Assembly: GCA_030390025.1 (NCBI GenBank)
Contig: CM059427.1
Coordinates: forward strand, 188,666,001 to 188,730,000
DNA length: 64,000 bases
Source of the DNA: Squalus acanthias
Taxonomy: Eukaryota
Reading direction: 5' to 3'
Positions 1-64,000 of this stretch are shown in pieces. Made by a program: the position numbers and the translations under genes. The notes below the pieces were generated by a model. It had not been told where the DNA came from and did not search any database. It saw only the letters and a list, made by a program, of their open reading frames with translations. The stretch's first letter is position 1. Each line of letters begins with the position of its first letter.

Positions 1-1130
1 TTTCCAGCACAGATTCTGCAGGCTGCAAGTGTTTCCAGCAAAGTCTCCATCCAGTCTCACCTCATTGGAAGAACTCTCTCACCATTGACAGAATGCTTCT
101 GTTATCTGTACTTCACCTGCCATCTATTCCTTCAGCATGGGAGCCATTGATACTGTCTCAACTTGGTCCTCAGAATTGGAACACGATGAGCCCCAACACC
201 AGCAGCACCAACAACAACACCAACCTTCTCCGCAATCACCTGATGCTGCACAGGACAGCGGGCATCAGCAGCCAAGTGCATTGCTGTCCGGGAGGCCAGG
301 GATGGCCTCATCATGGCCAGATTTAGTTAACTTTACGCTGTATACCTATATGGCTGCCACATGAAGCGCCAGGTTGTCACCACCCCACACCAGCACCACA
401 AAGCATCCCTAACAATCCCCAAGCCATTCCTTTCACACTCATCACCATTGCGGGAGGTACCGTTATGTCTCACCATTCACTACAACTCACTAAGCCACTT
501 CCAAAGGTGCACACAAATCTGTTGAAGACTGGAAAGTGTTGAAAATAAAAAAAATTATGTTTGACATCACACTAACAGAAACTTCACATAGACATTGGAA
601 AAAACACCCAAGTGGTTCCCCTTGTGTGTTGTTAGTTGCACTAGGATGAGGGTGAGTGTGAGGGGTGGCTAGTGAGATGGGGATGTGATAATGAGAGAGA
701 GGGATGGGTGGAGGTGCAAGGTATGTTGGTGTGAGTTTAGATATGCAGGATTAGGGTAGGGAAAGCAGAGTAATGGGGATGTGATGAGAGGCACAGCAGG
801 ATGAAGTTGAGTGTGGCTTTGTTCTCACCTTTCCTGATCTAATGAGATCATTGAAATGTTAGCGGCACTGCACCCAGGTCCTGCTGACAACATCCCTGCT
901 TGTGACCTCCTCTGCAATCGGCAAACAGGCTGTTTTGGTCTGCTGTGGAGGTCTCTTCCACATCGGAAAAGAAGAGGACGTCCCTATGTGCTGTTATTCC
1001 CTCCATAAGCACATGGAGGGAGTGATCGGAGAACCTGGGTGCAGCCCTGTAACTTTATGCAGTCATTGTCAGTGTTTGCAGCACTCCAATTTTAATTTTT
1101 ATAAACTTCTGTTGTATTTTGTGAATTGAA
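1..1130. mobile_element. Non-autonomous PIF/Harbinger element (partial; 5' end outside window)
   Basis: 137-330 joins the transposase N-terminus (MGAIDTVS..QHQQHQQQ) directly to its C-terminal tail (IAVREARDGLIMARFS*), both homologous to 3144-4268. A Myb/SANT exon remnant lies on the minus strand at about 815-1050. Confidence 0.75.
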
Positions 1131-1595
1131 GTCACCCAAGCTGTGCAATTTTTAAACAAATGTGAGAAGTTGCACAACACCAGGTTATAGTCCAACAGTT
1201 TTAAATCTTTCGGAGCGCTGCTCCTTCGTCTGGTGAAGTGAAGAGATGTATATCGGCACAGCATATATAGTCAGAGAACACTGCCAGATGGTTACTAACT
1301 GCCCTTTATCACACCTCGGCAGAGAGATAATCACGGCAATCAAAGGTGTGGCTGGTGTCCAAACAGGTCAGTCAGGAAAACATTACATCAAAGACAATGA
1401 GGTGGGGTCACAAGGGTTCAAATGTGGCTATCGACACCACAATTTTTAAACAGTTCATAGCTTTGATAAATTAGGATATGATGATCCAAACACAAAGTAT
1501 TTTTGTATAATTGTGGTTGGTAATTATTCTGGCTTTTCTCTCTACCTCAGCAATTGTAAAATTCTAACACGTTGTTGTCTGTCTCTCTATTGCAG

Positions 1596-1937
1596 ATTTA
1601 TATCGGAAGAGTTACACACTTTATCGGTCAGGCACAGATCACAGTGAACTCGACCTGATTTGCTATTATGCTTATGCTACTTACAACACTGCTGCATGGA
1701 CCTGGAGGTCACATCATCTTCAAAATCAGAAGAAAGCAATAGCATCTGCTTCAATATCTCAGCTCATCAATGGAGACAGGACCTACTTTGGGAGTCGACT
1801 GGTGCCCACAGAGACAAAGTTTAATGGCAAGAACTTCAGTGTGAGGATTGTCCCTGTGCTGTTTGAAGATGCAGGAGTTTACACATGTTCTCTGGAATCA
1901 TATAAATTTGTGACCATTAAACTAATCACAGTTAAAG
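1596..1937 (+). CDS. Receptor gene 1, exon A1: V-set Ig domain (CD4/LAG-3-like multi-Ig receptor)
   Basis: ttgcag acceptor, AAAG|gtagga donor, 342 nt, phase 1-1, open. B-strand LIC, C-strand WTW, FSVRI..FEDAGVYTC F-strand motif. Paralogous to 11393-11731. Confidence 0.92.
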
Positions 1938-2015
1938 GTAGGAGACAGAATGTTGTCGTTGTTTTCAGTGATAAAGTTATTGTTTAAAATCTAAATGATT
2001 TTCTTGTTTCCACAG

Positions 2016-2285
2016 TCACAGCTGAACCATCTGATGCAGTGAATGAGGGAGACACCGTTACCCTGACCTGCTCTGTCTCTGATGTCACTGAATCAATGAG
2101 ACTTGTTTGGATCAGTAGTGATGGCAAAACTGTTGAAGAGAAAACATGGAATGGACAGAATGGGGAAGAGAAATCATTGAGACTGATTATTCCGAAAGCT
2201 GACAGAGGCAGAGGGAACTGGAAATGTGCTTTGTTTTATCAAAATAGGCCCCGGGTTTTAGTCCCGTACTATCTGGAGCCCAGTG
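2016..2285 (+). CDS. Receptor gene 1, exon B1: C2-type Ig domain with WxC F strand
   Basis: ccacag acceptor, G|gtaagt donor, 270 nt, phase 1-1. VTAEPSDAVNEGDTVTLTC..LVW..GNWKC. Follows a 78-bp intron. Confidence 0.92.
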
Positions 2286-3143
2286 GTAAGTGACTCAGGG
2301 TTTGCTCTTTATATTTATATTCTCGATAGAAAATTCTGGTCACTTATTGTTCTTGTTGCCAGAAGTAGCCCCTCCTTTATATCCTGTGTGTGAGGCTCTA
2401 CAGTGGGGCAGAGTCTCAGAAAATCTACCCTGAGATAAATACTGTGTTTACAAGGGCAGGTCAGATGCTGGGGATTCTGCAAATGTCTCCCTCATCTACT
2501 CCTCGATTGCTAAGCAGTGTGTAAGATGGGGGAGAGGAGGGAGCAGAGGAGGCAGAGGCTGCCTTGATTTTGGACAAAACAGTCCATGAACTCTTTGGCT
2601 GGAAACTTTGTGGCGTCCGTGCGGCGGGATTGGAGGCGGGTCGGGAATGAAAGTTGAAATAACTTGGAGCTGGTCGGGAACCCGCCGTCATCCTGCCTCT
2701 ACGCACCTTTCCCTCTGCCACGTTTGCCAGCGCGGCAGCGACCCTAACGACAGAGGCAGCCGAGCTAATTTAGATGATTATTAGTACTTGTCAGACCCTT
2801 AATTGTCTTTTTAACCCTACCTTTCAAATTTCCCTGGATGACCACGGGAATCACACAGCTCAGGAACCACCTCTGTGAACCTGAGCCGGAAGTTCAGTGG
2901 CCATTGATCCCGTTCAGTAGTGCACAGCATGGAAAGCACAATAAATACTCCCACCTGACACCTGCTTACTTTGCTAAGGCAGGTGCTGTTGCTGACTGCA
3001 TTGTCAGCACAGATTTAGCTTTCTAGAGGTTGCAAGTGTTTTCAGCAAAGTCGGGATCCACTGTCACCTCATTGGTAGAACCTATCACACCATTGACAGA
3101 TTGCTTCTGTCATCTCTACTGACCTGCCATCTATTACATCAGC

Positions 3144-4268
3144 ATGGGTGCCGTTTATACTGTCTCACCTTGTCCTCAGAATAGGACCACGATGAGCCCC
3201 AACACCAGCAGCACCAACAATCACACCAGCAGCACCAACAATCACACCAGCAACCTTCCCCTCACCAACCTGATGCTGCACAGGACAGAGGACATCAGAG
3301 CTGCAATACGCCGGAGACGATACCCACAAAACAGGGTATACAGGCTGAGGATCAGCTTCCTCAACATGACTGAGCAGCAGTGCCAAAGGATCCTCAAGCT
3401 AACACAGCAGGTCATCGCAGACATTTGCAGATTGCTGGAGCAAAACCTGCAGCCCAGAGGAGCGGGTGGACATGCCTTACCAGTGACTGTCAAAGTCACC
3501 AGCGTCCTCAACTTCTTCGCCTCAGGCTCCTTCCAGGGATCTGCAGCAGACATTTGCGGCATCTCACAGTTGGCCGCCCACAGATGCATCACACAGAGCA
3601 CCGTTGCCCTTTTTGACAAGTCAGTCAATTATATCAACTTTGCCACTGATGAAGCCAGTGTTACTGAACGGGCGCTTGGCTTTGGCACTCTGGCTGGCTT
3701 CCCACTGGTGCAGGGCGTCATCAACTGCACACTTGTGGCCATTTGGTCACCCCATCATCACCCAGGATTCTTTGTCAACCGCAAGGGCTTCCACTCCCTC
3801 AATGTGCAGCTCGTCTCCAATCATAGGAAGATCATCATGCACGTGTGCGCCAAATTCCCTGGCAGCTGCCTTGATTTTTCGTCCTGCACCAGTCCACCCT
3901 CCCTCAGCTCTTCGCTGCTCCAAACAGACTTTCCGGCTGGCTGCTTGGAGACAAGCCGTGGCTCATGACACCCTTGAGGAGGCCAAGTACTGAGGCCGAG
4001 GAGAGATATAGCCAGGCTCTCCAGAATCGTCATGCTCTCCTGTGCCCTGCACAACACAGCGCAGCAGCGAGGATCAGCCCTGTATGAGGAGAAAGACACT
4101 GAGTGCACGGCCTCTTCAGAGGAGGAGGAGGAGGAGGAGGAGGAGCATCAGCTTGAAGACCAGGAGGAGCAGGAGCAGGAGGAACCTGCGGTCCAGATCC
4201 CACCATCACCCGAGTACATTGCTGCCCAGAAGGCCAGTTATGGTCTCATCATGGTCAGATTTAATTAA
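3144..4268 (+). pseudogene. Harbinger (HARBI1-like DDE) transposase, frameshifted
   Basis: Motifs [51 protein letters not shown] and an acidic C-terminus. Frameshifts and a deletion near 3880-4030. Confidence 0.9.
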
Positions 4269-4558
4269 CTTCAGGCATTACATCCTGGCTGCCATATGCT
4301 GCGCCAGGCTCCCAACACCCCACACCAACACCATAAAGCATCCCTACAATGAACAAAAATTCCTTTCACACTGACCGCCATTGCTGGAGGTAACGTTATG
4401 ACTCACTATTCACTCCAACTCGCTGAACCACTTCCAAATTTGCAGACAGAATTCGCCATGACCGGAAAGTGGTGAAAATAATCATTTTTTTCTGTGACAT
4501 CAGATTAACGGAAACTTCACACAGTTATTAAAACACACAAGTGCTTACCCTTGTGCAT

Positions 4559-5116
4559 CTACTTGTGTGTCATCTTTCTCTTACATGTGCTTCTACGAGG
4601 TGCTACCCCTATGGCTTCAACAGAGGTAGAGGCAGCCTGCTTACTTCCCTGCTGCGACTGCATAGACACTTTTGGCGGACGTCCTCTAGGTCTAGGGGCC
4701 TGTGATGGCCCCGCTAATGCCTGCTCCTCCTGTGACAGTGCACGGGCAGATTCGACCATCGCGATCCCAGGAGGCATGTGGGGCTCTGTCTGAGGGGGAG
4801 GCAACAGGGGAGAAGTGTGAGCGCTTTCAGAGGAGCTCCTATTTTTATGTCCCTTCTCACCATCATCCCTCTCATGGGACACCCGCACATCCCTGCTAGC
4901 AAGGAGGTGGACAGCACCTTGCTGCACAGCAGTGGGTCCATGAGGACCCAAGTCTACATTTACATCCCTCCTAGAGAGGACGTCGATGAGCATCTGCCAT
5001 CTATTCCTCATAGATAGCCATCTATTCTCCATAGATTCCATGTGCTCATGTGAGTGGTGCATTAGCAGCTCCATGCAGGTGGCTATCCTTTCCATGGAAA
5101 AGCATACAGTTGCCAT
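4559..5116 (-). pseudogene. Harbinger Myb/SANT partner protein, last-exon fragment
   Basis: Ends PRPRGRPPKVS...APRRSTCKRKMTHK*, homologous to 26307-26951 and 33035-33586. Confidence 0.8.
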
Positions 5117-5674
5117 CGCCAGGTTCAGGGTTCAACTTGTTGTTGAGAACACTCAGCTCTCCCTCTCCACCATTTCCCATAACCCCCACGACTACCTTTG
5201 GTCTTCAGCCTTCAGCCACAGTCTGAAATTACCACTAAATATCTCCACCTCTCCATTTCTCCGTGCCCCTTAAAAACATTCTCCAAACCCTTTTCTTTCA
5301 ATGTTCAGTCATATCTCCTAACTTTCACATCATTGCTTGTTGTCTTTTGATCCTTTTACCTATTTCCCCCTCTGTGTAAACAGTCTTAGAAGGTGTTCTT
5401 CATCAAAAGTGCAATAGAAATATAAGTTTTTGGTAAACTTTTGAGGGCTAAGAAACTATCTGAGAAACAATGATCCATCATTATAAGTGTATCTATAAGA
5501 AAGTGACGTTCTTCTTTACAGCTCTTTAATGGGTGTGTATGTGCTGTCTCACTTCTGAAATGAACTATAACTAACAACATACTGAAAACAAATTGTCGAC
5601 AGTATCAATAATTACACAGATCGGATTGAGAAGTTGCTATCTGATTTTAAAATGTCGGTTCTCCTTTCTTGCAG

Positions 5675-6019
5675 GAAGCCAGAATTATATTTATTTTTTC
5701 CATCAGGAAGGCAGCTTTGTATTGAAAGGACCAGACATTCCTGGAAATTGTTCCATTGTCTGGGAATGGAGACCACACTCAGGGCAACAAACTACAAAGC
5801 AATTGGGAACTTTTAACAGAGAAGATCAGCGGTGGGCCGTGCAATGGAGCGAGGAGTACAATAATATACCAGGCATTTCTCAGAGGATACGTGAGGACTG
5901 GGGGACCCTTAATCTGAGAATCAGAAACCCCACCTTTGAACTTGCGGGATTGTTCACCTGGAGTCAGACACAGCCCAGTAAGAAAATCCTGAAACAGTAT
6001 GAAATATTTGGGATCAAAG
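5675..6019 (+). CDS. Receptor gene 1, exon C1: cysteine-less V-type Ig domain
   Basis: ttgcag acceptor, AAAG|gtaagt donor, 345 nt, phase 1-1. VLKG at the B strand, VWEW C strand, LNLRIRNPTFELAGLFTW E-F strands. Paralogous to 52382-52723. Confidence 0.9.
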
Positions 6020-6279
6020 GTAAGTAGCACAACAAATGGAAAGGATTCAATCATATAATTTTTTTGTGAGTAATTCCACAAATATTCCGAACAGAATGTT
6101 GGGATGATGTCCTGATCCTCCAGTTCTATCACCCAGCCCAGAATGAATCTCTCATTAAAAGCAGCCAGGTGGGTAAAATTCCTCTGTGCATTAGAATTAG
6201 TGGATGCACGAAGGGCTAGTAATTTTGATAGTTAGCACTAGCATGTTGTTGTAATTTTTGTCCATCCTCCTAAAATTCC

Positions 6280-6830
6280 TGAGACAATGACCTTGGAGGA
6301 GGATGGAGCGGGTGGCGATGGTGTGGAATTCGTGGCGAGGGCCGAAGACGATGGCTTCAGTCTTCCAAATATTTAACTCGAGGAAATTGCGGCTCATCCA
6401 AGACTGGATGTTAGACAAGTGATCTGACAGCACAGAGGTAGTGGAGGGATTGAGAGTGGTGGTGGAGAGGTAGAGCTCGGTGTCGTGAATATACGTGTGG
6501 AGCTGACCCAATGTCTTTGGATGAGGTTTAGCTGGAAGTTGGTGATCTTTGTGATGGAGACGACGTGGGGTCAGAAGCTTAGCCGAGGGCTAAAGAGTCT
6601 GCTTCAATCTGAGACAATGGCCAGGGAGAGAGATGTAGCTGCTTGTGATGTTTGGAGATCATGGTGAGGGCTGAAGAAGATGGCTTCGGTCTTCATATAT
6701 TTAACTGGAGGAAATTACAGCTCATCCAAGACTAGATGTTAGGCAAGTGATCTGACAGCACAGAGGCAGTGGAGGGATAGAGAGAAGTGGTGGAAAGGTC
6801 GAGCTGCATTTCATCAACACAGATGTGCAA
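6280..6830 (-). mobile_element. L2-like LINE RT fragment, locally duplicated
   Basis: LSNIQSWMSRNFLELNIWKTEAIVFGP is an L2-type RT motif. Segment about 6335-6480 recurs at about 6670-6805. Confidence 0.7.
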
Positions 6831-6864
6831 GCTGAGCAAATATCTTCAGATGATGATTTACGAG

Positions 6865-7304
6865 AATGTTACCAGGGGGATGAGGGTCTTCTGTTATGTG
6901 GAGAGACTGGAGAAGCTGGGGCAGAGAAGGTAAAGAGGAGATTTGATGGAGCGGTTCAAAATCATGAATGGTTTTGATAGAGTAAATAATGAGAAACTGA
7001 TTCCAGTGGCAAAAGGGTCGGTAACCAGGGAAGACAGATTTAAGGTGATTGGTGACCAGATGCAGCATGAGGAAACATTCTTTTACACAGCGAGTTGTTG
7101 TGATCCCGAATTCACTGCCTGAAAGGGTGGTGGAAGCAGATTCAAGAGTAACTTTCAAAAGAGAATTGGATAAATACTTGAAGGGAAAATATTTACAGGA
7201 TATGGGGAAAGAGCAGGGGAGTGGAACTAATTGGATAGCTCTAGCAAAGAGCCGGAACAGACACGATGCACCGAATAGCCTCCTTCTGTGCTGTATCATT
7301 CTAT
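6865..7304 (+). mobile_element. CR1 (HER1-like) LINE 3' end
   Basis: RKHSFTQRVV..NSLPERVVEADS..FKRELDKYL followed by the CR1 3' UTR and ATTCTAT tail. Confidence 0.85.
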
Positions 7305-7900
7305 GGGCCTGAAATTTGGCCCCTTAGCGCCGGCTGTTTAGGCCGGTTTTGTGGAAAAAATGTCACCCGCCTCACTTCTGCCTATTGGTGAAGCAGGCCT
7401 TAGGCTATTAACATATTCAAATAAGGGGCCTAACGCCTGCTTCTGCTCCCTCTTGCAAATTTGTCTTGCATCTGTGACAGTCAGTGCCAGCAATGTTTAC
7501 TCCCGGGAAAACAAACATTAATCAGGGCCGAATGAAAAAAAGCTAAGTACTTACCATTGGCATCTCCGACCTCACCCCCGACTCCAGCCTCCAGGCCCTC
7601 TCTGATTTCCCCCAATGAGGCCCCGACCTCCAGGTCCCCCCGATGGCCCCGACCTCCCCCCGATGTTGTCCCCGTGTCCCGATCACCCTCCGCCGATCCT
7701 GGCCCCGTGTCCCGACCTACCTCAGAGTCCTTGCTGGGTGTTCAGACACTCAGCGCGTTCAGTGCTGGGCTGAGCGCCACAATAATGATAATCAGCCGGC
7801 GGAAACAAGTCCCGGTGCTGCCTGCGATCTTTTTACGGGTGCGAGCAAACCTCGCCCCGCGGAGCCACTCCCGTTTACGGCATTATCGGATTTCTAGGCC
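7305..7900. mobile_element. Harbinger-type MITE inserted in CR1 tail
   Basis: Termini GGGCCTGAAATTT ... GATTTCTAGGCC. Preceded by TAT; the CR1 tail (GATTCTATG) resumes afterwards. Confidence 0.65.
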
Positions 7901-8120
7901 AAAGATTCTATGTTGTCAAGGAGCAGCATGTAGATGAGGAAGATGAGGGAGCCAAGGGGGACAAGTGGACATTATCTGGGAAATGTTCATAGTCAGCACT
8001 AAACACGGCTGGTCAGCATTTCTCTGAATGTGTCTGTTTGTAGAAAAAGAAAATTCTGAATGCAATAGTTCAGAGAGTTTATGGAAAGCTATACTACACG
8101 TCATTGATCTGTTTTTACAG

Positions 8121-8393
8121 TTGAGACAGATTCCCAGAGGCCTGTAATGGGCAGTGATATCACCCTCAGTTGTACCGTCTCCAGACTCTCAGATACAGTC
8201 AGTCTTCACTGGAAACCAAGAGACTCATCTCAGCAGAACAGGAGGAACAACACTGATGAGATCCATCTGAATAACACGGTCTATCTGATAGTCAGACACG
8301 TTGGAGCAGAAAATCAGGATTTGTACACATGGGAAGTGCAGGAAAATGACTCCATTGTTCTCACTGGAAACACAAATGTTGATGTGGATCAGA
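8121..8393 (+). CDS. Receptor gene 1, exon D1: C2-type Ig domain (F-strand Cys replaced by Trp)
   Basis: ttacag acceptor, A|gtaagt donor, 273 nt, phase 1-1. GSDITLSCTVS..LHW..DLYTWEVQE. Paralogous to 60349-60618. Confidence 0.9.
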
Positions 8394-8872
8394 GTAAGTC
8401 CAGAGCTAGCTTGCAGTAGGTGTTAAATAATTACTGATATAAAACTGTTACACACAAAGTACAGCGAGCACAGGCACCACTGTGGGCTTTTACTGCAGAA
8501 TGTGGTCCTTGTTTTTGCCCTGGAACATGGGTGTAAATATAAAATGTTGACATTAAGAGCTGATGTAACCAACCAGGTAAACTCATTGGATTCATTTTGA
8601 TTCACTTGTATGAACCAAAAAGAATAAAATCCATCAATCTATAAAAAGCAATTGCCGTTCCAGTCTATAGGCTCCCCCTTGAGATCTGAACTAGATATTC
8701 GTGTCTATCGCAAGTGTCCTTTCTTAGTCTCTTTGAAGGCGGACTGTAAAAAGCCTTTGGTGAGACAAGGCCAGAAATGAATTGTTAAACTGCTTTAACT
8801 CACAGCGAGTGATAAATAATGTACACGATACACTTTGCCACACCAGTGGGTCAACGATTGATTTAAACAATT

Positions 8873-10882
8873 GGGCGAGAAAGTTGTCGGTGTCACCGTA
8901 ACTGGAGTTAAGAGCCGCTGAAAATGGCCGCAGAGCTAATGAGAATAAATTCATCTGGGGGCTGGAGATTGGTGGCGCAGCACTAACCTTCCGTGCAGCG
9001 CCCCCTGGTTGCGTTAGTGGAGACCTCCAAGGTGAAGTTCCCGTCCTGAAGTGGCGTTCGAGCTTCGCACCGCCTCTGGGAGCGAGGAATTGTGGGCCAT
9101 TAAAAGGGCTATGAATTAAAGGGACCATGCACTCAGAACTAATACAAATTAAAATGCAGTGAAAAAATGCAGTTTTCAGCCAATACTGACTGTCAACAAA
9201 AAAAATATAACATTAAAAGGAAGTCCCAAATGTGATTGTTCAGTTCTTAAAGCTGAATTCCCTTCTGAACATCATAAAATAGGAAATCTGCTTCAGCACT
9301 AACACAAATGGCTCAGCAAACCAGGGAAGGGGCACCCAGTGTCTCGCATGCAGCACTCCAGCTTTGTGAAAGGGGTTAACACTGCAAGACAGCTCCTCCA
9401 CCCACAGCGTCCAGGAGACCCTCCAGAAAGAAGGATGAGGAACTGCATCACCGAGGCAACACTGCCAGCAGTGTCGCCCCCACCACCTGGCTCCAGTGCC
9501 GAAGGAAGCTTCATGACCTCAGACCACTGGTCAAGGTCAGTAAATGTATCTTCAAAAGCCCTCTCCTCCCAACTGCAGCACCAGCCTCACACACTGCTCA
9601 ATGCACGACTCCCCTCTCAATCACTCACCTACCAACAATCTGCACCAATCACGAGGCACATCTCCCATTCCAAGCCTCACCTCACCCCCTTGGAGGAGAC
9701 GGTGCAGGCCATTCTTGGCAGAGGCATGGCTGAGCCCTTGGCCAGCGGCGGGGCTGAAAGGATACAAGATGCTGGTATCCTCAAATGTTATCCTCCATCT
9801 GGCATGCACCTCATGCTTTCCTGCCCTCCCATCACCACAACTCCACAATTGTCCCTTCCTCATTTCACACACCCGAGAAATGCAGCCTGCCCAGCCAGTG
9901 GTTGGCCAAGAAGAGGGAAGGAGGGAGGAGGAGGAAGAGTAGCAGGAGGAGGAGATGATGATGATGATGATGATTTGACAACCCAGCCACCTGCCCCTTA
10001 AGGCTGACAAGCAAGTCCATTTGCAGTGTCCCCCACTGAAAGTCAGCAGCTTTCCACCAGCCATGCTGCAGCCACTGGGTGGCACTGCATGACATCAGTA
10101 GGATAGGCAAAGGCATGCATAAGGGTGAGGAGTTGATGTCAAGAGGGCGTTGTGATGGTCAGTAACAGATGGAAGGAAAGGTGTGGAAACGAGAATTGGG
10201 ATTGTGGTCACTGGTACCGCAGGCGGATGATTCCATCCCGAATATCCCAGCCAGAACGGGACTGTCTGTGTTGTATCCTTCCTTCAGATGCTGCAAATCT
10301 GAAATGAAAGCATAAAATGCAGGAAATACTCAGCTGGTCAGGCAGCATCTCGACCTGAGATGTGAACTCTGTTTCTCTCTCCACGATGTTGCCTGACCTG
10401 CTGAGCATTTGCAGCATTTCCTGTCTTTTCAGAGGCCTTCCTTTACCATCCGAGGGCTTGTAAGCATCCAGCAGCAATCCCTACATCTTAACAAGATTTT
10501 AACATCTACTGCAGCAAGCCACTTCAATAAAATAAAAAAAAACAGTCCAAAAGCTTAAATCCAAATTTACCTGATTGATGTGTGTGTCCCTTTAAGAGGT
10601 GCTGACATTGCCACTGTCAGCCTGCTTGCAAGCCAGGTTTCCCTGGTGTGCTTAGGACCCAGCACTGAATTCAGAGCTAGGGTCGAAATTCAGAGTGATG
10701 ATGTTCAGTCGCCGTTGCATTCTTTTCTCCAGAGCGCTGCCAGTTACCGACAACGCAAAGCAAACATCGAAAATCGAGGAATCTGCAGGACCCGCTACCA
10801 GCTGGTGAAAGAGCGGTGGCCGCCGCTCTTTCGCCATTTTTTGCCGGTAACGGGTGGCGTAAAACCACCAAATTTTTCGCCC
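8873..10882. mobile_element. Non-autonomous Harbinger element with decayed Myb-gene remnants
   Basis: TIRs GGGCGAGAAAGTTG / CAAATTTTTCGCCC and 3-bp TSD ATT (8870-72, 10883-85). Internal 9300-9960 resembles the Myb-partner exons of 37560-39200. Confidence 0.8.
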
Positions 10883-11392
10883 ATTAACTCCTAACTACCC
10901 TCCTACATGCTAAACTTCTGAGCCTGGCCCAGGCTTGCCCTTGCAACTTTCTGTATCAAGCCAGACTGACGATGCACCCTTTGATGGACCTGCCTGTTTG
11001 CTTCTGTCTCTCTCTTTGTTTTATCTCCTTCTGTTAACAACCTGAGGGGACCAGATGTGCCCATACCCAATGGGTATGAGGCGTTTATTGATAATTGATT
11101 GCTGAGACAGTTTAACAAATTGATTGTTATCTACAGTCCATGGGGAAACATCACTTTGACGGGGGCCATGTTTGGGGCAGATGGACTTTGTCGCACAACC
11201 CGGCGTTTAAACAATAGGCAGCCTGGGCCGGCAGCCAGTGTATCCGGGTCCCAGCCGATTTCCCTGTCCCAATGCTGCACTCCCAGCTGGCTTATGCCAG
11301 GAGGGCGCTGAATGGCCCTGTGGGAATTCAGAACATCTGTATCTCAGCAGCTATATAAATCTAACACCTTGTTTCCTGTCTCTCTATTTCAG

Positions 11393-11731
11393 ATTTACAC
11401 AATAAGTGTTACACACTTTATCGGTCAGGCACAGATCACAGTGAACTCTCCCTGATTTGTGAAGCTGAATCTGAGTTCATTAAAACTAACTGGACTTGGA
11501 GGTCACGTCATTTTCAGAATCAAGAGAAAGAAATAGCTTCTACTTTCAGATCTAAGCCTATCGAAGTAAACAGGACCTACTTTGGGGGTCGACTGGTGCC
11601 CACAGTGGGAAATCTTAATGGCAAGAACTTCAGTGTGAGGATTGTCCCCGTACTGTTTGAAGATGCAGGAGTTTACACTTGTTCTCTGGGGTTATTGAAT
11701 TATGTGACCATTAAACTAATCACAGTTAAAG
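11393..11731 (+). CDS. Receptor gene 1, exon A2: V-set Ig domain
   Basis: tttcag acceptor, AAAG|gtagga donor, 339 nt, phase 1-1, open. LIC..WTW..FEDAGVYTC, with framework near-identical to A1. Confidence 0.92.
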
Positions 11732-11772
11732 GTAGGAGTCAGAATGTTGCAGGTGTTTTCAGTGATAAAGTT

Positions 11773-13174
11773 GGGTAGAGTTTCCGCTTTGGGCACAATC
11801 GGCGATTCCGGCACAAATTGCGCCAAAACTGCGCCCGTTTTGAAAAGTGTTTCCCCCCCACCCCCCGAGGTTCCACTCAATCTCATTTGCATATCACCAA
11901 ACACGAAATCTGCCCTGAACCAGCGCAATTGGTCAGTGATTTAAAACGTAATTTCTTTTTGCTAATTTTGCTTTAAAAATATTCTCGGCTACATTTAAGA
12001 ATGGTAACTTGGAGCAGTTTGCTTAATACAGCTGAAAGTGGGTTTATCACAAAAAATAAGCATTTTAAATCACAGTATCGATCCGCCACCTGTGAGTAAC
12101 CGATTTTAAATGACTGAAAATGTCATTAAAAAATATACAGAACTATTTTCTAGTTAGATTTGGGCACAGTACTCAGTTCCTTAGTAAATTTAAAAAAATT
12201 ATTTCAAATCCTTTCAAAACGTATGTATTCGTGTCCTTGCGACCAAAAGCTCCAGCTCCATTTTTGGGGCCTCCTCGTCGGCCTGCAACAGGCACAATTA
12301 GTGGAAACTCCCAATGGTGATTGGTTCACCCTGTGGGCGGGGCCAGTTTTGTGGGCAGGGCCAGTTTTGTGGGTGGGGCCAGTTTTGTGGGTGGTGCCAG
12401 TTTTGTGGGTGGGGCCAGTTTTGTGGGCGGGGTCAGTTTTGTGGGCGGGCCAGTTTTGTGAGCAGGGAACGTTTTGTGGGCGGGGTCAGTTTTGTGGGCG
12501 GGGTCAGTTTTGTGGGCGGGGTCAGTTTTGTAGGTGAGGCCAGTTTTGTGGGCGGGGTCAGTTTTGTAGGTGAGGCCAGTTTTGTGGGCGGGGTCAGTTT
12601 TGTAGGTGAGGCCAGTTTTGTGGGCAGGGCCAGTTTTGTGGGCGGGGTCAGTTTTGTAGGTGAGGCCAGTTTTGTGGGCGGGGTCAGTTTTGTGAGCAGG
12701 GAAAGTTTTGTGGACAGGGCCAGTTTTGTGGGCGGGGTCAGTTTTGTGGGCGGGGCCAGTTTTGTGAGCAGGGAAAGTTTTGTGGGCAGGGCCAGTTTTG
12801 CAGGTGAGGCCAGTTTTGTTGGTGTGGCCAGTTTTGTGGGCGGGGCCAATTTTGTGGACGGGGCCAGTTTTGTGGGCATGGCCAGTTTTGTAGGCAGGGC
12901 CAGTTTTGTGGGTGGGGCCAGTTTTGTGGACGTGGCCAGTTTTGTAGGCAGGGTCAGTTTTGTGGGCGTGGCCAGTTTTGTGGGCAGGGCCAGTTTTGTA
13001 GGCGGGGCCTGCTTCTAGCGCGATGTCTTTGAAACTAGAGCCAAAGATCACGGAAAATCGAGTTGCATTGAATGCAATTTGCGCTTAAAATTCCGCTATC
13101 GTTTGCGTTAGTTACGCCGATATCAGGCGAATTGTACCGAAAAAAACAACACAATGGGGTGCAAACTCCAGGAC
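11773..13174. mobile_element. MITE-like insertion in the A2-B2 intron
   Basis: Absent from the paralogous 78-bp intron 1938-2015. Imperfect TIRs GGGTAGAGTTT / AAACTCCAGGAC. Confidence 0.8.
12332..13010. repeat. 18-bp G-rich minisatellite (GGGCGGGGCCAGTTTTGT)n
   Basis: About 37 degenerate tandem units read directly from the sequence. Confidence 0.95.
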
Positions 13175-13211
13175 ATTGTTTAAAATCTAAATGATTTTCT
13201 TGTTTACACAG

Positions 13212-13481
13212 TCACAGCTGAACCATCTGATGCAGTGACTGAGGGAGACACCGTTACCCTGACCTGCTATGTCTCTGATGTCACTGAATCAATGAGACTT
13301 CTTTGGATCAGTAGTGATGGCAAAACTGTTGAAGAGAAAACTTTTAAGGACCGGAAGCAGGAAGAGGATTTGTTACGGCTGATTATTCAGAAAGCTGATC
13401 GAGACAGAAGGAACTGGACATGTGTTTTATTTCATCAAAACACGCCCAGCGTTTTAATTCCATATTATCTGAAGGTTAACA
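13212..13481 (+). CDS. Receptor gene 1, exon B2: C2-type Ig domain with WxC
   Basis: acacag acceptor, A|gtaagt donor, 270 nt, phase 1-1. GDTVTLTCYVS..LLW..RNWTC. Confidence 0.92.
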
Positions 13482-13758
13482 GTAAGTGTCTCAGGTTTTG
13501 CTCTTTGTAACCTCCATAGAAAGTTCTTGCTGCTCTTCTGTTATGATAACCTTTTACTTTTCATATTCTATTGCACTCCACATTACTCAGAGTTTAATCA
13601 GAGGTGTTGACATAGAAACAGTTTAACATCAAAAGTCAAACTATACAGCTCAAAGCAATGGAAGAAGAAATACAGTGCGGTGTTGGGTCAGACCCACTGT
13701 CAGGCAGATATAGATGGAACACATCATTCGAGGTACAATTGTGGGGAAGGAGAGAGAT

Positions 13759-13990
13759 GCCCTGACCTGCTCTGTCTCTGATGTCACTGAATCAATGGAA
13801 TTTGTTTGGATCAGAAACTAAAGCAACATTGTTGAAGAGAAATCGTTCAATGGATGGAATTGGGAAGGGAAATCATTGAGACTGATTATTCAGAAAGCTG
13901 ACAGAGACAGAGGGAACTGGATATGTGTTTTCTTTTATCAAAACAGCCCCAGGTTTTACCCCTGTACTATCTGGAGCCCAGTGCTCAGTG
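13759..13990 (+). pseudogene. Relic B-type Ig exon (5'-truncated)
   Basis: LTCSVSDVTESM..SLRLIIQKADRDRGNWIC homology. In-frame TAA, frameshift near 13955, and donor gtaag changed to ctcag. Confidence 0.85.
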
Positions 13991-16900
13991 ACTCAGGGTT
14001 TGCGCTCAATAGAAAATTATTGTCACTAATTGTTCTTTTTACCAGAGATGATCCCTCATCCTTTGTGTCCTATTTCACTCCACTATTGCTCACAGCCTCC
14101 ACATTCATAATTATTCACACCACAGTTTGAAACCACAAGAAATGCCACACAGTGAAATTTGCCCCCTTGGCTCAGACACATTGGGGGTAATTTTGACTTC
14201 GGGCGATAGAGTCAAACGAGCGATATCGGATCAGCCGTCCGTTATACATCGCTCCTGATTTTCATTTCCATTGATTTCAAAGTCAAAATTGTATGGGAAG
14301 GTTGGAAGGAGTGTGCAGTTTGAGATATGGAGGCTGATTGCATGTGGCCTGGTCAGAGAGTAAGGAGAGGGAAGAGTATGTTTACTGTCTCACCGTCTAT
14401 GATTTTCTGATCAGCACGGGCTGTGTGTGAGGCTCTGTCACTGGGGAGAGCCTCAGAAAATCTCCCCTCAGATAACTCAGCACAGCCTGGGATCGAGTTT
14501 GGAACCTTCCCGGTCCGGATGTCTCAGATACGCATTGAGACACGGCAAGCATTTATTTTTACAGCAAAAATGGTACAGAAGCCGTTTCCATTGGTTTTCA
14601 GACCCCAAATCAATCCGAATCTTTAGGCAGATTGTTAAAAATAAATCACAGCAAAAAACAATTCACAGCTGCAAAAATTGCAATTGAAGTCTCCACTCTT
14701 CAGGTTCAGAGAAACTCTTCTTCTCTGCCTGTCTCAGCTGATCCTGGAAACATCGGTGCCTCATCACTCTCATTCTAACTGAGGGCTCGTGCATTGTGAG
14801 CACAAGAGCAGGAAACTCGAGGCTCTGGGTGGCCTCCTGAAACAGGCTTTAGGCGTCTTGTACATGCAATTCTGGGTCCTAACGCCAACTGGAGGACCCC
14901 GATTGAAATTGGTGTACAGATGGGCGGAGCTTATGCCGGGCCAGCTCCAGCTCACTGTACCAGGTTTTGAGTGGATGAACCACTGGTGTTTAACAGGACC
15001 GTTGGAGGCCGCTCAAGAAATGGCCGGAAAACATTTTAACAGTTACATTTCTGTGGAGCTAGGAGGAGATGGAGTGCTTCTCCTGGCTCCACAATAATAC
15101 TGCGGCCTGGGTTCGACCTCCACACAAGCCCACGGGTTTGGCTCCCCAAAGGACCTACCTGTGGGCTGGTTCAGCATCGAAGCTGGCTGGAATTCATCAG
15201 GCCCCCACTGGGACACAACGATTGGCGTCTGTGGATCGTCTGTTCATTCTAATGAGGGCTGATGGTGAATTTCATCTGGCCCCAGGCCGGCAGGGACCGG
15301 CGCTCAAAGCAATCACTTCGCCAACTCGATGCCCATTTTGGGCGCAAGTTCAATTTCTCAGACTTGGAACCTGCAGATTTAAAAGCAGAGGATTGAAAGG
15401 GGACCTTAAAGAGCTTTATAAGATAATGAATGGAACAGAAATTATTGGTCTGGAGGAAAATCTCTGGACTGGTATAAGAGGCAGTTGGAGACTGTGATGA
15501 TGAGACTGTAAGATTACATCGAAGGATTAGCTGGAGGAACCGACTATCTTCCCTCATCCCTTGTCTTTATTTATCCTCATAATAATAAGGTTGAGTCCAT
15601 GAGGGTGCTGCCAGAAAATGAAAAGCGAAGGTGTAGTGTTAGGAGATTTAAATCAGTCAGGAAATATTAAAATGTGGAAAAGCATCAATGGTACATGGCT
15701 GAAATAAAGAACAGAGGGAAAAGAAACAAAAAGAAGCATCAGCTGTACTAGTTTAAAAAACTCACAGGATTGAAGGAAGCAAAAGCCAGTTAGACCGTTA
15801 AACTTACTGTGAATTCAACTCTATCACCAACGTTGTTTGTACCGGATTCTCACACAGGTCTTGTGATTCACTGAGCAGTGGGAATTCCTACAGAGTATCC
15901 GTGATAGGCACCAGACAGCAATTCACCACCTCACAGCACCTGTCCACGCACTGAGTGTTAATAATAGGCTCAGCAATATTACAAGGCAAAGTTTCACAAC
16001 CAGCAGCACAGTGCGTGGATCCTGCGTTCGCTCCCACACTAGAAACCCCACCAGAGGAACTTGGGGTCGATGTGAACTATCGGGTGTCTGACCGGCGGAG
16101 CGGGAGGGCGATGGACGGCCGCCCGATGGTGCTGACGGCAGGCCCGGTCCATGTTGACGGACGGGCCTCATTAGCATCACGCCGGCAGGCCTTGGGCAGA
16201 AATCGATGGGCCTACCGCCTGACTCCGCCCACCCAGCGCTAGGCCCGGGAGAAGATCGCCGCGGCAACAGTGACTGCAGGAATGGGGGGAAAGGGGGCTG
16301 AGCCATTCCTGGCCATTTTCCGGGACATTACCATCCCGATTCCACCAGTCGGGAAGCCTCAAAATTCAACCACTCACTCCCTGAACAGTGGGATTATAGG
16401 TCATTGAATACAATGGTACATTGAGGCTTGCAAACCAGTTATTAGAGAAGACAATGACATTGATATGGTGAACAAACTAAAGACAAATGATTAGGGGATA
16501 ACATGGTAGATCACATTCAATGTTCTGTTTAATAGTTTAAAATTAGGTTTGATAATCTTGACCATGATCAATGCCATGGGAGATGAACCAGTCTAACATA
16601 ACTATAATGGAAGTCTGTCTACTGATGAAATTGTCCACTTATTTCATGTAGTTCCCTCATCTAGTGTTACAATATTATATTAATTAAGATTTTGAAATAA
16701 AAACATTAATTAAATGTACCATAGATAAACATTACAACAACACACAAAACTTTCAAAAACATGCATGGTTACACTGTTAAACATTAATAGTTTCAACAAA
16801 ATTGCACTTTGTCAAAATAGGTTAAGTGAGTGCCAGTTACAGATCTGTGGCTGTCTCACACCTTGATGGTTAATGTCTCCCCAGACACCACAGCCGAGAT

Positions 16901-17296
16901 TGGGAACTCGCCACCTGGGGAATCTCAGGTGTGAATCTGTATTCTGCCACTCTGGTCAGGACAAAACTTTCACATCCAGTTTGTCAGTTTAGATAATGAA
17001 TGACCAAATTTTGAGTTTATTCACTCCCTTTTCATTCACTCAGAGCTGCTCACTTTAATTCTAAACCATTGCACCCACAAGAATCTGATGAAAATAGTCA
17101 AATCCAGACACATAAAATGTGACAAAAAGAACACAACGTGGACTTGGTCTTGATGGAAATATTTGGTTCTCTGGCTCCCAGTGTTTAAAGCAGAATGTTT
17201 TCACTTTCCACATCTTTTATAGAATGACTGGCAGGAGTACTTAAATATTAAACGAGATGGAGAGTGAAACTAAAATCTCAACTTTGTCCTTCACAG

Positions 17297-17400
17297 TGAG
17301 ACCACTTCCGGAGATTTGGATCATCACAGTTTCGGGCTACTTGTTGGTTAAACTGGGCGTTGCTGTTGGACTAATTTGCTGCTTGAAGAGGATGACCAGA
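17297..17400 (+). CDS. Receptor gene 1, transmembrane exon with intramembrane Lys
   Basis: tcacag acceptor, AGA|gtaaga donor, phase 1-0. (M)RPLPEIWIITVSGYLLVKLGVAVGLICCLKRMTR: a hydrophobic span followed by a basic stop-transfer. Confidence 0.85.
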
Positions 17401-19251
17401 GTAAGAATTTATTTAAGCTTTCCAGTAAATCAGGAATTAGTGCCGAGCTGTCACTTGACACTGAGAAAACTGATGTTCGTTGAACAGATATTATGTGGTC
17501 ACAAACTGTATTTTAAAATTTCATTTAAATATTGCACATTGTATTAAATTTAAAGGAATCATCAGTTAAAGAAAGCAATTGTTCCAAATTTGGTGAAATC
17601 TTAGAGCTTTGAATATTTTTCCTGATTCAAATGGCAATAGCTTCCCTGCTCCCACTTTCCATCAGGCTCTGAGGAAGGAATCAGGGCGATCTCGGAGGGC
17701 CATACCTGATTATCAATGAATGGACAATGCTCAAACTAGGAGCCCAATCTTTTAATATTTTTCACTGATTATTACAAATATTCCTCTTGGAAATTAATAA
17801 CTTGAAAGTTGTCAGAAACCAATATTTGAACAGTTAAAGCACAACCATTAAAAATTACGATAAAAGGAAATTACTAATGTATTCTGTGACAATTAATGAG
17901 TGCGATCATTTTAATGTGTGCTGTTATTCTTGTTGCTGTGGCCTGGTGGCGCCAGAGAGCTGCAGTAGTGTCTGGGCCAAAAATGAATTTGTCGTTCTGT
18001 AAATCACTTCCTCTGTGGCAGGTTTGGTTTACCTGATTTACTCATAGTCAAATCTCAGTCGATTCAAAAGCAAAGTTTCTGTTTCAGAGAGCTCTATCGT
18101 GTTTGTGTTCGAGGAAGGAGTGTTTCAAGGCTGTGTGCTTCTGGGTGAAGCGAGGCGTTGTAGAATGGGAACTATTGGGGTGAGAGGCACAGAAATGTGG
18201 TAACTAGTGGAAAGTTTGAACTGACATGAAGAATGTGAGGTAATCTGTATTGTTCAGGATGTTTACTTAGAATTACATAGAATTTACAGCACAGAAACAG
18301 GCCATTGGGCCCAGCAGGTCTGTGTCGGTGTTTATGCTCCACACGAGCCTCCTCCCACCCTACTTCATCTCACCCTATCGACATATCCTTCTATTCCTTT
18401 CTCCCTCATGTACTTATCCAGCTTCCCCTTAAATCAATCTGTACTATTCGCCTAAAACACTGCATATGGTTGCGAGTTTCCAGCGAGGAAGGAATAGGGA
18501 AATCTCTGAGGGCCAAACCTGATTATCAATGAATGAAATAAAAACAGATAATTAATGAACATTGCTCACACTAGGAGCCCAATATTCTATTTTTTAAATT
18601 TTTCCTTTAATTTACTATCGCAAATATTCCTCATGGAAATTGGAAATTAGTAAATTGCATGTCGTCAGAAACCAATATTATTTGAACAGATGTTTGAAAA
18701 TGCACAACCAGTAAAAATACAATAAACTGAACAGTGCGACTGTATTTAGTGAAAATTAATGATTATGATAAACTTTACATCAGATCACAGCTCAGGGAGG
18801 TAATAAAAGAGACAGAATCAGTAGCTTTAGTAGGAGAGCATTGTTCTGTCAGAAGCAGAGTTGTCAGTTCAAGGAGGTAACTTTACTGGTGAGGTCAGTC
18901 AACCACAGGGAGAACCTCTTAGAAACGTGGTCACACTATGACCATGACCTTTGACCGTATTTACATTGACACATTCATAGTAGGAAAAATCTTCCACAAT
19001 ATCTTCTATCAGTACCTGGAGTTAGTTTATCATTTTAATCAGGTCTGTTCCTTCCAATTACTGAAGCCTTTAATTGTTGAAATTATCTCATTAACACTGA
19101 GCCAGTGATGTGTGGGTCATGGTCTGTTCTGTTCCCCATTCTGTAAAATTACTCCTCTATTCGACTTCCTCTTTGTCCATCACTTCCAGTCCAGCGTTTA
19201 TTATTGAAGGATAAGCTCTTTATTTAAAGCACATTTCTTGCCTCTTGTCAG

Positions 19252-19359
19252 ATATCGAACAGCGGGAATCCACACGAGGCGACAGGAAATGAAATAGATG
19301 ATTCACAAGAAGCCGTCGCATTACAGACCCTGAACTCCGATACTGATCTGAGATCATAG
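19252..19359 (+). CDS. Receptor gene 1, probable terminal cytoplasmic exon
   Basis: Pyrimidine tract plus tgtcag acceptor, phase 0 matching the TM exon. ISNSGNPHEATGNEIDDSQEAVALQTLNSDTDLRS*. Confidence 0.65.
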   Translation: MSNSGNPHEATGNEIDDSQEAVALQTLNSDTDLRS

Positions 19360-19414
19360 AATGACTGATACAGCACAGAAGGAGGCCATTCAGCCCATCG
19401 TGCCTGTGCCCATC
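19356..19414 (-). mobile_element. 59-bp CR1 3'-terminal insertion
   Basis: ATAGAAT..TACAGCACAGAAGGAGGCCATTCAGCCCATCG matches the reverse CR1 tails elsewhere in the window. Flanked by GAGATC at 19350-55 and 19415-20. Confidence 0.8.
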
Positions 19415-20271
19415 GAGATCTGCAGTCTCTGGAAACTAGATCGACCCAACTTGGGAAACTTTAGAAATAGATTAGTGGTTTTATTCTGGAGTTATTTTGT
19501 GGTATTTTTTTATGTAGCTGGTTTAGTTTATATCCTGAAGTGTACATTTCAATAGTTCCCAGTCTCTGTATCTGTTACTTTACTTTACTAGTCCTAACTT
19601 GTCAGGTCGCTATAAGAAATTCTAATGTGTGGAACATCGTGCAGATGTTGGGCTGAATTCCTGATCTCCACTTGTGGCCGGTGAGGCTCCAGGCTGGGGA
19701 CACAGTTTTATAACTGTAGGGACTGACGGTGACCCAGTGGTACAGCCGTGTGTGGAGCTTGAAGTGTTGGGACGTGGATTTGTGACTGTGGGTCCCCAGT
19801 GAGTGATCTCAGCTGGACTCTCTCTGCAGAGGAGCTGAATGGAGCTGAGCTGCTACAAATGAGAAGGAATGAAACTCGGCTCAGTAAATATGGGCGTCTC
19901 CCCTGCACCTCCCAGCACCTGTTCACACAACGAGATCGCGGAATCTCCGGAGAATGTTGTCTCCATGCTCTCACCCAGGGAATTGTTTTACATCGGATTA
20001 CATAGGATATACAGCACAGAAACAGGCAATTCGGCCCAACCTGTCCATGCCGGCATTTATGCTCCACTCGAGCCTCCTCCCAACTTTTCTCATCTAACTC
20101 TATCAGCATAACTCGCTATTCCCTTCTCCCTCATATGCTTATCTAGCCTCCCCTTAAATGCATCGATACTATTCGCTTCAACCACTCCCTGTGGTAGTGA
20201 GTTCCACATTCTCAACACTCTCGGATTAAAGAAGTTTCTTCTGAATTCCCTATTGATTTCTTGGTGACTAT

Positions 20272-21033
20272 GGCCTAGAAATTCGCGTGGCCGGCTTGCT
20301 GTGGGGGTAAGGATCGCGCGCGCTCTTACCCACCGCGCCTGCCGTTGTGTTTTGGGCCCACAGGAACTTCGGGTCCCGGGCCTCTCCCAAGAGCCGGCGC
20401 GCAGTGCTTGCGTGTTCCAGGGGCGCAGTTAGTGCGATGCGACCCCTGGGATCACGTGGGCCATGGAGAGCCAATGGCAGCAGACCATCTTTCATTCATA
20501 GATTTGACAGACCTGTCAAATATGTGAATTGAAATCGGCCCCAAAAGAACAGATAAACTTCAAATATTTTTTTTTTAAAAACCATCACATTTATAAAATA
20601 ACTATAGTTAAATAAATTAACCACTTTAAACAAAAATTTAAATTTTTGAAAAAATGAAAATACTTTTTAAAAGTTATAAAAATAAACTTACATTTCTTTG
20701 AAGTATCTAAAAAAGATTAACCTGTTGAAAAAAATTTAAAATTATACTTAATTAACTACATACCTTGTTCAAAAGGGGTCTTACGCCTCCTTTTTACTAG
20801 TGTAGAATCTTCCATACTTACCCTCGCGTTGAAACTTGAAAAAAAATCTAAGTGTGCTGCGTGCGCGCAGCCTCTACCGCGCACGCAGTTCACCTAGGAA
20901 CCGCCCCCTTCGCCATACCGGAAGTTCCGGTTTCCCACGCATGCGCAGTGCATGCAGGAAACCGGCACTTCGGGAATGAATACGGGTGAGTATGGACTGT
21001 GTACTCACCCGGGAACGGCCGAATTTTTGGGCC
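20272..21033. mobile_element. Harbinger-type MITE (inside a minus-strand CR1 tail beginning about 20000)
   Basis: TIRs GGCCTAGAAATTCG / CGAATTTTTGGGCC and TSD TAT. A related partial copy lies inverted at about 48150-48690. Confidence 0.85.
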
Positions 21034-21552
21034 TATATCTCTTCCCTTTGCAGCAGAGCGCGACTAAAAGATTAACAGAAAAGAAACAGCATGAATAAAA
21101 GTTGTGGAAAAGTAAATATGCAAAATAAAGTGGGAATGATTGCAGCTTTGGGAATGTTTTATTAATTTATCCTCAACAATCATTCAAAAGCCCTGATAAT
21201 CAATTGTTTGTTGATTGTACTGATGGATTGTGATGAAGAGATTGGTTTGGAATGGAATGGGAAAGTGTTTCCTTTTGTCTTTTAATCTCTCCTGCCCTCC
21301 ACCCTATCACAGACCTTCCCCTTTGTTCTTTCCCTGCCAGGAAATTATTGACCTGTTAGTAAAGAGAACTCTCAACATTCTTTGCAAGGCCCTAAAGTTG
21401 TGAGCTGTGAAAGTAAATTTGCTGAATTATTTGCCTGAAGTTTTCAAATTTTTTAGCCAGTAATTTTTGGATTTTGACATTTTAATGTTAGTGACTGTCC
21501 ATTTGGGATATATATAGAAGTGTGTGTATCTATAGTGTGTGTACGTTGTCTG

Positions 21553-22309
21553 CTGTGGCTCAGTGGTAACACTCTCACCTCTATTTTGAGATGGGGATTG
21601 CAGGAGAATCTGCCCGAGTCTGGTGGAGCGACGATTAACTTCATGGACAGTGTGGCCAGATTCGTGATCGTTCAACGAAGGAATGCTATGTTTTATAAGG
21701 GGAGAAGAATAAACCTGAAAGAGTATTTCAAATATAGACTTTGTGGATTTATTAATTGGACAAGAATTTAAGGATGGCATTTTTTGACCAGTTTTTGAAG
21801 TTCAGTAGCTTAATATATGTCATGGGCGACAAATTGAACTTTAATGTCTGAAGCTAATAAATGGTAAAGGAAGGACTGTACAGTATAACAGAATAATAAT
21901 GATGTTGTTAATGTCTTTAATGATGAATTATTTTCTGCAGCTAAAAAATGGTAAAGGAATGATTGTATGGAACAAAGGAATGATCACAATGTTGTAAATG
22001 TGTTCAATGTTGAATAAATACAATATACAGTAAAATAAAAATACTGTCACCTCTGAGTCAGAAGGTTGTGGGTTCAAGTCCCACTCCAGAGAATTGATCA
22101 CAAAATCTAGGCTGACACTCCATTGCAGTGCTGAGTGAGTGCTGAACTGTCAGAGGTGCCGTCTTTCAGATGTGATGTTAAATCGAGACCCGGTCTGCCT
22201 TCTCAGGTGGATGTAAAATATCCCATAGCATTATTTCCAAGAAGGGTAAGGAAGTTCTGCCCGGTGTCCTAGCCAATTTTTATCCCTAAAGCAACATCAC
22301 TAAAAACAG
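21553..22309 (+). mobile_element. tRNA-derived DeuSINE (SacSINE1/AmnSINE-like), interrupted
   Basis: A box TGGCTCAGTGG (21556), B box GGTTCAAGTCC (22071), Deu-domain-like GAGGTGCCGTCTTTCAGATG..CTCAGGTGGATGTAAAA..GGTGTCCTAGCCAAT. Confidence 0.8.
21583..22042 (+). mobile_element. 5'-truncated L1/Tx1-like LINE 3' end
   Basis: 12-bp TSD ACT(C/G)TCACCTCT, A-rich tail with AATAAA. The residual ORF INFMDSVARFVIVQRRNAMFYKGRRINL resembles Tx1-type ORF2 C-termini. Confidence 0.6.
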
Positions 22310-22387
22310 GGGAGAGTACATTTCCCTTTCATTTTGACTAAATTCTTTTAACCATTTATGGGAATGCATCTAAGGTAATGGATCTGT

Positions 22388-23066
22388 GTACATGATAAAC
22401 CCCTTCGAATCCAGCACAGCTCCAGTTCTGTACATGATAAACCCCTTCAAATCCAGCACAGCTCCAGTCCTGGACATGATAAACCCCTTCGAATCCAGCA
22501 CAGCTCCAGTCCTGTACTTGATAAACCCCTTCGAATCCAGCACAGCTCCAGTCCTGTACTTGATAAACCCCTTCGAATCCAGCACAGCTTGAGTCCTGTA
22601 CATGATAAACCCCTTTGAATCCAGCACAGCTCCAGTTCTGTACATAATAAACCCCTTCGAATCCAGCACAGCTCCAGTCCTGTACTTGATAAACCCCTTC
22701 GAATCCAGCACAGCTCCAGTCCTGTACATGATAAACCCCTTCGAATCCAGCACAGCTCCAGTTCTGTACATAATAAACCCCTTCGAATCCAGCACAGCTC
22801 CAGTCCTGTACTTGATAAACCCCTTCGAATCCAGCACAGCACCAGTCCTGGACATGATAAACCCCTTCGAATCCAGCACAGCTCCAGTTCTGGACATGAT
22901 AAACCCCTTCGAATCCAGCACAGCTCCAGTCCTGTACATGATAAACCCCTTCGAATCCAGCACAGCTCCAGTTCTGTACCTGATAAACCCCTTCGAATAC
23001 AGCACAGCTCCAGTCCTGGACATGATAAACCCCTTCGAATCCAGCACAGCTCCAGTTCTGGACATG
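22388..23066. repeat. 42-bp minisatellite, about 16 units
   Basis: Unit TACATGATAAACCCCTTCGAATCCAGCACAGCTCCAGTCCTG, highly homogeneous. Confidence 0.97.
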
Positions 23067-23694
23067 ACAAGACGGCTCAGCAAAAGCCTGAGATTGTTCT
23101 GTGTGAAACTTTCAGGCCTTTGATCTGCTCCTCGCTTTCATAATAAACCTGGACTCACTTCCCCAGATTCTGGGTCACAAATAGTTTATCAAAATGTACA
23201 GAAGTGTTACAGTGAATGAAAATGAAGTCAAGAGAGATTCCCTCAACTGAAGTGAGGTGTGATCTGGTTGCTGAGTCGTCGCCTCCTAATCCAAGTTCGG
23301 AGAGTCCCTTCTCATCCATTGTCTGTTCCAGACTGAGGAGAATCTGTGGGAGATGAGTGACTAAATATCAAACTGTGTGGGAGAGGGAGGTCATTGGGAG
23401 GGGGGACGGCCCATCACCACCTCAGATGCCAGTGCTGCCCTCATCCTGAGAATAAATATAAAAAGGATCCTTTTTCAGTGTGTATTTTCCAGAAGTTTCC
23501 TCCACAGCCTGTATTCTGCAGGGAAATAAAGTTTCTTCTCATCTTAACTCTGTCCTCAGGTTTCATATTTTTACTGAGCTCCTCTAGTTATTTATTCATA
23601 ATTCAACTTAAACTACCTGCTCACACCTAAATTGTCAGTCACTCTCATCAATTTAAAGATTTCGAGCATGTCATGTGTCCCCCATAATCTTCTT

Positions 23695-24682
23695 CATAGA
23701 ATCATAGAATGGTTTTTCCATCAGGTACTTATCCAATTCCCTTTTGAAAGCCGTGATTGAATCTGCCTCCACCATCCTTTCAGGCAGTGCATTCCAGATC
23801 ATAACCACTCGCAGCGTAAAAAAGTTTTTCCTCATGTCGCCTTTGGTTCTTCTGCCAATCACCTTAAATTTTTGTCCTCTGGTTCTCGACCCTTCCACCA
23901 ATGGGAACAGTTTCTCTCTATCTACTCTGTCTAGACCCCTCATGATTTTGAACACCTCTATCAAATCTCCTCTCAACCTTCTCTGCTCTAAGGAAAACAA
24001 CCCCAGCTTCTCCTGTCTATCCACGTAACTGAAGCCCCTCATCCCTGGAACCATTCTTGTAAATCTTTTCTGCACCCTCTCTAAAGCCTTCACATCCTTC
24101 CTAAAGTGCGGTGCCCAGAATAAGAACCTAAGAACATAAGAAATAGGAGCAGGAATAGGCCACTTGGCTCCTCGAGCCTGCTCCGCCATTCAATAGATCA
24201 TGGCTGATCTTGGGCTCAAAGCCACTTCCCTGCCCGCTCCCCATAACCCTTCACTCCCTTATCTTGTAAAAATCTGTCTATCTCCACCTTAAATGTATTT
24301 AATGACCCAGCCTCCATGGCTCTCTGCGGCAGAGAATTCCATAGATTTACGACCCTCTGAGAGAAGAAATTCCTCCTCATCTCAGTTCTAAAAGGGCGAC
24401 CCTTTATTCTGAAACTATGCCCCCGAGTTCTGGAGTTCCCCACGAGGGGAAACATCCTCTCTGCATCTACCTTGTCGAGCCCCCTCTGTATCTTATATGT
24501 TTCAATAAGATCACCTCTCATTCTTCTAAACTCCAATGAGTATAGGCCCAAGCTGCTCAACCTTTCTTCATAAGTCAACCCCCTCATCTCAGGAATCAAC
24601 CAAATTGGACACATTACTCCAGTTGAGGCCGAACCAGTGTTTTACACAGGTTCATCATAACTTCCTTGCTTTTGTACTCTAT
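23695..24682 (-). mobile_element. Nested CR1 LINE 3' fragments (outer copy continues at 30616-30800)
   Basis: FWAPHFRKDVKALERVQKRFTRMVPG motif. A second CR1 3' end (about 24121-24600) is inserted within the first. Confidence 0.9.
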
Positions 24683-24961
24683 TGGCTGGATTTTGTCAGT
24701 GGAGGCGGGTTGGGTTCGGGTCAGGTGGTCGGCGGGTCCCGCCCCGCCTCCGATGTGAGGCGGGACAATTGAGCCATTTTGCCCTAATTGGGCACTTGAT
24801 TTCCAGCGTGTGGGACCCCCTGGCCCAATGAGTCTTTTGGTCCTGAAACTCGCCTCTGATGACGTCATCTATGCAGCTGCATTTAAGGCCTGTAGCAGCC
24901 TTGGTTCTTTTTCTGCCTTACAACTTTTGCAATTTACTTCTGAGGGATTCGTGCAACAACC

Positions 24962-26951
24962 ATGTCAGGCACAAGACAGAAGTGTGCACCCCGCTTCGAT
25001 GAGAACTCCCTCCAAGCTCTCATGGAGGGAGCAAGAGCGAATAAGGAAGTGCTGTTTCCTTCTTCAGGGAGGAAAAAAGTCTCCCCAACAGACCAAAGCT
25101 GTGTGGCTGCAAATGGCACAGGAGGTGAATGCCATTTCAATGTGCAGCAGAGCCTGGCTGCAGTGCAGAAAGAGGTTTCATGACCTTCTCTGCACAGGAA
25201 AAGTGAGTATTTCATCCACATGACCCTCAATCTCATCCCCATCGCCTCTCATCACCAGCACACTGCTTTATCAACCTCATCCTCCAAATCCCACTTGACC
25301 CTTACATCCCTGCACCCTTAACCATTCCCTCTCTCTGTATGTACACATTCACTTAACTATTCGACTATGCAGCCCTCACACTCCCTATCACTGTGATGCA
25401 ATGACAACAACTTACAACACACAGGGATGGCCCTTGGTCTTGGCACCTCACTCCATCTTTGTGTCCTTCTAAGCATCAATGCTATGCATTCTCTCCACTC
25501 ACTCCTTCATTCTCACTCAAACTCCACTTGTGTCCCTCATTGCAGGAATGGAGAGCCCACAATAAGAGGGAGAGGGTGAGGACAGGAGGAGGGCCACCCT
25601 CAATAGCCCAGCTCACCACTGTAGAGGAGGCGGCCCTGGAGATCGTGGGAGTCGAGGAGGATGCACAAGTGGGGGACGGACAGACGGGCGCATCAGAGCA
25701 AGCTTGTGACAGAATAGTTTTTCATCTCTCTCATTGACATTGCATGAGTGACTGATATTGATTCTGATGCTCTAACAGATTGACTTATGATCATCTGCAG
25801 AATTCAATGTGCATGCAATGTTTATCTCACATGTCTAACTCTTTCCTTTACTCACCCACAGGACCATCGACAGCCACCCTCCCCACTGTCCAGGAGGAAC
25901 AGCCTGAGACACCAGACTCCTCAGAGGAAGCTGCAACCTCTGAGGGCGCAGCGTCTGCAGAATTAAGCGCATCCAGCACCAGCGCAGACACTCACACCTC
26001 GGTGGGACCTTCAGGAGATAGAGTAGAGTTGTCACCTGGTGTATCACAGCTCACAAGTGAGCATCAGCAGATGGTGGAGACAGGGACAGCAGTGGAGAGT
26101 CCTCGTCAGAGGGCACAGGACACTCCCAGCTCGGCTCCGCTGCATGTCGACCCTGTGTCTCCGGGTCCATCCAGAAGGAGAGCGGTGCTGGAACTCCAGG
26201 AACAGGTGCAGGGGTCTCTGGCAGGTTTTGTCTCCAGGGTCGCTGCGAGCGTGGAGCGAATGGAGGAGTCCATCACTAACATGATCAGAGCCTTTGTGGG
26301 GAGCCATTGGCACATGAACGCATCACCACGGAAAGGATGGCTACCTCCGTGGTAAGGCTGGCTACCGTAGAGGAGAGGATGGCTATGGTAGAGGAGAGGA
26401 TGGCTACGGCCATGGAGGAGCTTAGTTGCCAGGGTCTTGAAAACATGGTCATTGTTCAGAATAGACTGACATCTCTTGAGGAGCGATGGCCAGCTATTGA
26501 GCAGAGAAACCAGACCTTCATGGAAGTCCTCTGGAGTAGGACTTCCAGTGCAGAAACGGGTCCTCATGGCCCCCCTGAAGTGCAGAAAGGGGCTGTCCAG
26601 CCACTTGCTAGCTCTGAAGTGGGGCTGACCCATGAGAGGGATGTTGGTGGCAGACAACAAGGAAGTGGGGGCTCCTCTCCAAGTGCTCAAATGACCATGT
26701 CACTGCAAAGCCCTCGGTCAGAGCCCCACCAGAGTCCTCACCCAACTGAGATCGGTGTCTCAGCCCCTGCACAGCCGCAGGAGCAGCAGACTTTTGCCAA
26801 GCCCTCACAGGCTCGCAACCCCAGAGGATGCCCGCCAAAGGTGTCGAGGCAGGAGCAGCAAGAAAGTGAGCAAGGGGCCTCCACATCTGCTGAAGCCACA
26901 GGGGAAGCACCACGTAGGAGTACGCGTAAGAGGAAGATAAAGCACAAGTAG
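24962..26951 (+). pseudogene. Harbinger Myb/SANT (trihelix) partner gene, 3 exons (about 24962-25202, 25546-25705, 25862-26951)
   Basis: APRFDENSLQALMEG..W..AQEVN..RAWLQCRKRFHDL, then AHNKRERVRTGGGPP, coiled-coil heptads and a basic C-terminus. GT-AG introns; frameshifts present. Confidence 0.85.
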
Positions 26952-27209
26952 TCACAAGGGTAGTAACTTGGGTGTAATGTTGTGTTTATTTTTGAAAAGC
27001 CGTCCGTGAATTGATGTGATAAAAAAACTTGATGGCAAACTGTTGAAGTTGTGGGCTGTGTCATTTCGGAAATTGGACTTCCACATTGAGGGCTTAGGGT
27101 GAATTGTAATTGTCAGTATGCTGGTCAGAGTGATAGGAATCCGCAGGTTCTTGGCCATTGTCGATGCTCTGGTAAGAAGGTGCGAGGCAAAAGTGTTTGA
27201 TTGTGCAGG

Positions 27210-30085
27210 CTAAGCAAATCTGGCCAAGATGAGTGCATCCCTTGCATCCCGGGCAGCAATGTGCTTGCGTGCTGCTGCCGCTGGTTGATGCGCCTCCGCA
27301 AGCTGTTTGTTGTCGCTCTCCTCCTCCTCCTCATCATCCTCATCCTCATCTGAGGAGGCTATGTGATGAGCCACTTGTACCTCAGTCAGCTGCAAGCCAC
27401 GATGCTGTGCCATGTTGTGAAGTGCACAGCAGACCACGACGATTCTGGAGACCCTGGCTGCTGAGTACTGCAGGGCTCCACCTGACCTATCAAGGCATCT
27501 GAATCGCATCTTCAGCAAGCCGATGGTTTGCTCGATTATGGATCTGGTGGAAATGTAGCTGGAGTTGTAGCGCTCCTCAGCTTCATTGGATGGCCTCCTC
27601 AATGGCGTCATTAGCCACGTCTTCAGGGGATAGCCCTTGTCCCCAAGTAGCCATCCGAAAAACTTGGTTTGGCAGAATGAAGAGTGGAGTCACACTAGAC
27701 TGCGCAGGATGAAGGAGTCATGGCAACTGCCAGGGTACTTGGCGCAAATTGCAAAATTTCCTTCTGGTGGTCACACACCAGCTGCACGTTGAGGGAGTGG
27801 AAACCCTTGCGGTTGACAAAAATACCTGGATTGTGATGGGGTGCCTTAAGGGCCACATGTGTGCAGTCAACGATGCCCTGCACCCTTGGAAAGCCTGCCA
27901 GAATAGCAAATCCAACCGCACGCGCCGTTAAACTTGCGTGATAGTTGGAGAAGTTGATGTAATTGTGCGCAATGGCAAAGAGGGCATCGGTTACCTGCAT
28001 GATGCAAGTGTGTGCGGCCACCTGGGAGACGTCGCTGATGTTCGCTGTAAAGTTTCGCAATTATCGCGATTCGAAATAACATAAGAGAAGCAGATTTGTT
28101 TCATCAGTTTTATTAAACGAAATGCTGTCATGATAATAAAGGACACAGAAGCCTGTAAAATGGCCGCTGCGCATCGTGGAAGAAGCTTCCAGAAATACAG
28201 TGGGCAGACAAGATGGCGTCGAATAAACATTCAATATAAGATTGGATCATACTCGGTAAACATTGATAAAGACAGGATGCAACCCGTTTGCATTTGAAAC
28301 AATAGCAAAGATATAAGTGCTGGAATCGTTTTTCCTATGCACAGCAAGGACATTGTACTGGGCAATCGAAGGCCCATCCAGACACATCAATACACAAATA
28401 CCCCCACGGCTCTACAATGAGAGAGACATTGACGGGTGATTAAGTCAGTATTTGGGGGGCCCCAAAACCAGTCAGGGAGATGATTCATACACATCCTGGC
28501 TGGGTCAACAATGTGGAAAACATTAACGGATAGTTGGCCAGTTTCAGGTGTTACCGAAACCCGTTAAGAAAGATAATCGCCCCATGCTGGGAGTTTTGTG
28601 CGCCAATATTACACAAAGGACAAACATTAAGATTTGAGCGGGAGATAAGCGGACACAGGACTATAACTATAGTGAACAAATGTCCATCGATCTCTGATTC
28701 GCTTGCCGCTTCATGAACTCGCTTGACTGGTGAGCTTTTGATTTTCTCTCTGGACTTTGTTGACTCTTGACTTTTAGCCGTACTGGTCGGTTATTCGAAT
28801 GTTGGGTGGAGCTCAATCGGAACGAGCCGCCTCGACAAGGGCAAGTAACAGGGTACACCATCCCGAGTGTCGGTAAACGGTGTCTGGACCCGGAGGCCCG
28901 AAGAGACGAGACGAGACGAGAAGAAAAGGAGAAGAATCCACGTGCCGCCACGGTCAGTAAACCCCGACCGCGCCCGAAAATATAAATAAAGAACTTTTCA
29001 TTGAAATCTACCGACAACCTGTATCGAGCACAGGAAGACTCTTCTTTGAACTGTGTCCGAGGTCCGTCGAGTTCTTCATGACAACAGGGAGTCTGGCCTG
29101 CTTGTCGCAGCAGCGAAAATAAACAAGTGGGGTACAGAGCCCTTCCAAACACGTGACAGTCAGGCGCTGCAGCGAAACGAGCTGAGTGCCTCACTTTAAA
29201 ATTCTCCGAAGTAACACGAGTGGTGAGTATGTTTTCCGATCCTACAAATCTAGATGTAGTGTAGGTATGGTTAAGGGAGGGTGGTTTTATTAAGGTTAAA
29301 GTATAATGTGTTCCCCTTTTTACGATGTGCCGTGCGTTCTTCATTTCCATAGACCAAGCTTTATGAATGTATGTATACTTGTACTCTCGTTAATTTGCGC
29401 CTATGACATGTACTTCATGATTTTGGACGTTATGCAATAAAGATTTCCATTTCGTACTATTCAACCGGGTCTATTTGAGTTTTCTCTGCATTACTGCTCC
29501 CTGCACCTAAGTCCAGTGTTAGAACCGTAAGGGCGAGTGGGTCGAACCACTCACAGGTGCTAATTGCAATAAGGCTGGCCGGAGACCAGAGCAAGCAATA
29601 GTATCAGGCAACGAAGACCTAACCTCGCACCAGCATCGTCTGAGAGACACACAACCCTTACATTGCTCTTGATCCCTGGAATGAGCCTGAAGCAAAAAAG
29701 TTGAGTGCGGTGGTGACTTTGACGGCCACTGGTAAGGGGTGTCCACCCGCTCCTCTGGGCTCCAGGTCTTGCTGCAGCATTGCGCAGATGTCACCCACTA
29801 CCTCTCGCGAAAGTCTGAGCCTCCTTTGGCACTGCTGCTCGTCATGTTGAAGTAGCTCATCCTCTGTCTGTAGACCCTGTTTTCGGGGTATCTCCTGCGG
29901 CGATGTATTTCCATGCGCTGGCGCCTTCTGGCCTGTGCAGCTTCAGGTGGGTGAGCAGTAGCTTGGCGCTCCTGTTTTTGCTCCTGCTGTTGGTGCTGCT
30001 GTTGTTCAGGGTTCTGCTGCTGCTGCCGCGGCTGGTCTTCATCCGAATCTGATGTCTAGGAGGAAAGGAAATAAATGGTTCCCAT
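27210..30085 (-). pseudogene. Harbinger transposase disrupted by a solo LTR
   Basis: [58 protein letters not shown]. Early stop and frameshift. Confidence 0.92.
28046..29662 (+). mobile_element. Solo LTR (about 1.6 kb) of an LTR retrotransposon/ERV
   Basis: TGTAAAG...CCCTTACA termini, 4-bp TSD TCGC/TTGC, internal AATAAA near 29436. Removing it restores the transposase frame (FQGSRANISD). Confidence 0.8.
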
Positions 30086-30989
30086 GCTTCTGTTATGTAC
30101 CTCAGTTGAGGAAGCGCTCAGTCAAGGTGGGGAGAGGGGTTTCCCAGGAGGTCACACTGGAGATGGGTCTCAGCCTCCAAACTTCCACAACAATGAGTGG
30201 GCCTGCTAAAAGTTCTCCCAGACCTGAGACAACAAATTTCTGCCACCTGCAAATGATCATTGGTGAAAACTCCTTTTTAATGGTGGAGATGCCACTGTTA
30301 GTAAGCAACCCACTTGTGAGGCCGCCAGGATTAACTGGCGTGTTCCAGAGGAGACGTGCAGCATGGGGGAAATGTGTTAAATTCAGAAAGGCCTCTCAAA
30401 ATGGGATTATAGAGGCAATTAACTGGCTGCTAATGGCCTTAAGGGCCTATCCCACCTCTTGGAGGCGGGATGGAAACGGGGTCTGAAACCCCGCTTTGGG
30501 GAAAATTGCTCAGAGGCGGGCTGGAGGCGGGATCGGAGCCGCCCGCCATTTTTTGCGAATTTAACTCCTCACACGCCTGCAAACCCGCCTCCTCGGGCCT
30601 GGCAAAATCGAGCCCTATGCCTCTATTTATGAAGCCCAGGATCCCATATGTTTTTTTAACTGCTTTCTCACCCTGCCCTGTCACCTTCAACAATTTGTGC
30701 ACATACACTCCCAGATCTCTCTGTTCATGCTGCCCCTTTAGAATTGTGCCCTTTAGTTTATATTGCCTCTCCTCGTTCTTCCTCCCAAAATGAATCACTT
30801 CAGTGAAAAGACCTCCATCTGTCACTCACCAGACTTTGACATAACCAGAAGGGAACATTCACAGGGTTTAGGATCCTTCCTGTTTCGATGCAGAAGTTAC
30901 CTGTTTTTAACCAGCTTCCACTGTTTTATTTTTACACGTACTATTTTAAAATAAAACCTACAAAAATCTGACTACATTGAAAATCATTC

Positions 30990-33900
30990 CTTGTGGTAAT
31001 TCCCATCTTTAGAAAGGATCGGGAAACTGGAAGAGGTGAAGGGGTCGCCTTATTGATTAAAGACACTATTAAAACAGTAGTAAAAGAGGGTAGAGGTAAG
31101 GGAAAGCAATCGACGGTTACTCTGTGGTTAGAATTGAGCAACAAGAGAGGACAAAACTGTAATGGGAGTTGTCTACAGGCCTCCTGATAGCAGCAATGAC
31201 GTGGCAGAATGTATTAATTTAGAGATTAGAGAGGCTTGTTGCAAAAGCAGAGTTGCTTTACTGGGAGACTTTAATTTTGATGCAGGCTGGGAAGAGCAGA
31301 GTCGCTCAAGTCAAAAAGCAGTGAATTTTTTGAGTGCATTCAAGGTAGTTTTCTCGAGCAATATGTTCTAGAACCAACAAGAAGGCAGGCCATACTAGAT
31401 TGAGTCATGAGTAATGAGCTAGACTCAGTGAATAATCTAACAGTAAGGGAACATTTATCTAACAGTGATAATAATATGACTGAATTCAATGTTAGGTTTG
31501 AAAAGGAGAAACGTAACACTGTTACTAAGATTTTAGATTTTGGTAAAGCTAACTTTAACGAGATAAGGCAGAGACTGACGAGAGCAATCTGGTCAAAACT
31601 GTCACCGGGTAAAACTACAGAGGAACAGTGGGAGTTGTTCAAAAAGGAACTTAATGCAGGACCAGTCTATAACCCTAAGGGACAACTTACCAAATTACTT
31701 ACCAAATAAAACAGCCATGGCTGACAAAAGAGGTGAGAGATAACATCAAACTAAAGGAAAGAGCATAGAGAAGTGCAAAGAATAGTGTAGATCCAGGGGA
31801 CTGGGAGAGATATAAAGAACAGCAAAGCAAAACAGAAAACTAGTAAGAGCTGCAAAAAGGGAACGGAAAGAAACTTGCGAGAGATATCAAGATTAACACA
31901 AAAAGTTTTACAATTATATTTGAAGAAAAAGAGTAGTCAAGGGTAATGTCGGCCATTAAAAACAGATGCTGGTAATATTGCAAATTAAATTAAGCAATGG
32001 CAGACTTGTTGATTAATGACTTGGGCTCGATTTTGCCAGGCCCGAGGAGGCGGGATTGGAGGCATGTGAGTTGTAAAAATCGCAAAAAATGGCGGGCGGC
32101 TCCGATCCCGCCTCCATCCCGCCTCCGAGCAATTTTCCCACATTCGGGGTTTCAGAACCCGTTTCCATCCCGCCTCCAAGAGGCGGGATTGGCCCTGAAT
32201 GCCCTTAACTACCAGTTAATTGCCTCTATTATCCCATTTTGAGAGGCCTTTCTGATTTTAGCACTTTTCCCCCATCCTGCACATCTCCTCTGGAGCATGC
32301 AAGTTAATCCTGGCGGCCTCACAAGTGGACTGCTTACTAACAGCTGCAGCTCCACCATTAAAAAGGAGTTTTCACCAATGATCATTTGCAGGTGGCAGAA
32401 CTTTGTTGTCTCAGGTCTGGGGGAACTTTTAGCAGGCCTACACATTGTTGTGGAAGTTTGGAGCCTGACACACATCTCCAGTGTGACCTCCTGGGAAACC
32501 CCTCTCCCCACCTTGACTGAGCGCTTCCTCAACTGAGGTATATAGCAGAAGCATGGGAACCATTAATTTCCTTCCTCCTGGACTTCAGATTCGGACGAAG
32601 ACCAGCCACGGCAGCACAGAACCATGAACAACAGCATCACCAACAGCAGCAGCAACAACAGGATCGCCCAGCTGCTGCTCACCCACCTGAAGATGCACAG
32701 GCCAGAAGTCGCCAGCGCGCGACCACATTGCTGCCCAGGATGCAAGGGGCGCACTCATGTTGGCCAAATTTGCTTAGCCTGCACAATCAAACACTTTTGC
32801 CTCGCACCTTCTTACCAGAGCATCGACAGTGGACAAGAACCTGCGGATTCCTATCACTTTGACCACCATACTGACAATTGCAAGTTGCCCTAAGCCCTCA
32901 GTGTGAAAGTCAATTTGCGAAATGACATAGGCCACAACTGCAACAGTTTGCCATCAAATCTGTTTATCATCACAATTCAAGAATGGCTTGTCAAAAATCA
33001 ATACAACAGAACACCCAATTGACTGCACTTGTGACTACTTGTGCTTTATTGTCCTCTTACGCATGCTCCTACGTGGTGCTTCCCCTGTGGCTTCAGCAGA
33101 TGTGGAGGCCCCTTGCTCACTTTCTTGCTGCTCCTGTCTTGACACCTTTGGCGGCCGTTCTCTGGAGTTATGAACCTGTGAGGGCTCGGCAACAGTCTGC
33201 TGCTCCTGCGGCTGTGCAGGGGCTGAGACGCTCATCTCAGTTGGGTGAGGACTCTGGTGGGGCTCTGACCGAGGGCTTTGCAGTAGCATGGTCATGTGAG
33301 CACTTGGAGAGGAGCCCCCACTTCCTTGTTGTCTGCCACCAACATCCCTCTCATGGGTCATCCCCACTTCAGAGAAAGCAAGTGGCTTGACAGCACCTTG
33401 CTGCACATCAGGGGGGCCATGAGGACCCGTTTCTGCACTGGAAATCCTACTCCAGAGTACTTCCATGAAGGTCTGGTTTCTATGCTCAATAGCTGGCCAT
33501 CGCTCCTCAAGAGATGTCTGTCTATTCTGAACAATGAACATATATTCAAGACCCTGGCGACTAAGCTCCTCCATGGCCGTAGCCATCCTCTCCTCTACGG
33601 TAGCCAGTTTACCACGGAGGTAGCCATCCTTTCCACGGAGGTAGCCATCCTTTCCGTGGTGATGCGTTCATGCGCCTATACCTCCACAAAGGCTCTGCTC
33701 ATGTTCGCGATGGACTCCTCCATTCGCTCCACACTCGCAGCGACCCTGGAGACAAAACCTGCTGGAGACTCCTGTACCTGTTCCTGGAGTTCCAGCACCG
33801 CTCTCCTTCTGGATGGACCCGGAGGCACAGGGTCGACATGCAGCTGAGCCAAGCTGGCAGAGTCCTGCGCCCTCCAATGAGGACTCTCCACTGCTGTCCC

Positions 33901-35935
33901 TGTCTCCACCATCTGCTGATGCTCACTTGTGATCTGTGATACATCAGGTGACAACACTACTCTATCTCGCGAAGGTCCCACCGAGGTGTGATTGTCTGTG
34001 CTGGTACTGGGTGCGCTGAATTCTGCTGACGCGCGCCCTCAGGGGTTGGAGCTTCCTCTGAGGAGTCTGGGGGCTCAGGCTGTTCCTCCTGGACAGTGGG
34101 GACTGGGGCTGTCGATGGTCCTGTGGGGGAGTAAATGAAAGAGTTAGAGATGTGAGGTAAAGGTTGCATGCACATTGAATTGTGCAGATGATCATAAGTC
34201 AATCTGTTAGAGCATCAGAATCATTATCAGTCACTCATGCAATGTCAATGAGAGAGATGCTAAACTATTCTGTCACCAGCTTGCTGTGATGCACCCTGTC
34301 TGTCCGTCCCCCACTTGCGAATCGTCTTCCACTCCGGCGATCTCCAGGGCCTCCTCCTCTGAAGTGGTGAGCTGGTCTATTGAGGGTGGCCATCTTCCTG
34401 TCCTCGCTCTTTCCCTCTTATTGTGGGCTCTCTTTTCCTGCAATGAGGGACACAAGTGGAGTTTGAGTGAGAATGAAGGAGTGAGTGGAGAGAATGCATA
34501 GCATTGATGTTTAGAAGGAGACAAAGGGCCCTCCCTGTGTGTTGTAAGTTGTCGTCATTGCATCACAGTGATAGGCAGTGTGAGGGCTGCATGGTAGAAT
34601 AGTTAAGTGAATGTGACCCCAGAGACAGAGCGAATGGGTAAGGGTGCAGGGATGTCAGTGTCAAGTGAAATGTGGAGGAAGAGGTTGGCAAAGCAGAGTG
34701 CTGGTGATGAGAGGCGATGGGGATCAGATTGAGGCTGATGGAAATGTCATACTCACTTTTCCTGTGCAGAGAATGTCATGAAACCTCTTCCTGCACTGCA
34801 GCCAGGTTCTGCTACACATAGAAATTGTGTTTACCTCTTGGGCCACTTGCAGCCACACAGCTTTAGTCTGCTGGGGAGGCTTATTCCTCACTGAGGAAGG
34901 GAAGAGCACCTTATTATTTGATCTTGCTCCCTCCACCAGAGCTTGGAGGGAGGCCTCATCGAATCTTGGAGCACACTTTCATCTACTGGTGGATGTAATT
35001 GGGGAAGGAAGTGCTCAGAACAATGGGCATAAAGTTTAAAGGCTGAAAAAGAAGCAAGGCTGCTTGCAGGCCTTAAATCCAGCAGCATTGATGACATCAT
35101 CAGAGGTGACTTTCTGCATGAAAAGGCTCATTGGGCCAAGGGTTCCCACACGCTGGAAATCAAGTGCCCAATTACAGCAAAATCGCACTTCTGTCCCTCT
35201 TTACATTGGAGTCCAGATCCTGACACGACGACCACTTGACACGCCCCTAGCCCGCCCCCAATGACAAAATCCAGCCCTTTGTGTCAGTCTGCACAGTCGA
35301 GGAATAGGATAATATACCTAACATTCCAGGCAAACTAATAAAGGACTGGAACTTATTAAAGTTAATGTAAGCAAGAAAATAGTATTAGAACAAATGAATG
35401 GCACTAAAGCCTACTCCTGCTCCTATTTCTTATGTTCTCACATCCCCAGAACCTGATGGTTTCCACCCCAGGGTTTTAAAGGAAGTAGGTGAGGAAATTG
35501 CAGATACTTTAGCCATAATCTACTGAAGCTCTCTCAATTCAAGAATTGTCCCTTTAGATTGGAAATTTTCAATGTAACTCCATTATTTAAGAAAGATGAG
35601 GGAAACAAGGAAATTATAGACCTGCCAGTCTAATATCTGTTATGGGGAAGTTATTGGAATCTATAATTAAGGACAGAGTGACTGAGCACATGGAGAGATT
35701 TGAGCTGATTAGAGAGAGCCAACATGGATTTGTAAAGCCTATGTCATGTCTAACGAACCTAAATGATTCTTTTGAGAACGCAACTAAAGTAGTAGACAGG
35801 GGAATGTCTATGGATGTAGTTTATATGGACATCCTGAAGGCATTGGATAAGGTTCCAAATAAGAGACTGTTAGCTAAATTTAAAGCTCTTGGAATTGAAG
35901 CCAAATTATTGACCTGGTTAGGAGATTGGTTAGAC
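30990..35935 (+). mobile_element. CR1 LINE ORF2 (endonuclease to RT), decayed and split by Harbinger 32023-35277
   Basis: FRKDR..GEGVALLIK, GVVYRPP, LLGDFN, HLSNSDNN; resumes with GKLLESIIKD..SQHGF..SCLTNL. Confidence 0.88.
32023..35277. mobile_element. Harbinger element, same family as 24683-30615, inverted, transposase core deleted
   Basis: TIRs GGGCTCGATTTTGCC / GACAAAATCCAGCCC. Three-exon Myb gene on - (about 33035-34990); transposase reduced to its N- and C-terminal ends (32553-32778). Confidence 0.9.
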
Positions 35936-36189
35936 GTTTGAAGAATTAACTTTACAGGCCAAACATGCTAATGAACCCATCCCCGGGATTTAGGATGTTG
36001 TCACTGTTCATGGCTGGAGGTGGCAGGGAGTCCTGGTCTGTCCTTATTCTGTAGCGGAGCTGGAACCCCAGAATTTCGACCCCAGGCACTTCATGTTACA
36101 ACACACCTTTCATTATAAATCAGCAGATTCTCCTATTTACCATGAGCTCTGCCATTTGAGATCCTCCAGTAACATTTAAAATAACAGAT

Positions 36190-36347
36190 CAGGGATGAGG
36201 AAGCTCGCCTGTCCTGTGGTTTCACAAGAGACAACGTCAATTACTTTGTGCAGAGCAACGACTGAGAACCTCAGTGTGTTGTGTGTCGCTGTGCTGGGAG
36301 CTTTGCTGCTCAGTCTCTGGACTTCTTCACTAGTCTCTTCCCACAAG
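36190..36347 (+). promoter_or_regulatory. Candidate promoter / non-coding first exon of receptor gene 2
   Basis: Unique island between TEs with adjacent Ets (GAGGAAG, 36197) and RUNX (TGTGGTT, 36215) motifs and a donor CAAG|gtaggc at 36347. The leader exon has an acceptor upstream of its ATG, so an upstream exon is expected. Confidence 0.45.
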
Positions 36348-36579
36348 GTAGGCAATCTTACTGCAATCATTCTTTTTAAAGCATTGATTTAAATGTGGTT
36401 TGAATAACTGAACGCATTGCTCAAAGATCTTGTTCCTTTTTGATCTTTTACTCTTTCAGATCAGTTCTTCTGTTGCACCCTGTTCCTCTTTAGACTAAAC
36501 ACCGGCATCAAGTGCTTAGTTATTTGGCTTTGTCTCATTTTTCATAAAGTTGGAAGAATGAGGTTTCTTACAACTAAAT

Positions 36580-37405
36580 GACTGCCATCTTTTAAATCCA
36601 AAACTAGGGTCTTAAATCTGAACAAAGCAAACTGCGTAGGTATGAGGGGCGAGTTGGCTGAGGTAGATTGGGAAACTAGATTAAAAGATTTGATGGTAGA
36701 TAAGCAATGGCAAACATTTAAAGAAATAAATTGCAATGCGTATACATTCGTTTTAGGAATAAAAACCCTGCAGGAAAAGTGGTCCAACCGTGACTAACAA
36801 GAGAAGTTAAAGATAGTATTAGATTAAAGGAAGAGGCTTATAATGTTGCCAAAAGGAGAAGTAAGCCTGAGGATTGGGAGGATTTTAGAATTCAGCAAAG
36901 CATGACCAGGAAATTGATAAAAAGAGAGAAAATAGAATACGAGAGTAAACTAGCAAGAGACATAAAAACAGATTGTAGAAGCTTCTATCGGTATGTAAAA
37001 AGGAAGTGTTTAGCAAAAGTAATGGTGGGTCCCTTACAGGCAGAGAGAGGAGAATTTATTATGGGGAATCAGGAACTGTCAGAAACATTAAACAAATACT
37101 TTGTCTTCATGGTAGAAGACAGAAAAAACCTTCTGGAAATAGTGGGGAACCAAGGGTCTAGTGAGAATGAGGAACCTTAAAGATGTTAGTATTAGTAAAG
37201 AAATAGTACTGGAGAAATTAATGAGACTAAAAGCCGAGAAATCCCCTGGACCTGACGGCCTACAGCCTAGGGTTTTAAAAGAGGTGGCTACAGAGATAGT
37301 GGGTGCATTGGTTTTGATCTTCCAGAATTTCCTAGATTTTAGAATGGTCCTCACGGATTGAAAGATAGCACACGTAACCCCAAGAAAGGAGGGAGAGAGA
37401 AAAAG
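36580..37405 (+). mobile_element. CR1 LINE ORF2 internal fragment
   Basis: EKIEYESKLARDIKTDCRSFYRYVK and KSPGPDGLQPRVLKEVA motifs. Confidence 0.88.
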
Positions 37406-37559
37406 CAAGATCAAAGAGATTTGGATGCTTTTCAAAATTGTTAAAAGTTTCAATAGTCTACATGGAGTGTTCTGGCTGGTGCTGAATTACTTTTTGGTGA
37501 CTTAAAGGCTTGTGCACAAACCAGTTGCTTCCAGACATGGATGACCTAGTAGGACTTCC

Positions 37560-39200
37560 TCTTGGCATTGAGCATGACTAGGAGAGTGAGTGGAGGTCAC
37601 ACCGAGCATGACAAGCTGCTAGAAGAGGGAGGAGGAGGAGGGGGAGAAGTGTTCTCACCAGGAGGCCATATCCACAGAGAGCCTTTAGGGAGCAGATCTG
37701 TTGGAGAACAAATTTCTGGAGTGCTGTGATGCCCTGGAAGTCCCTTTGAACATTGGTATCTGCAGCTACAATGACAGCAGTCTGAGCTTCGACTGCAGCA
37801 CTCAGACGTTGGTCAGATGCTGCTTCTGCTGCAATGGAAGCTGAGATATCGGCCATCAGACGCTGCATCCTGGTTGGTTCCACAGGTGTTCTGCTGGAGG
37901 TAGCCACCCGTTCCATGCTGGAAATGATGGGCTCCAAGCTCTGCGCAAAGCCCTGTGCCAAGTTGGTGCCTGAGTCGTCCATGCTCCTTAACATTGAACG
38001 TAGGCTTTCTAGCAGACTTTCCAGTGCACCAAGCATTTCTGTGTGTAAACCCATCAGCCTTCTTGTGTAGCCTGGCCCATCAAAGTCATTAGCTGAGTCC
38101 TCTGCATCAGAACTAGTGTGCGACCTCGCCCTCCGGCAAGCTGGTACCTGCGCTATCATTTCCCCCTGCCCTGGCTGCAGCGCACTTGTGCCCGGTGTCT
38201 CACCAGCGTGCAGAACCCGCCTCTTTCCTATCTAAATTACACACAATGTCAGTATGTGAACTGGTAGCTGCAACTGTGAAATCGAGTGACGGTGTGTCTT
38301 CATCTTCACGGTCTTCCTGCTCTTCCTCCACTGCCTGGGCAGGTTGTAGTTCTTGGGTATTTGGAATGAAAAGTGTTGTGGTGAGGGGAGAGGAGAAAGT
38401 AAGAAGTGCGCGCTTACACCATCTGCAGCTTTTCAGTCAAAAGAGATTGTGGGATGGGGGAGAAGTGGGCTGAAAGAAGGAGGATTAGGTTTGTGGAAAC
38501 CCTCATCTTCAATGGCTTCAGCCCCGCCGGTGGCCACGGCCTCAGCAATGGCCCTTCCCATGATGGCCAGCATCGTAGCTCCATAGGGGTTAGAACATGC
38601 AGGTGCACCTCTCCATCCTCCGGTTAGTTCCTGCTACGTCCGGTTGTGCACCACTTTCTCCTGCAAGAGAGGGAAGTGTGTCAGTGAGTGTGGTGCAATC
38701 TGTTTGGGTGATGGGGCTGTCAGGGTTGAATAGCTGCCAGTGTGTGCGAGCTGTGAGATGTGGCTTTGAGGCTTTCTAAAGTGCTAAGTGTGTGAGGGTG
38801 AGGTGAAGCATATGAAAGTTTGGGTTGAGACCTGATTGATAGAGATTGTTGGTAGGTGATTGATAGGGGTGTAGTGAATTGAGCAGTGGCTGAGGCTAGT
38901 AGTGCAGTTGGTAGGATATGGCATTTGAAGAGCCTTCACTGACCTTGAACACTTCTTCTTGCACTGCATCCATTTTATTGGAGCTATACACCTGGCATTG
39001 ACCTCCGCGGCTATCTCTTGCCGCTGCCTTTTGAGCAAGTGCCTGGAGGACCTCCTGCCCCCCTGAGGATACAAGACATCTCTCCTCTGTTCCACCTCTT
39101 CAACCATGACCACCAGTGCAGCGACCGAAAACCTTGGTACACGCTTTCTCCCATGGTCCGCCATTGTTGATTGTTGCACAGCTCACTATTCCCAATGATG
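37560..39200 (-). mobile_element. Harbinger Myb-partner gene remnant (third family)
   Basis: MADHGRKRVPRFS..LVVMVEEVEQRRDVLYP..EIAAEVNA..WMQCKKK Myb/SANT domain plus downstream exons. Confidence 0.8.
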
Positions 39201-39207
39201 TCAGCAC

Positions 39208-40440
39208 GCAGTAATGGAGATGAAACTCATGTAGACTCGGTTGAATGGTACGAAATGGAAAATCTTTATTGCATGATATTTAAGATTATGAAATACATGT
39301 CATAAGCACAGATTAATGACAGTACAATCTTACAAGCAGTTATATAGCTGATCCTAGGGAAACGAGGAACGAACGACACACCGTAAATAGGGGCACACAT
39401 TACAAGTATCCTTAATACTTAAACCCTCCCCTATCAATATCTGTCCTAACTAGATTCGTAGGATTTCGAGACTCATGCTCACCACTCGTGATAACTCGGA
39501 GAAATTCCGAATAGCTGATCGGATGTTTTTCACCGCAGCACCCACGTGTCGGTCAGGAGATCTCCTGGTCCCACTTGTTTACTTGCTTCTACTCCGGCTA
39601 GCAGGCTGGACCGTCTGCTGTGATGAAGATCTGTGTTGGTTGGTTTAACAGGTACTCTTCCGAGCAGGTTTCACAGCTCAGTCAATATCATCGATGATGA
39701 ACCGTTCTTGCAAGTTCAAAGAAGTCTTCCTGGCAAGGAAAACTTGGCTATTCGACCTACAGGCGCGGTCGGGATTTACTGACCGTGGCGATGAGTATGG
39801 TCTTCCTCTCTTCTCATCTCATCTCATCTCATCTCGGGCCTTTGGTTCCGCTGCCAGTTACCAACATAGGTCTTCGTTACGCGACACGAGGTAGATCCGA
39901 ACGGATCAGAAAGTTCAACAGTCTTTTTTTCAAAGAGGCACCAGGCAAGCAGGAACCAGACTACGAGTCAAAACACAGGAGCAGCCACGAGGTTACGAGT
40001 CGATCGGATAAGAGAATAAGAGGCAGATGGACGGTTGGAGCTTGTAATTATAGTACAAAATCTTCCGTTTCCCGCCCAACCTTAATGTCCTTTCTTTTGT
40101 TAGGGTCTGGCGCTCAAATGTCTTGTATGGGTGATCTCCGTTCTTAATGGGTTTCGGGGCTACTCGTAACTGTCTGAGTACCTGTTAATATTTCTCCCAT
40201 TGTTAAATCTCCAGAGCCACAATCCCCCTCCCCTTGAAGGTGATATTTAAGTAGTGCTAGGCACTCCCGAAATTGGGTCCCCTGCTGCTGCACTGGCTTC
40301 ACGCAAAGATCACGGTAATACGCAGGCAGCACAAAGTTATCATCCTGCCTGCATTTCAATCACCGGGCATGGGGTAATCACGCATCGCGATCCTTGCACA
40401 CGCTTTTGAGGGTTATTCAACTTAACCCCTACTAACTTTA
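39208..40440 (-). mobile_element. Diverged, truncated relative of the 28046-29662 LTR
   Basis: 39208-39306 is the reverse complement of about 29400-29498 (poly(A)-signal region), with further patchy similarity. The distal boundary is approximate. Confidence 0.65.
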
Positions 40441-41034
40441 AAGAATTCTGTGTTGAAATCTATAAAGAGAAGGATTACTGCCCATTTACAGTTATCTGGG
40501 CCTTGGCAGTTCATTGAAGATGTCAATGTGGTTAATCCAAAACAGTGACACTAAGAGAACCATCTACTGCTTTGGGTCACTCACATGACCTAAGTCAGGA
40601 CCAGTTAAACAAGCCCATGACCATTTCATTATTGTCCAACATTTTAAAGATCTATAAGAGAAAAATTTAGCTTGTGTTTCGGAGTGGGTATTATACGTTT
40701 TATTTGTAACGCTAATTATAAAAATGATTAGTTTCACGTAACTTTCAGACACAAGGCTCACAATATAAGGTGTCAGCCGGGGCTCAGTGGTAGCACACTC
40801 GCAGGTATGATTGAGGCAGAGACAATTGCATCTTTAAGGGAAAACTGGATGAATATTTGAGGCAGGGTAAGATTTAGGGCTTTGAGAGAGAGTGGGGCAG
40901 TGGGGTTAGTTTTTGGATTGTTCTAGCAAAGTGCTGGCACAGACACAACGGGACAAATTCTTCTGTGACGTAATCTTCAATGTCTCTATAGAAAGGAGGG
41001 ATGCCATTGAGGATTATAGTTAGCAATTATCTTT

Positions 41035-43100
41035 GGCCGTGATTTTACTAACCTCGGTGGGTCCGTGGCGGGCGACGTCGGTGGCGGGTCCCGACCCGGC
41101 TGCTGGCTCCATCCCAGCCTCTGAAATGAATTTGCCTTGATTGGGCTTGTTAAGCCCGCCCAGTGCATTTCCTGGCCAATTAAAGGAAGCGGGTCTGATG
41201 ACCTCATTTGATGATGCGTCATCAGCTGGTTTCCTTAAAGGGACCATGCCCAAATTGATTTTGACATTTGTGCTGTCAGTGTTCTACAGCATTGAGGTGC
41301 TGCAAACACTGACAAGCCCTGCACAGAGGTGCAGGACTGCACCCAGGCTGTCCCATGACTCCCTCCATATGCTTATGTAGGGAGTCACAGCACACAGGGA
41401 GGTCCTCTTCCCTTCCCATGGGCAGAAGAGACCTCCAAAGCAGATCAACACAGCCTGGTTGTAAATTGCAGAGGAGGGCATGAGCAGGGATGTGGTCAGG
41501 AGGACCTGGGTGCAGTGCCGCAAATGTTTCAATGATCTCAGTCGATCATGAAATGTTCGTACAAAGCCACACTCAACCTCATCCTGCTGTGCCCCTCATC
41601 ACTTCCCCATCACTCTGCCTTCCCTACCCTACTCCTGCACATCCTTACTCACACCAACTTACCTTGGACTGCCACCCATCCCTCTCTATCTATATTATCA
41701 CATCCCCATCTCACTAGCCATTCCTCACACTCACCCTCATCCTAGTGCAATCATACCAACCAACAACACAGAAGGGTAGCAACTTGGGTGTTTTATGCAA
41801 TGTTCATGTAAATTTTCTGTTAATGTGGTGTCACACATTGAAACCTTTATTTTCAATACTTTGCGTTCTTTGACAGATTTGTGTGCACCTTTGGATGTGG
41901 TTTAGTGAGTTGCCGTGAATGGTGAGACATAACGACACCCCCGCAATGGTGATGAGTGTGAAAGGAATGGCTTGGACATTGTAGGGATGCTTTATTCTGT
42001 TGGTGTGGGGTGGTGCCAACCTGGCGCATCATGTGGCACCCAGGGTGTACATAGAGTCATAGAGTCATAACGGCACAGAAGGAGGCCATTTGGCCCATCG
42101 AGTCCATGCCGGCTCTCTGTAGAGCAATCCAGTCAGTCCCATTCCCCCGCTCTATCCCCGTAGCCCTGCAAGTTTATTTTCCTCAAGTGCCTATCCAGTC
42201 TCCCCTTGAAAACATTGAGTGTCTCCGCTTCCTCCACTTCCGTCGGCAGCGAATTCCAGGTGCTCACCATTCACTGCGTAAAAAAGTTTTTCCTCACATC
42301 CCCCCTGTGTCTCTTGCCCAAAATCTTAAATCTGTGTCCCCTCGTCTTTGTACCATCAACTAGTGGGAACAGCCTTTCCCTGTCTAGCCTATCCAAACCC
42401 ATCATAATCTTCTACACCTTATCAAATGACCCCTCAACCTCCTTTGCTTTAATGAAAACAAATCCAGCTTCTCCAACCTGTCCTTATATCTAGGATCCCC
42501 CATCCGCAGAGCCAATCTGGTAAATCTCATCTGCACCCTCTCAAGTGCCTTCACATCCTTCCACATCGTCAAGTGAAGTCAATCTGGCCATGGTGTGGCC
42601 ATTCCTGGCCTCCTGGGCAGCATCAGCTGATTGCAGAGAAGGTTGGTGTTGTTGTTGGTGCTACTGGTATGCCTGGTGCTGCTGGTGTGTCTGGTGATGC
42701 TGGTGTTGGGGCTGATCATCTTGGGATTCTGAGGACCAAGGTAAGAGTTTCAAGGGCACCCATGCTGATGGAATAGATGGCAGGGGAATTAGAGATTTCA
42801 GAAGCGATCTGTCAATGGTGGGAGAGGTAATGAGGTCAGACTGGATGGAGACTTGTGTAAAGACTTGCAGCATTCTGAATCTGTAGTGGAAATGCACTTT
42901 AGAGAAGCTGGTGGCTAAGGGAACATTTCTCAATCAGCTGGGAGCTATGACTTGACATTTGAAGCTGTCAAATCATCAGCTGAAACAATGGCCACTGACC
43001 AGCGGGAAACCGGTGGGCAACCTGTCAAATTCAAAAAGCTGGGAAAAGGGCTTTGTCAAGTGGCTGTAAACAAGCCACTAATGATTTTAATTCCCTCCCC
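41035..43100. mobile_element. Non-autonomous Harbinger (same family as 1-1130, inverted) with nested CR1 3' end (about 42050-42562)
   Basis: GGCCGTGATTTT terminus, Myb exon remnant 41330-41545 and fused transposase ends 42570-42765. The right TIR is missing. Confidence 0.8.
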
Positions 43101-43398
43101 CAGGCAGTGGGATTAGTTTTTGGATTGTCCTAGGAAAGTGCTGGCAGACACAATGGGACAAATTCTTCTGTGATGTAATCTTCAATGTCTCCATAGAAAG
43201 GTAGGATGGCATTGAAGATTATAGTGAGCAATTATCTTTGTATCCATCCAAAAGAGCCTAATCTTGGAGGTAATCATTTACTTGTTACAATTCTGCCTGA
43301 GATGTAGAGGAACAAGAATTACAGCTGAGAGAATAAACACAAAGACAGTGATCTTGTGGAAGGAATGGTGTTCATCCAACCTCATTCCAACCCATTTC

Positions 43399-43427
<29 letters not shown>
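43399..43427. repeat. (CA)n microsatellite
   Basis: About 14 CA units. Confidence 0.95.
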
Positions 43428-43430
<3 letters not shown>

Positions 43431-44019
43431 TTTTTGTGTGCAGACACACATTAGAGAGAAATAACTTTTATTTATATACTGCACTTGACATCGAGGCAGC
43501 ATTTAACCGTGTGTGGCACCAAGGAGCCCCAGTAAAACTGAAGTCAATGGAGATCAGGGAGAATACTCTCCAGTGTTTGGAGTCCTGGGACAAAAGAAGA
43601 TGTTTGTGGTCAATGGAGGCCAATCATTCCAGCCTGAGGATATTGCTGCCCACCATTTTGGTAGCTTTGGACGCCATTTTGTGCCCTTAGAACAGGGGCT
43701 GCATGCTGAGATTTTTTCGGACTATAAGTCCCAGACCCAGATAGGCTGCTTCCAACTCCAGGCTGCTGATATGAATCATGTGCAATCTCAAGACAAAGAA
43801 TTTAATTGTTTAATGCGGAGTGCACCAACCTGAGGGAAATTACCAAATAGCTCGCACAACTGACAAGCAAAATATATTGGTGCACAGGTGTGATCGAACT
43901 GAGTTGACTCTGATTTGGCTCAGTGTTAGTGATGAACAAACCTTTCCTTTTGTAACTACTTCTTTTAACCCTAATCCTGACCTGTAGTTTATATTATTTT
44001 ACATCAGGTTTTTTTTTAA

Positions 44020-44850
44020 ATGTATTCATTCACGGGATGTGGGCATTGCTGGCAAGGCCAGCATTTATTGCCCATCCCTAAATGCCCTTGTGAAGGTGGT
44101 GCTCTGTAATATCCTTTCACTGGGGGGCTAAAATGTCTTGTAAAGGTTTTTTTTTAAATGCACAGCAAAGATTTCTTTTAATAATTATTCTTGAGATATT
44201 GGCATCGCTGGTAAAGCTGGCATTTTTTGTCCATCACCAGTTGCCCTTGAGAAGATGTGGGTGAGCCTTCTTCTTGAACCTCTGCAGTCCATGTGTGAAG
44301 GTGCTCCCACAATTCTTTTAGGTCGGGAGTTCCAGGATTTTGACCCAGCAACAATGAAGGAACGCCGATATATGTCCAGTTAGGATGGTGTGTGACTTGG
44401 AGGTGAACTTGAAGGTGATGGTGTTCCCATGCACCTGCTGTACTTGTCCTTCTAGGTGGTGGAGGTCGCAGGTTTTGGAGGTGCTGCCGAAAATGCCTGG
44501 CGAGTTGTGCAGTGCGTCCTGTAGATTGGACACACTGCAGCCACGGTGTGCAAGTGGTGGAAGGCGGGAATGTATAAGGTAGTGGATATGTTGCCAATCA
44601 AGTGGACGCTTTGTTCTGGATTGTGTCGAGCTTCTTGCAAGTGGAGAGTATTCCATCACATTCCTGACTGGTGCCTTGTAGGTGGTGGAGAGGTTTTGGT
44701 GAGTCACTTGATACAGCAAACCCAGCATCTGACCTGCGCTAGTAGCCACGGCATTTATATGGCTGGTACAGTTGAGTTTCTGGTCAATGGCGATCCCGTG
44801 GATGCGGCTGGTGGGAGATTTGTCGATGATAATGCCATTGAAAGCATGTT
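44020..44850 (-). mobile_element. CR1/L2-group LINE (second family) 3' fragments
   Basis: YKAPVRNVMEYSPLA motif and a 3' UTR matching 46680-46930. Confidence 0.8.
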
Positions 44851-44889
44851 ATTATATAGATATTATCAATAAATAGTTGTGTATGGTGG

Positions 44890-46930
44890 TCTACCATTAC
44901 CATCAAGCAAGGGGACCAACCCTGGTTCAATAAGGAGGTTAGAAGAGCATGCCAGGAGCAGCACCAGGCGTACCTAAAAATGAGGCGCCAGCCTGGGGAA
45001 GCTGCAACACAGGACTACATGCATGCTAAAAAGCGGAAGCAGCATGCTATAGACAAGGCTAAGCGATCCCACAATCAACGGATTAGATCAAAGCTCTGCA
45101 CCCCTGCCATATCCAGTTGTGAATGGTGGTGGACCATTAAACAACTAACAGGAGCAGGAGGCTCCATGAATATCCCCGTCCTCAATGATGGCAGAGCCCA
45201 GCATGTGAGTGCAAAAGACAAGGCTGAAGCGTCTGAAACCATCTTCAGCCAGAAGTGCCGAGTGCATGATCCATATCGGCCTACTCCTGAGGTCCCCACC
45301 ATCACAGAAGCCAATCTTCAGCCAATTCGATTCACTCCACGTGATATCAAGAAATGGCTGAGCGCACTGGATACAGCAAAGGCTATGGGCCCCGACAACA
45401 TCCCAGCTATCGTTCTGAAGACTTGTGCTCCAGAACTAGCCGGGCCTCTAGCCAAACTGTTCCAGTACAGCTAAAACTCTGGCATCTATCCGACAATGTG
45501 GAAAACTGCCTAGGTATGTACTGTCCACAAAAAGCAGGACAAATCCAATCCGGCCAATAACCGCCCCATCAGTCTACTTTCAATTACCAGCAAAGTGATG
45601 GAAGGTGCGGTCGACAGTGCTATCAAGTGGCACTAACTCACTAATAACCTGCTCACTGATGCCCAGTTTGGGTTCCACCAAGACCACTCAGCTCCAGACC
45701 TCATTTCAGCCTTGGTCCAAACATGGACAAAGGAGCTGAATTCCAGAGATGAGGTGAGAGTGACTGCCCTTGACATCAAGGCAGCATTTGACCGAGTGTG
45801 GCATCAAGGAGCCCTAGTACAACTGATGTCAATGGGAATCGAGGGGAAAACTCTCCACTGGCTGGAGTTGCACCTAGCACAAAGGAAGATGGTTGTGGTG
45901 GTTAGAGGTCAATCATCTCTGCCCAGGACATCACTGCAGGAGTTCCTCAGGGCAGTGTCCTAGACCCAACCGTCTTCAGCTGCTTCATCAATGACATTCC
46001 CTTCAACATAAGTCAAAAATGGGGATGTTTGCTGATGACTGCACAGTGCTCAGTGCCATTTGTAACTCCTCAGATAATGAAGCAGTCCTTGCCTGCATGC
46101 AACAAGACCTGGATGACATTCAGGCTTGGACTCATAAGTGGCTGGTAACATTCACGCCACACAAGTGCCAGGCAATGACTATCTCCAACAAGCGAGAGTC
46201 TGACCACCGCCCCTTGACATTCAACGGCATTACCATCGCTGAATCCCCCAACATCAACATCCTGGGGGTCACCATTGACCAGAAACTTAACTTGACCAGA
46301 CACATAAATACTGTGACAACAAGAGCAGGTCAGAGGCTGGGTATTCTGGGGCGAGGGTCTCACCTACTGACTCCCCAAAGCCTTTCCGCCATCTACAAGG
46401 CACAAGTAAAGATTGTGATGGAATACTCTCCACTTGCCTGGATGAGTGCAGCTCCAACAACACTCAAGAAGCTCGACACCATCCAGGACAAAGCAGCCCC
46501 CCTGATTGGCACCCCATCCACCATCTTAAATATTCACTCCGTCCACCACCGGCGCACCGTGACTGCAGTGTGTACCATCTACAAATGCAGCAACTCGCCA
46601 AAGCTGCTTCGGCAGCACCTCCCAAACCCGCAAACTATACCACCTAGAAGGACAAGGGCAGCAGACGCATAGGAACACCACCACCTCCAAGTTCCCCTCC
46701 AAGTCACACACCATCCTGACTTAAAAGTATATTTCCGATCCTTCATCGTCTCTGGGTCAAAATCCTGGAACTCCCTTCCTAACAGCATTGTGGGAGTACC
46801 TTCACCACACGGACTGCAGCGGTTCAAGAAGGCGGCTCACCACCACCTTCTCAAGGGCAATTAGGGATGGGCAATAAAAGCTGGCCTTGCCATTGATGCC
46901 CACATCCCTTGAACAAATAAAAAAAAAATG
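44890..46930 (+). mobile_element. CR1/L2-group LINE (second family), RT and 3' end, decayed
   Basis: KAMGPDNIP, ALDIKAAFDRVWH, MFADD, YKAQV..MEYSPLAW and a poly(A) tail. Confidence 0.9.
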
Positions 46931-47480
46931 GAGCAACAGTGAATAAGAAAATGTTAAATGCTGTTAATTTATTTTGTCATTTGAATAAAATTCATAAATT
47001 TTCTGATCAGTTTTAATTAATTATGTGTAAGTGAAAATTTTAGTGGAGAAATCTTTTGCAAGTGTACTTTTTGTCCATTCTTCCTATAATAGGTAATTAC
47101 ATTTCACTTTTTACTTCTACTTCAAAGACTTTATTTTCAGTTGGAAAGTCTATGTGGCTGGTGGATAAGATGTGGATTTTGCATGGTCCATCGTTTATTA
47201 GGATGAGTAACTTTTATTACACTTCTCACAGGAAGAGGTAGAGAAGAGGTTTATGAAGAAATTTACTGAAGAACTTTATTGTATATTTTACAGTTCCAAG
47301 TTAGAATGGGGAAATAATTTGGAAAGCTGTTTTACCTCATTTCTTTTCTTCACAGTCTGAAGTGTTAAACATATTCAGGAAATGTGCCTGGGTTTTACTT
47401 CTGGTGGTTTTCTGGTGCTATATATATATATCTATATCTATATGTATATTTCTTACAGGCAAAGAGACGGAATCTGTGAA

Positions 47481-47568
47481 ATGAGGCTACGATTTTTCTG
47501 CAGCAAAATGCCAGCTGGTTTGATGTTCAGTTTCTTTGTGTTTCTACTTCCGTCTGTTTTCACACAAA
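47481..47568 (+). CDS. Receptor gene 2, signal-peptide exon (exon starts 47459)
   Basis: ttacag acceptor at 47458. MRLRFFCSKMPAGLMFSFFVFLLPSVFTQ then a phase-1 donor A|gtaagt, in frame with 52382. Confidence 0.75.
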
Positions 47569-48882
47569 GTAAGTGCCTTATTTCCACCAATCGCATTCAT
47601 ATTGTTTTACTTTATCATAGTGTTTACTGAATTCACCCAGCTAGTATTCAGCAAGCAAGGAAGGTCTTTATTTTCATGTCCCTGCTCCTTTAAACAGGGG
47701 GTGTAAGTTCACTTTTCTGATTCAACAATGGAACATCTTAATTAAATGAAAAATGATATATTTCTCATTGTTCTTCAACTCCTTTTTCTGATCTATCTAT
47801 TAATCTCTCTGTCTGTCTATACATCCACTCTTGCATGTAACAACCGTCCATCACACAGCTCAATGTCACATTTCAAAGTGTCACACTCACTCTGTGGCGC
47901 ACTCTCTGTATTCCACGATATTTCAGATTTCAACAGCCTAACAGATTGAATGTGGTACAGAATGGTTTCAAAATTAATAACAATATTAAAATGTTAATAA
48001 ATGTTAATAAAATTCAGAATTATTGAGAATCAATTTTTGTGTTCGAGGCTGTGGAACATATAAAAGTTACAGTTGGGTAAAACATCATTTGAAAAGGTTT
48101 AAAGCTTTGTCGCTGATCCTCACTTCGGTCACACCTTGATTTAGTGTCAAAGGTGTTTAAACATCACTGTGAATACAGTGTGCACAGAGCCAGTGTACGC
48201 ATTGCGTACTCTCGCGTATTCCCACTCCAATTGACGGTTTTCTGCATGCCCTGCGCAGGCGCTGAAAACCGGCAATTGCTCTTCAGAAAAGGGGGCGGGT
48301 CCTGGGTGCATCGCGTGCGCGCTACAGGCTGCGCGCACGCTGTGCACTTCATGCTTTGGACGCGCAGATAAGTAGGGAAGATTTTGGAAATGTAAAAAGG
48401 AGGAGTAAGACCCGCTTTTAAGAAGGTAAGTAGTGAATTAAGTATTTTTTTGAATTTTTTTTTACAGGTATATCTTTTTTAGAGACTTTAAAGACAGGTA
48501 AGTTTATTTTTATAACTTTTTAAAAGATTTTAAATTTTTTCAAAAATTTAATTTTTTATTTAAAATGGTTAATTTAATTAACTATACTTATTTTATTAAT
48601 GTGATGGGTTTTTTTTAAATTTAATTGAGGTTTAGCTGTTATTTTGGGGGGGTGTAAGATTCATAGATTTCACAGCAGGTCTGTGAAACTTAGTGGTTTT
48701 GGTAATTGTGATGTGAGCTGGTCTTTAATCAAGACTTACAGACACATGGGATTTACTGCTTTAGATCACTTCACTTTTGAAATTGTCAATAAAATAATGG
48801 TTATAATGAGGGTTTTATCAATTTATTTTACCCTTGAAATGAAGGCATATGATGATTCGAAAGTGGAAATATAGCGATGAAC

Positions 48883-50580
48883 TATAGAAACATAGAAGAT
48901 AGGAGCAGGAGTAGGCCATTCGGCCCCTCGAGCCTGTTCCGCCATTTAATGAGATCATGGCTGATCATCCAAATTCAGTACCCTGTCCCTGCTTTCTCCC
49001 CATATCCCTTGATCACTTTAGCCTTAAGAAATATATTTAACTCCTTTTTGAATATATTTAATGAATTGGCCTCAACTGCCTTGTGTGGTAGAGAATTCCA
49101 CAGGTTCACCACTCTCTGGGTGAAGAAATTTCTCCTCATCTCAGTCCTAAATGGCTTACCCCTTATTCTTAGACTGTGACCCCTGGTTCTGGACTCCCCC
49201 GCCATCGGGAACATCCTTCCTGCATCTAGTCTGTCTAGTCCTGTTAGAATTTTATAAGTTTCAATGAGATCCACTCTCATTCTTCTAAACTCTAGTGAAT
49301 ATAAGCCTAATCGACCCAATCTCTCCTCATTCGTCATTCCTGCCATCCCAGGTATCAGTCTGGTGAATCTTCGCTGCACTCTCTCCATGGCAAGAACATC
49401 CTTCCTCAGATAAGGTGACCAAAACTGCACACAATACTCAAGGTGTGGTCTCACCAAGGCCCTTTACAACTGCAGCAAGACATCCTTGCTCCTGTACTTG
49501 AATCCTCTCGCAATGAAGGCCAACTGAAGTGGATAACCTCGCATTTATCCACATTATACTGCATCTGCCATGCATCTGCCCAATCACCCAACCTGTCCAA
49601 ATCATACTGGAGTTTCTCTGCATCCTCCTCACAGCACACACGCCCACCCAGCTTTGTGTCATCTGCAAACTTGGAGATATTACATCTAGTTCCCTCGTCT
49701 AGATCATTTATATATATTGTGCATAGCTGGGGTCCTAGCACCGATCCCTGCGGGACCCCACTAGTCACTGCCTGCCACTTGGAAAAAGACCCGTTTATTC
49801 CAACTCTTTGCTTCCTGTCTGCAAACCAGTTCTCTATCCAAGACAGTACCTTACCCCCAATCCCATGTGCTTTAACTTTGCAAGCTAATCTCTTATGCGG
49901 GACCTTATCGAAAACCTTCTAAAAGTCCAAATACACCACATCCACTGGTTCTCCCTTATCTATTCTACCAGTTACATCCTCAAAAAATTCCAGTAGATTA
50001 GTCAAGCATGATTTACCTTTTGTAAATCCATGTTGACTTTGTCCGATCCTGTCACTGTTTTCCAAGTGCTCTGCTATTACATCTTTTATAATGGACTCTA
50101 GCATTTTCCCCACTACCGATGTCAGACTTACTCGTTTTTTCCCGTTTTTTTCTCTACCACCTTGTTTGAATAGTGGGGTAACATTAGCTATCCTCCAATC
50201 CATGGGAACTGTTCCAGAATCTATAGAATTTTGGAAGATGACCAGCAATGCATCTACTATTTCTCAGGCCACTTCCTTAAGTACCCTAGGATGTAGATTA
50301 TCAGGCCCTGGGGATTTATCGGCCTTCAATCCCGTTAATTTCCCTAACACCATTTCCCTACAAATTCAATTTCTCCCTCTCATTAGACCCTATGTTCCCC
50401 GACATCTCTGGGAGGTTATTTGTGTCCTCCTTTGTGAAGACAGAACCAAAGTATGTATTTAATTGGTCTGCGATTTCTTTGTTCCCCATTATAAATTCCC
50501 CTGATTCTGAGTGCAAGGGACCTACGCTTGACTTCACCAATCTTTTTCTCTTCACAGATCTATAGAAGTTTTTACAGTCA
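48883..50580 (-). mobile_element. CR1 (HER1-like) LINE, RT and 3' end
   Basis: GVPQGSVLGP, KFADDTKLGG and RPHLEYCVQFWSP motifs plus the tail. Confidence 0.92.
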
Positions 50581-51129
50581 TTGACTGAATGATGTGACCA
50601 CTGTCACCAGAGGCCACCTGGAAGTATCCAAATGCATTAACGTTAAATGTCACCGTCACAGCCACAGTTGTCACCTTTCACAGATAAGGCAAAGCACCTG
50701 GTGGAAAGAGGCTGCAAGTCAGCTTTATCTTCCAAGGGCTGGTTTATCTCTGTCACGTTTCAGACAAGCGTGGAGTGGACACAGGAACCACCTGATCTCC
50801 GCCCACCTCGTGAAACCCCATCACAGGGAGGCGACCCGACATAACCGTATCCTGCACCAATCTCTCTCCCGCTAGCTCCTGTCCACCCTGATAATGTCCC
50901 CTGTAGACCAGGAGTCACAAGGACATTTGGAGCCTTTATTTTCTGAAATTAGCCATGTCCTCGCTTTTGTATGTATGTTATATAGAATTACAAATTATTT
51001 TACAGCACAGAAACACCTCCCTCATGTACTTATCTATATTCAGAAAGCTCTGGTAATAAATACACAGAATATCTACTGGAAGTGTTCTGTTTTTCCCTGT
51101 AACAGTGCCTGCAGTGAAGGTGACATGAT

Positions 51130-51860
51130 ACAGTGCTTTCTCCTCATGTATTAGTGCTTCATTGTAACCTTCTCTGGACTGAACTCCTCAATGAAGGAGC
51201 TTTGCCAGCTTCTTGGGATTGTAATGGGAGAGGATTTCACTCTCTCTTCTTGCCCAATTTTGGATAGATTATGGTCGGCAGGGGCAGAAAGTGGGGATGG
51301 GGATCCGGCGGGCTGCTCCCTGCAGATTGTCGTCGCTTCACTGAATATATGGACACAAATATGGAGAGATTTATTCAAATTGCGTGGAGAGGCCAAGTGT
51401 TATCAGATGCTACATTCACTGTCATTACTGCCAGAACAATGCTGGAACACAAGGGACAGCAGCATGTTCCCGGCATCTAGCGTTGCGTTGGCTTGTGGGA
51501 GGGGATTTCAATTTCAAATATCTTTCTGAAGTAAAGCAATTGATCATGAGGCGATCAATCACCCGCCAAATTTGTCATTGATCCATAGTTGCCCCTCCTC
51601 TTCAGCTGCCTCGTGGGTAACCAGCCCTGATCTGCTGCTGCACGACCTCGAGACCCGCAGCAACCACCTCCCTCCCTCTCCCAGGTGGGTTCCTCAGATC
51701 AAAGCACGAGTCCTGCTGGGAGCCGCAATAATTATGGAAATGATGCTGATCTCAGGAAATTCCCCGGGGTTCACGGTTTGGGAAGACAGGCGGGCACGGA
51801 CTCTGTCACGCTGACCCACAGACAGATTATGGCCAAGTGGAAAATCCTGCCTCCCATTGT
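51130..51860 (-). mobile_element. Old Harbinger transposase remnant
   Basis: Decayed CALHNEALI..RRKH-like C-terminus and SICVHIFSEATTICR HTH-region similarity. AAAATCCTGCC terminus near 51850. Confidence 0.45.
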
Positions 51861-52381
51861 TATCGGTAATCCTGTGGGTAGCCTGGTCACTGGTGGTCCA
51901 GGAGAACCAACAACGTACTGGGCATTACACAAGAGGAGGGGAGATCACTTGTAGAGATCGCTGGCCTGATTAATGAGCCCGAAGTGATGTGACTGCACCA
52001 GTACTGTATTCAGTTTTAGGAGAATACTGATTATTGTGATGGTATTTCAGATTTCTCAACAATATGGGAGTAATGATTCCCCTTCCACACTCCCAGTGAA
52101 TGCTGGAAATACGGATTCTGAAATTGGACACTGCAGGCCCACGAGGTCAGAGTGCAGTGGCAGAAATTCACCCTCTAATGTCCTAAAGTATCACTGGATT
52201 AGGCCAGATTATTCCAGACAGACAGCTCTTCACCGGGGTGTGTATGTGTCATTGCTGAATCCGTTGTATATAAAAAATAAGACTGTAAATAAATGAAGTC
52301 CAATATTAATCATTCCAAACATGGGATTAAGGAGTTGCAATTTAAATATTAAAATACTTACATTGTTCCTCTTTCTAACAG

Positions 52382-52723
52382 GAAACCCAAATCATATTTA
52401 TTTTTTGGATAAGGGAGATGACATTCCATTAAAAGGACCAGACAATCCGGGGAATGGCCCTGTTGTCTGGGAATGGAAACCACACTCAGGGCAAGAAATC
52501 CAGCGGCTGGTTACTTTTCACAAAGGGAGTTCGAGCTGGTGGGACGCACAATGGAACGATCACTTTAGAAACAGCGACTTGTACCAGATGATAGAATGGA
52601 ATTATTGGACCATTAATCTGAGAATTAAAAAACCCACATTTAAATTTGCGGGATCGTTCACCTTGACTAAAACACAGCCGAATAATAAAATCCTGAAACA
52701 GTACGAAATATTTGGGATCAAAG
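52382..52723 (+). CDS. Receptor gene 2, exon C: N-terminal cysteine-less V-type Ig domain
   Basis: taacag acceptor, AAAG|gtgagt donor, 342 nt, phase 1-1, open. LKGPD..VWEWKPHSGQ..INLRIKKPTFKFAGSFTL..KILKQYEIFGIK. Confidence 0.9.
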
Positions 52724-52976
52724 GTGAGTGGGACAAAGTCTAGAAAAGATTCAATAAAATGATTCTCAGTAAATAATTTCATGTGTAATGATGAGAGATT
52801 GTCAGGATCACGTGAGATTTATATCGCCCAGTGCAGAGAGCATCTCTCATTAAAACAACCAGGGGAAAGATTTTGTTCTTTGTTTCCCCTGAAATGGTCA
52901 ACATGAGTAAAAACATTTCGACAATTTCACCAGAAATAGCAAACCGAGGAATCTACCCCACAGAGAGTATTATGGT

Positions 52977-55750
52977 CTTTTTTTTAATTTGTTTATGAGA
53001 TGTGGGCGACGCTGGCAAGGCCAGCAATTATTGCCCATCCCTAATTTCCCTTGAGAAGGTGGTGGTGAGCCGCCTTCTTGAACCGCTGCAGTCCATGTGG
53101 TGAAGGTACTCCCACAGTGCTGTTAGGGAGGGAGTTCCAGGATTTTGACCCAGCGACGATGAAGGATTGGCGATATACTTCTAAGTCAGGATGGTGTGTG
53201 ACTTGGAGTGGGAACTTGGAGGTGGTGGTGTTCCCATGCACCTGCTGCCCTCGTCCTTCTAGGTGGAAGAGGTCGCGGGTTTGGGAGGTACTACGGAAGA
53301 AGCCTTGGCGAGTTGCTGCAGTGCATCTTGTGGATAGTACACACTGCAGCCACGGTACGCCGGTGGTGGAGGGAGTGAATGTTTAAGGTGGTGGATGGGG
53401 TGCCAATCAAGCCGTCTGCTTTGTCCTGGATGGCGTCGAGCTTCTTGAGTGTTGTTGGAGCTGCACTCATCCAGGCAAGTGGAGAGTATTCTATCACACT
53501 CCTTACTTGTGCCTTGTAGATGGTGGAAAGGCTTTCAGGAGTCAGGAGGTCAGACACTCGCCGCAGAATACTTAGCCTCTTACCGCCACATTATTTATGT
53601 GTCTGGTCCAGTTAAGTTTCTGGTCAATGGTGACCCCCAGGATATTGACTGTTGGGGGATCCGGCGATGGTAATTTCATTGAATGTCAAGGGGAGCTGGT
53701 TAGACTCTTGCTTTTTGGAGATAGTCATTGCCCAGCACTTCTGTGGCGCGAATGTTACCTGCCACTTATCAACCCAAGCCTGAACGTCATCCAGGTCTTG
53801 ATGCATGCGGGCATGGACTGCTTCATTATCTGAGGAGTTCTGAATGGCACTGAACACTCATCAGCGAATATCCCCATTTCTGACCTTATGTTGAAGGGAA
53901 GGTCATTGATGAAGCAGCTGAAGATGGTTGGGCCTAGGACACAACCATCTTCCTTTGTGCTAGGTATGACTCCAGCCAGTGGAGCGATTTCCCCCCACCC
54001 CCCGATTCCCTTTTACTAGGGCTCCTTGATACTACACTCTGTCAAATGCTACCTTGATGTCAAGGGCAGTCACTCTCACTTCTGGAATTCAGCTGCTTTG
54101 TCCATGTTTGGGCCAAGGCTGTAATGAGGTCGGGAGCCGAGTGGTCTTGGTGGCACCCAAACTGAGCATGTTATTGGTGTGTAAATGCCGCTTGATAGCA
54201 CTGTCAATGACACCTTCCATTATTTTGCTGATGATTGAGAGTAGACTGATGGGGCGGTAATTGGCCAGGTTGGAGTGGTCCTGCTTTTTGTGGACAGGAC
54301 ATACCTGGGCAGTTTTCCACATTGTGGGATAGATGTCAGTATTGTGGCTAGTTCTGGAGCACAAGTCTTCTGCACGATAGCTGGGATGTTGTTGGAGCCC
54401 ATAGCCTTTGCTGTATCCCGTGCGCTCAGCCATTTCTTGATATCGTGTGGAGTGAATCGAATTGGCTGAAGACTGGCTTCTGTGTGGTGGGAACCTCAGG
54501 AGTAGGCCGATATGGATCATCCACTTGGCACTTCTGGCTGAAGATGGTTGCAAACTCTTCAGCCTTGTCTTTTGCACTTACGTGCTGGGTTCCACCATCA
54601 TTGAGGACGGGGATATTCATGGAGCTTCCTCCTCCTGTTAGTTGTTTAATGGTCCACCACCATTCACGACTGGATGTGGCAGGACTTTGATCTGATCCAT
54701 TGATTGTGGGATCTCTTAGCTCTGTCTATAGCATGCTGCTAAGTCCTGTGTTGCAGCTTCCCCAGGTTGGCACTTCATTTTTAGGTACGCCTTCTGCTGC
54801 TCCTGGCCTGCTCTTCATTGAACCAGGAGTTGGTCCCTCTGGCTTGATGATAATGGTAGAGTGAGGGATATGCCGGGCCATGAGTTTACAGATTGTGGAT
54901 GAATACAATTCTGCTGCTGCCCCACAGATGGCAAGTTTTGAGCTGCTAGATCTGTTCTGAATCTATCCCATTTAGCATGGTGGTAGTGCCACACAACATG
55001 ATGGAGGGTGTCCTCAGTGTGAAGACGGGACTTCGTCTCCGCAATGACTGTGCAGTGGTCACTGCTATCAATACAGTCATGGACAGATAGATTGGTGAGG
55101 ACGAGGTCAAGTAGGTTTTTCCCTTTTGTTGGTTCACTCACCACCTGTCGCAGGCCCAGCCCCAGACTGGCAGCTATGTCCTTTAGGACTCAGCCAGCTA
55201 GGTGCTACCGAGCCACTCTTGGTGACGGACTTTGAAGTCCCCCACGCAGAGTACATTCTGTGCCCTTGCTACTCTCAGTGCTTCTTCCAAGTGGTGTTCA
55301 ACATGGAGGAATACTGATTCATCAGCTGAGGGAGGGCGGTAGGTGGTAATCAGCAGGAGGTTTCCTTGCCCTGAAGCCATGAGACTTCATGGGGTCTGTT
55401 GTCATTGTTGAGGCCTCCCAGTGCCACTCCTTCCTGACTGTGCCACGTCCCCTGGTGTGTCTGTCCTGCCAGTGGGATAGGACATACCGAGGGATGATGA
55501 TGGAGGAGTTTGGGACATTGGCTGAAAGGTATGATTCTGTGAGTATGACTATGTCAGGCTATTGCTTGACTAGTCTGTGGGGCAGCTCTCCCAATTTTGG
55601 CACAAGTCCCCAGATGTTGGTGAGGAGGACTTTGCAGGGTCGACTGGGCTGGGTGTGCCGTTGTCGGTGCTGAGGTCGATGCTAGGTGATCCATCCAGTT
55701 TCATTCTTTTTTGTAGTGGTTTGTTACAACTGAGTGGCTTGCTAGGCCAT
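52977..55750 (-). mobile_element. CR1/L2-group LINE (second family), near-complete decayed ORF2
   Basis: Endonuclease motifs (TTYRPPSADES, CVGDF, PTKGKNLLDLVLTNL) through RT to a poly(A) end at about 52977. Confidence 0.9.
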
Positions 55751-57975
55751 AGAAACATAGAAACATAGAGGATAGGAGCAGGAGTAGGCCATTCAGCCCC
55801 TCGAGCCTGCTCCGCCATTCGATGAGATCATGGCTGATCATCCAAACTCAGTACCCTGTACCTGCCTTCTCCCCATATCCCTTGATAGCTTTAGCTTTAA
55901 GAAATATATCTAACTCATTCTTGAATATATTTAATGACTTGGCCTCAACTACCTTCTGTGGTAGAGAATTCCACAGGTTCACCACTCTCTGGGTGAAGAA
56001 ATTCTTCCTCATTTCTGTCCTAAATGGCTTACCCCTTATCCTTAGATTATGACCCCTGGTTCTGGACTTTCCGACTATCGGGAACATTCTTCCTGCATCT
56101 AGTTTGTCCAGACCTGTCAGAATTTTATATGTTTCGATGAGATCCCCTCTCATTCTTCTATACTCCAGCGAGTATAAGCCCAATCGACCCAATCTCTCCT
56201 CATATGTCATTCCTGCCATCCCAGGTATCAGCCTTGTGAATCTTCGCTGAACTCCTTCCATGACAAGAACATCCTTCCTCAGATAAGGCGACCAAAACTG
56301 CACTCAGTACTCAAGGTGTGGTCTCACCAAGGCCCTGTACAACTGCAGCAGGAGATCCCTTTTCCTATACTCAAACCCTTTCGCTATGAAGGCCAACATA
56401 CCATTTGCCTTCTTCACCGCCTGCTGCATCTGCATGCTTACCTTCAGTGACTGGTGCACAAGGACACCCAGGTCTCGTTGCACTTCCCCTTCTCCCAATC
56501 TATTGCCATTCAGATAATAGTCTGCCTTTCTGTTTTTGACACCAAAGTGGATAACCTCGCATTTATCGATGTTATATTGCATCTGCCACGCTTCTGCCCA
56601 CTTACCCAACCTGTCCAAATGATCCTGGAGTTTCTCGGTATCCTCCTCGCAGCACACACGCCCACCCAGCTTTGTGTCATCTGCAAGCTTGGAGATATTA
56701 CATTTAGTTCCCTTATCTAGATCATTAATGTATATTGTGAATAGCTGGGGTCCAAGGACAGATCCCTGCGGTACCTCACTAGTCACTGCCTGCCACTCGG
56801 AAAAAGACCCATTAATTCCTACTCTCTGCTTTGTGTCCGCCAACCAGTTCTCTATCCAAGTCAGTACCTTGCCCCCAATCCCATGTGCCTTAATTTTACA
56901 TGCTAATCTCTTATGAGGGACCTTATTGAAAGCCTTTTGAAAGTCCAAATGCACCACATCTACTGGTTCTCCCTTATCTATTTTCCCAGTTACAGCCTCA
57001 AAAAATTCCAGTAGATTAGTCAAGCACGATTTACCTTTTGTAAATCCATGTTGACTTTGTCCGATCCTGTCACTGTTTTTCAAGTGCTCAGCTATTACAT
57101 CCTTTATAATGGACTCTAGCATTTTCCCCACTACCGATGTCAGGCTTACCGGTCTGTAATTCCCCGCTTTCTCTCTACCACCCTTTTTGAATAGTGGGGT
57201 AACATGAGCTACCCTCCAATCCATGGGTACAGTTTCAGATTCCATCGAATGTTGGAAGATGATCAGCAATGCATCTACTATTTCTAGGGCCACTTCCTTA
57301 AGTACCCTAGGATGTAGATTATCAGGCCCTGGGGATTTATCGGCCTTCAATCCCGTCAATTTCCCTAACACCATTTCCCTGCAAATACTGATTTCTTTCA
57401 GTTCCTCCCTTTCATCAGACCCTATGTTCCCCGACATCTCTGGGAGGTTATTTGTGTCCTCCTTTGTGAAGACAGAACCAGAATATGCATTTAATTGGTC
57501 TGCCATTTCTTTGTTCTCCATTATAACTTCCCCTGCTTCTGACTGCAAGGGACCGACACTTGATTTCATTAATCTTTTTCTCTTCACATATCTATAAAAG
57601 CTCTTACAGTCAGTTTTTATGTTCCCAGCAAGCTTACTTTCATATTCTATTTTCCCCTTCTTAATTAATCCCTTTGTCGAATCCTAAACTGCTCCCAATC
57701 CTCAGGGTTACTGCTTTTTCTGGCCAATTTATATGCCCTCTCCTTGGATCTTATGCTATCCCTAATTTCCCTTGTTAGCCACGGTTGAGTCACCCTTTTT
57801 GTTTTATTCTTATGCCAAACTGGGATGTACAAATTCTGCAGTTCATCCATGCAGTCTTTGAATGTTTACCATTGCCTATCCACTGTCAACCCCTTGAGTG
57901 ACATTCCCCAATGAATCCTACCCTATTCACACCTCATACCATCATAGTTTCCTTTATTTAAATTCAGGATCCTGG
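55750..57975 (-). mobile_element. CR1 (HER1-like) LINE, young copy with a nearly intact RT
   Basis: 427-aa ORF 56304-57587 continues in frame after a single TGA (EY*VQFWSP) into 55848-56303. Confidence 0.95.
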
Positions 57976-58444
57976 TCTCCCATTTCAGAGGGCAGTTGCT
58001 GTGGGTCTGGAGTTACAGGTCAGGACATCAGATTTCCTATCCTAAAGGACATTAGTGAGCCAGATGGAGTTTTTAATGGCAATCTGATAAGTTTCATGGT
58101 TGCTATTACTGATACTAGTAATTATTCCAAATTTATTTAATTAACTGAATTTAAATTGCCCAGCTACCGTGGTTGGGATTTGAACTCACCTCGCTGGGTT
58201 ATTAGTTCAGGCCTTTGGATTACTCGCCCAGTGACATTACCATTACACTACACTCTCTCTAGGAAGTGCTGAATACTGTTACCAATAGGTCCCTTGTAGT
58301 AATAAGCCTCAGCGCGATGGGACAGGAATAAGATTGGCCAGTTTCACTGCTCCTGATTGCTATCCGTGGAAATTGAACTATGCCAAGGAGTTAACAGCTT
58401 CATGAAAGCAGGGAGAGACATGGCAGAGAAAAAGAGATACATTG

Positions 58445-59690
58445 AGGGGAAATTTCACCCCAAATAACGGGCGACTTGGGGTCGGGTGGGAGGTTCCAGA
58501 GTTAAAAATCAGAATCTTGGCGCCAACTCGCCTCCAACCCGCCCACTTCTGGTTTTAATGGGACGGGGTGGGGGGGCAGGCAACCTGCTCGCAGGAGGTG
58601 AGTTGGCACTTTAAATATTATAATGAGCTTGGGTGCCTCATAGTGATCCACCATTTTAAATTTAACTGTGGGCTCGGAGATCCCGGCAGCTAAAGGGTGA
58701 CAAGGACTGCTGGATCCAGGGTTTCTGCCTCGCCAACCGCCCACAATCGGACACCCTTCACCCCCGACCCTTCTGATCTCCCCCAAACTACCCCTGAGGC
58801 CTTCGACACCCTCCCACAATAACTCCGATCTCTGATCTCCCCTCCTGCCTTCCGCTCTGCGTACTGGCCTTCCGACCCTGATCCAGACTCAGAACCCCCC
58901 TCTGGCATTCCAACCTCACCCCTCCAGCCTTCAATCCCCCTTCAGTTTCTGCTTCGCTCTCCGGTGTTCCTACCTCTCACTTCCGACCTCCGATGCCTCC
59001 TCCGGCCTTCTGAGCTCCCCCATCCGGCCTTACAGTTAAGAGGTTTTTTGCAATTTTGACACTTCTACTGAGGGCTTCCCGACGTCCGGACACCACGACA
59101 GCTCAGTGTGGCGTGCTGTGTGTCTACAGTAATGTTTCTGCATTGATGACAGGTGCAGAAGTGGTGTGAAGGATCCAATGGTGCACTGGTGAGTTTCAGA
59201 GGTAAGAAAATGTTGGGAAAATCATTTTAATGTATTTAGACTTTTCTGTAGGTGAAAGTTTTGAATTGTTTGTGTAGTCGCACCTCATTGGGAGAACCTC
59301 TCTCACCAGTGACAGATCGCTTCTGTAACCTCACCTGCAGCTGCCATCTGTTCTAGCCTAAGGAGGAGTCACTGGAGAGACTGGGTGCAAGGGCTCACGT
59401 TTGTACAGTGATTGTCAGTGTTTGCAGAACCTCAATGCTGTCAAAAACTGAAAAATCAGCTGTCAAAAAGAAAGTGTGGCCCCTTTAAGAAAACCGGCAT
59501 ATGATGCGTTATCAACTGACGTCATCTGACACTGGCTTCCTCTTAATTGGCCGGTAAGCCCACAGGGCGGGCTTAACAAGGCCAATTAACGCAAAATCGC
59601 GTCTGTGCGTCGGATGTCGTTGGGGGCGGGACTGGAACCTGGAAGGCAGCTATCCTGTCCTCAAGCCACATCGACAGAAAAATTCATGGC
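58445..59690. mobile_element. Harbinger-derived non-autonomous element
   Basis: GGGGAAATTTC and AAAATTCATGGCC termini. 59280-59580 matches the promoter-side sequences of the Harbingers at 1-130 and 41130-41330. Confidence 0.55.
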
Positions 59691-60348
59691 CAAAGTCCCT
59701 GTTGAAGATTTGATTCTTACTTGTCATATTGTAGGTGGGACTGAAAGTCAGGGTGGGCATTTTTAGAACAAGCCTCTCCTGAAGTGCCATTCCTCATGGA
59801 CGCTCAATGATTGGAGCCCTGCTCAGGAGCATTTTGGGAGCCCACTAATTTAAATAACGTAATGACTTTTGATGTGGATTTTGTGCACAGGCTCCAGTGC
59901 GTGTGTTGGGTGGTCTTACTGAAGTGTGCGAGGCACATTGAGAACAGAGTGGGACTGGAGCCTTCTCCATGTCTGATAATATGGGCGCTACATTTCCATC
60001 ACACCCTCCTCTGGTGAGATTCCATCACCTGTCCATTGTGGTGTCGGCTTCCCCAAATGTCATCCAAACCATGTAACCTTTACCTGACCCCGGATACTCC
60101 AGCAGGGTCAGGGGTAAAGGTCATCGGCCGCACTCTGGCTCACTTACGCTGGCAGAGCTGGACTGAGAATTTTCAGGCCCACTGTGTTATTCTACTGTTA
60201 AAATGCACTTGTGTGTAATCTGGCCTGAGCCTTTAATGCAGCAGGTACAAGTGCTGATGATGGGCACATCCTACGGTCAGTTAGAACCTAATTGTTGGAT
60301 TGTACATGTCACTACTTACACTAAATCTTATTGATCTGTTTTTCACAG

Positions 60349-60618
60349 TTGTGTCAAGTCCACAGAGTGCTGTGGTGGGCAGTGACGTTACACTCAGCTG
60401 TACCATCTCCAAACTCTCAGATACAGTCAGTCTTCAATGGAAACAGAGAGACTCATCTCAGCAGAACAGGAGGAACACTGATCAGATCCGACTAAATAAC
60501 ACAGTCTATCTGATAGTCAAACATGTTGCAGTAGAAGATAAGGAGTTGTATATGTGTGAAGTGCAGGAAGATGGATCCATTATTCTCACAGGAAAAGCAG
60601 ATTTTTTTGTGTACCAAT
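60349..60618 (+). CDS. Receptor gene 2, exon D: C2-type Ig domain (gene continues beyond the window)
   Basis: tcacag acceptor, T|gtaagt donor, 270 nt, phase 1-1. GSDVTLSCTIS..LQW..ELYMCEVQE, with both cysteines present. Confidence 0.92.
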
Positions 60619-61107
60619 GTAAGTGCAGTTACCTCACAGTAGATATTAAAGAGTTACTAATATAAAACTGTTACATATAAAGTGGAGTCACACATGTCAA
60701 CCATCAGCACTCCATGCTCACAGTCAGCATGTGGGGGCCTGGTGCCCATATCAGCATTGAACAAAAAACTGGCCTCTCGCCCCTCATTGCCATTTCTAAC
60801 CGAGTTCTGCTGCTATTTGAAGTGATTCCAGCTGCTGCATACTCTAGGCTTCAAATAAGCATTCAGCTGGAGCAGGACTGAGGGAAGAGGGAAGGGCAGG
60901 GAATCAATGGCCATGAACGGAGAGGGTAGGATGGAAATGATGGCAATGTAGAGGAGAGATGGTGGGCAGAGGGAAATGACAGAGGCTGGGAGTGGGGCTT
61001 TGGGGGAGGAAGAGGGGTAAAGCTGAGAGTGGAACTTTGGAGTAGAAGATAAGAATTTGCATTTGTGTGAAGTGTAGAAAAAAGGCTCTGTTATTAAAAT
61101 AGCATCA

Positions 61108-61196
61108 AAACTATTGATGTGGATCAGGGTAAGGCCAGAACTACCTTGCAGTAGATATTAAACAATTACTTAAATAAAACTGTTACACACAAAAGT
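61108..61196 (+). pseudogene. Relic 3' end of a D1-type exon with its donor and intron start
   Basis: TTGATGTGGATCAGG|gtaaggccagaactaccttgcagtag..ataaaactgttacacacaaagt matches 8379-8460. Confidence 0.75.
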
Positions 61197-61545
61197 CATG
61201 AGGGGTCTGGACAGAGTAGATAGAGAGAAACTGTTCCCATTGGCAGAAGGGTCGAGAACCAGAGGACACAGATTTAATGTGATTGGCAGAAGAACCAAAG
61301 GTGACTTAAGAAAAAACTTTTTTACTCAGAAAGTGTTTAGCATCTGGAAGGCACTGCCTGAAATGGTGGTGGAGGCAGACTCAATCACGGCTTTCAAAAG
61401 GGAATTGGATAAGTACCTGAAGGAAAAAAATTTGCAGGGCTACGGGGAAAGGGCGGGGGAGTGGAACTCGCGGAAGTGCTCTTGCAGAGAGCCGACATGG
61501 GCTCAACGGGCTGAATGGACTTCTTCCATGCTGTAACCATTCTAT
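61197..61545 (+). mobile_element. CR1 LINE 3' end
   Basis: MRGLDRVDREKLFPL..RTRGH..FKRELDKYL. Flanked by CACACAAAGT / CACGCAAAGT (62456) target duplication. Confidence 0.88.
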
Positions 61546-62440
61546 GGGAGAAAAATTCAGTTGGTTGCACCTCCCGTAAGTGCCTTAAGAGGGCGCTAAT
61601 GGGGCGCAAATCATCTAGCGCCCAGGCGCGGCGATGTTTGCGCCGCTCGCAAAATTAACTAGACACTTTGCGGCGGCACTAAACACTACCGCCACGATCT
61701 CCTGCTCCGACAGATCGTGACGTCAGTCGAGTGCGCAACGCCCCAGTATCGCCCCGGAGCGGATATTGAGTGGCGCCCCCTGCCTTACCGCCTGACGCTA
61801 GCAACGACATGTTGAGGGGAGCGTTTTGCAGTCATGAAGAGACTGGGGGAGCGCTATTTAAAGGTGACCGCTTCCTGCCTTTTATTGTTGGTGCCATTTT
61901 TGAACCACGCATTCTGAGAGAGAGGGAGAGAGAGACTTTTGGAGAGATTCAACGCAGTGTGAAGGAGTTTTGGGTACTGAGCAGCACTTTGCAGTTTCAT
62001 TTTGATTTGCCATTCCTTGTATCGATTTAGAAGAGACTGTGGGGGCTGCACTCTGAGCTCTTTCCCTGGTACTCTCCATTGTTCTTTCCAGCAGATTTGA
62101 TGTGCAGGTCTCTCCAGGCCGAGATTCAAGGCTGCAATGAGCAGGATGTGGATGGAAAGCAAGATCAACCATCCCCTTTAGGAACTGGCCCTTGCCATTG
62201 TGTGTGTGTTCCGTTGCTGACTGACATCACATGAGCTTCGCCAGCGCTCTGAGGTAGCGCCTCGCTCCCAGGCCTTTGCACCTTAAGACAGGTGTGAAGC
62301 GCCTGATTTAGCGATCCAATCACCTCCAGGGGCGATAAAAGTCAAGTTTGCAGCCGGTGGCGATAATTAGCGCCAGGCGCTAATCTTTGCGCACGGCCGA
62401 TAATTGCGCCCCAAATGGGGCGATACTGAATTTCTCCCCC
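61546..62440. mobile_element. Harbinger-type MITE in CR1 tail
   Basis: TIRs GGGAGAAAAATTCAG / CTGAATTTCTCCCCC and TSD TAT on both sides. Confidence 0.85.
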
Positions 62441-63199
62441 TATGATTCTATAATTCACGCAAAGTACAGGGAGCACAGAGACAGCATATGCTTTTACTAC
62501 AGACTCGGACCTTATTTTCTCTTTGAAACATTGGTGTAAATATAACATTGCAATACAGTCGGCAAATATCAACAACAGGTCAAGATGGATCTGACAAAAA
62601 ATAGCAAAAGAGTTGAAGGTGGACAACAACATTGTCACACAGCTCATCAGTTACCAAAACACAGAGACAATTCTTTTCTAAATATGGTTCACTTTACTCA
62701 CTGCAAAGGCACAGCATTAAAGTCCATCCCTGAATATCTACTCAGTGCTCGTCCAATACACACACTTCGAGTAAAACACTGACTGACTTTGGTTGAACAT
62801 CATTGGTAGTACAAGAATTGTACAAGCAGTTATGGTGCTCTGCGATTGTTAGCATCTGAGATCAATAGATTGGGAGTGGAGGGAGGGCGGATGGTTTTAA
62901 TGTGGCCTGGGTCTGTACAGGTAACTGAATGGGGAACCACTTCACCAGCTGTCGAAAGGCAAGTGGGGGAGAGGAACAAGGCTGCAGCCAATATTTGTTT
63001 TTCTTGTCTAGAATTGTCAAAGTAAATTAAGCTGTTCAACATCGGATGGTAGAAAATCTGAATTGCTGCATGTTTTTTCATAAGTGGACCCGAAGTATAA
63101 AACAAAAACAGCGAATGTATTCAGTAACATAGTATCTTGAAGAAAGAAAAAAATACGCTTCACTGAGGAAGAATGAAGTGGACATCAATCATCAATGAG

Positions 63200-63540
63200 A
63201 ACATTAAGAGAGGAGACTGAAAGCTTGGTGAAAGAGATATGTTTACAGTTTGTGTGTTAAGACACAGCAAGAGGTGGAGGGGTATAGGGAGGGAGTTCCA
63301 GAGGTTCGGGCTGAGGGAACAGAAGGTTTTGCCACCAATAGAGGGAGGGGTCAGCGAGAGGACCACAGGGAATGTAAAAGGAGGTAATTCTGCGGGGATG
63401 TTGCAGAGGTAAATTGGGGTGAAGCTGTGGAGTGATTTGTAGATGTTGGCAAGGATTTTATATTCGATGTGTGGAGGGACAGGGAGCTAGTGTATGCCAG
63501 TGAGGATGGGCGAGGAAGTTTTAGCGTGGGAGAGAATGTG
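63200..63540 (-). mobile_element. Old L2-like LINE 3' fragment
   Basis: IGGKTFCSLSPNLWNSLP and ILSHAKTSSPILTGIH motifs of L2 ORF2 C-termini. Confidence 0.6.
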
Positions 63541-64000
63541 GATGGGTAATTTAGACTTTGTGCGATAGTAAGTCATCTTTGTGAGATATAAAACATGCCG
63601 CCAATTCACTGTCACCCGTTTCACACTATCGCACAAAGGCAAATTACCCCCATATTTCTGTAAGAAAACATCAGGATTGCTCCCTGGACAATAAGGAAAG
63701 GAATCCCAACCTTCCAATTGAGTCAGCTGCCAAGTTGTATTGCAACAGCAATTAAAATAACTGTTGGATAGTCTTGCTGAGAACATTTGAAGGCGTTAGT
63801 AGAAATAGAGAAAAAGAAAGTAAGAAAGAAAGTGAGAAAGAAAGAAAGCAAGAAAGAATGTGCTGTTGAGATTAGCCTATTTGTTAATATTAACTTATCT
63901 CTAGTCTTTCAAATAATCAGGATCGACTGCAAACCAATATGGCGAGAATATTGTGTTTAATCAGAGTTTAAGATGGAATATAACACACTAGTTATACAGC

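What the first reader, a model, noticed from the sequence alone, without database searches (positions are those of the whole stretch)
1596..60618. Tandem family of CD4/LAG-3-like multi-Ig receptors built from a permuted, repeated four-domain cassette
Seen: nine phase-compatible exons of two + strand genes encode Ig domains or a leader. Gene 1 reads A1(V)-B1(C2)-C1(Cys-less V)-D1(C2)-A2(V)-B2(C2)-TM-cyt. Gene 2 begins leader-C-D. The unit is therefore C-D-A-B, and gene 1 has at least 6 domains (8 if another C-D lies upstream of the window). Known: alternating V-C2-V-C2, a WxC F strand in C2 domains and a disulfide-less V domain are hallmarks of the CD4/LAG-3 family, but there the canonical V comes first and its exon is split by an intron. 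Inference: this is not CD4 or LAG-3 itself but a related, internally duplicated, multigene receptor family with the Cys-less V at the N-terminus.
Basis: partly seen in the sequence, partly recalled or inferred. Interest (0 to 1): 0.9.

Follow-up and report, generated by a model that had tools for sequence, protein, structure and literature searches.

The report
Unnamed shark multi-Ig paired receptor family
Two neighbouring shark genes encode cell-surface receptors built from a repeated four-domain immunoglobulin cassette; they belong to an old, widespread but still unnamed fish receptor family with activating and inhibitory versions, and a link to CD4/LAG-3 remains unproven.

Summary
All nine exons sit at the stated places with AG/GT splice sites, and each Ig exon is a multiple of 3 long. 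Contigs of four probable RNA runs join B1 to C1 (4 of 4 runs) and C1 to D1 (3 of 4) exactly at the predicted sites. So gene 1 is one gene, not two.

The cassette order leader-C-D-A-B is confirmed by many predicted proteins from sharks, rays, a chimaera, sturgeons, paddlefish, bichir, bowfin and eel. Nearly all are labelled 'uncharacterized'.

C is a cysteine-less relative of A, and D is a relative of B (hhalign 96% and 95.5%). The cassette is therefore an old V-C2 duplication.

Gene 1 ends in a transmembrane exon with a central lysine and a 35-residue tail without tyrosine. Relatives have either this or a neutral membrane span with ITIM-like tails. That is the pattern of a paired activating/inhibitory receptor family.

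Specific kinship with CD4/LAG-3 is not shown. Unchecked notes of this scan report similar receptors 0.7 and 1.9 Mb upstream on other DNA of this genome.

The parts
1596..1937 (+). Gene 1, exon A1: V-type Ig domain with Cys, Trp and YTC.
   Evidence: Splice sites and phase. Pfam V-set E 2.5e-5, below the cut-off. 68% identical to A2.
2016..2285 (+). Gene 1, exon B1: C2-type Ig domain with NWKC (WxC) in the F strand.
   Evidence: The donor at 2285 is joined to 5675 in contigs of 4 of 4 runs.
5675..6019 (+). Gene 1, exon C1: V-like domain without the canonical disulfide pair (one lone Cys); carries VWEWxPH and the AG.F motif.
   Evidence: No Pfam hit and no PDB sequence hit. The family C profile aligns to the A profile at hhalign 96%. 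V-set-like by language-model features. Joined to B1 and to D1.
8121..8393 (+). Gene 1, exon D1: C2-like Ig domain in which the F-strand Cys is replaced by Trp (LYTWEV).
   Evidence: The same Cys-to-Trp change is in 35 of 162 D domains of relatives, nearly all in the second cassette. The acceptor at 8121 is joined to 6019 in 3 of 4 runs.
11393..11731 (+). Gene 1, exon A2: second V-type domain.
   Evidence: 83% identical to a Pristiophorus japonicus protein, P0076 residues 567-679.
13212..13481 (+). Gene 1, exon B2: second C2 domain with NWTC.
   Evidence: Up to 85% identical to relatives.
13759..13956 (+). Decayed extra copy of a B exon in the B2-TM intron, with an in-frame stop. Probably not coding.
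   Evidence: Translation. tblastn 61-68% identical to B2 and B1 over 64-66 residues.
17297..17400 (+). Gene 1, transmembrane exon RPLPEIWIITVSGYLLVKLGVAVGLICCLKRMTR, with a central Lys.
   Evidence: 28 relatives match here. The motif GYL(L/F)VKL is shared with 36 TM-Lys relatives. Its link to B2 is inferred from relatives and was not seen in reads.
19252..19359 (+). Gene 1, last coding exon: 35-residue tail ISNSGNPHEATGNEIDDSQEAVALQTLNSDTDLRS plus stop, with no tyrosine.
   Evidence: 9 relatives match; the best is 88% identical to the end of P0097.
47508..47568 (+). Gene 2, leader exon MPAGLMFSFFVFLLPSVFTQ with a GTAAGT donor in phase 1. An upstream in-frame ATG lies at 47481.
   Evidence: The N-termini of 59 relatives match here.
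52382..52723 (+). Gene 2, exon C: N-terminal Cys-less V-like domain.
   Evidence: 50% identical to C1. Up to 73% identical to the N-terminal C domain of a Pristiophorus protein.
60349..60618 (+). Gene 2, exon D: C2-type domain with LYMCEV. The gene continues beyond the window.
   Evidence: Ig_3 E 1.5e-8. Up to 86% identical to relatives.

Best explanation
The window holds the 3' part of one gene and the 5' part of the next, both on the + strand. Gene 1 reads A1-B1-C1-D1-A2-B2-TM-tail. Gene 2 reads leader-C-D and continues beyond the window.

Both belong to an unnamed immunoglobulin-superfamily receptor family of cartilaginous and early-branching ray-finned fishes. Its building block is a four-exon cassette:
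- C, a V-like domain without the disulfide
- D, a C2-type domain with YxC
- A, a canonical V domain
- B, a C2-type domain with WxC

The cassette arose from an old V-C2 duplication. In relatives it is used once, twice or more often.

The proteins are type I membrane receptors. Gene 1 is of the activating type, with a lysine in the middle of the membrane span and a short tail without tyrosine. I infer that it signals through an ITAM-bearing adaptor of the DAP12/FcR-gamma kind. Relatives with near-identical ectodomain design carry a neutral membrane span and long tails with ITIM-like motifs. The family therefore works as paired activating/inhibitory receptors.

I also infer that the membrane-distal C domain of four-domain forms binds the ligand. 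The ligand itself is unknown.

Shown: the exons, their splicing B1-C1-D1, the homology, the domain relations and the two tail types. Inferred: adaptor coupling, ligand binding, expression on leukocytes and an immune function.
For: Exon anatomy.

Splicing: joints 2285>5675 in 4 of 4 runs and 6019>8121 in 3 of 4 runs, both GT..AG. Depth is on the exons and near zero on non-repeat intron.

Family range: the C-domain profile finds only 40 proteins at E up to 1e-3 among 1.84 billion representatives. All 16 of the 20 looked up that carry an organism name are fishes. The profile of twelve four-domain members gives 117 hits, nearly all 'uncharacterized'.

Architectures: the local domain survey of the 163 proteins then stored shows mostly CDAB and CDABCDAB.
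- S. canicula XP_038652085 reads D-(ABCD)x3-AB.
- Mobula P0004 reads CDABCDAB, with the same Cys-to-Trp D as D1.

Domain relations: hhalign A~C 96% (E 3.9e-9) and B~D 95.5% (E 1.4e-8).

Tails in 158 family proteins:
- 36 with a TM Lys and no ITIM-like motif (median tail 37 residues)
- 51 with a neutral TM and at least one ITIM-like motif (median tail 118.5 residues)
- 23 with a neutral TM and no such motif
- 47 without a TM or partial
- 1 false Lys call

The GYLxVK motif is kept from sharks to sturgeon and bowfin.
Against: - No experiment or tissue label ties the genes to leukocytes.
- The runs are only guessed to be RNA, and their organisms and tissues are coded.
- The joined contigs are short. 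The shorter side is 23-38 letters, and only some reach 31.
- The listed pieces differ from the window by up to about 7% (for example 8 of 230 letters in the one listed piece at the B1-C1 joint). They may come from an allele, a sister species or a very close paralogue.
- The links A1-B1, D1-A2, A2-B2, B2-TM and TM-tail rest on homologous gene models only.
- Those gene models are mostly automatic predictions and some are clearly faulty. P0001 starts with transposon-derived residues.
- 23 of 158 relatives have neither a TM Lys nor an ITIM by my simple pattern.
- Gene 2's tail lies outside the window.
Confidence: 0.75

Rival explanations
1. The family is a true offshoot of the CD4/LAG-3 lineage. 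It would share with them a specific V-C2-V-C2 ancestor with WxC, and might likewise bind MHC class II-like ligands. The cassette would be circularly permuted relative to CD4 (D3-D4-D1-D2).
For: - V-C2-V-C2 built by a V-C2 duplication.
- WxC, called 'very unusual' in PMC10768021 (passages read), is in 159 of 163 B domains.
- LAG-3 is the third-ranked molecule for the four-domain profile (E 2.2e-12).
- LAG-3 is among the first four molecules, third row, for the AB profile (E 4.2e-7). That alignment runs over the whole B domain including W-x-C.
- B1 alone aligns end to end with LAG-3 D2 at E 0.03.
Against: - WxC is absent from all 162 D domains.
- CD276 scores better than LAG-3, and no single aligned stretch is significant (independent E 0.03-0.2).
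- CD4 itself appears only at E 8.5e-4 and is not in the top 60.
- No family other than general Ig-type ones is among the 25 most matched in 12 members.
- Neither Cx(C/H) nor (F/Y)xxL(D/E) is in gene 1's tail.
- The family is multigene rather than one gene per genome.
- The permutation has no support of its own.
Confidence: 0.25
2. The family belongs with the CEACAM or CD2/SLAM groups. These also start with a V-type domain lacking the disulfide, followed by C2 domains, and they include paired ITIM and activating members.
For: - The N-terminal C domain has no cysteine in 105 of 144 cases and a possible pair in at most 1 of 144.
- One isoform is auto-named 'CEACAM5-like'.
- CEACAM1 matches the four-domain profile over the C-D part at E 2e-7, but with no significant single stretch.
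- PMC5112662 says CEACAM members exist in cartilaginous fishes (passage read).
Against: - C1 finds nothing in the PDB at E up to 10, although CEACAM N domains are present there (they are hit).
- The C-D profile hits only the D part; no CEACAM, CD2 or SLAM chain is in the 60 rows shown of 203.
- The closest detectable relative of C is the family's own A domain.
- D has one disulfide. My recollection that CD2/SLAM C2 domains have two is from memory and was not tested.
Confidence: 0.08
3. The proteins are structural or adhesion molecules, as the automatic names 'obscurin-like' and 'VCAM1-like' suggest, and not signalling immune receptors.
For: - Long chains of Ig domains occur: 15 in the S. canicula model and 20 in an eel model.
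- Titin is the top PDB hit of the four-domain profile through summed weak domain matches.
- Automatic names of this kind appear.
Against: - The split into TM-Lys short-tail forms and ITIM-like long-tail forms is typical of immunoreceptors.
- A signal peptide and a single membrane span are present.
- Genes are clustered and vary in copy number between species.
Confidence: 0.07

Closest known systems
CD4 / LAG-3 family
   Same: - Type I receptors with V-C2-V-C2 built from a duplicated V-C2 pair.
- WxC in the F strand of a C2 domain.
- One exon per Ig domain, as in shark CD4 and LAG-3.
- Weak profile matches to LAG-3.
   Different: - WxC is only in the second C2 of the cassette.
- The first V lacks the disulfide in nearly all members.
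- The cassette is iterated to 8, 15 or 20 domains.
- There are many genes per genome.
- Tails have a TM Lys or ITIM-like motifs instead of Cx(C/H) or (F/Y)xxL(D/E).
- No CD4-specific sequence signal was found.
Paired activating/inhibitory Ig receptor families (KIR, LILR, CD300, fish NITR, LITR, NILT, DICP). This list of families is from my own knowledge; only the abstracts listed were seen.
   Same: - Clustered multigene families.
- Closely similar ectodomains joined either to a charged membrane span with a short tail or to a neutral span with ITIM tails.
- Variable domain number.
   Different: - A different domain cassette (Cys-less V, C2, V, WxC-C2) with no significant sequence match to those families in any search here.
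- The family is much older and is shared by chimaera, sharks, rays and early ray-finned fishes.
B7 family, 4-Ig CD276 (B7-H3)
   Same: - Tandem V-C-V-C.
- Best PDB hit of the A-B profile (E 2e-9).
- B looks CD80-like C2-set by language-model features.
- Some short gene models are auto-named 'CD276 antigen homolog'.
   Different: - The matches cover only the end of V and the start of C, and each stretch is not significant on its own.
- From my own knowledge, B7 proteins are ligands without a TM Lys or ITIM dichotomy and without WxC.
Teleost G6F-like (G6fL)
   Same: - Four extracellular Ig-like domains and one membrane span (passages of PMC3528668).
- Said to resemble CD4/LAG-3. That statement is recalled from the abstract of Ohashi et al. 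2010, which I did not see.
- Sturgeon relatives end in YxN-like motifs.
   Different: - No G6F-named protein appeared in any search.
- G6fL has an ITAM in its own tail.
- No G6fL sequence was on hand, so this was not tested directly.

Membership tests
CD4/LAG-3 | Ectodomain V-C2-V-C2 derived from a V-C2 duplication | tested here: met
   hhalign of family domain profiles: A~C 96% (E 3.9e-9) and B~D 95.5% (E 1.4e-8). The order C-D-A-B is seen in most relatives.
CD4/LAG-3 | WxC in the F strand of both C2 domains (D2 and D4) | tested here: not met
   WxC is in 159 of 163 B domains and 0 of 162 D domains. D has Y/F-x-C in 119 of 162 and LYxWE in 35 of 162. The feature is taken from PMC10768021.
CD4/LAG-3 | Cytoplasmic Cx(C/H) (CD4) or (F/Y)xxL(D/E) (LAG-3) | tested here: not met
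   Gene 1's tail CCLKRMTR-ISNSGNPHEATGNEIDDSQEAVALQTLNSDTDLRS has neither motif. Gene 2's tail lies outside the window.
CD4/LAG-3 | Usually one gene of each per haploid genome, in tandem in a conserved region | tested here: not met
   Many distinct loci per species; for example at least 10 Mobula birostris proteins on one 190-Mb record. Two tandem genes lie in this window.
CD4/LAG-3 | CD4/LAG-3 are the top matches in similarity searches | tested here: inconclusive
   LAG-3 scores E 2.2e-12 but ranks behind titin and pIgR. CD276 is ahead of LAG-3 for the A-B profile and single stretches are not significant. No family other than general Ig-type ones is among the 25 most matched, of 31 hit in 12 members.
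Paired activating/inhibitory Ig receptors (functional class) | Activating members have a charged residue in the membrane span and a short tail without signalling motifs | tested here: met
   Gene 1 TM exon ...GYLLVKLGVAV... and a 35-residue tail without Tyr. 36 of 158 relatives have the same design.
Paired activating/inhibitory Ig receptors (functional class) | Inhibitory members have a similar ectodomain, a neutral span and ITIM tails | tested here: met
   51 of 158 relatives qualify, with a median tail of 118.5 residues. This was not seen inside the window itself.
Paired activating/inhibitory Ig receptors (functional class) | Association with an ITAM adaptor, phosphatase recruitment and leukocyte expression | not testable with these tools
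   Needs experiments or labelled expression data. The run labels were coded.
CEACAM or CD2/SLAM | N-terminal V-type domain without the canonical disulfide | tested here: met
   No cysteine in 105 of 144 C domains, and a possible pair in at most 1 of 144.
CEACAM or CD2/SLAM | Sequence similarity of the N domain to CEACAM N or CD2/SLAM V domains | tested here: not met
   C1 against the PDB gives 0 hits at E up to 10. The C-D profile hits only the D part in the 60 rows shown of 203. No Pfam hit for either C exon.
G6F-like | Four Ig domains with YxN and an ITAM in the protein's own tail; orthology to G6F | not tested
   No G6fL sequence was available. No protein with that name appeared. The features come from passages of PMC3528668.

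The most novel reading that the evidence does not exclude
This family could be the ancient fish counterpart of KIR/LILR-type variable paired receptors. It would descend from the same V-C2 ancestor as CD4 and LAG-3 and would likewise read MHC or MHC-like ligands. Sharks would then have a germline-encoded, modular MHC-sensing system of 4, 8, 15 or 20 domains for NK-like or myeloid cells, kept for more than 400 million years.
Probability: 0.1. Interest if true: 0.85.

Novelty: new variant of a known kind. Interest (0 to 1): 0.6.

Why it matters
Which receptors NK-like and myeloid cells of cartilaginous fishes use is, to my knowledge, still largely open.

Here is a large and expressed gene family with a distinctive modular cassette. 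It is conserved from chimaera to bowfin and eel and has both an activating form and an inhibitory form. Databases list its members almost only as 'uncharacterized', and nine literature searches found no paper on it.

The finding gives concrete candidates for expression, adaptor-binding and ligand screens. The WxC-bearing V-C2 pair also offers a test case for the origin of CD4 and LAG-3.

It is not a new principle. Paired Ig receptors are well known, and the gene models already exist in public annotation.

Tried and rejected
**CD4 or LAG-3 proper.** Rejected on motifs, copy number and tails.

**Two separate genes (A1-B1 and C1 onward).** Rejected by the 2285>5675 joint in 4 of 4 runs.

**Pseudogene array.** Rejected by the intact frames, by cross-species conservation including the Cys-to-Trp D domain, and by the spliced contigs. 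Only the extra B copy at 13759-13956 is decayed.

**PDB sequence searches with single exons**. These gave only generic Ig matches, and none for C.

**Link to teleost G6F-like.**
- Search with sturgeon P0028: 9 hits, none named.
- Search with a ray-finned-fish alignment: 5 hits, with the candidate list cut at 8000.
- Neither bridged to any named family. This does not exclude G6F-like.

**Literature searches:**
- CD4 + LAG-3 + shark
- G6F-like + CD4 + LAG-3: 0 papers
- G6F-like: 6 papers
- cartilaginous fish + ITIM and related terms
- obscurin-like + nurse shark: 0 papers
- shark + paired receptors and related terms
- WxC + Ig-like + CD4: 3 papers
- six gene or protein identifiers: 0 papers
- V-C2-V-C2: 3 papers

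None of these describes this family. Subscription journals are not covered and supplements were closed. The supplementary sequence lists of PMC10768021 might mention related shark genes.

**Notes of this scan**. Used as leads only.

Full report
**1. The observation**

Gene 1:
- A1 1596-1937
- B1 2016-2285
- C1 5675-6019
- D1 8121-8393
- A2 11393-11731
- B2 13212-13481

Gene 2:
- leader 47508-47568
- C 52382-52723
- D 60349-60618

Each Ig exon starts after a pyrimidine tract and AG, ends before GT, and has a length divisible by 3. All are therefore phase 1-1 and can be joined in any order.

Pfam results:
- B1, B2 and gene-2 D pass Pfam's own cut-off for Ig families.
- A1, A2 and D1 match more weakly, below the cut-off.
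- Neither C exon matches anything.

Inside the window the copies pair as A1/A2 68%, B1/B2 76%, C1/C 50% and D1/D 67% identical. A ninth Ig-like piece at 13759-13956 is a decayed B copy with an in-frame stop.

Downstream of B2 lie two more coding exons:
- a transmembrane exon, 17297-17400, RPLPEIWIITVSGYLLVKLGVAVGLICCLKRMTR
- a last coding exon, 19252-19359, giving 35 residues without tyrosine

**2. Are the exons spliced as proposed?**

The one sequencing-run search returned 20 runs from 9 studies. None is on record as RNA, and ten are guessed to be RNA.

I laid the contigs of four of those guessed RNA runs (X3, X6, X9, X12; two studies, two coded organisms) on 2200-8199 at 93% likeness.
- A joint 2284>5674, GT..AG with the cut one place further, equals 2285>5675. 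It appears in 4 of 4 runs.
- A joint 6017>8119 with the cut two places further equals 6019>8121. It appears in 3 of 4 runs and not in X9.
- These are exactly the predicted B1 donor, C1 acceptor, C1 donor and D1 acceptor.
- Depth lies on the exon bins (2200-2399, 5600-5999, 8000-8199). It is near zero on non-repeat intron and very high on transposon parts. This fits RNA.

Limits of this evidence:
- The contigs are short. The shorter side of a joint is 23-38 letters, and it reaches 31 only in X3 and X9 for B1-C1 and in X12 for C1-D1.
- The listed pieces differ from the window by up to about 7%; the one listed piece at the B1-C1 joint differs in 8 of 230 letters. They may come from another allele, a sister species or a very close paralogue.

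The other junctions were not covered by reads.

**3. What the genes belong to**

A profile of the two C exons was searched against 1.84 billion cluster representatives. It found only 40 proteins at E up to 1e-3. Twenty of them were looked up.
- Sixteen carry an organism name. They come from sharks, rays, the chimaera Callorhinchus, sturgeons, bowfin and eel.
- Four come from unnamed metagenome or assembly records.
- Paddlefish and bichir relatives appeared.
- Their names are 'uncharacterized', 'hypothetical' or 'Ig-like domain-containing'.

A profile of twelve four-domain members gave 117 hits, again almost all unnamed. The stray automatic names are obscurin-like, VCAM1-like, CD276 homolog and, for one cluster member, CEACAM5-like.

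No protein is more than 93% identical to any window exon. The best matches are from Pristiophorus japonicus, Heptranchias perlo and Heterodontus francisci. The source species, probably a shark related to these, is therefore not in the protein collection.

I built local HMMs for the four domain types and annotated the 163 proteins then stored.
- The commonest architectures are CDAB after a signal peptide and CDABCDAB.
- S. canicula XP_038652085 reads D-(ABCD)x3-AB, then a TM and a long tail.
- An eel model has 20 domains.
- In these models B is followed directly by C, as in gene 1.

Window C1-D1-A2-B2 match the last four domains of the S. canicula and Mobula long forms at 64-85% identity. This includes the odd D domain in which the F-strand Cys is Trp (LYTWEV).

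That change is present in 35 of 162 D domains, nearly all in the second cassette. It is therefore a conserved trait and not decay.

Gene 2's leader, C and D match the N-terminal part of four-domain proteins such as Pristiophorus P0006 at 70-82%. The N-termini of 59 relatives align to the leader exon.

It could not be checked inside the window.

**4. Nature of the domains**

hhalign of the family-wide domain alignments gives A against C 96% probability (E 3.9e-9) and B against D 95.5% (E 1.4e-8). The cross pairs A-B, B-C and C-D are poor.

In the A-C alignment:
- The WxW of strand C lines up with VWEW.
- FEDAGvYtC lines up with FkxAGlFTl.
- A's B-strand Cys faces a Gly or another residue.

So C is a V-type domain that lost the disulfide. 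No cysteine is present in 105 of 144 C domains, and a possible pair in at most 1 of 144.

Language-model features also place C among V-set domains (0.95, CD200R1-like cluster). They place B among CD80-like C2-set domains. These are leads only.

The cassette is thus an old V-C2 duplication.

**5. How it probably works**

Among 158 family proteins, excluding two loach and three non-family hits:
- 36 have a lysine in the middle of the membrane span, no ITIM-like motif and a short tail (median 37 residues).
- 51 have a neutral span and at least one ITIM-like motif, with a median tail of 118.5 residues.
- 23 have a neutral span without such a motif.
- 47 lack a span or are partial.
- 1 was a false lysine call.

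The lysine motif GYL(L/F)VKL of sharks and rays recurs as GYLTVK in sturgeon and GYLGVK in bowfin.

Gene 1 is of the lysine type. The only family-like TM exon in the window is the one at 17297. By analogy with KIR, LILR, CD300 and TREM-type receptors, which I know from the field and did not test here, I infer the following:
- Gene 1's product pairs with an ITAM adaptor of the DAP12 or FcR-gamma kind.
- The ITIM-tailed relatives inhibit.

The N-terminal C domain of gene 2 is less conserved than the internal C1 (73% against 88% best identity to other species) and differs most between the two window genes (50%). This is consistent with a ligand-binding tip. It is a weak argument.

**6. Comparison with known families**

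*CD4/LAG-3.* I read the abstract and sections 3.1 and 3.6 (sections 10 and 15 of the outline), plus found passages, of PMC10768021. The family traits given there are:
- V-C2-V-C2 from a V-C2 duplication
- WxC in both D2 and D4
- Cx(C/H) or (F/Y)xxL(D/E) tails
- usually one gene each, in tandem

Only the first trait is met here.
- WxC is in B (159 of 163) but never in D (0 of 162).
- Gene 1's tail has neither motif.
- The family is multigene.
- The same paper says shark CD4 and LAG-3 have no intron in D1. The unsplit V exons here therefore say nothing either way.
- It also says loss of the cysteine pair occurs here and there in any domain, so a Cys-less V is not a hallmark.

Profile searches of the PDB:
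- Four-domain profile: LAG-3 scores E 2.2e-12, behind titin and pIgR.
- A-B profile: LAG-3 scores E 4.2e-7, behind CD276 at 2.1e-9. Single stretches are not significant. CD4 scores only 8.5e-4.
- C-D profile: only the D part is hit.
- Twelve members scanned against Pfam at E up to 1 hit 31 families. The 25 most matched are shown, and they are general Ig families plus single-member chance hits.

Kinship with CD4/LAG-3 is possible, and the WxC is a real lead, but it is not shown.

*CEACAM and CD2/SLAM.* They share the Cys-less first domain but show no sequence signal.

*G6F-like.* It could not be tested. No sequence was on hand and no named hit appeared.

**7. Novelty and verdict**

It belongs to an old, widespread, expressed receptor family that databases leave unnamed. 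Nine literature searches found no paper on it. Subscription journals and supplements were not seen.

As a kind of system it is a paired activating/inhibitory Ig receptor family, which is well known. The cassette (Cys-less V, C2, V, WxC-C2), its modular repetition and its age are new features. I rate it a new variant of a known kind, with interest 0.6.

Unchecked notes of this scan report similar multi-Ig receptors 0.74 and 1.92 Mb upstream, and ITIM-type tails just beyond the window's end. The locus may therefore be part of a much larger cluster.

Noticed in passing
window 8121-8393; relatives such as P0004 residues 552-640: The D domain of the second cassette keeps its B-strand Cys but has Trp in place of the F-strand Cys (LYxWE). 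This is seen in 35 of 162 D domains across sharks and rays. A conserved unpaired cysteine might serve dimerisation. Unexplained.
   Followed up: partly
window 12332-13009 and 22387-23067: Two minisatellites. One has an 18-bp unit in 37.7 copies inside the A2-B2 intron. The other has a 42-bp unit in 16.2 copies downstream of gene 1. Both create long spurious ORFs on both strands.
   Followed up: partly
window 3144-3968 (+), 27210-28060 (-), and about 25.4-27.0 kb and 32.9-34.5 kb: PIF/Harbinger-like transposon remains. DDE_Tnp_4 hits are. Near-identical accessory ORFs in opposite orientation lie at 26307-26951 (+) and 33035-33586 (-), which suggests an inverted pair of copies between the two genes. 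The copy in the B1-C1 intron is covered by the run contigs.
   Followed up: partly
window 56304-57587 (-), 46019-46672 (+), 6800-7400: LINE-type reverse transcriptase ORFs: RVT_1 E 4e-32 for a 427-aa ORF in gene 2's C-D intron. A very high-copy repeat at 6800-7400 in the C1-D1 intron reaches a summed contig depth above 30,000 in all four runs.
   Followed up: no
P0001 (S. canicula XP_038652085) residues 1-96; window 50394-50492 (-) and 57249-57524 (-): The N-terminus of this RefSeq model matches transposon-derived sequence and not a leader. The 15-domain model is probably truncated or mis-started at its 5' end.
   Followed up: partly
window 63253-63397 (+): A short stretch is similar to residues 371-420 of the S. 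torazame partial model P0034, which lie just before one of its A domains. It may be a conserved intronic or retained piece ahead of gene 2's A exon, which would lie beyond the window. Unexplained.
   Followed up: no
window 1596-1937 against 11393-11731: A1 and A2 differ mainly in three patches that sit where the BC, C'C'' and FG loops of a V domain would be, by eye from the translations. This matches another note of this scan (s1-888014). No statistics were done.
   Followed up: partly

Follow-up and report, generated by a model that had tools for sequence, protein, structure and literature searches.

Does a receptor gene with a lysine in its transmembrane (TM) segment and a tail free of signaling motifs encode the activating half of a paired-receptor system in a shark? 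The question was raised by a stretch of 64,000 nucleotides of the Squalus acanthias genome (C3:188666001-188730000), which is referred to as a whole as the window and was analyzed together with searches of the 3.7-Gb genome. For its first gene, the initial annotation had proposed a CD4-like ectodomain wired to an ITAM adaptor, with a possible inhibitory paralogue in the same cluster. To our knowledge, few paired activating/inhibitory Ig receptor families have been described for cartilaginous fish, and the receptors by which shark NK-like and myeloid cells weigh self versus non-self are, as far as we know, an open question. Judging from the sequence features presented below, gene 1 is probably an activating member of a clustered paired-receptor family, which would signal with a DAP12-type ITAM adaptor via its central Lys.

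Exon structure of gene 1

Gene 1 consisted of a leader exon, eight Ig exons arranged as (V-C2)x4 and all in phase 1, a TM exon, and a tail exon. The frame was open for 913 aa with no stop, and every intron was bounded by GT-AG, the stretches upstream of the window included. The leader exon (C3:188654513-188654591) and the exons of D1 (around C3:188660925) and D2 (around C3:188664448) were located upstream of the window. The remaining Ig exons were found on the forward strand of the window, comprising the V-type D3 (1596-1937, AG/GT, phase 1), the C2-type D4 with WxC in strand F (2016-2285), the V-like D5, a second copy of the D1 type (5675-6019), the C2-type D6 with the strand-F Cys changed to Trp (8121-8393), the V-type D7 (11393-11731), and the C2-type D8, again with WxC (13212-13481). 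The canonical Cys pair was missing from D1 and D5, with no Cys in D1 and one each in D5 and D6. WxC was confined to D4 and D8, and YxC or YxW was found in D2 and D6. A partial C2 exon copy, degenerate and with an in-frame stop and a frameshift, was present in the following intron (13759-13990, forward strand) and was also found in several paralogues.

The ATG used by the neighboring gene 2 is followed in gene 1 by a stop after two codons, so that in gene 1 only the next ATG starts an open frame; in several database homologues, the start lies a few codons further downstream than the latter. The closest database relatives of the window were shark proteins (Heptranchias, Pristiophorus), with up to 83% identity on one exon.

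Several repeats were also observed. One tandem array with an 18-bp unit repeated 38 times occupied positions 12332-13009 in the D7-D8 intron, and another with a 42-bp unit repeated 16 times was located downstream of gene 1 (22387-23067). A large inverted pair of transposon-like repeats (24684-35276 and 48884-57996, 87-91% identical) contained a transposase-like ORF and was accompanied by LINE reverse-transcriptase fragments. The leader exon also had an additional, inverted copy on the minus strand 15 kb upstream of gene 1 (C3:188639937).

Membrane anchor and cytoplasmic tail

The TM peptide was encoded by positions 17299-17400 of the forward strand, within an exon (17297-17400) preceded by AG and followed by GT in phase 0. 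The Lys codon AAA (17350-17352) specified residue 11-13 in the best hydrophobic windows of 21-23 residues, placing the Lys at mid-membrane as initially described, with a Tyr four residues before it. The single tail exon (19252-19359, forward strand), defined by the contig joint and the reading frame, contained 35 codons without Tyr and the stop codon 19357-19359. After the last Leu, the tail thus comprised KRMTR plus 35 aa, giving 40 aa in place of the predicted 41 or so, and Tyr, CxC/CxH, and the EP repeat were all absent, as had been predicted. The juxtamembrane CC, for which palmitoylation had been considered, was present in gene 1 but was not conserved: among 16 shark/ray-type Lys-TM proteins, five had CC, 12 had at least one Cys in this place, and four had none.

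The initial annotation had called for the TM and tail exons to be confirmed in cDNA. The joint 17400->19252 (GT..AG) was found in contigs of all four runs examined, which came from two studies with two organism labels, were available as contigs, and are RNA by guess, none being recorded as such. The D8 exon (13481) was joined to the TM exon in one of the four runs. One contig, X1, had no differences over the TM exon and 18 over 19252-19558, so its source may be a paralogue, an allele, or a related species rather than the gene 1 locus. The contigs may reflect paralogues, so that the TM-tail splice is established for the gene class rather than for the gene 1 locus itself. The phase-0 joint excluded the other reading frames of the tail exon. 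An alternative tail exon at a well-formed acceptor (17666), giving a 17-codon end with a Tyr and no YxxL, was dropped as unsupported, since it had no joint among the joints listed and its conservation did not exceed that of the remaining intron.

The stop codon of gene 1 was supplied by a SINE-like insertion of about 60 bp (19350-19420, forward strand) flanked by a 6-bp target duplication (19350-19355 and 19415-19420), which removed five residues from the older tail. Of 22 tail exons found in the genome, 21 could be read and 20 of these had no Tyr, and in three of the 14 Lys genes the tail was broken by stops or a frameshift. The remaining exon, that of a Lys-TM gene at C3:187725248, read EYVTL where the others have sequences like EAVAL, which is a single YxxL after acidic residues that was either gained or retained.

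An ITIM-bearing neighbor and the genomic cluster

The inhibitory paralogue that had been suspected was identified as the next gene. Gene 2 encoded an intact 586-aa receptor with four Ig domains, an uncharged TM segment, and the two ITIMs IHYGSI and VIYAQI. Its leader (47481-47568, placed by genomic splice sites), D1 (52382-52723), and D2 (60349-60618) exons were located on the forward strand of the window, and its TM segment and ITIMs lay beyond it (C3:188735907-188751084). The splicing of the ITIM genes was based on genomic splice sites and database models, not on reads. Fourteen further genes with this TM type were found on the same contig.

Genome searches identified around 45 family genes with four or eight Ig domains within about 3 Mb (C3:186.43-189.52 Mb), the gene counts for the cluster being lower bounds. 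The Lys-type TM exon had 23 copies in the genome, 14 with Lys, three with Ile, and six with Gln, and all six Gln copies were damaged by a frameshift, a lost donor, or an insertion. The second TM type had 16 copies, 15 of them on C3; 15 were uncharged in the core and one had an outer Arg, and matches to ITIM exons were found downstream of most copies. Along the cluster, the 14 Lys-TM genes were interleaved with 15 genes of the second type. The cluster was bordered at one end by MAG/CD33-like Siglec exons and at the opposite end by a RhoGAP exon, as determined from 19 sampled stretches of 10 kb.

Individual loci showed additional features. In three genes (C3:188597871, 188114333, and 187062828), the Lys was replaced by Ile with intact splice sites, leaving neither a charge nor a Tyr motif, and the TM segment of an ITIM-class gene at C3:188249812 carried an Arg close to its outer end. 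Extra copies of ITIM exons that lacked their own nearby TM exon occurred at C3:187.26-187.29, 189.30-189.33, and 186.60 Mb. A recent segmental duplication linked C3:188.09-188.20 and 188.57-188.69 Mb, where the D1 exon of gene 1 was identical to the copy at 188167601 and the D1 exons of the neighbors were near-identical. Immediately next to the receptor cluster lay a cluster of Siglec-like (MAG/CD33) genes in which C2 exons were repeated (C3:186.32-186.41 Mb). At a distance of 12.6 Mb, a divergent four-Ig member with 30-49% identity, a likely uncharged TM segment, and an IHYASI exon was found at C3:173.787-173.814 Mb, and dispersed, partly broken family copies were located at C26:26.26-26.28 Mb, C9:7336192, and C1512.

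Relatives in other species

A search with the V exon returned 66 longer shark and ray proteins, nearly all annotated as "uncharacterized", comprising nine Lys-TM proteins with Tyr-free tails, 46 with another TM segment, and 11 for which no TM segment was called. Among the 46, at least one ITIM was present in 40 and two or more in 35. Conservation of the Lys, on which the initial proposal had been made to depend, was assessed using a TM profile in which the Lys was masked. When 248 stored proteins were compared with this profile, 17 shark and ray proteins matched at E < 1e-7, nine of which had been used to build the profile and eight of which were new, and all 17 carried the Lys. Tyr(-4), Leu(-3), and Leu(+7) were invariant in 19 aligned Lys-TM segments, the Tyr having belonged to the selecting motif. 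In the Lys-TM homologues P0021, P0022, P0071, and P0078, the tail was reduced to 5-11 residues. Thus, the Lys is kept and the tail is not.

One family member carries a misleading name. The nurse shark "obscurin-like protein" V9NJF3 (P0035) has eight Ig domains and 59% identity on the V exon, but an uncharged TM segment, unlike gene 1, and its name is an automatic label.

A family profile search gave 428 matches at E <= 0.001, and among the best 150 of these 428, which were listed, the family extended to chimaera, bichir, sturgeons, bowfin, eels, tarpon, mormyrid, pike, cyprinids, characins, catfish, and frogs. Among 30 matches checked by name, 27 had uncharacterized or hypothetical entries, one was a "CD276 antigen homolog", and two were the CD4 and LAG-3 of the coelacanth. 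The bowfin and sturgeon members had a GYLxVK TM segment and Tyr-free tails, which suggests but, given the weak score of this segment against the shark TM profile (E 0.17), does not demonstrate a shared origin of the Lys in sharks and these bony fish. The frog relatives comprised ITIM forms and outer-Arg forms, with weaker evidence of membership (23% identity). Word-indexed searches with a distant alignment and with a frog member gave six and two matches, respectively, and the only other match of the frog protein was a family member from a stingray (E 3e-11). Some ray and frog relatives (P0005, P0034, P0081, P0159, and P0172) had an outer Arg instead of the Lys, which suggests a separate FcR-gamma-type class; the manta-ray proteins P0005 and P0034 and the unlabelled P0081 also had ITIM-free tails.

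The adaptor and a proposed mechanism

According to the portion of Feng et al. (PMC1440944) available to us, type I partners of DAP12 carry a Lys near the center of the TM segment and partners of FcR-gamma an Arg near its outer end. A single Lys in a poly-Leu helix is described there as sufficient for pairing with DAP12, with little else in the helix being of importance. Gene 1 displayed the features of a DAP12 partner at the sequence level, namely a central Lys in a type I TM segment, a short Tyr-free tail, and linked ITIM paralogues with similar ectodomains. Since the central Lys is conserved, the tail is dispensable, and ITIM twins exist, coupling is most likely of the DAP12 type.

We consider it unlikely that gene 1 is instead an activating receptor whose partner is FcR-gamma, CD3-zeta, DAP10, or another membrane chain, which the invariant Tyr(-4) would help to select. 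This reading is favored by the presence in the genome of FcR-gamma and CD3-zeta TM exons with an acidic residue, and DAP12 and DAP10 genes were not found there by two weak searches performed without a DAP12 query sequence. The DAP10 profile gave one match below the cut-off, which read as non-coding, and a degenerate DAP12-like pattern gave four matches, all in repeats. The invariance of the Tyr and the two Leu in the 19 aligned Lys-TM segments is also more than binding to DAP12 requires according to the accessible part of PMC1440944. However, the same source reports that a KIR with a central Lys failed to assemble with FcR-gamma, which favors an outer Arg, and the outer-Arg relatives in rays and frogs suggest that an FcR-gamma-type class is a separate one. 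A complex prediction with the TM peptide and two FcR-gamma TM peptides gave a score of 0.04, which speaks neither for nor against this partner.

With a DAP12-type partner, the Lys of gene 1 would bind the Asp pair of the adaptor dimer, and the receptor would need this dimer to reach the cell surface. Ligand binding would then lead to Src/Syk signaling through the ITAM of the adaptor, and the ITIM sister receptors would recruit SHP-1/2. Recombination or gene conversion may keep the ectodomains of both classes alike, and this likeness leads us to propose the same or overlapping ligands, which would probably be contacted by D1, with its variable C'-D patch as the likely binding face. The family may act on shark leukocytes as a sensor of the balance between self and pathogen.

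Ectodomains and constraint in the two classes

When 36 D1 exons were placed in a tree, with 12 Lys and 13 ITIM rows labelled, the two classes were intermixed, with eight label changes versus a mean of 8.6 after shuffling, which is the pattern expected of paired receptors. Accordingly, D1 identity between Lys and ITIM rows (0.916) was similar to that within the classes (0.913 and 0.919). In the tree of the membrane-proximal V exon, the labels clustered weakly, with four changes versus 6.3, and 18-22 of 500 shuffles gave a value as low. The sawshark proteins P0047 (Lys) and P0053 (ITIM) were 97% identical over 435 aa.

Variation in D1 was concentrated in residues 46-85 or so, where both synonymous and replacement differences were raised. 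Pairwise dN/dS among paralogues was about 1, at 1.01 (95% 0.69-1.57) for D1, for which nine of the 36 rows were left out (divergent subfamilies, duplicates, and one frameshifted row), and 1.13 (0.66-2.23) for the D7-type exon. These values are no proof of positive selection and are compatible with relaxed constraint.

They also fit the reading that the Lys-TM forms are non-signaling decoys or decaying duplicates, in which the Lys serves for retention, oligomerization, or nothing at all. The loss of the Lys from nine of the 23 TM exons of this type, the stop behind the first ATG of gene 1, and the broken copies, which are common, point in the same direction. We nevertheless regard decay as improbable, given that the Lys was present in 17 of 17 strong shark and ray homologues, that a similar GYLxVK segment occurs in bowfin and sturgeons, that spliced contigs were recovered from four of four runs, and that the six Gln copies are the broken ones.

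The preferred reading, an activating receptor coupled to a DAP12-type adaptor, follows a textbook signaling design. What is gained is a cluster of around 45 genes containing both classes on a CD4/LAG-3-like scaffold, together with database relatives, nearly all "uncharacterized", that span sharks, rays, bowfin, teleosts, and frogs, which provide concrete candidates for investigation. Three questions become testable, namely whether the earliest jawed vertebrates already had DAP12-type coupling, whether a KIR-like multigene system was also built on the CD4 scaffold, and how the patchwork variation of D1 arises. A bolder scenario, which we hold to be rather unlikely, is that the family is ancient within jawed vertebrates, forms the sister group of CD4/LAG-3, and constitutes the KIR-like system of sharks. 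In that case, dozens of activating and inhibitory receptors on the CD4 scaffold would read polymorphic MHC via a hypervariable D1, the Lys-TM module would predate the split of sharks and bony fish, and the family would have been lost in amniotes.

Comparison with known systems

The shark members of the CD4/LAG-3 family, as covered in the accessible part of PMC10768021, offered the first comparison. Both systems have a rod of V-C2 units with one exon per domain, activating and inhibitory relatives, and, within every unit of four domains, WxC in the fourth. The V-C2 build and the WxC of D4 and D8 therefore bear out part of the CD4-like ectodomain initially proposed, but the eight Ig domains, the separate clade, and the different locus do not. 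LAG-3 and CD4 were among the best PDB sequence matches (E 5e-6 to 1e-3), the family profile retrieved those of the coelacanth, and they were the top fold matches of a P0052 model that was so poor (pLDDT 51, 11 sequences) that these matches are leads only. That gene 1 is a true CD4/LAG-3 coreceptor binding MHC class II on T cells is nonetheless very improbable, as its tail lacks the Cx(C/H) and (F/Y)xxL(D/E) motifs (criterion from the same source) and its D1 contains no Cys. The CD4 and LAG-3 rows formed their own clade (98/96) in a midpoint-rooted tree with no outgroup, in which two of the ten rows were assigned by name and eight by tail motif. None of the eight matches to a coelacanth LAG-3 query fell within the cluster, the best being on the unplaced contig C3283, so that the cluster does not match a tandem LAG-3/CD4 locus; its flanks hold Siglec-like and RhoGAP genes. 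The shark family further departs from CD4/LAG-3 in having four or eight Ig domains, a first V domain without Cys, YxC rather than WxC in D2, TM Lys or classical ITIMs as candidate signaling elements in place of the LCK clasp or FxxL, and dozens of genes rather than two. On C3283, V and WxC-type C2 exons were observed in two sets of opposite orientation, which probably represent the CD4/LAG-3 locus of the shark.

Teleost G6f-like (G6fL, PMC3528668) and mammalian G6F/G6B share the presence of four Ig domains, and language-model features placed both a shark and a tarpon member closest to their clusters, results that serve as leads only. However, G6fL carries its own ITAM and YxN according to the part of PMC3528668 available to us, whereas the gene 1 tail has no Tyr and no ITAM was seen among the family rows examined; G6fL was outside the tree. 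DICP and NITR likewise form clusters of inhibitory, activating, and ambiguous forms, and DICP can be built as D1-D2-D1-D2 (bioRxiv 10.1101/2021.06.11.448072, seen in part). In contrast to the shark family, with no Cys pair in D1 and D5 and a TM Lys, that source describes DICP domains in which C23/C104 are retained, accompanied in some by additional Cys, and activating forms with a TM Arg. No named DICP or NITR occurred among the family search matches listed.

No description of the shark receptor family or of a shark DAP12 was found in the literature, where subscription papers and supplements (e.g., PMC3964593) may hold one, and the accessible part of PMC6795676 contained nothing on the family. 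We conclude that the family is real, apparently unnamed, and of a known paired-receptor type, and that it is apparently set apart from CD4/LAG-3, G6fL, and DICP, with the skate MDIR lying outside the comparison.

The known type is represented by KIR2DS/KIR2DL, with which the shark family shares the central TM Lys with a short tail, clustered ITIM twins with a near-identical ectodomain, and gene birth and death. Siglec-14/-5, TREM, CD300, and PILR are further paired receptors coupled to DAP12. The shark family differs from the KIR type in its unrelated ectodomain, in its range from cartilaginous fish to amphibians, and in an adaptor coupling that is putative.
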